Of a stretch of DNA of 32,000 nucleotides, positions 1-32,000 are shown piece after piece. Positions within the stretch are counted from its first letter, which is position 1, and every line of letters begins with the position of its first letter. Source of the stretch: Flavobacteriaceae bacterium. GTDB lineage: Bacteria; Bacteroidota; Bacteroidia; Flavobacteriales; Flavobacteriaceae. The stretch covers positions 2,040,001-2,072,000 of the forward strand of contig OZ245049.1 of assembly GCA_965224465.1 (NCBI GenBank), given 5' to 3'. A model generated the notes under the pieces. The model had not been told where the DNA came from. It was given only the letters and a program-made list of their open reading frames with translations, and did no database searches. Both the position numbers and the translations under genes were made by a program.

Positions 1-3000
1 CAGCTTGCCAAGCCTTTTACTTCTAGGGTTGTGGTACAGATAGCTCCGTTTTTAGCGGTAATTATAACATCGGTTCCTAAAGGAGCTGTTACTGTAGTTC
101 CATTCAATGATGCTCCTGTCGAAAGTGTAATATCACTTGACATATCTGCAACATCGGTGTAAATCTCGAAGGTATAATCAGCTGTTCCATCACAGGCGAT
201 TGGACCTGTACTTAAGACTGGTTTTATACATTCAGGACAGTCTGTTGGGGCAGTAATCGTGTGAACACTGTCTGCACATCCTGCATAACTAACTGTGATT
301 TTTACATCTGTTTTATTTTCTATCCCTGTGATACTATTCGTTCCAATAGTTACTCCTGAAAGCGCTGCTCCTGCTGCGTCTGTAATTGCAAGTGTTGCTC
401 CTGGGATTGTTTTATAACTAATAGTATAGCTAGCTGCTCCGTTACTTGCACAACTAGTACCTCCTATTGAAATAAGTGGATTTTCACATGGATCTAAACA
501 ATCTACTGGACTGGTCACTGCCATGGTCACCACACAATCAGTTCCGTTCTTCGCCTCGATGCTCATTGGTGTTCCAATAACTCCTGTGGCTGTTCCGTCT
601 GCGTTGTCTATTCCTCCTGTTACTGTAATGGTTGCTCCTGTACTTTCGCCATAGCTTACCGTATAACTTGTGGCGTTCATACCATCACAAATTGCTTGCC
701 CTACCACTAACTGTGGTAGTTTACAATCTGTTGGACAGGTTGCCAAGCCTTTTACTTCTAGGGTTGTGGTACAATTATTTCCGTTTTTAGCGGTAATTAT
801 AACATCGGTTCCTAAAGGAGCTGTTACTGTAGTTCCTACTAATGATGCTCCTGTCGAAAGTGTAATATCACTTGACATATCTGCAACATCGGTGTAAATC
901 TCGAAGGTATAATCAGCTGTTCCATCACAGGCGATTGGACCTGTACTTAAGACTGGTTTTATACATTCAGGACAGTCTGTTGGGGCAGTAATCGTGTGAA
1001 CACTGTCTGCACATCCTGCATAACTAACTGTGATTTTTACATCTGTTTTATTTTCTATTCCTGTGATACTTGTCGTTCCAATAGTTACTCCTGAAAGCGC
1101 TGCTCCTGCTGCGTCAGTAATTACAAGTGTTGCTCCTGGAATTATTTTATAACTAATAGTATAGCTAGCTGCTCCGTTACTTGCACAACTAGTACCTCCT
1201 ATTGAAATAAGTGGATTTTCACATGGATCTAAACAATCTACTGGACTGGTCACTGCCATGGTCACCACACAATCAGTTCCGTTCTTCGCCTCGATACTCA
1301 TTGGTGTTCCAATAACTCCTGTGGCTGTTCCGTCTGCATTGTCTGTTCCTCCTGTTACAGTTATGGTTGCTCCTGTACTTTCGCCGTAGCTTACCGTATA
1401 ACTTGTGGCGTTCATACCATCACAAATTGCTTGCCCTACCACTAACTGTGGTAGTTTACAATCTGTTGGACAGGTTGCCAAGCCTTTTACTTCTAAGGTT
1501 GTGGTACAGTTAGCTCCGTTTTTAGCGGTGATTATAACATCGGTTCCTAAAGGAGCTGTTACTGTAGTTCCTACTAATGATGCTCCTGTCGAAAGTGTAA
1601 TATCATTTGACATATCAGCAACATCTGTGTAAATTTCGAAGGTATAATTCGCTGTTCCATCACAGGCGATTGGACCTGTACTCAATGTTGGTCTTTTACA
1701 TTCTGGACAGTCTGTTGGGGCAGTAATCGTGTGAACACTGTCTGCACATCCTGCATAACTAACTGTGATTTTTACATCTGTTTTATTTTCAATCCCTGTG
1801 ATACTTGTCGTTCCAATAGTTACTCCTGAAAGCGCTGCTCCTGCTGCGTCTGTAATTACAAGTGTTGCTCCTGGAATTATTTTATAACTAATAGTATAGC
1901 TAGCTGCTCCGCTACTTGCACAACTAGTACCTCCTATTGAAACAAGTGGATTTTCACATGGATCTAAACAATCTACTGGACTGGTCACTTCCATGGTCAC
2001 CACACAATCAGTTCCGTTCTTCGCCTCGATGCTCATTGGTGTTCCAATAACTCCTGTGGCTGTTCCGTCTGCGTTGTCTGTTCCTCCTGTTACCGTTATA
2101 GTAGCTCCTGTACTTTCGCCGTAGCTTACCGTATAACTTGTGGCGTTCATACCATCACAAATTGCTTGCCCTACCACTAACTGTGGTAGTTTACAATCTG
2201 TTGGACAGCTTGCCAAGCCTTTTACTTCTAGGGTTGTGGTACAGCTAGCTCCGTTTTTAGCGGTGATTGTAACATCGGTTCCTAAAGGAGCTGTTACTGT
2301 AGTTCCATTCAATGATGCTCCTGTCGAAAGTGTAATATCACTTGACATATCTGCAACATCGGTGTAAATCTCGAAGGTATAATCAGCTGTTCCATCACAG
2401 GCGATTGGACCTGTACTCAATGTTGGTCTTTTACATTCTGGACAGTCTGTTGGAGCAGTAATCGTGTGAACACTGTCTGCACATCCTGCATAACTAACTG
2501 TGATTTTTACATCTGTTTTATTTTCTATTCCTGTGATACTTGTCGTTCCAATAGTTACTCCTGAAAGCGCTGCTCCTGCTGCGTCTGTAATTACAAGTGT
2601 TGCTCCTGGGATTATTTTATAACTAATAGTATAGCTAGCTGCTCCGTTACTTGCACAACTAGTCCCTCCTATTGAAATAAGTGGATTTTCACATGGATCT
2701 AAACAATCTACTGGACTGGTCACTTCCATGGTCACCACACAATCAGTTCCGTTCTTCGCCTCGATGCTCATTGGTGTTCCAATAACTCCTGTGGCTGTTC
2801 CGTCTGCGTTGTCTGTTCCTCCTGTTACCGTTATAGTAGCTCCTGTACTTTCGCCGTAGCTTACCGTATAACTTGTGGCGTTCATACCATCACAAATTGC
2901 TTGCCCTACCACTAACTGTGGTAGTTTACAATCTGTTGGACAACTTGCCAAGCCTTTTACTTCTAAGGTTGTGGTACAGCTAGCTCCGTTTTTAGCGGTG

Positions 3001-6000
3001 ATTATAACATCGGTTCCTAATAGCGCTGTTACTGTAGTTCCTACTAATGATGCTCCTGTCGAAAGTGTAATATCATTTGACATATCAGCAACATCTGTAT
3101 AAATCTCGAAGGTATAATTCGCTGTTCCATCACAGGCGATTGGACCTGTACTTAAGACTGGTTTTTTACATTCAGGACAGTCTGTTGGGGCAGTAATCGT
3201 GTGAACACTGTCTGCACATCCTGCATAACTAACTGTGATTTTTACATCTGTTCCGTTTGGTATCCCTGAGATACTTGTCGTTCCAATAGTTGCTCCTGCA
3301 ATTGCTGCATCTGCTGCGTCTGTAATTACAAGTGTTGCGCCTGGGATTGTTTTATAACTAATAGTATAGGTATCCGTTCCGTCAGTTGCACAACTAGTAC
3401 CTCCTATTGAAACAAGTGGATTTTCACATGGATCTAAACAATCTGCTGGACTGGTTACTTCCATGGTCACCACACAATCAGTTCCGTTCTTCGCCTCGAT
3501 GCTCATTGGTGTTCCAATAACTCCTGTGGCTGTTCCGTCTGCGTTGTCTGTTCCTCCTGTTACCGTTATGGTTGCTCCTGTACTTTCACCGTAGCTTACC
3601 GTATAACTTGCGGCGTTCATACCATCACAAATTGCTTGCCCTACCACTAACTGTGGTAGTTTACAATCTGTTGGACAGGTTGCCAAGCCTTTTACTTCTA
3701 GGATTGTGGTACAGCTAGCTCCGTTTTTAGCGGTGATTGTAACATCGGTTCCTAAAGGAGCTGATACAATATTCCCTGCTAATGATGCTCCTATCGAAAG
3801 TGTAATATCACTTGACATATCAGCAACATCTGTATAAATCTCGAAGGTATAATCAGCTCCTCCATCACAGGCGATTGGGCCTGTACTTAAGACTGGTTTT
3901 TTACATTCTGGACAGTCTGTTGGGGCAGTAATCGTGTGAACACTGTCTGCACATCCTGCATAACTAACTGTGATTTTTACATCCGTTCCGTTTGGTATCC
4001 CTGAGATACTTGTCGTTCCAACAGTTGCTCCTGCAATCGCTGCATCTGCGGCGTCTGTAATTACAAGTGTTGCGCCTGGGATTGTTTTATAACTAATAGT
4101 GTAAGTATCCGTTCCGTCAGTTGCACAACTAGTACCTCCTATTGAAACAAGTGGATTTTCACATGGATCTAAACAATCTGCTGGACTGGTCACTTCCATG
4201 GTCACCACACAATCAGTTCCGTTCTTCGCCTCGATGCTCATTGGTGTTCCAATAACTCCTGTGGCTGTTCCGTCTGCATTGTCTGTTCCTCCTGTTACCG
4301 TTATGGTTGCCCCTGTACTTTCGCCGTAGCTTACCGTATAACTTGTGGCGTTCATTCCATCACAAATTGCTTGCCCTACCACTAACTGTGGTAGTTTACA
4401 ATCTGTTGGACAGCTTGCCAAGCCTTTTACTTCTAGGGTTGTGGTACAATTATCTCCGTTTTTAGCGGTGATTGTAACATCGGTTCCTAAAGGAGCTGTT
4501 ACAATATTCCCTGCTAATGATGCTCCTATCGAAAGTGTAATATCACTTGACATATCAGCAACATCGGTATAAATCTCGAAGGTATAATTCGCTGTTCCAT
4601 CACAGGCGATTGGGCCTGTACTTAAGACTGGTTTTATACATTCAGGACAGTCTGTTGGGGCAGTAATCGTGTGAACACTGTCTGCACATCCTGCATAACT
4701 AACTGTGATTTTTACATCCGTTCCGTTTGGTATCCCTGAGATACTTGTCGTTCCAACAGTTGCTCCTGCAATCGCTGCATCTGCGGCGTCTGTAATTACA
4801 AGTGTTGCACCTGGGATTGTTTTATAACTAATAGTATAGGTATCCGTTCCGTCAGTTGCACAACTAGTACCTCCTATTGAAACAAGTGGATTTTCACATG
4901 GATCTAAACAATCTGCTGGACTGGTTACTTCCATGGTCACCACACAATCAGTTCCGTTCTTCGCCTCGATGCTCATTGGTGTTCCAATAACTCCTGTGGC
5001 TGTTCCGTCTGCGTTGTCTGTTCCGCCTGTTACCGTTATGGTAGCTCCAGTACTTTCACCGTAGCTTACCGTATAACTTGTGGCGTTTATACCATCACAA
5101 ATTGCTTGCCCTACCACTAACTGTGGTAGTTTACAATCTGTTGGACAGGTTGCCAAGCCTTTTACTTCTAGGGTTGTGGTACAATTATTTCCGTTTTTAG
5201 CGGTGATTGTAACATCGGTTCCTAAAGGAGCTGTTACAATATTCCCTGTTAATGTTCCTCCGACTACTGTAATGTTTGTAGGCATATCAGCAACATCTGT
5301 ATAAATCTCGAAGGTATAATCAGCTGTTCCATCACAGGCAATTGGACCTGTACTCAATGTTGGTTTTTTACATTCTGGACAGTCTGTTGGGGCAGTAATC
5401 ATGTGAACACTGTCTGCACATCCTGCATAACTAACTGTGATTTTTACATCCGTTCCGTTTGGTATTCCAGTGATACTTGTCGTTCCATTAGTTGCTCCTG
5501 CAATCGCTGCATCTGCGGCGTCTGTAATTACAAGTGTTGCGCCTGGTATTGTTTTATAACTAATAGTATAGGTATCCGTTCCGTCAGTTGCACAACTAGT
5601 ACCTCCTATTGAAACAAGTGGATTTTCACATGGATCTAAACAATCTGCTGGACTGGTCACTTCCATGGTCACCACACAATCAGTTCCGTTCTTCGCCTCG
5701 ATGCTCATTGGTGTTCCAATAACTCCTGTGGCTGTTCCGTCTGCATTGTCTGTTCCGCCTGTTACCGTTATGGTAGCTCCTGTACTTTCGCCGTAGCTTA
5801 CCGTATAACTTGTGGCGTTCATACCATCACAAATTGCTTGCCCTACCACTAACTGTGGTAGTTTACAATCTGTTGGACAGGTTGCCAAGCCTTTTACTTC
5901 TAGGGTTGTGGTACAGTTAGCTCCGTTTTTAGCGGTAATTATAACATCGGTTCCTAAAGGAGCTGTTACAATATTCCCTGTTAATGATGCTCCTATCGAA

Positions 6001-9000
6001 AGTGTAATATCACTTGACATATCTGCAACATCGGTGTAAATCTCGAAGGTATAATCAGCTCCTCCATCACAGGCAATTGGGCCTGTACTTAAGACTGGTT
6101 TTTTACATTCTGGACAGTCTGTTGGGGCAGTAATCGTGTGAACACTGTCTGCACATCCTGCATAACTAACTGTGATTTTTACATCTGTTCCGTTTGGTAT
6201 TCCTGTGATACTTGTCGTTCCAATAGTTGCTCCTGCAATCGCTGCATCTGCTGCGTCTGTAATTGCAAGTGTTGCTCCTGGGATTGTTTTATAACTAATA
6301 GTATAGGTATCCGTTCCGTCAGTTGCACAACTAGTACCTCCTATTGAAACAAGTGGATTTTCACATGGATCTGAACAATCTGCTGGACTGGTCACTTCCA
6401 TGGTCACCACACAATCAGTTCCGTTCTTCGCCTCGATGCTCATTGGTGTTCCAATAACTCCTGTGGCTGTTCCGTCTGCATTGTCTGTTCCGCCTGTTAC
6501 CGTTATGGTAGCTCCTGTACTTTCGCCGTAGCTTACCGTATAACTTGTGGCGTTCATACCATCACAAATTGCTTGCCCTACCACTAACTGTGGTAGTTTA
6601 CAATCTGTTGGACAGGTTGCCAAGCCTTTTACTTCTAGGGTTGTGGTACAATTATTTCCGTTTTTAGCGGTGATTGTAACATCGGTTCCTAAAGGAGCTG
6701 TTACAATATTCCCTGTTAATGTTCCTCCGACTACTGTAATGTTTGTAGGCATATCAGCAACATCTGTATAAATCTCGAAGGTATAATCAGCTGTTCCATC
6801 ACAGGCGATTGGGCCTGTACTCAATGTTGGTCTTTTACATTCAGGACAGTCTGTTGGGGCAGTAATCGTGTGAACACTGTCTGCACATCCTGCATAACTA
6901 ACTGTGATTTTTACATCCGTTCCGTTTGGTATCCCTGAGATACTTGTCGTTCCAACAGTTGCTCCTGCAATCGCTGCATCTGCGGCGTCTGTAATTACAA
7001 GTGTTGCGCCTGGGATTGTTTTATAACTAATAGTGTAAGTATCCGTTCCGTCAGTTGCACAACTAGTACCTCCTATTGAAACAAGTGGATTTTCACATGG
7101 ATCTAAACAATCTGCTGGACTGGTCACTTCCATGGTCACCACACAATCAGTTCCGTTCTTCGCCTCGATGCTCATTGGTGTTCCAATAACTCCTGTGGCT
7201 GTTCCGTCTGCATTGTCTGTTCCGCCTGTTACCGTTATGGTAGCTCCTGTACTTTCGCCGTAGCTTACCGTATAACTTGTGGCGTTCATACCATCACAAA
7301 TTGCTTGCCCTACCACTAACTGTGGTAGTTTACAATCTGTTGGACAGGTTGCCAAGCCTTTTACTTCTAGGGTTGTGGTACAATTATTTCCGTTTTTAGC
7401 GGTGATTGTAACATCGGTTCCTAAAGGAGCTGTTACAATATTCCCTGCTAATGATGCTCCTATCGAAAGTGTAATATCACTTGACATATCAGCAACATCG
7501 GTGTAAATCTCGAAGGTATAATCAGCTCCTCCATCACAGGCAATTGGGCCTGTACTTAAGACTGGTTTTTTACATTCTGGACAGTCTGTTGGGGCAGTAA
7601 TCGTGTGAACACTGTCTGCACATCCTGCATAACTAACTGTGATTTTTACATCCGTTCCGTTTGGTATTCCTGTGATACTTGTCGTTCCAATAGTTGCTCC
7701 TGCAATCGCTGCATCTGCGGCGTCTGTAATTACAAGTGTTGCACCTGGGATTGTTTTATAACTAATAGTATAGGTATCCGTTCCGTCAGTTGCACAACTA
7801 GTACCTCCTATTGAAACAAGTGGATTTTTACATGGATCTAAACAATCTGCTGGACTGGTTACTTCCATGGTCACCACACAATCAGTTCCGTTCTTCGCCT
7901 CGATGCTCATTGGTGTTCCAATAACTCCTGTGGCTGTTCCGTCTGCGTTGTCTGTTCCACCTGTTACCGTTATGGTTACTCCTGTACTTTCACCGTAGCT
8001 TACCGTATAACTTGTGGCGTTCATACCATCACAAATTGCTTGCCCTAGCACTAACTGTGGTAGTTTACAATCTGTTGGGCAGGTTACCAAGCCTTTTACT
8101 TCTAGGGTTGTGGTACAGTTAGCTCCGTTTTTAGCGATAATTATTACATCGGTTCCTAAAGGAGCTGATACTGTAGTTCCATTCAATGATGCTCCTGTCG
8201 AAAGTGTAATATCACTTGACATATCTGCAACATCTGTATAAATCTCGAAGGTATAATCAGCTGTTCCATCACAGGCAATTGGGCCTGTACTTAAGACTGG
8301 TTTTTTACATTCTGGACAGTCTGTTGGGGCAGTAATCGTGTGAACACTGTCTGCACATCCTGCATAACTAACTGTGATTTTTACATCTGTTCCGTTTGGT
8401 ATCCCTGAGATACTTGTCGTTCCAATAGTTGCTCCTGCAATTGCTGCATCTGCTGCGTCTGTAATTACAAGTGTTGCGCCTGGGATTGTTTTATAACTAA
8501 TAGTATAGGTATCCGTTCCGTCAGTTGCACAACTAGTACCTCCTATTGAAACAAGTGGATTTTCACATGGATCTAAACAATCTGCTGGACTGGTTACTTC
8601 CATGGTCACCACACAATCAGTTCCGTTCTTCGCCTCGATGCTCATTGGTGTTCCAATAACTCCTGTGGCTGTTCCGTCTGCATTGTCTGTTCCGCCTGTT
8701 ACCGTTATGGTAGCTCCTGTACTTTCGCCGTAGCTTACCGTATAACTTGTGGCGTTCATACCATCACAAATTGCTTGCCCTACCACTAACTGTGGTAGTT
8801 TACAATCTGTTGGGCAGGTTACCAAGCCTTTTACTTCTAGGGTTGTGGTACAGTTAGCTCCGTTTTTAGCGATAATTATTACATCGGTTCCTAAAGGAGC
8901 TGATACTGTAGTTCCATTCAATGATGCTCCTGTCGAAAGTGTAATATCACTTGACATATCTGCAACATCTGTATAAATCTCGAAGGTATAATCAGCTGTT

Positions 9001-12000
9001 CCATCACAGGCAATTGGACCTGTACTCAATGTTGGTTTTTTACATTCAGGACAGTCTGTTGGGGCAGTAATCGTGTGAACACTGTCTGCACATCCTGCAT
9101 AACTAACTGTGATTTTTACATCTGTTCCGTTTGGTATCCCTGAGATACTTGTCGTTCCAATAGTTACTCCTGAAAGCGCTGCTCCTGCTGCGTCTGTAAT
9201 TACAAGTGTTGCTCCTGGGATTATTTTATAACTAATAGTATAGCTAGCTGCTCCGTTACTTGCACAACTAGTACCTCCTATTGAAACAAGTGGATTTTCA
9301 CATGGATCTAAACAATCTGCTGGACTGGTCACTTCCATGGTCACCACACAATCAGTTCCGTTCTTCGCCTCGATGCTCATTGGTGTTCCAATAACTCCTG
9401 TGGCTGTTCCGTCTGCGTTGTCTGTTCCGCCTGTTACCGTTATGGTTGCTCCAGTACTTTCGCCGTAGCTTACCGTATAACTTGTGGCGTTTATACCATC
9501 ACAAATTGCTTGCCCTACCACTAACTGTGGTAGTTTACAATCTGTTGGACAGCTTGCCAAGCCTTTTACTTCTAGGGTTGTGGTACAGCTAGCTCCGTTT
9601 TTAGCAGTAATTATAACATCGGTTCCTAATAGCGCTGTTACTGTAGTTCCTACTAATGATGCTCCTGTCGAAAGTGTAATATCACTTGACATATCTGCAA
9701 CATCGGTGTAAATCTCGAAGGTATAATCAGCTCCTCCATCACAGGCAATTGGGCCTGTACTCAATGTTGGTCTTTTACATTCAGGACAGTCTGTTGAGGC
9801 AGTAATCATGTGAACACTGTCTGCACATCCTGCATAACTAACTGTGATTTTTACATCCGTTCCGTTTGGTATTCCAGTGATACTTGTCGTTCCAATAGTT
9901 GCTCCTGCAATCGCTGCATCTGCGGCGTCTGTAATTACAAGTGTTGCGCCTGGTATTGTTTTATAACTAATAGTATAGGTATCCGTTCCGTCAGTTGCAC
10001 AACTAGTACCTCCTATTGAAACAAGTGGATTTTCACATGGATCTAAACAATCTACTGGACTGGTCACTTCCATGGTCACCACACAATCAGTTCCGTTCTT
10101 CGCCTCGATGCTCATTGGTGTTCCAATAACTCCTGTGGCTGTTCCGTCTGCATTGTCTGTTCCTCCTGTTACTGTTATGGTTGCTCCTGTACTTTCGCCG
10201 TAGCTTACCGTATAACTTGTGGCGTTCATACCATCACAAATTGCTTGCCCTACCACTAACTGTGGTAGTTTACAATCTGTTGGACAGGTTGCCAAGCCTT
10301 TTACTTCTAGGGTTGTGGTACAATTATTTCCGTTTTTAGCGGTAATTATAACATCGGTTCCTAAAGGAGCTGTTACTGTAGTTCCATTCAATGATGCTCC
10401 TGTCGAAAGTGTAATATCACTTGACATATCTGCAACATCGGTGTAAATCTCGAAGGTATAATCAGCTGTTCCATCACAGGCGATTGGACCTGTACTTAAG
10501 ACTGGTTTTATACATTCAGGACAGTCTGTTGGGGCAGTAATCGTGTGAACACTGTCTGCACATCCTGCATAACTAACTGTGATTTTTACATCTGTTTTAT
10601 TTTCTATCCCTGTGATACTATTCGTTCCAATAGTTACTCCTGAAAGCGCTGCTCCTGCTGCGTCTGTAATTACAAGTGTTGCTCCTGGGATTGTTTTATA
10701 ACTAATAGTATAGCTAGCTGCTCCGTTACTTGCACAACTAGTACCTCCTATTGAAATAAGTGGATTTTCACATGGATCTAAACAATCTACTGGACTGGTC
10801 ACTGCCATGGTCACCACACAATCAGTTCCGTTCTTCGCCTCGATGCTCATTGGTGTTCCAATAACTCCTGTGGCTGTTCCGTCTGCGTTGTCTGTTCCTC
10901 CTGTTACCGTTATGGTTGCTCCTGTACTTTCGCCGTAGCTTACCGTATAACTTGTGGCGTTCATACCATCACAAATTGCTTGCCCTACCACTAACTGTGG
11001 TAGTTTACAATCTGTTGGACAGCTTGCCAAGCCTTTTACTTCTAGGGTTGTGGTACAGCTAGCTCCGTTTTTAGCGGTAATTATAACATCGGTTCCTAAA
11101 GGAGCTGTTACTGTAGTTCCATTCAATGATGCTCCTGTCGAAAGTGTAATATCACTTGACATATCTGCAACATCGGTGTAAATCTCGAAGGTATAATCAG
11201 CTGTTCCATCACAGGCGATTGGACCTGTACTTAAGACTGGTTTTATACATTCAGGACAGTCTGTTGGGGCAGTAATCGTGTGAACACTGTCTGCACATCC
11301 TGCATAACTAACTGTGATTTTTACATCTGTTTTATTTTCTATCCCTGTGATACTATTCGTTCCAATAGTTATTCCTGAAAGCGCTGCTCCTGCTGCGTCT
11401 GTAATTACAAGTGTTGCTCCTGTAATTATTTTATAACTAATAGTATAGCTAGCTGCTCCGTTACTTGCACAACTAGTACCTCCTATTGAAATAAGTGGAT
11501 TTTCACATGGATCTAAACAATCTACTGGACTGGTCACTGCCATGGTCACCACACAATCAGTTCCGTTCTTCGCCTCGATGCTCATTGGTGTTCCTATAAC
11601 TCCTGTGGCTGTTCCGTCTGCATTGTCTGTTCCTCCTGTTACTGTAATGGTTGCTCCTGTACTTTCGCCGTAGCTTACCGTATAACTTGTGGCGTTCATA
11701 CCATCACAAATTGCTTGCCCTACCACTAACTGTGGCAGTTTACAATCTGTTGGACAGGTTGCCAAGCCTTTTACTTCTAGGGTTGTGGTACAATTATTTC
11801 CGTTTTTAGCGGTAATTATAACATCGGTTCCTAAAACAGCTGTTACAATATTCCCTGTTAATGTTCCTCCGACTACTGTAATGTTTGTAGGCATATCTGA
11901 AACATCGGTGTAAATCTCGAAGGTATAATCAGCTGTTCCATCACAGGCGATTGGACCTGTACTCAATGTTGGTCTTTTACATTCTGGACAGTCTGTTGGG

Positions 12001-15000
12001 GCAGTAATCGTGTGAACACTGTCTGCACATCCTGCATAACTAACTGTGATTTTTACATCTGTTTTATTTTCTATCCCTGTGATACTTGTCGTTCCAATAG
12101 TTACTCCTGAAAGCGCTGCTCCTGCTGCGTCTGTAATTACAAGTGTTGCTCCTGGGATTATTTTATAACTAATAGTATAGCTAGCTGCTCCGTTACTTGC
12201 ACAACTAGTACCTCCTATTGAAATAAGTGCATTTTCACATGGATCTAAACAATCTACTGGACTGGTCACTGCCATGGTCACCACACAATCAGTTCCGTTC
12301 TTCGCCTCGATGCTCATTGGTGTTCCTATAACTCCTGTGGCTGTTCCGTCTGCATTGTCTGTTCCTCCTGTTACTGTAATGGTTGCTCCTGTACTTTCGC
12401 CGTAGCTTACCGTATAACTTGTGGCGTTCATACCATCACAAATTGCTTGCCCTACCACTAACTGTGGCAGTTTACAATCTGTTGGACAGGTTGCCAAGCC
12501 TTTTACTTCTAGGGTTGTGGTACAATTATTTCCGTTTTTAGCGGTAATTATAACATCGGTTCCTAAAACAGCTGTTACAATATTCCCTGCTAATGTTCCT
12601 CCGACTACTGTAATGTTTGTAGGCATATCTGCAACATCTGTGTAAATCTCGAAGGTATAATTCGCTGTTCCATCACAGGCAATTGGTCCTGTACTTAAGA
12701 CTGGTTTTATACATTCTGGACAGTCTGTTGGAGCAGTAATCGTGTGAACACTGTCTGCACATCCTGCATAACTAACTGTGATTTTTACATCTGTTTTATT
12801 TTCTATTCCTGTGATACTTGTCGTTCCAATAGTTACTCCTGAAAGCGCTGCTCCTGCTGCGTCTGTAATTACAAGTGTTGCTCCTGGGATTATTTTATAA
12901 CTAATAGTATAGCTAGCCGCTCCGTTACTTGCACAACTAGTACCCCCTATTGAAATAAGTGGATTTTCACATGGATCTAAACAATCTACTGGACTGGTCA
13001 CTGCCATGGTCACCACACAATCAGTTCCGTTCTTCGCCTCGATGCTCATTGGTGTTCCAATAACTCCTGTGGCTGTTCCGTCTGCGTTGTCTGTTCCTCC
13101 TGTTACCGTTATGGTTGCTCCTGTACTTTCGCCGTAGCTTACCGTATAACTTGTGGCGTTCATACCATCACAAATTGCTTGCCCTACCACTAACTGTGGT
13201 AGTTTACAATCTGTTGGACAGCTTGCCAAGCCTTTTACTTCTAGGGTTGTGGTACAGCTAGCTCCGTTTTTAGCAGTAATTATAACATCGGTTCCTAATA
13301 GCGCTGTTACTGTAGTTCCTACTAATGATGCTCCTGTCGAAAGTGTAATATCATTTGACATATCTGCAACATCGGTGTAAATCTCGAAGGTATAATTCGC
13401 TGTTCCATCACAGGCAATTGGGCCTGTACTCAATGTTGGTCTTTTACATTCAGGACAGTCTGTTGGGGCAGTAATCGTGTGAACACTGTCTGCACATCCT
13501 GCATAACTAACTGTGATTTTTACATCTGTTCCGTTTGGTATTCCTGTGATACTTGTCGTTCCAATAGTTGCTTCTGCAATCGCTGCATCTGCTGCATCTG
13601 TAATTACAAGTGTTGCTCCTGGGATTATTTTATAACTAATAGTATAGCTAGCTGCTCCGCTACTTGCACAACTAGTACCTCCTATTGAAACAAGTGGATT
13701 TTCACATGGATCTAAACAATCTACTGGACTGGTCACTTCCATGGTCACCACACAATCAGTTCCGTTCTTCGCCTCGATGCTCATTGGTGTTCCAATAACT
13801 CCTGTGGCTGTTCCGTCTGCGTTGTCTGTTCCTCCTGTTACCGTTATAGTAGCTCCTGTACTTTCGCCGTAGCTTACCGTATAACTTGTGGCGTTCATAC
13901 CATCACAAATTGCTTGCCCTACCACTAACTGTGGTAGTTTACAATCTGTTGGACAGCTTGCCAAGCCTTTTACTTCTAGGGTTGTGGTACAGCTAGCTCC
14001 GTTTTTAGCGGTAATTATAACATCGGTTCCTAAAGGAGCTGTTACTGTAGTTCCATTCAATGATGCTCCTGTCGAAAGTGTAATATCACTTGACATATCT
14101 GCAACATCGGTGTAAATCTCGAAGGTATAATCAGCTGTTCCATCACAGGCGATTGGACCTGTACTTAAGACTGGTTTTATACATTCAGGACAGTCTGTTG
14201 GGGCAGTAATCGTGTGAACACTGTCTGCACATCCTGCATAACTAACTGTGATTTTTACATCTGTTTTATTTTCTATCCCTGTGATACTATTCGTTCCAAT
14301 AGTTACTCCTGAAAGCGCTGCTCCTGCTGCGTCTGTAATTACAAGTGTTGCTCCTGGGATTGTTTTATAACTAATAGTATAGCTAGCTGCTCCGTTACTT
14401 GCACAACTAGTACCTCCTATTGAAATAAGTGGATTTTCACATGGATCTAAACAATCTACTGGACTGGTCACTTCCATGGTCACCACACAATCAGTTCCGT
14501 TCTTCGCCTCGATGCTCATTGGTGTTCCAATAACTCCTGTGGCCGTTCCGTCTGCGTTGTCTGTTCCCCCTGTTACCGTTATGGTTGCCCCTGTACTTTC
14601 GCCGTAGCTTACCGTATAACTTGTGGCATTCATACCATCACAAATTGCTTGCCCTACCACTAACTGTGGCAGTTTACAATCTGTTGGACAACTTGCCAAG
14701 CCTTTTACTTCTAGGGTTGTGGTACAGCTAGCTCCGTTTTTAGCGGTAATTATAACATCGGTTCCTAAAGGAGCTGTTACTGTAGTTCCTACTAATGATG
14801 CTCCTGTCGAAAGTGTAATATCATTTGACATATCTGCAACATCGGTGTAAATCTCGAAGGTATAATCAGCTGTTCCATCACAGGCGATTGGGCCTGTACT
14901 TAAGACTGGTTTTTTACATTCTGGACAGTCTGTTGGGGCAGTAATCGTGTGAACACTGTCTGCACATCCTGCATAACTAACTGTGATTTTTACATCTGTT

Positions 15001-18000
15001 CCGTTTGGTATCCCTGAGATACTTGTCGTTCCAATAGTTGCTCCTGCAATTGCTGCATCTGCTGCGTCTGTAATTACAAGTGTTGCGCCTGGGATTGTTT
15101 TATAACTAATAGTATAAGTATCCGTTCCGTCAGTTGCACAACTAGTACCTCCTATTGAAACAAGTGGATTTTCACATGGATCTAAACAATCTGCTGGACT
15201 GGTCACTGCCATGGTCACCACACAATCAGTTCCGTTCTTCGCCTCGATGCTCATTGGTGTTCCAATAACTCCTGTGGCTGTTCCGTCTGCGTTGTCTGTT
15301 CCTCCTGTTACCGTTATGGTTGCTCCTGTACTTTCGCCGTAGCTTACCGTATAACTTGTGGCGTTCATACCATCACAAATTGCTTGCCCTACTACTAACT
15401 GTGGTAGTTTACAATCTGTTGGACAGGTTGCCAAGCCTTTTACTTCTAGGGTTGTGGTACAGCTAGCTCCGTTTTTAGCAGTAATTATAACATCGGTTCC
15501 TAATAGCGCTGTTACTGTAGTTCCTACTAATGATGCTCCTGTCGAAAGTGTAATATCATTTGACATATCTGCAACATCGGTGTAAATCTCGAAGGTATAA
15601 TTCGCTGTTCCATCACAGGCGATTGGGCCTGTACTTAAGACTGGTTTTATACATTCAGGACAGTCTGTTGGGGCAGTAATCGTGTGAACACTGTCTGCAC
15701 ATCCTGCATAACTAACTGTGATTTTTACATCTGTTTTATTTTCTATTCCTGTGATACTTGTCGTTCCAATAGTTGCTCCTGCAATTGCTGCATCTGCTGC
15801 GTCTGTAATTACAAGTGTTGCACCTGGGATTGTTTTATAACTAATAGTATAGGTATCCGTTCCGTCAGTTGCACAACTAGTACCTCCTATTGAAACAAGT
15901 GGATTTTCACATGGATCTAAACAATCTGCTGGACTGGTCACTTCCATGGTCACCACACAATCAGTTCCGTTCTTCGCCTCGATGCTCATTGGTGTTCCAA
16001 TAACTCCTGTGGCTGTTCCGTCTGCGTTGTCTGTTCCGCCTGTTACCGTTATGGTTGCTCCAGTACTTTCGCCGTAGCTTACCGTATAACTTGTGGCGTT
16101 TATACCATCACAAATTGCTTGCCCTACCACCAACTGTGGTAGTTTACAATCTGTTGGACAGCTTGCCAAGCCTTTTACCTCTAGGGTTGTGGTACAATTA
16201 TCTCCGTTTTTAGCGGTGATTGTAACATCGGTTCCTAAAGGAGCTGTTACAATATTCCCTGCTAATGATGCTCCTATCGAAAGTGTAATATCACTTGACA
16301 TATCAGCAACATCGGTGTAAATCTCGAAGGTATAATTCGCTGTTCCATCACAGGCGATTGGGCCTGTACTTAAGACTGGTTTTATACATTCAGGACAGTC
16401 TGTTGGGGCAGTAATCGTGTGAACACTGTCTGCACATCCTGCATAACTAACTGTGATTTTTACATCCGTTCCGTTTGGTATCCCTGAGATACTTGTCGTT
16501 CCAACAGTTGCTCCTGCAATCGCTGCATCTGCGGCGTCTGTAATTACAAGTGTTGCGCCTGGGATTGTTTTATAACTAATAGTGTAAGTATCCGTTCCGT
16601 TACTTGCACAACTAGTACCTCCTATTGAAACAAGTGGATTTTCACATGGATCTAAACAATCTGCTGGACTGGTCACTTCCATGGTCACCACACAATCAGT
16701 TCCGTTCTTCGCCTCGATGCTCATTGGTGTTCCAATAACTCCTGTGGCTGTTCCGTCTGCGTTGTCTGTTCCGCCTGTTACCGTTATGGTAGCTCCTGTA
16801 CTTTCACCGTAGCTTACCGTATAACTTGTGCCGTTTATACCATCACAAATTGCTTGCCCTACCACTAACTGTGGTAGTTTACAATCTGTTGGACAGCTTG
16901 CCAAGCCTTTTACTTCTAGGGTTGTGGTACAGTTAGCTCCGTTTTTAGCGGTGATTGTAACATCGGTTCCTAAAGGAGCTGTTACAATATTCCCTGTTAA
17001 TGATGCTCCTATCGAAAGTGTAATATCACTTGACATATCTGCAACATCTGTATAAATCTCGAAGGTATAATTCGCTGTTCCATCACAGGCGATTGGACCT
17101 GTACTTAAGACTGGTTTTTTACATTCAGGACAGTCTGTTGGGGCAGTAATCGTGTGAACACTGTCTGCACATCCTGCATAACTAACTGTGATTTTTACAT
17201 CCGTTCCGTTTGGTATTCCTGTGATACTTGTCGTTCCAATAGTTGCTCCTGCAATCGCTGCATCTGCGGCGTCTGTAATTACAAGTGTTGCACCTGGGAT
17301 TGTTTTATAACTAATAGTATAGGTATCCGTTCCGTCAGTTGCACAACTAGTACCTCCTATTGAAACAAGTGGATTTTCACATGGATCTAAACAATCTGCT
17401 GGACTGGTTACTTCCATGGTCACCACACAATCAGTTCCGTTCTTCGCCTCGATGCTCATTGGTGTTCCAATAACTCCTGTGGCTGTTCCGTCTGCGTTGT
17501 CTGTTCCGCCTGTTACCGTTATGGTAGCTCCAGTACTTTCACCGTAGCTTACCGTATAACTTGTGGCGTTTATACCATCACAAATTGCTTGCCCTACCAC
17601 TAACTGTGGTAGTTTACAATCTGTTGGACAGGTTGCCAAGCCTTTTACTTCTAGGGTTGTGGTACAATTATTTCCGTTTTTAGCGGTGATTGTAACATCG
17701 GTTCCTAAAGGAGCTGTTACAATATTCCCTGTTAATGTTCCTCCGACTACTGTAATGTTTGTAGGCATATCAGCAACATCTGTATAAATCTCGAAGGTAT
17801 AATCAGCTGTTCCATCACAGGCAATTGGACCTGTACTCAATGTTGGTTTTTTACATTCTGGACAGTCTGTTGGGGCAGTAATCATGTGAACACTGTCTGC
17901 ACATCCTGCATAACTAACTGTGATTTTTACATCCGTTCCGTTTGGTATTCCAGTGATACTTGTCGTTCCATTAGTTGCTCCTGCAATCGCTGCATCTGCG

Positions 18001-21000
18001 GCGTCTGTAATTACAAGTGTTGCGCCTGGTATTGTTTTATAACTAATAGTATAGGTATCCGTTCCGTCAGTTGCACAACTAGTACCTCCTATTGAAACAA
18101 GTGGATTTTCACATGGATCTAAACAATCTGCTGGACTGGTCACTTCCATGGTCACCACACAATCAGTTCCGTTCTTCGCCTCGATGCTCATTGGTGTTCC
18201 AATAACTCCTGTGGCTGTTCCGTCTGCATTGTCTGTTCCGCCTGTTACCGTTATGGTAGCTCCTGTACTTTCGCCGTAGCTTACCGTATAACTTGTGGCG
18301 TTCATACCATCACAAATTGCTTGCCCTACCACTAACTGTGGTAGTTTACAATCTGTTGGACAGCTTGCCAAGCCTTTTACTTCTAGGGTTGTGGTACAGT
18401 TAGCTCCGTTTTTAGCGGTAATTATAACATCGGTTCCTAAAGGAGCTGTTACAATATTCCCTGTTAATGATGCTCCTATCGAAAGTGTAATATCACTTGA
18501 CATATCTGCAACATCGGTGTAAATCTCGAAGGTATAATCAGCTCCTCCATCACAGGCAATTGGGCCTGTACTTAAGACTGGTTTTTTACATTCTGGACAG
18601 TCTGTTGGGGCAGTAATCGTGTGAACACTGTCTGCACATCCTGCATAACTAACTGTGATTTTTACATCTGTTCCGTTTGGTATTCCTGTGATACTTGTCG
18701 TTCCAATAGTTGCTCCTGCAATCGCTGCATCTGCTGCGTCTGTAATTGCAAGTGTTGCTCCTGGGATTGTTTTATAACTAATAGTATAGGTATCCGTTCC
18801 GTCAGTTGCACAACTAGTACCTCCTATTGAAACAAGTGGATTTTCACATGGATCTGAACAATCTGCTGGACTGGTCACTTCCATGGTCACCACACAATCA
18901 GTTCCGTTCTTCGCCTCGATGCTCATTGGTGTTCCAATAACTCCTGTGGCTGTTCCGTCTGCATTGTCTGTTCCGCCTGTTACCGTTATGGTAGCTCCTG
19001 TACTTTCGCCGTAGCTTACCGTATAACTTGTGGCGTTTATACCATCACAAATTGCTTGCCCTACCACTAACTGTGGTAGTTTACAATCTGTTGGACAGGT
19101 TGCCAAGCCTTTTACTTCTAGGGTTGTGGTACAATTATTTCCGTTTTTAGCGGTGATTGTAACATCGGTTCCTAAAGGAGCTGTTACAATATTCCCTGTT
19201 AATGTTCCTCCGACTACTGTAATGTTTGTAGGCATATCAGCAACATCTGTATAAATCTCGAAGGTATAATCAGCTGTTCCATCACAGGCGATTGGGCCTG
19301 TACTCAATGTTGGTCTTTTACATTCAGGACAGTCTGTTGGGGCAGTAATCGTGTGAACACTGTCTGCACATCCTGCATAACTAACTGTGATTTTTACATC
19401 CGTTCCGTTTGGTATCCCTGAGATACTTGTCGTTCCAACAGTTGCTCCTGCAATCGCTGCATCTGCGGCGTCTGTAATTACAAGTGTTGCACCTGGGATT
19501 GTTTTATAACTAATAGTATAGGTATCCGTTCCGTCAGTTGCACAACTAGTACCTCCTATTGAAACAAGTGGATTTTTACATGGATCTAAACAATCTGCTG
19601 GACTGGTTACTTCCATGGTCACCACACAATCAGTTCCGTTCTTCGCCTCGATGCTCATTGGTGTTCCAATAACTCCTGTGGCTGTTCCGTCTGCGTTGTC
19701 TGTTCCACCTGTTACCGTTATGGTTACTCCTGTACTTTCACCGTAGCTTACCGTATAACTTGTGGCGTTCATACCATCACAAATTGCTTGCCCTAGCACT
19801 AACTGTGGTAGTTTACAATCTGTTGGGCAGGTTACCAAGCCTTTTACTTCTAGGGTTGTGGTACAGTTAGCTCCGTTTTTAGCGATAATTATTACATCGG
19901 TTCCTAAAGGAGCTGATACTGTAGTTCCATTCAATGATGCTCCTGTCGAAAGTGTAATATCACTTGACATATCTGCAACATCTGTATAAATCTCGAAGGT
20001 ATAATCAGCTGTTCCATCACAGGCAATTGGGCCTGTACTTAAGACTGGTTTTTTACATTCTGGACAGTCTGTTGGGGCAGTAATCGTGTGAACACTGTCT
20101 GCACATCCTGCATAACTAACTGTGATTTTTACATCTGTTCCGTTTGGTATCCCTGAGATACTTGTCGTTCCAATAGTTGCTCCTGCAATTGCTGCATCTG
20201 CTGCGTCTGTAATTACAAGTGTTGCGCCTGGGATTGTTTTATAACTAATAGTATAGGTATCCGTTCCGTCAGTTGCACAACTAGTACCTCCTATTGAAAC
20301 AAGTGGATTTTCACATGGATCTAAACAATCTGCTGGACTGGTTACTTCCATGGTCACCACACAATCAGTTCCGTTCTTCGCCTCGATGCTCATTGGTGTT
20401 CCAATAACTCCTGTGGCTGTTCCGTCTGCATTGTCTGTTCCGCCTGTTACCGTTATGGTAGCTCCTGTACTTTCGCCGTAGCTTACCGTATAACTTGTGG
20501 CGTTCATACCATCACAAATTGCTTGCCCTACCACTAACTGTGGTAGTTTACAATCTGTTGGGCAGGTTACCAAGCCTTTTACTTCTAGGGTTGTGGTACA
20601 GTTAGCTCCGTTTTTAGCGATAATTATTACATCGGTTCCTAAAGGAGCTGATACTGTAGTTCCATTCAATGATGCTCCTGTCGAAAGTGTAATATCACTT
20701 GACATATCTGCAACATCTGTATAAATCTCGAAGGTATAATCAGCTGTTCCATCACAGGCAATTGGACCTGTACTCAATGTTGGTTTTTTACATTCAGGAC
20801 AGTCTGTTGGGGCAGTAATCGTGTGAACACTGTCTGCACATCCTGCATAACTAACTGTGATTTTTACATCTGTTCCGTTTGGTATCCCTGAGATACTTGT
20901 CGTTCCAATAGTTACTCCTGAAAGCGCTGCTCCTGCTGCGTCTGTAATTACAAGTGTTGCTCCTGGGATTATTTTATAACTAATAGTATAGCTAGCTGCT

Positions 21001-24000
21001 CCGTTACTTGCACAACTAGTACCTCCTATTGAAACAAGTGGATTTTCACATGGATCTAAACAATCTGCTGGACTGGTCACTTCCATGGTCACCACACAAT
21101 CAGTTCCGTTCTTCGCCTCGATGCTCATTGGTGTTCCAATAACTCCTGTGGCTGTTCCGTCTGCGTTGTCTGTTCCGCCTGTTACCGTTATGGTTGCTCC
21201 AGTACTTTCGCCGTAGCTTACCGTATAACTTGTGGCGTTTATACCATCACAAATTGCTTGCCCTACCACTAACTGTGGTAGTTTACAATCTGTTGGACAG
21301 CTTGCCAAGCCTTTTACTTCTAGGGTTGTGGTACAGCTAGCTCCGTTTTTAGCAGTAATTATAACATCGGTTCCTAATAGCGCTGTTACTGTAGTTCCTA
21401 CTAATGATGCTCCTGTCGAAAGTGTAATATCACTTGACATATCTGCAACATCGGTGTAAATCTCGAAGGTATAATCAGCTCCTCCATCACAGGCAATTGG
21501 GCCTGTACTCAATGTTGGTCTTTTACATTCAGGACAGTCTGTTGAGGCAGTAATCATGTGAACACTGTCTGCACATCCTGCATAACTAACTGTGATTTTT
21601 ACATCCGTTCCGTTTGGTATTCCAGTGATACTTGTCGTTCCAATAGTTGCTCCTGCAATCGCTGCATCTGCGGCGTCTGTAATTACAAGTGTTGCGCCTG
21701 GTATTGTTTTATAACTAATAGTATAGGTATCCGTTCCGTCAGTTGCACAACTAGTACCTCCTATTGAAACAAGTGGATTTTCACATGGATCTAAACAATC
21801 TACTGGACTGGTCACTTCCATGGTCACCACACAATCAGTTCCGTTCTTCGCCTCGATGCTCATTGGTGTTCCAATAACTCCTGTGGCTGTTCCGTCTGCA
21901 TTGTCTGTTCCTCCTGTTACTGTTATGGTTGCTCCTGTACTTTCACCGTAGCTTACCGTATAACTTGTGGCGTTCATACCATCACAAATTGCTTGCCCTA
22001 GCACTAACTGTGGTAGTTTACAATCTGTTGGGCAGGTTACCAAGCCTTTTACTTCTAGGGTTGTGGTACAGTTAGCTCCGTTTTTAGCGATAATTATTAC
22101 ATCGGTTCCTAAAGGAGCTGATACTGTAGTTCCATTCAATGATGCTCCTGTCGAAAGTGTAATATCACTTGACATATCTGCAACATCTGTATAAATCTCG
22201 AAGGTATAATCAGCTGTTCCATCACAGGCAATTGGACCTGTACTCAATGTTGGTTTTTTACATTCTGGACAGTCTGTTGGGGCAGTAATCATGTGAACAC
22301 TGTCTGCACATCCTGCATAACTAACTGTGATTTTTACATCCGTTCCGTTTGGTATTCCAGTGATACTTGTCGTTCCAATAGTTGCTCCTGCAATCGCTGC
22401 ATCTGCGGCGTCTGTAATTACAAGTGTTGCGCCTGGGATTGTTTTATAACTAATAGTATAGGTATCCGTTCCGTCAGTTGCACAACTAGTACCTCCTATT
22501 GAAACAAGTGGATTTTCACATGGATCTAAACAATCTGCTGGACTGGTCACTTCCATGGTCACCACACAATCAGTTCCGTTCTTCGCCTCGATGCTCATTG
22601 GTGTTCCAATAACTCCTGTGGCTGTTCCGTCTGCGTTGTCTGTTCCGCCTGTTACCGTTATGGTTGCTCCAGTACTTTCGCCGTAGCTTACCGTATAACT
22701 TGTGGCGTTTATACCATCACAAATTGCTTGCCCTACCACTAACTGTGGTAGTTTACAATCTGTTGGACAGGTTGCCAAGCCTTTTACCTCTAGGGTTGTG
22801 GTACAGTTAGCTCCGTTTTTAGCGGTGATTGTAACATCGGTTCCTAAAGGAGCTGATACTGTAGTTCCATTCAATGATGCTCCTGTCGAAAGTGTAATAT
22901 CACTTGACATATCTGCAACATCGGTGTAAATCTCGAAGGTATAATTCGCTGTTCCATCACAGGCGATTGGGCCTGTACTCAATGTTGGTCTTTTACATTC
23001 AGGACAGTCTGTTGGGGCAGTAATCGTGTGAACACTGTCTGCACATCCTGCATAACTAACTGTGATTTTTACATCTGTTCCGTTTGGTATCCCTGAGATA
23101 CTTGTCGTTCCAATAGTTGCTCCTGCAATTGCTGCATCTGCTGCGTCTGTAATTACAAGTGTTGCGCCTGGTATTGTTTTATAACTAATAGTATAGGTAT
23201 CCGTTCCGTCACTTGCACAACTAGTACCTCCTATTGAAACAAGTGGATTTTCACATGGATCTAAACAATCTGCTGGACTGGTCACTTCCATGGTCACCAC
23301 ACAATCAGTTCCGTTCTTCGCCTCGATGCTCATTGCTGTTCCAATAACTCCTGTGGCTGTTCCGTCTGCATTGTCTGTTCCTCCTGTTACCGTTATGGTT
23401 GCTCCTGTACTTTCGCCGTAGCTTACCGTATAACTTGTGGCGTTCATACCATCACAAATTGCTTGCCCTACCACTAACTGTGGTAGTTTACAATCTGTTG
23501 GACAACTTGCCAAGCCTTTTACTTCTAGGGTTGTGGTACAGCTAGCTCCGTTTTTAGCGGTAATTATAACATCGGTTCCTAAAGGAGCTGTTACTGTAGT
23601 TCCTACTAATGATGCTCCTGTCGAAAGTGTAATATCATTTGACATATCTGCAACATCGGTGTAAATCTCGAAGGTATAATCAGCTGTTCCATCACAGGCG
23701 ATTGGGCCTGTACTTAAGACTGGTTTTTTACATTCTGGACAGTCTGTTGGGGCAGTAATCGTGTGAACACTGTCTGCACATCCTGCATAACTAACTGTGA
23801 TTTTTACATCTGTTCCGTTTGGTATCCCTGAGATACTTGTCGTTCCAATAGTTGCTCCTGCAATTGCTGCATCTGCTGCGTCTGTAATTACAAGTGTTGC
23901 GCCTGGGATTGTTTTATAACTAATAGTATAAGTATCCGTTCCGTCAGTTGCACAACTAGTACCTCCTATTGAAACAAGTGGATTTTCACATGGATCTAAA

Positions 24001-27000
24001 CAATCTGCTGGACTGGTTACTTCCATGGTCACCACACAATCAGTTCCGTTCTTCGCCTCGATGCTCATTGGTGTTCCAATAACTCCTGTGGCTGTTCCGT
24101 CTGCATTGTCTGTTCCTCCTGTTACCGTTATGGTAGCTCCTGTACTTTCACCGTAGCTTACCGTATAACTTGTGGCGTTCATACCTTCACAAATTGCTTG
24201 CCCTACTACTAACTGTGGTAGTTTACAATCTGTTGGACAGGTTGCCAAGCCTTTTACTTCTAGGGTTGTGGTACATCCACTTTTATTAACAACTGTTATA
24301 ACAACATCCGTATTTAACGCAACGGTTACAACGTCATTTAATAAGGTACCATTAGAAATAGTATATTTAGAATCATCTGTAATATCACTATTACTAAATA
24401 AATTAAAGGTATAATTAGCTGTTCCATCACAAGAAACAGGTCCTGTAGTTAAAGTAGGTTTTTGAATATCAATAAGTACCTTTTCTGTATACATTACAGA
24501 ACAGCCATTCAAATCTGACACTGTTAATTTATACGTATCAGGCTTCGTCACTTTCATTGTCAATATATTACTGTCAGAATTATCATCTGTAATAACATTC
24601 CCTGAACTATCTGTCCATACATATATATAATCAGTAGCTGCTGAAACTTTACCTCCTGATGCTGCCGTAGCAGTTAATAAACCAGGCGTATTACAGTAAA
24701 TAGTTGTTGCACTTGCAATAGCGCTTAATAGAGCATCCGCAGGCTCTGTTACTATTTTAGTGGACGTAAACGAACAATTATTAACATCCGTCACCACCAC
24801 TTTATACGTACCTGCTGTCAAGCCAGATTGATCTTCATTTGATACACTTAACCCAGTACCATCAGTTGTTGACCAAACAAATGTATAAGGAGTTTTCCCT
24901 CCAGAAACTGTTAAATCAATTGCTCCATTTGCTTCTCCATTACAAGAAATTGGGTTTTGAGCTAAGGTAACATCTATTGCTGCTGGCTGAGTTAATGTAA
25001 CACTTGTTGTTGCCTCACAATTGGTATCTGTATCTTTTACTACTATCGTATAGGTTCCAATAGCCAAGCCTATTTGATCTTTATCTGTTGCTGTAAGTCC
25101 AGTCCCATCGGTACTTGTCCAAGCATACGAATAATTACCAGATCCATTTAAAACAACTAGCGAAATAGTCCCTGATGAATCACCATTACACGCAATATCC
25201 GTAATTACATTTGGTGAGATATCTAAAGAACAACCTTCTGCATTTACCGTAGTTATATTGGTTGCCGTACAGTTATTAGCATCTGTAATTGTTACTGTAT
25301 AATCCCCTGCGGTAAGTCCGGTAGCTGTAGCTGTTGTCTGTACTGGAGCAGAATTCCAAGAATAGGTATAAGGACCAGTACCCCCAGAAGGAATAGCAGT
25401 TACTTCTCCTTCAGTACCTAATACTGTCACTTGATGTGACAAGGTACTTGCCGCTACTGTTAATGATTTTTTAGGCTCTGAAATCCGCACACTTTGTTCA
25501 GAAAAACAACCTTTATTACTTATTGCCTTTAACGTATATACTCCACTTGGAACATCACTTAAGGTTGCTGAAGATCCTATTATTGTATTGGATGAATTAT
25601 ACCATTCATAGATTACAGGAGTATCTGCTGTGGTAACTACAGCTATTACACTCCCTGTATTTTCTCCTTTACATGTTACAGCTGTCGGTGTCATTGAATT
25701 AATTACAACCGCCGTATTACAGTTGTACGGATGAACTATTACCTGCTGTACTATTATACAACCTGCAGCATCGGTCACTGTTACTTGATAGGTCCCTGGA
25801 ACTCTTCCTGAAACACTTTCTGAACTCGCTATATTAGTAGCCGGAGGCGTAAGACCATCCTCAGAAACAATTAAATCCCACACATAACTATACGCCGTAA
25901 CACCATCTGTTACTGTGGCAGTCACGACACCATCATTTGCATCGATTCCAGTTTCATTTGAAGCTGTCGTACTTACATTTAATGTTGAATTAAATTCCTC
26001 TACCATTACTGTAACAGGAATTATCACAGTACACGTTCCAACATTTTTGGACGTTACGGTAATCGCACTATAAGCACCTATGCTTAAATCAGGAATCAAA
26101 ATAATCCCTGATGCATCTGTTGTTATATCTTGTACTAAAGCTGTAGCACCATCTTTTGAATAGCTTACACTGTATGTAGTATTCACTTTTAAACCACCGT
26201 TACTGATAACAATAGTTCCGTTATTTGCAGGCGCACACGTTGTAGGTGTTGTACTTATCGCTTTTAATTCCGCTGTTAATTCACACGGATTTACTTCAAG
26301 CAAGGCTGTTGTTACAGAAACACACCCTGTTGCTGGGGCAGATACAACTAACTTATACAAATACTTATCTATCGAATACTGAATATCTGTCAACGTAATA
26401 CTGTTGGATATTTCACCTGCAATATCTGTATATGTAGCACCATTATCCGTACTTACTTGCCATTGGTATACTAAATCGGAAGTGGCATCTACACTTGTAT
26501 TAGGATTGGTTGTAAAGTCCGTTACTTTGGTTGCTGACGCAGTCCCGGTAAATGTATGATTGTCTGAAATATCTACTGTTGCATTACTTATAGGATTGTC
26601 TATAGAGATTGTAATATTGGACAATGCTGCGGGGCTATATGTACTAACACCCTCTTTAAATTTGGTTAAATCTGTAGTCGCAGCGGAAGTATCATCTCCA
26701 TTTTCCAATAATGACGAATAGCCATTTTCTCCGTAGTCTGTAACCGTACTCCCTCCACTTTTTACTTGTCCATTTGTAAATGTCGTGTCTGTAGCAGAAG
26801 CCCCATCTGGTAAGGTCCCTTCTTGTAAATGTTCTTCAAGAATACCCGCTTCCATACTGTCTGGACAGCCATCATCATCCGAGTCTAGGTCTAAATAATT
26901 TGGTATTCCATCACCATCAGTATCCGCACAAGCAGCTGGCATTGCTGGACTTATTATTATTGCATAATTTGAATTCACGTTTGTACTCGTAGAATACACG

Positions 27001-30000
27001 CTCAATGATGTTGCTGGCGTACTTGATTTCCAAACAAAACCTGAACCATTATTGATTGTTGCGCTCGTACTATTTTTAACGGAATAATCATTTCCGGAAA
27101 CAACATCATTTAATCCCGTATTAGACAAGGTAGAGATAAATTTATAAGCAACATTGTCCGTTGCAATAAACCCATCTGATATGCCAGCACCTAAAGCTCC
27201 TCCATGTTTAACTTTCAAGTACACAGGTACCGTCCCTGAGAAAGTGTATTCCACATTTCCAACAGTACCTCCAGAAGCCGCAGAACCATTAGGTATTGTA
27301 CTCGTACCAATTACAGAAGCAATAACAGACCCTAAAGGCAATCCCCACCTATGACTGATATCTTTCACAGCATCCTGATTTCCGCCTAGCTCCCCTGTAT
27401 TAAAACTAAAATCATCTACATTAGATAACACATAACTTGCCGATTCTGGACATTCCACAGTGTCCAATATCCCATCATTATCATCATCGATATCTACCAA
27501 ATCAGGAACTCCATCTCCATCTGTATCAATACAAAGATTAGAATTACTATCTAATGCATAGGTATCATACGTAGAGGTATAACTCGTAGTTGCACTTCCT
27601 GTATCATCACTTTCTACATAAGAAGAAAGTCCGTTTGATCCATAATCATTTCCTGCGGATGCTATTTGTCCATTTGTAAAAGTCGTATCAGCTGCCGAAG
27701 TACCATCAGGTAAAGTTGCATCTTGCATGATGGCTCCTGTAGCTTTGTCTACTCCTGCTTCTATTGCATCTGGACAGCCATCACCGTCTGAATCTAGGTC
27801 TAAATTATTTGGTATGCCGTCGTTATCGGTATCTCTATAAGGCACTGTTAAAGCAGGAGTACAATTATAAGCGGTAGTAGAAGCGTTATACTTTGATCCT
27901 GAAAGATACATATCATCCAACAAAGCAGTAGTAGAGGTCGCATGCTTATTGTGAAAATAAAACCTAATACTATATACTTTATTTGGTTTTAAAGGGTAAA
28001 AAGTTGTATTAAACGGAGCATTTACACTGCTAGATAAAACTTGTTGATCCGTCAGACAAGTATATGAATTCCAATTATCGTCAGATATTCGAATCGATAT
28101 TTTAGGGTTATTGTATCCAATAAAAGAATACAACGCATAGTCAAAAGTAAAATTCGCAGTTTTAAAATTACTCTCAAAATAATGATTTTCTTTAAAAGGA
28201 TTTAAATGCGCATCGCCAACTGTTACAGGATTTAAATACGTGACAGTAGATGAAAGATCATCCGTAAATCCTGAACCTAAAGCAGCATCGTACTGTTCTT
28301 GTATTATTGTAGTAGGACCCGTAAAATAAAAAGTGTATTTTTTCTTAATATCGTTAAGATTTCCTCCGACAGTAATCCATGCCATTACATTGTCTCTTCC
28401 AGAAGCATCCGATGGTTTAAAAGAACAATTTGAACACCCCGATTCACCTAACTCAACCACATCCAATATTCCATCATTATCATCATCAATATCAATTAAA
28501 TCACCAATACCATCTCCGTCTGTATCTATACAAACATTAAGACCACTATCTAATGCATAATTCTCATACGTAGATGTATAACTCGTAGTTGCACTTTCTG
28601 TATCATCACTTTCTACATAAGAAGAAAGTCCGTTAGATCCATAATCATTTCCTGCGGATGCTATTTGTCCGTTTGTAAAAGTCGTATCAGCAGCCGAAGT
28701 ACCATCAGGTAAGGTTGCATCTTGCATGATGGCTCCTGTAGCTTTGTCTACACCTGCTTCTATAGCATCTGGACAACCATCACCATCTGAATCTAGGTCT
28801 AGGTGATTGGGAATCCCGTCGTTATCGGTATCTATTTCTGAGCATTCACCTTCTAACGAAACTAAATCAACCGCTGAAGAAGCATTAGCAAAAACTAATT
28901 CATGTATTTTTACACCTCCTGTCATAGTAGTATCCACATAATGTTTTTGCCCATCAGGATCATATCGATCTAAAATTGTATTGCCTTCAATATCTCTAGC
29001 AATAATACGAACTTGACCACTAGGAGCTGGGTCACTCCAAATAGCAAAAGAAGATGTTGTTTTCTTTGTCAATCCGTCCTTGGAAAAATAAGCAATACTT
29101 ACACCTGTACCATTCCAAATCATTTTATTATCTGTATCCCCTTGACTAGCCCAACTTCCATGGTTTATTACTCTAAAATAATTAGTGTTAGCAACAAAAG
29201 AACCATTTACATGTCGAATGCGTATACCTAAAGTAGATAAAAGAGTATTCATATCATGATTCCCAACTGAAAGGCCTTCGGTTAAATTAACATTAGAAGC
29301 TTTTTTACAAAAAGAGTCATCTACATCCAATATCCCATCATTATCATCATCAATATCTATTAAATCACCAATACCATCTCCGTCTGTATCTATACAAACA
29401 TTAAGACCACTATCTAATGCATAATTCTCATACGTAGACACATAAGATGTAGTCGCATTTATATCATCTTCTTTTCCAGTCTCACCCAAGCCATTCGCCA
29501 ATCCATTATTTCCATAAGGACCTTCTGCCAAGGCTTTTGGTTTATTAGTCGTGGTATTTGTAGTACCATCCCCATTTACAATATCACCCGCGAGTAATGT
29601 CCCTGACACTCCTGACTCTACGGCATCTGGACAGCCGTCACCATCAGAATCTAGGTCTAAATGATTTGGAATTCCATCGTTATCGGTATCTATATCACCA
29701 CAAAGTTCAGATTTCTGACTAATTTTAAAATCATCTATCGTAAATGAACCACGAGATATCGTTATTCTATATTTTTCTAGAGGCACCGTTCCTGAATACA
29801 CTATCGTACCATTATGACTATATGTCATATTACCATCTTTATCTATAGCTAAAATAAATTTTTTCCCAACAACCGATGGAGCATGCCAACCGCTAGCAAT
29901 AGCTCCATGTCTTACGTACATACCACTAGAGGCATTAAATTGAAATTTATATCCATTATCTATATAATTACTTGTATTCTCTGTACCTGACATCGGTAAA

Positions 30001-32000: not shown

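Follow-up and report, generated by a model that had tools for sequence, protein, structure and literature searches.

Background

Giant T9SS adhesins such as SprB and GhpA drive gliding and predation in Bacteroidota, and, to our knowledge, almost nothing is known on the shape or stiffness of the long repeat regions of such adhesins apart from GhpA. Giant RTX adhesin extenders, such as those of SiiE and the Marinomonas ice-binding adhesin (~120 tandem Ig-like repeats), are exported by type 1 secretion and have calcium-stiffened linkers. GhpA of Aureispira (cryo-EM entries 9g8b, 9flx, 9fly, and others), a protein of ~5,900 aa that is exported as a T9SS substrate, has a stem of 52 Ig-like repeats, and this stem is straight and owes its rigidity partly to intramolecular disulfides between nearby Ig-like domains. 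In the ghpABC cluster, homologues of PorP and PorE are located downstream of ghpA.

The window, i.e., the whole 32,000-nucleotide stretch of DNA analyzed here, lay within a single giant gene for a surface protein of >10,666 aa, most likely that of a marine member of the Flavobacteriaceae. On balance, we read this protein as a secreted, SprB/GhpA-like T9SS adhesin in which at least 100 Ig-like domains make up an extender stalk, probably stiffened by disulfides.

Reading frame and modular organization

The minus-strand frame from window base 32000 was open over the whole window (10,666 codons, 0 stops, open at both ends), while the other five frames contained 354 to 957 stops each and the ORF listing gave no ORF wholly inside the window. 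The frame ran off the window at the N-terminal side, and the repeat array did so at the C-terminal side: aa 2588 began at base 24239, and base 3 closed the final full codon (Table 1). Each unit displayed the organization M1–M2–M3, composed of three homologous ~80-aa modules with four Cys each (hhalign: 94% for M1/M2 and 96% for M1/M3). The 33 units were aligned over 245 columns with mean pairwise identities of 92% for protein (range 84% to 100%) and 94% for DNA. The motifs CPTDC and CPEC were each found 33 times with spacings of 244/245 aa, and CLDPC was found 31 times, the remaining two copies being variants at the same position. The original prediction of 33 tandem Cys-rich units of 245 aa was hence correct, coordinates included.

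Twelve columns were Cys in 33/33 units (1, 5, 17, 68, 80, 84, 96, 154, 167, 170, 182, and 234), as had been predicted, and gave the spacings C-x3-C-x11-C-x50-C in M1, C-x3-C-x11-C-x57-C in M2, and C-x2-C-x11-C-x51-C in M3. The array harbored exactly 396 Cys (33 × 12), close to the ~400 predicted for the visible part, and the 2587 upstream residues harbored 45. There were 12 M1, 20 M2, and 24 M3 variants, and pN/pS ranged from 0.13 to 0.60 across the modules, indicating purifying selection on all of them; M2 additionally had an invariant D-S-V motif directly after C154. Tandem Repeats Finder returned no repeats from the window at its longest period, because this period was only 500 bp.

Table 1. 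Coordinates of modules, upstream regions, and exact repeats in the window
Feature	Coordinates	Strand	Remarks
33 tandem super-repeat units, 244/245 aa each	3..24239	-	aa 2588-10666; motif spacing, Cys columns
M1, unit 1 (aa 2588-2666)	24003..24239	-	CPTDC...C17...C68; nearly invariant among units, pN/pS 0.13
M2, unit 1 (aa 2667-2753)	23742..24002	-	CLDPC...C96...C154; C-C' loop 8 aa longer
M3, unit 1 (aa 2754-2832)	23505..23741	-	CPEC...C182...C234; most variable module
Leading M3-like module (aa 2512-2587)	24240..24467	-	module HMM match at 2512-2595, E 1e-17
SprB-type Ig-like repeats (aa ~1908-2511)	24468..26279	-	~7 repeats, 80-100 aa, mostly 2 Cys each
Visible N-terminal part (aa 1-1907)	26280..32000	-	Pfam TSP_3, 6 stretches
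Exact direct repeat, 2,505 bp	7692..10196 = 19440-21944		offset 11,748 bp, ~16 units
Second exact repeat, 1,123 bp	4758-5880 = 17241-18363		inside array

The SprB-type repeats were joined to the array by the leading M3-like module, which lacked the N-terminal junction Cys and had IQKPTL instead of C-KKPVL. The 99 consecutive modules foreseen were all present in the array, but this extra module preceded them and brought the visible number to 100. When the upstream 2587 aa were searched against Pfam, the SprB-type region matched PF13573 (SprB) in five stretches (83 bits, E 9.7e-24), and its repeats also matched phage Ig-like decoration proteins (E 5e-4). The N-terminal part contained six blocks of thrombospondin-type-3 calcium-binding motifs of the DTDNDGIPNxLDLDSDGDGCPD kind, five of the six being followed by a second DTDGDG...DIDDDNDGILD block, and these alternated with domains of ~150 to 250 aa that had no family assignment; its match to the NCBIfam BamM model was below the cut-off. 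The upstream SprB repeats had been described as free of CxxC/CxxxC junction motifs, which was right for every repeat junction, but one CxxC was present upstream of the array, at aa 1189.

Module family and its relatives

The modules had no match at or near the cut-offs of Pfam and NCBIfam models and none in PDB sequence searches, in agreement with the expectation that no named family would be found. A profile of the unit recovered 326 representative proteins, mostly giant (109 at E <1e-30, many of 2,000 to 7,400 aa); judged from these sequence searches, the four-Cys modules are a domain family that is unnamed in Pfam/NCBIfam and not unique to this gene. The four Cys were designated as follows: Ca is at the N-terminal entry, Cb where strand A ends, Cc where strand G begins, and Cd behind strand G. 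The family pattern was ~80 aa with Ca-x11-Cb ... Cc-x11/12-Cd, the next module being reached via Cd-x(0-9)-Ca; it fitted 99/99 array modules, and all four Cys were found in 692 of the 985 unique modules (153 proteins).

Two relatives, P0003 and the complete P0012, displayed the order modules, DUF7507 (PF24346), and C-terminal CHU_C type-B sorting domain (PF13585). Complete relatives had PorP/SprF and PorE-like genes behind them: directly 3' of the P0012 gene came PorP_SprF, then genes of the PD40-like and OmpA/CarboxypepD_reg types. P0012 and P0016 started with hydrophobic signal-like segments. By analogy, the protein in the window is probably a type-B T9SS cargo, with signal peptide, sorting domain, and neighbors taken from relatives at 44% to 63% identity.

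Two consecutive units (491 aa) had no match to Pfam PF13573 (SprB) at E ≤ 1. When a module was compared with the SprB repeats of the same protein by hhalign, the probability was 70% (E 4e-5) with a 29-sequence profile and 8% (E 4e-3) with a 202-sequence profile, and both alignments set Cc on the SprB 'GC' cysteine; homology of the modules to SprB repeats is not established by these sequence comparisons.

Predicted fold

The AlphaFold2 model of a single module (M1) had seven strands at pLDDT 90.1, and its Foldseek neighbors in PDB and BFVD were all Ig-like (Ig V/I-set, intimin, titin, BIG2, FN3, and PKD), the matches being weak (best E 0.03 to 0.04, TM ≤ 0.5, identity 7% to 20%). Each ~80-aa module is predicted to be a seven-strand Ig-like beta-sandwich, as originally proposed; the canonical Ig B–F disulfide was absent. 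The three-module model (pLDDT 84, pTM 0.80, junctions at pLDDT 86 to 91) could be aligned over ~300 columns to three-Ig arrays by Foldseek at TM ~0.2 and rmsd ~30 Å; its pTM suggests a fixed inter-domain geometry, in line with a stiff stalk.

The C–C' loop comprised four residues in M3 and nine in M2 of the three-module model, and in the M1 model DSSP left a gap of a single residue between C and C', so that six strands, with the two termini of a domain at one pole, are also possible. The coupling analysis, in which the three paralogous module types were pooled, gave contacts 38–43 and 35–45, a C–F antiparallel pairing (sum 96), and a 36–69 contact; the first two point to a true C–C' hairpin and hence to seven strands. 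The A/G couplings were positive at offsets 60 to 64, with a mean of about zero along sum 85, pointing to a parallel course of A and G, with the two termini at opposite poles, while the couplings 9–81 and 4–82 would bring the module termini together.

Cysteine census and proposed stapling

Array-first modules had only the second junction Cys in 101 cases, and array-last modules had only the first in 70 cases; the domain boundary is therefore inside CxxxC, and the junction motif is Cd of one domain plus Ca of the next. Internal junctions had two Cys in 547 of 593 cases, 0 Cys in 42, and one Cys in three. The Cys–Cys spacing at the junction varied from 0 to 9 residues, whereas the 12-residue spacings to Cb and Cc were fixed and covarying (Ca-to-Cb and Cc-to-Cd were 13/13 48 times versus 16 expected). 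Rare module variants had lost Ca together with Cc or Cb together with Cd, and 57 two-Cys SprB-like modules retained Cb and Cc.

Two intradomain disulfides per module, Ca–Cc at the N-terminal pole and Cb–Cd at the C-terminal pole, are the most likely arrangement, and only nine Cys of the 572 internal modules would be left unpaired under it; edge modules had 191 to 384 unpaired Cys, many under each pairing model. If the two-Cys state is taken to be Cb(n)–Cc(n+1), the Ca–Cc/Cb–Cd model explains why junctions have two or 0 Cys and almost never one. Both ends of each linker of two or three residues (PTD, LDP, and PE) would be anchored in a domain core, and ~200 disulfides over the visible part would turn the chain into a stiff extender that keeps the N-terminal region, with its calcium-binding and putative ligand-binding parts, well away from the cell. 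With ~4 nm per domain, the stalk would be ~0.35 to 0.45 μm long, and it is presumably rigid. The stapled rigid stalk originally envisaged is retained to this extent, its stiffness being consistent with the pTM of the three-module model and with the GhpA precedent; its use of CxxC/CxxxC itself as the staple found no support, since the boundary is inside the motif and self-bonding leaves the most unpaired Cys.

Alternative readings

It is unlikely, to our judgment, that the modules form an antiparallel ladder, with A and G antiparallel, Cb–Cc and Ca–Cd pairs, and both termini of a domain at one pole, so that the junction motifs would be a disulfide-linked spine with domains hanging off and the fibre would be much shorter and more compact. 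Such a ladder is favored by Cb–Cc being the highest Cys–Cys coupling (rank 3 in the first coupling analysis), but couplings at near-invariant columns are unreliable and artefactual ties were seen in the second analysis. It also agrees with retention of the same Cys pair in the SprB-like modules, the equal 12/12 spacing that fits an in-register antiparallel pair (5+80 = 17+68 = 85), the single residue between C and C' in M1, the couplings 9–81 and 4–82, and the poor superposition of the three-module model on linear Ig arrays. It leaves 29 internal Cys unpaired, however, and the modules that lost Ca and Cc or Cb and Cd unexplained, and it is opposed by the sum-85 and offset 60-to-64 couplings as well as by the C–C' loops of M2 and M3 and the hairpin couplings, which indicate seven strands (see above). 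A bond within the motif, by which both Cys of CxxC/CxxxC pair or otherwise staple the junction directly and Cb–Cc is a core disulfide, is decidedly unlikely: the joint presence or absence of the two junction Cys would suit it, but the 0-Cys linkers were 4 to 5 residues shorter, and deletion of the whole CxxxC piece explains the joint loss equally well. It left more Cys unpaired than any other pairing model (35 in internal modules, 384 in edge modules), and lone second or first Cys at the array ends as well as a junction spacing that varies where the 12-residue spacings are fixed also speak against it.

Under the preferred Ca–Cc/Cb–Cd topology, four Cys (Cb and Cd of domain n, Ca and Cc of n+1) cluster at each junction, and these could bind a metal, or CxxC could be redox-active, in which case stiffness or function would depend on metal or redox state. 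We regard this as very improbable. Sub-threshold Pfam zinc-ribbon matches (E 0.24 to 0.58) lay across the CPEC region, but all zinc-ribbon and rubredoxin-like matches (Zn_ribbon_PADR1, E 0.24; Zn_ribbon_8, E 0.57; FmdB, E 0.21; rubrerythrin-like, E 0.45) were 15 to 25 bits below their cut-offs, and no thioredoxin-like model was matched at threshold; moreover, an extracellular location is predicted for the protein, which would cross an oxidising periplasm on its way, junctions of relatives can do without any Cys, and GhpA uses disulfides. A different kind of doubt touches the unit count and not the nature of the feature: the array length might be partly an assembly artefact, the true number of units being fewer or more and 33 resulting from mis-joined long reads. 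The count does depend on correct assembly because of the two exact direct repeats in the array (offsets ~16 to 17 units), and units 5, 6, and 9 had 100% DNA identity to units 21, 22, and 26; in addition, public assemblies of relatives are routinely broken at such module arrays, and the next largest arrays had only 51 and 36 modules. Nevertheless, the frame was open through all 24 kb, the 12 Cys were kept in every unit, most units were distinct (see the variants above), and the exact repeats are equally well explained by recent segmental duplication, making an artefact improbable.

Implications

With a name for the module family, which covers hundreds of giant proteins, genes that are at present fragmented and called hypothetical would be annotated better. 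The rule from the Cys census (boundary inside CxxxC, 0 or 2 Cys per junction) is testable and predicts linker clamping; by the same rule, ordinary SprB repeats with two Cys may have staples between neighboring domains. A more remote possibility is that SprB-type fibres changed in evolution from stapling between domains to stapling within them, a step that the insertion of CxxxC would mark. Few single-polypeptide stalks known from bacteria would be longer than this one if all 100 modules are real, and its stiffness would be reached by a calcium-independent route. There is a slim chance that the junction Cys are a switchable site, either metal-Cys4 or disulfides isomerising between the intradomain pairs and the bond Cb(n)–Cc(n+1) between domains; in that case, redox state or metal supply would influence how stiff or how long a ~0.4-μm fibre is. 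The three-module unit, being small and well predicted, lends itself to crystallography and disulfide mapping.

Comparison with known systems

The overall design resembles known giant adhesins, while the four-Cys domain type itself is without a name. Generic Ig-like/FN3/BIG2 sandwiches share the seven predicted strands, but the structural matches were weak and the B–F disulfide was missing. SprB of Flavobacterium johnsoniae and other CHU_C/type-B T9SS giant adhesins are likewise giant Bacteroidota surface proteins with ~80-aa Ig-like repeats, and the likeness to SprB extended to (i) genuine PF13573 repeats in the same ORF directly upstream of the array, (ii) relatives of this protein ending in a CHU_C sorting domain with a PorP/SprF gene next, and (iii) module Cb and Cc occupying the places of the two SprB cysteines. 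The modules differed from SprB repeats in lacking a PF13573 match, in having four Cys, of which the two extra ones form the CxxxC junction, and in their strict arrangement as super-repeats of three modules, with an expansion to 100 or more near-identical copies.

The gene neighborhood of P0012 resembles the ghpABC cluster, and GhpA cryo-EM fragments were the best bacterial Foldseek matches of the three-module model (E 1.7e-4 to 6e-3, identity 13% to 18%), but superposition was poor (TM ~0.2), and the module profile found no GhpA chain among PDB sequences at E ≤ 10. The disulfide reported for GhpA connects residues 152 apart, unlike the Ca–Cc/Cb–Cd pattern proposed here; the rigidity of GhpA depends also on heptamer formation, its stem being a hollow heptamer with an N-terminal hook. 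The visible N-terminal part of the present protein was TSP3-rich. The likeness to giant RTX extenders is a functional analogy: tens to >100 near-identical, DNA-homogenised Ig-like domains make up a stiffened spacer that projects ligand-binding domains. In contrast to the calcium of RTX linkers, the stiffener proposed here would be a disulfide pair flanking each linker, and secretion would proceed via T9SS.

Reading frame and repeat anatomy

Frame 0 of the minus strand ran through the window's 10,666 codons without a stop, whereas each of the remaining five frames contained 354–957 stops; no complete ORF was listed in the window because one coding sequence spanned the whole of it. Up to residue ~2500, the translation contained 2–7 Cys per 250 aa; from there to the end, the density was 12–13 per 250 aa. 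CPTDC and CPEC were each found 33 times at a spacing of 244/245 aa, and the units, whose limits were set from motif positions, displayed mean aligned identities of 92% for protein (84–100%) and 94% for DNA, with 12 alignment columns being Cys in all units and an array total of exactly 396 Cys. Frame, motif counts, and alignment thus confirmed in full the original prediction of 33 tandem Cys-rich units with 12 invariant Cys, and these 12 columns also matched the Cys spacings that it had given. Tandem Repeats Finder reported no repeats owing to its period limit of 500 bp.

The three modules within the unit (M1, M2, and M3) were homologous to each other, with ~35% identity (hhalign: 94% for M1/M2 and 96% for M1/M3). 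The module HMM recognized 100 modules within the window, and the 100th was an M3-like module that lacked the first junction Cys and bridged the SprB repeats and the array. The G+C content was 0.43–0.44 over bases 1–24,000 (array) versus 0.36–0.40 beyond (24001–32000, N-terminal part), and the AT skew was about −0.21 in the array versus near 0 in the N-terminal part; composition shifted at the array boundary because the repeat was Thr/Gly/Ala-rich (T 17.6%, R 0.1%). The invariant motif D-S-V (within CADSV) was present once per unit (33 in total) right after the third Cys of M2, and it conforms to D-(S/T)-(A/I/L/M/T/V), the sequon for O-glycosylation in Bacteroidota.

The array contained two exact direct repeats, one of 2,505 bp and the other of 1,123 bp. 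Units 4–11 closely resembled units 20–27, and units 5, 6, and 9 shared 100% identity with units 21, 22, and 26, which gave a duplicated block of ~7 units at an offset of 16–17 units. These exact repeats could represent a recent segmental duplication or a mis-assembly, the nature of the feature being unchanged either way. With its 100 modules, the array was about twice as large as the largest ones (51 and 36) among the 150 best relatives.

Coordinates of the features of the array, its modules, and two loci of relatives
Feature	Bases	Residues (aa)	Unit or module positions
N-terminal region with calcium-binding blocks	26280–32000	1–1907	
SprB repeats	24500–25700		
100th module (M3-like)		2512–2595	
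Array of 33 units	3–24239	2588–10666	
M1			unit columns 1–79
M2			unit columns 80–166
M3			unit columns 167–245
Ca (first Cys of module)			unit columns 5, 84, 170
Cb (second Cys)			unit columns 17, 96, 182
Cc (third Cys)			unit columns 68, 154, 234
Cd (fourth Cys)			unit columns 80, 167, and column 1 of next unit
D-S-V motif		2743–2745	unit columns 156–158
Predicted strands of one module			module positions 13–20, 27–34, 39–43, 45–47, 52–56, 61–67, 71–77
Exact direct repeat, 2,505 bp	7692–10196 = 19440–21944		
Exact direct repeat, 1,123 bp	4758–5880 and 17241–18363		
L005, locus of P0012 (CP122539.1)	1275917–1303141		
L002, Spirosoma telluris (NZ_QLII01000001.1)	898866–919761		

Upstream region and family membership

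The 2587 aa upstream of the array contained SprB repeats (E 9.7e-24) and thrombospondin type-3 (TSP3) repeats in the Pfam/NCBIfam scan. The N-terminal region carried six copies of the calcium-binding block DTDNDGIPNxLDLDSDGDGCPD at a spacing of ~290–330 aa, five of which had a DTDGDG...DIDDDNDGILD block ~100 aa further on, and the calcium-binding blocks alternated with unassigned domains; the NCBIfam model BamM matched 11 stretches of this region with 154 bits versus a cut-off of 315. The SprB repeats also matched Ig-like domains in decoration proteins of phage capsids (8zvi and 5lxk; E 5e-4 to 1e-3), these matches running via the motif GGTGPYTYxW...AGxYxVTVTD.

Two consecutive units gave no match near any cut-off in Pfam and NCBIfam, and a module profile found nothing among PDB sequences, in agreement with the earlier statement that the units could not be assigned to a named family. 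Defensin-like, Cu-oxidase, and zinc-ribbon models from Pfam and NCBIfam, all sub-cut-off on the two units, were rejected as noise. Profile-profile comparison of the modules with this protein's own SprB repeats gave conflicting values: a small profile scored 70% and a larger one 8%. Both alignments placed the third Cys of the module on the 'GC' cysteine of SprB. On these sequence comparisons, the modules count as an unnamed family, perhaps a distant offshoot of SprB-type repeats.

Predicted fold

AlphaFold2 modeled one module (29-sequence module alignment) with a pLDDT of 90.1 and seven predicted strands, and the 273-aa M3–M1–M2 stretch with a pLDDT of 84.1 (86–91 at the junctions) and a pTM of 0.80, a high value for a model of three small domains and one suggestive of a defined geometry between them. 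The Foldseek neighbors of the single module were all Ig-like and weak, including nectin-2 D1 (the best, with E 0.04 and TM 0.49), antibody V domains, intimin, and titin, and those in the viral library were bacterial Ig-like, BIG2, FN3, and PKD domains. Over ~300 columns, the three-module model could be aligned with three-Ig arrays and with six or seven fragments from cryo-EM of GhpA, the grappling-hook protein of Aureispira (E 1.7e-4 and weaker), at a TM of only ~0.2, so the domain fold agreed but the arrangement did not. The suggestion that the modules may be Ig-like was supported by both the structure prediction and the Foldseek neighbors.

Relatives and gene context

Word-indexed protein searches yielded few relatives (2, 8, and 6), most of which were short fragments; the sources included Spirosoma, a Winogradskyella MAG, Belliella, Joostella, and one cyanobacterial MAG. 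An exhaustive profile search was therefore needed. It recovered 326 representative proteins (109 below 1e-30). Many of these measured 2,000–7,400 aa, and as many as 34 stretches were matched; the family is hence not confined to this gene but widespread among giant T9SS adhesins. The locus search with a 5-sequence alignment yielded four loci, none from the genome to which the window belongs, and an exact 40-mer search of metagenome contigs returned no match. The closest reference-genome locus, from a Flavobacteriaceae MAG, had 63% identity and the same layout, its contig ending within the array.

The complete relative P0012 (5,074 aa) displayed a signal-like N-terminus, TSP3-rich domains, ~12 copies of the M3–M1–M2 super-repeat with the junctions CPLC/CPTDC/CDDPC, two domains of DUF7507 type, and a type-B T9SS sorting domain (CHU_C); the C-terminal end of P0003, another relative, was the same. 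The P0012 gene was located on a complete 3.6-Mb chromosome, with PorP_SprF, PD40-like, and OmpA/CarboxypepD_reg genes downstream. This triplet was found on both sides of the P0012 gene, which suggests tandem cargo-anchor cassettes.

In the Spirosoma telluris locus, P0002, P0004, P0007, and P0010 (233–629 aa) were all pieces of module plus SprB arrays; at least four such short 'hypothetical proteins' lay on one contig, and a giant gene seems to have been frameshifted or mis-called as fragments there. The module family also occurred outside Bacteroidota: P0008 (522 aa), from the cyanobacterial MAG J06638_22, had a signal peptide, an unrelated N-terminal domain, and four modules, the first with the second junction Cys only.

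Domain boundary and proposed disulfide pairing

In P0001, P0003, P0005, P0009, and P0012, the last array module kept the first junction Cys and not the second, while many first modules after unrelated domains had the second one only (P0008, P0013–P0017, P0024, P0028, P0033, and others); in the census, 101 first modules carried a single Cys upstream, and 70 last modules carried a single Cys downstream. Such edge modules place the domain boundary inside C-x-x-x-C: judged from sequence, each domain owns four Cys, and the junction motif is the last Cys of one domain plus the first Cys of the next. Of the original prediction of disulfide-stapled junctions, a probable stiffening by disulfides stands, but CxxxC is better read as two Cys, each bonding within its own domain.

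Pairing was evaluated by presence/absence statistics and coupling analysis (1,174 module instances from 153 proteins). Among 593 distinct internal junctions, 547 had two Cys, 42 none, three one, and one three, the gap between two junction Cys being 0 to 9 residues. The Cc-to-Cd and Ca-to-Cb distances were fixed at 12, sometimes 13, and they covaried within the module (13/13: 48 observed, 16 expected; 13/12: 14 observed, 44 expected), which is what two segments stapled together at both ends would show. Rare joint losses affected Ca plus Cc (P0033 twice, P0107, P0037, and P0109) and Cb plus Cd (P0034, P0037, and P0069). A parity test on 572 distinct internal modules left the following numbers of unpaired Cys: (i) nine for Ca–Cc plus Cb–Cd, with Cb(n)–Cc(n+1) at junctions without Cys; (ii) 29 for an antiparallel ladder, Cb–Cc plus Ca–Cd; and (iii) 35 for a self-bonded motif, Cb–Cc plus a bond within CxxxC.

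The mean-field couplings (Meff 318–499) were noisy and were confounded by invariant Cys columns and by three module subtypes mixed in one set. They displayed a C–C′ hairpin (pairs 38–43 and 35–45), an antiparallel C–F pairing (34–62, 38/39–58, and 36–60; sums ~96), a contact of the start of C with the start of G (36–69), and one of the E–F loop with the SP motif after strand G (54/55–76/77); A versus G gave a weakly positive band at offsets 60–64 and nothing on the antiparallel diagonal of sum 85. The C–C′ connection was one residue in M1, four in M3, and nine in M2, lengths that fit a true turn. Taken together, the evidence favors a classical seven-strand topology in which A runs parallel to G and the two termini occupy opposite poles; Ca and Cc would then sit at the N-terminal pole, and Cb and Cd at the C-terminal one. 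An alternative with six strands, which puts both ends of each domain at one pole, was kept as a rival. The evidence against Ca–Cc plus Cb–Cd is real: Cb–Cc was the top Cys–Cys coupling in the first of the coupling analyses, and couplings 9–81 and 4–82 would bring the termini together; edge modules are uninformative on pairing.

On the sequence statistics, the connectivity Ca–Cc plus Cb–Cd is considered moderately probable. The rule of zero or two Cys per junction follows from it: at a Cys-free junction, Cb(n) and Cc(n+1) could still bond across the two domains, and a CxxxC insertion would turn this bond into two intradomain ones. The lack of Ca in the first module of the window would likewise be accounted for, since the preceding SprB repeat can supply a Cb. 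In P0026, P0029, P0034, P0037, P0044, and P0052, one of the three junctions per super-repeat lacked both Cys and had a linker 4–5 residues shorter; such Cys-free junctions offer a natural experiment for the proposed interdomain bond. The same Cb(n)–Cc(n+1) bond would be predicted for ordinary SprB repeats with two Cys.

Selection and proposed role

All modules were under purifying selection, strongest in M1 (pN/pS 0.13, versus 0.60 in M2 and 0.40 in M3), and synonymous divergence in M3 was twice that in M1 and M2 (pS 0.17 versus 0.08). Variable positions were concentrated in few loops of M2 and M3. These sharp contrasts between the modules hint that they were homogenized differently or that surface loops of M2 and M3 are diversifying.

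By analogy with complete relatives, a type-B sorting domain and a PorP/SprF partner would anchor the C-terminus at the outer membrane. The Cys-rich array would form a cell-proximal stalk, and the SprB repeats would lie distally, together with the N-terminal region rich in TSP3. Proline-containing linkers of 2–3 residues, disulfide-pinned at both ends, would make the chain stiff, and 100 modules at ~4 nm per Ig-like domain would extend over ~0.35–0.45 µm; by comparison, GhpA, which has 52 repeats and a hook, attains 240 nm, and its stem domains are O-glycosylated. The ghpA gene has the same arrangement as the P0012 locus, with PorP and PorE homologues. The array fits a known kind of system, the SprB/GhpA-type Ig-like fiber.

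Follow-up and report, generated by a model that had tools for sequence, protein, structure and literature searches.

What purpose does a string of thrombospondin type 3 (TSP3)-like blocks, interrupted by cysteine-flanked domains, serve in a giant bacterial protein, and how are these domains held in it? The question is raised by a 32,000-nt stretch of a Flavobacteriaceae genome, hereafter called the window. In marine and soil Bacteroidota, gliding and attachment are driven by giant adhesins of the type IX system, SprB among them, and, to our knowledge, little has been established about their ligands and the parts that bind them. According to our analysis, the array is rather likely to be the part of one giant adhesin that binds ligands, with several heads clasped by disulfides on a backbone stiffened by calcium.

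The giant gene and its N-terminal array

Translation showed that a minus-strand open reading frame fills the whole window without a stop. The full gene runs from genome position 2074382 to 2033610 on the minus strand and encodes 13,591 aa, arranged from the N-terminus as a signal peptide, the head array, SprB repeats, a Cys-rich repeat stalk, a Cys-free TSP3 array and a CHU_C domain. The N-terminal Sec signal peptide, judged by eye, starts MKKTFLIRKASLIALLIFVLSIHG. Pfam identified CHU_C in the final 100 residues of the 13,591-aa protein (E 1.1e-23, 83.6 bits) and SprB repeats (PF13573) in 3 stretches (E 7.8e-18). Minus-strand positions 26682-32000 of the window translate into 1773 stop-free aa of the array, and positions 3..26681 hold the remaining ORF on the same strand, which contains the SprB repeats as well as the stalk, where Cys-rich modules of about 76-80 aa follow one another in a long array. 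Past the right window edge, the head array continues for 794 aa (2 blocks and the 2 domains Dm2 and Dm1), which brings the total to eight heads; most of block 2, block 1, both domains and the signal peptide lie there, at genome 2072001-2074382 on the minus strand.

The array that the first-pass annotation had located is present, and we can add its strand and gene context, namely the N-terminal part of one minus-strand gene. The distal placement of the heads, claimed at the same time, agrees with our results, as the array comes directly after the signal peptide, with CHU_C as the type IX secretion signal at the opposite C-terminus. Jointly with the multi-head reading, and with the same measured confidence, we regard the gene as encoding a SprB-like surface adhesin of a marine flavobacterium, exported via the type IX secretion system, of which the array would be the cell-distal region.

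Each block consists of an A motif with its GCPD (DxDxDGIPNxLDLDSD(G/D)DGCPD), a linker of 60-80 aa and then a Cys and the B motif (C(I/T)DxDGDxxxDxxDxDDDNDGxLD). The A motif is present in 6 copies (window aa 187, 475, 771, 1057, 1390 and 1693) and the B motif in 5 (window aa 285, 573, 869, 1157 and 1490). The six blocks, plus one implied at the edge, that had been counted previously were nearly right: the window contains 5 complete blocks (122-124 aa), a terminal half block with the A motif only and, at the edge, the last 3 residues (ILD) of the B-motif tail of block 2 (31992..32000; this and all feature positions below are on the minus strand). In block 3 (aa 981-1102; 31077..31442), whose model reaches a pLDDT of 59-85, about 76 aa of linker separate the GCPD-containing A motif from the Cys and B motif. 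Block 4 (aa 1269-1390; 30213..30578), which is covered by the D1 structure model, block 5 (aa 1565-1686; 29325..29690) and block 7 (aa 2184-2307; 27462..27833) were recognized by their motifs and block identity, and block 6 (aa 1851-1974; 28461..28832) carries a second linker subtype (DKATGAIMQDATLPDG...). The terminal half block (26682..26924) is made of an A motif (DTDGDGIPNYLDLDSDDDGCPD) and a linker, lacks the B motif and leads into the stalk.

Compared pairwise, the blocks are 61-80% identical, and neither the Asp ladders nor the two Cys vary between them. Pfam TSP_3 (PF02412) matched 8 stretches of the 1773-aa region (E 2.2e-8, 34.1 bits for a cut-off of 25); in the flanks of D2-family segments, a TSP_3 match was present in 21 of 30 and a TSP3_bac (PF18884) match in 4 of 30. 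Judging from these motifs, the spacer is predicted to form two double TSP3-type calcium-binding loops.

The six window domains (D0 to D5), of 164-209 aa, each lie between consecutive blocks. As the first-pass annotation had stated, a Cys stands at both ends of every one of them; we place it 4-9 residues past the B motif and 1-10 residues ahead of the next A motif. We propose that each head departs from the backbone after the B motif and rejoins it just before the next A motif. The eight heads would be mutually unrelated beta-sandwich modules of 164-209 aa (the fold being modelled for D1 and D2) hanging from a calcium-stiffened backbone, with their loop-bearing far faces presumably turned outward.

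Folds of the heads and their candidate ligands

D1 (aa 1103-1268; 30579..31076; bracket C1109/C1266) is predicted to be a CBM32 / F5/8-type-C (discoidin) beta-sandwich. Its AF2 model, obtained from an alignment in which 47 of 50 rows are true D1 and 3 are misplaced, has a core pLDDT mostly >90. The Foldseek comparison with lectin and CBM folds that had been suggested at the outset was run for D1 and D2 and found CBM32 and ConA-like matches. For D1, many CBM32 entries were retrieved at E 4e-7 to 1e-5 (target TM up to 0.73), and VIA aligned model residues 132-273 with 127 of the 137 residues of 2v72 (Z 13.1, rmsd 2.8 Å). The likeness extends to the whole CBM32 / F5/8 type C module, but identity is 8-20%. 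The D1 family profile matched CBM32 2w1q in the PDB (E 3.7e-4), and Pfam F5_8_type_C (PF00754) gave no match even at E up to 10; since only the family profile reaches CBM32, D1 appears to have the CBM32 fold but to lie outside the Pfam family.

D2 (aa 1391-1564; 29691..30212; bracket C1396/C1561), modelled by AF2 with a core pLDDT of about 90-97, resembles a concanavalin-A-like jelly-roll of the SPRY/CBM66/GH16/L-type-lectin kind. Foldseek returned GH16, SPRY and Emp46/47 structures (E 4e-8), VIA aligned model residues 38-200 with 7qs5 (Z 15.0) and with CBM66 4b1m (Z 13.8), and the ESM Atlas rows were ConA-like/SPRY clusters by name. None of the 30 D2-family members matched SPRY, Laminin_G, GH16, CBM66, TSP_C or any Pfam fold family at E up to 0.1, and the family profile found no match among PDB sequences at E up to 10. 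VIA also aligned D2 with the thrombospondin-1 C-terminal domain 2rhp_A (Z 12.8). In the thrombospondin signature domain, an L-type-lectin-like C-terminal domain follows calcium loops of the DxDxDG type whose Cys are conserved, and the array likewise has such loops (Pfam TSP_3) next to the ConA-like beta sandwich of D2. Unlike in thrombospondin, however, linkers of 60-80 aa and entire inserted domains stand between the bacterial loops, the repeat recurs many times in combination with a variety of domains, and D2 has no sequence similarity to TSP_C.

Going by their sequences, D0, D3, D4 and D5 appear to be members of rare families. Pfam searches with each single domain and its homologues gave nothing above threshold, and PDB sequence searches with these four gave no meaningful match. 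D0 (aa 798-980, 183 aa; 31443..31991) has 4 Cys, the bracket C803/C977 and the inner C826/C927, and 66-68% identical homologues in Tenacibaculum xiamenense (L025) and P0008. Its best ESM Atlas feature scores were 0.77-0.79 with PA14 clusters among the matches, a weak lead on a scale where 0.9 is needed for more than a lead. D5 (aa 2308-2486; 26925..27461; bracket C2311/C2485) scored 0.76-0.78 against clusters without names, likewise below that mark; it has a paralogue of 68% identity at genome 4046053-4046580, and P0009 contains a copy of 66% identity. D3 (aa 1687-1850; 28833..29324; bracket C1692/C1847), without any Pfam or PDB match, is represented by no more than 6 clusters in a set of 1.84 billion proteins and is present in 1 of 200 other genomes of the same family. 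D4 (aa 1975-2183, 209 aa; 27834..28460), with 4 Cys (C1983, C1986, C2109 and C2174), had no homologue among proteins up to 2000 aa and one (85%) in the 1980-6300 aa range. Pfam CBM_4_9 matched D4 below threshold (E 0.017), as it did the same region of the 85%-identical homologue P0009 (E 0.035).

The initial description of the heads as binding modules stands in part, with a fold resemblance for two of the six window domains, CBM32-like D1 and ConA-like/CBM66/SPRY-like D2. These models suggest that ligands, mostly glycans, probably differ from head to head, which would allow one filament multi-specific adhesion. SPRY-type ConA folds have protein ligands as often as sugars. Another explanation, which we consider improbable, is that the heads do not bind ligands and act as structural bulk, in self-association (filament bundling or cell aggregation) or as enzymes, D2 being for example a GH16-like glycanase. 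The binding role does rest on fold resemblance, the fold is assigned for only two of the six window heads, and ConA-like folds cover GH16 enzymes as well as protein-binding SPRY domains. However, a reading of the D2 sequence shows no GH16 ExDxxE catalytic motif, nor is this motif among the invariant columns of the D2 family (W, Y, S, Q, P, G and D), and D1 resembles non-catalytic CBM32 modules across its whole length. Furthermore, heads that are so diverse and turn over so much while their scaffold is conserved are expected of surfaces that meet ligands, not of structural filler.

Probable pairing of the bracket cysteines

Thrombospondin type 3 repeats contain short-range disulfides, and in eukaryotic F5/8-type-C (discoidin) domains a disulfide joins the two extremities. 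If the Cys of the array bracketed the TSP3 loops locally, one disulfide would span the B motif, from the pre-B Cys to the domain-start Cys, and another the A motif, from the domain-end Cys to the GCPD Cys. This scheme was first suggested by Cys parity in the 13,591-aa protein: the 42 Cys of the array pair off perfectly under it, whereas a clasp between domain ends leaves an odd Cys in Dm2, which has five, and in the terminal half block, where the GCPD Cys has no pre-B partner. The spacing, about 30 and 24 residues, is also compatible with local pairing.

We then examined Cys covariation in 157 unique inter-motif domains from 78 related loci and the source genome, a census that takes in related sequences and gives non-independent counts. 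Start and end Cys were both present in 120 domains, both missing in 32 and discordant in 5, and in 41 of 50 BLAST-unrelated domain clusters most members have the bracket. As Cys accounts for only 0.24% of domain interiors (wider census), the bracket Cys are far beyond chance. Both are kept in 20 domains without a Cys before or in the B motif, in 7 without the A-motif Cys and in 4 with a Cys in neither flank; likewise, six members of the D2 family retain the domain-start Cys though their pre-B Cys is absent. The two block Cys (GCPD and pre-B) behave in the same manner, with both in 127 linkers and neither in 143, and one occurs alone only where the linker holds another Cys. These counts argue against local bracketing, which we now judge quite unlikely.

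The covariation in the 78 related loci pairs start with end and favours the clasp between domain ends that the first-pass annotation had put forward. The entry and exit of each module are probably held together by a disulfide that joins its first Cys to its last, and the block probably has a disulfide of its own, from the GCPD Cys to the pre-B Cys. In the D1 family, all four Cys are conserved together, so that this family cannot discriminate between the clasp and local pairing. In both models, the matched fold lies almost exactly between the bracket Cys (D1, model 132-276 between Cys 129 and 286; D2, model 38-200 between Cys 37 and 202). DSSP detected short bridges beside these Cys (residues 35-36 and 203-204 in D2, residues 130 and 282 in D1), a hint that the ends are adjacent in the modelled structures.

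Possible exchange of heads and comparison with known systems

The domains had been described as unrelated to one another, and we reached the same result. No pair among the eight domains gave a BLAST match below E 0.7, all hhalign probabilities over the eight families were ≤1.9% after removal of the three misplaced rows, and D1 and D2 fall into separate fold groups (Foldseek, VIA). An apparent D1-D2 homology (hhalign 85-93%, with reversed/shuffled controls ≤1.3%) came from one D2-like row, L037:746-1954, and vanished once the three misplaced rows left the D1 alignment A2. That all heads are highly diverged copies of one ancestral jelly-roll, co-duplicated with the blocks, is very unlikely: D1 and D2 are both jelly-roll-type beta sandwiches of similar size and all heads share the Cys bracket and the repeat position, but D1 matches CBM32 and D2 ConA/SPRY folds, and no profile-profile signal exists in any pair. 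Since the blocks are 61-80% identical and the heads have no detectable similarity, insertion or exchange of heads fits better than co-duplication.

The socket formed by B motif, Cys, domain, Cys and A motif was found in Tenacibaculum, Chryseobacterium, Zobellia, Polaribacter, Dyadobacter, Saprospiraceae and others. In the 78 loci sampled, it is occupied by at least 41 families without sequence relationship, and clustering on domain cores separated 193 Cys-started cores into 61 clusters. As far as sequence comparison can tell, dozens of unrelated domain families share the socket across Bacteroidota and the construction is widespread; with so many families in it, the socket behaves as a general cassette holder. 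Modules like D1, D2, D5 and Dm2 are also present in two other giant genes of the source genome, in a different order, and in P0009 D5' is placed ahead of D4'.

More tentatively, with chances that we put slightly short of even, the unit of double TSP3 loop, Cys, domain, Cys and double TSP3 loop may serve the giant adhesins of Bacteroidota in general as a plug-in socket, with heads swapped between giant genes, and an independently evolved type IX counterpart of the RTX split-domain. Such a socket would take any fold with its two ends together, and swaps could occur by recombination within the conserved block DNA. The calcium wire would be thrombospondin-like, with an origin independent of the RTX split-domain principle. 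If this is true, a lineage could re-tool the binding specificity of its filament with the stalk untouched.

In RTX adhesins, type I secreted giant proteins such as Aeromonas hydrophila AhLap, Marinomonas MpIBP and Vibrio FrhA (PMC12077191, PMC10865825), the distal tip has split domains, out of which bud ligand-binding domains whose termini lie next to each other (PMC12077191). The array protein is comparable to them as a giant fibrillar adhesin in which a long stalk is built of repeats and several distinct candidate binding modules (CBM, PA14 and others) are placed at the cell-distal end; its modules, too, would have adjacent N- and C-termini and project sideways from a calcium-dependent backbone. 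It differs in being a type IX protein with a C-terminal CHU_C and N-terminal heads, whereas RTX adhesins have an N-terminal anchor and C-terminal heads. Its holder would consist of paired TSP3 calcium loops and a disulfide instead of an Ig-like split domain, and it has eight heads against two or three. Pfam searches of the N-terminus, the array, about 2,200 aa of adjoining stalk and the C-terminus found no RTX-type nonapeptide family, the central stalk of about 7,400 aa being outside the scan. Given the type IX CTD and the lack of an RTX-type Pfam match in the scanned parts, the likeness to the RTX split-domain region is functional only. The design of RTX adhesins, in which heads bud from a stalk stiffened by calcium, may have an independent second instance in the array. 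It delimits eight candidate binding heads whose exact boundaries are given by the bracket Cys and each of which is small enough for single expression. With the socket in many genera, a simple motif rule could find ligand-binding modules, many of them unannotated, in hundreds of giant proteins.

With SprB and other gliding adhesins with a type-B CTD, the protein shares the signal peptide, SprB repeats, CHU_C and very large size, and a PorP/SprF gene lies in the surrounding gene cluster. It is distinguished from them by the N-terminal array of TSP3 spacers and pendant domains: our literature searches found no such description, no paper pairing TSP3 repeats with type IX adhesins and none showing the TSP3-spacer/head layout. 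A further difference from SprB is that the PorP/SprF gene follows a neighbouring giant gene and not the 13,591-aa gene, downstream of which we found an ABC transporter with no PorP/SprF gene immediately after. The nearest PorP/SprF gene (E 6e-86) lies upstream with a PorE-like gene, directly after the neighbouring giant gene, and an IS66 element separates both from the 13,591-aa gene.

Architecture of the giant secreted protein

All 32 kb of the window (genome 2040001-2072000) lie within one uninterrupted minus-strand open reading frame. The complete frame runs from genome position 2074382 to 2033610, encodes 13,591 aa and starts with a typical Sec signal peptide. The array of TSP3 blocks and pendant domains (window 26682-32000) therefore makes up the N-terminal portion of a very large secreted protein. 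Pfam detects TSP_3 in 8 stretches of the array (E 2e-8), SprB repeats directly after it and a CHU_C type IX secretion signal within the last 100 residues (E 1e-23). CHU_C-type cargo, such as SprB-type proteins, stays attached to the cell surface through its C-terminus, and the array would therefore form the distal end of the protein, as the first-pass annotation had proposed.

The observation of the array is real and the earlier reading is largely supported. The window has 6 copies of motif A, DxDxDGIPNxLDLDSD(G/D)DGCPD, and 5 of motif B, C(I/T)DxDGDxxxDxxDxDDDNDGxLD. The repetition of a block of about 125 aa was thus confirmed, while the proposed count of six plus one implied was corrected to five complete blocks (122-124 aa), a last block reduced to motif A and a block tail at the right edge. 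Blocks share 61-80% identity, with the Asp ladders and two Cys invariant. Between consecutive blocks sit D0-D5 (164-209 aa), each with, as previously described, bracketing cysteines: one 4-9 residues past motif B and one 1-10 residues ahead of the next motif A. Upstream of the window the pattern goes on for two further blocks and two further domains (Dm2 and Dm1), which brings the pendant domains of the protein to eight.

A second TSP3 array was observed near the C-terminus (protein aa 12105-13332, genome about 2034400-2038100). It consists of a 279-aa super-repeat, present 4 times, with inter-motif gaps of 10, 50, 45 and 86 aa. Its motifs lack Cys. As it has no pendant domains, it puts the shared calcium motif to another use, near the CHU_C signal.

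Covariation of the cysteine pairs

The block alignment led to 78 loci with the same block, from numerous Bacteroidota and a small number of other phyla. These loci and this genome were scanned for double TSP3 motifs, yielding 157 unique domains between motifs, each 110-230 aa long. The start and end Cys occurred together in 120 domains, were both missing in 32 and disagreed in 5, supporting the proposal that a Cys clasp joins the termini of each domain. To lessen the effect of relatedness we also counted clusters, and 41 of 50 BLAST clusters carry the bracket; the interior Cys frequency of the domains is 0.24%. In the linkers, the GCPD Cys of motif A and the Cys preceding motif B were both present in 127 cases and both absent in 143, a single one being found only where another Cys occurs in the linker.

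Both bracket Cys are kept in 20 domains without a Cys before or in motif B, in 7 without a Cys in motif A and in 4 without a Cys in either flank. Similarly, six members of the D2 family lack the pre-B Cys and keep the domain-start Cys. The domain pair and the linker pair thus covary independently of each other, as would be predicted for a clasp on each domain together with a staple within each block. Cysteines that bracketed the TSP3 loops, rather than clasping the domains, would not be expected to behave in this way.

At two sites the Cys counts do not close under the clasp model. Dm2 (protein aa 165-334, L009:1381-1890) has five Cys. In the terminal half block, the last motif A (window 26859-26924) has a GCPD Cys without a pre-B partner, and the next two Cys lie in the first stalk module.

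Relatedness and predicted folds of the pendant domains

No pairwise BLAST match between domains falls below E 0.7, and profile-profile comparison of all eight families gave probabilities of at most 1.9%. By both measures the domains are mutually unrelated, as first suggested, and they are probably not homologous copies of a single family. An apparent D1-D2 profile match (85-93%), which passed reversed and shuffled controls, was due to a D2-like row in the D1 alignment and was gone once this row was removed. Pfam gave no above-threshold match in any domain or its closest homologues; the sole recurring signal was a weak CBM_4_9 for D4 (E 0.017) and its 85%-identical homologue (E 0.035). The D0, D3, D4 and D5 families are rare: D3 has only 6 representative clusters in 1.84 billion proteins, D4 one close homologue, and D0 and D5 two homologues each.

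D1 and D2, the two families with enough homologues, were subjected to structure prediction and to the Foldseek check suggested in the first-pass annotation. The D1 model spans block 3, D1 and block 4 (alignment of 50 rows; mean pLDDT 81.5, pTM 0.78, core pLDDT mostly >90) and the D2 model spans D2 with its flanking motifs (30 rows; mean pLDDT 80.7, pTM 0.72, core about 90-97). D1 is predicted to have a CBM32 / F5/8-type-C (discoidin-like) fold: Foldseek matched this fold (E 4e-7), VIA aligned the model over all of 2v72 (Z 13.1, rmsd 2.8 Å), and the D1 family profile reached CBM32 sequences in the PDB (E 3.7e-4). The D2 model is a concanavalin-A-like jelly roll, with Foldseek matches to GH16, SPRY and Emp46/47 lectins (E 4e-8), VIA alignments to a B30.2/SPRY domain (Z 15.0) and CBM66 (Z 13.8), and ESM Atlas shape matches to clusters named ConA-like/SPRY. 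Because the GH16 ExDxxE motif is absent from D2, enzymatic activity of this domain is unlikely. The fold matched in each of the two models occupies the stretch between the two bracket Cys almost exactly. In eukaryotic discoidin domains the extremities are tied by a disulfide, which fits D1.

A further alignment of the D2 model is with the lectin-like domain at the C-terminus of human thrombospondin-1 (2rhp_A 948-1170, VIA Z 12.8), which likewise comes after type 3 repeats; sequence support for common descent of these two domains was looked for and none was found.

We classed the array as a distal, multi-head region of a giant adhesin. A backbone stiffened by calcium would be formed by TSP3 loops and stapled linkers, and beta-sandwich heads with clasped termini would bud from it, so that a single filament for gliding or attachment would have several binding specificities. 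Among known designs, the ligand-binding region of RTX adhesins comes closest, although the array protein differs in secretion system, polarity and holder. Literature searches found no description of TSP3 blocks alternating with pendant domains, only general remarks on the presence of TSP3 repeats in adhesion proteins of marine flavobacteria (PMC2668756).

Probable exchange of heads, gene neighbourhood and occurrence

Two further giant genes in this genome use the same TSP3-block scaffold, at 2079773-2103904 (minus strand) and from 4038901 (plus strand), with 17 double motifs each. Their heads are in different orders, many D1-like, plus D2-, D5- and Dm2-like. The second comprises ORFs 4038901-4050927 and 4050884-4059718 (both plus strand), the latter overlapping the end of the former by 44 nt; the pair may represent a single frameshifted gene or two separate ones. 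Clustering of 193 Cys-started domain cores gave 61 BLAST clusters, including 31 singletons, the largest being the D1-like family (61 members, 19 loci). In a MAG protein, the D5 homologue stands ahead of the D4 homologue. Since the blocks are conserved and the heads are not, it is more likely that heads were exchanged or inserted than that they diverged in place.

On the minus strand, genome 2074300-2080000 contains in order the neighbouring giant gene, PorP/SprF (E 6e-86), a PorE-like PD40-CarboxypepD_reg-OmpA protein, an IS66-family transposase (plus strand) and the start of this gene. Behind the gene for the 13,591-aa protein come an ABC transporter and an rRNA operon, and no SprF of its own.

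Several metagenomic D2-family proteins additionally contain PF00754/PF22633 (F5/8 type C) and PF26628 (DUF8202). The D2 model, flanks included, is also matched by an Atlas cluster made up of T9SS type-A proteins with DUF8202, so type-A cargo may bear these heads as well. One hypothetical protein of the D2 family, which has bacterial TSP3 motifs in its flanks, is attributed to Daphnia sinensis, probably through Bacteroidota contamination of the assembly. Window 26925-31991 is nearly all present in two runs of one sample, and 29% of its sampled words were found in a marine sediment metagenome, so a close relative occurs in marine sediment.
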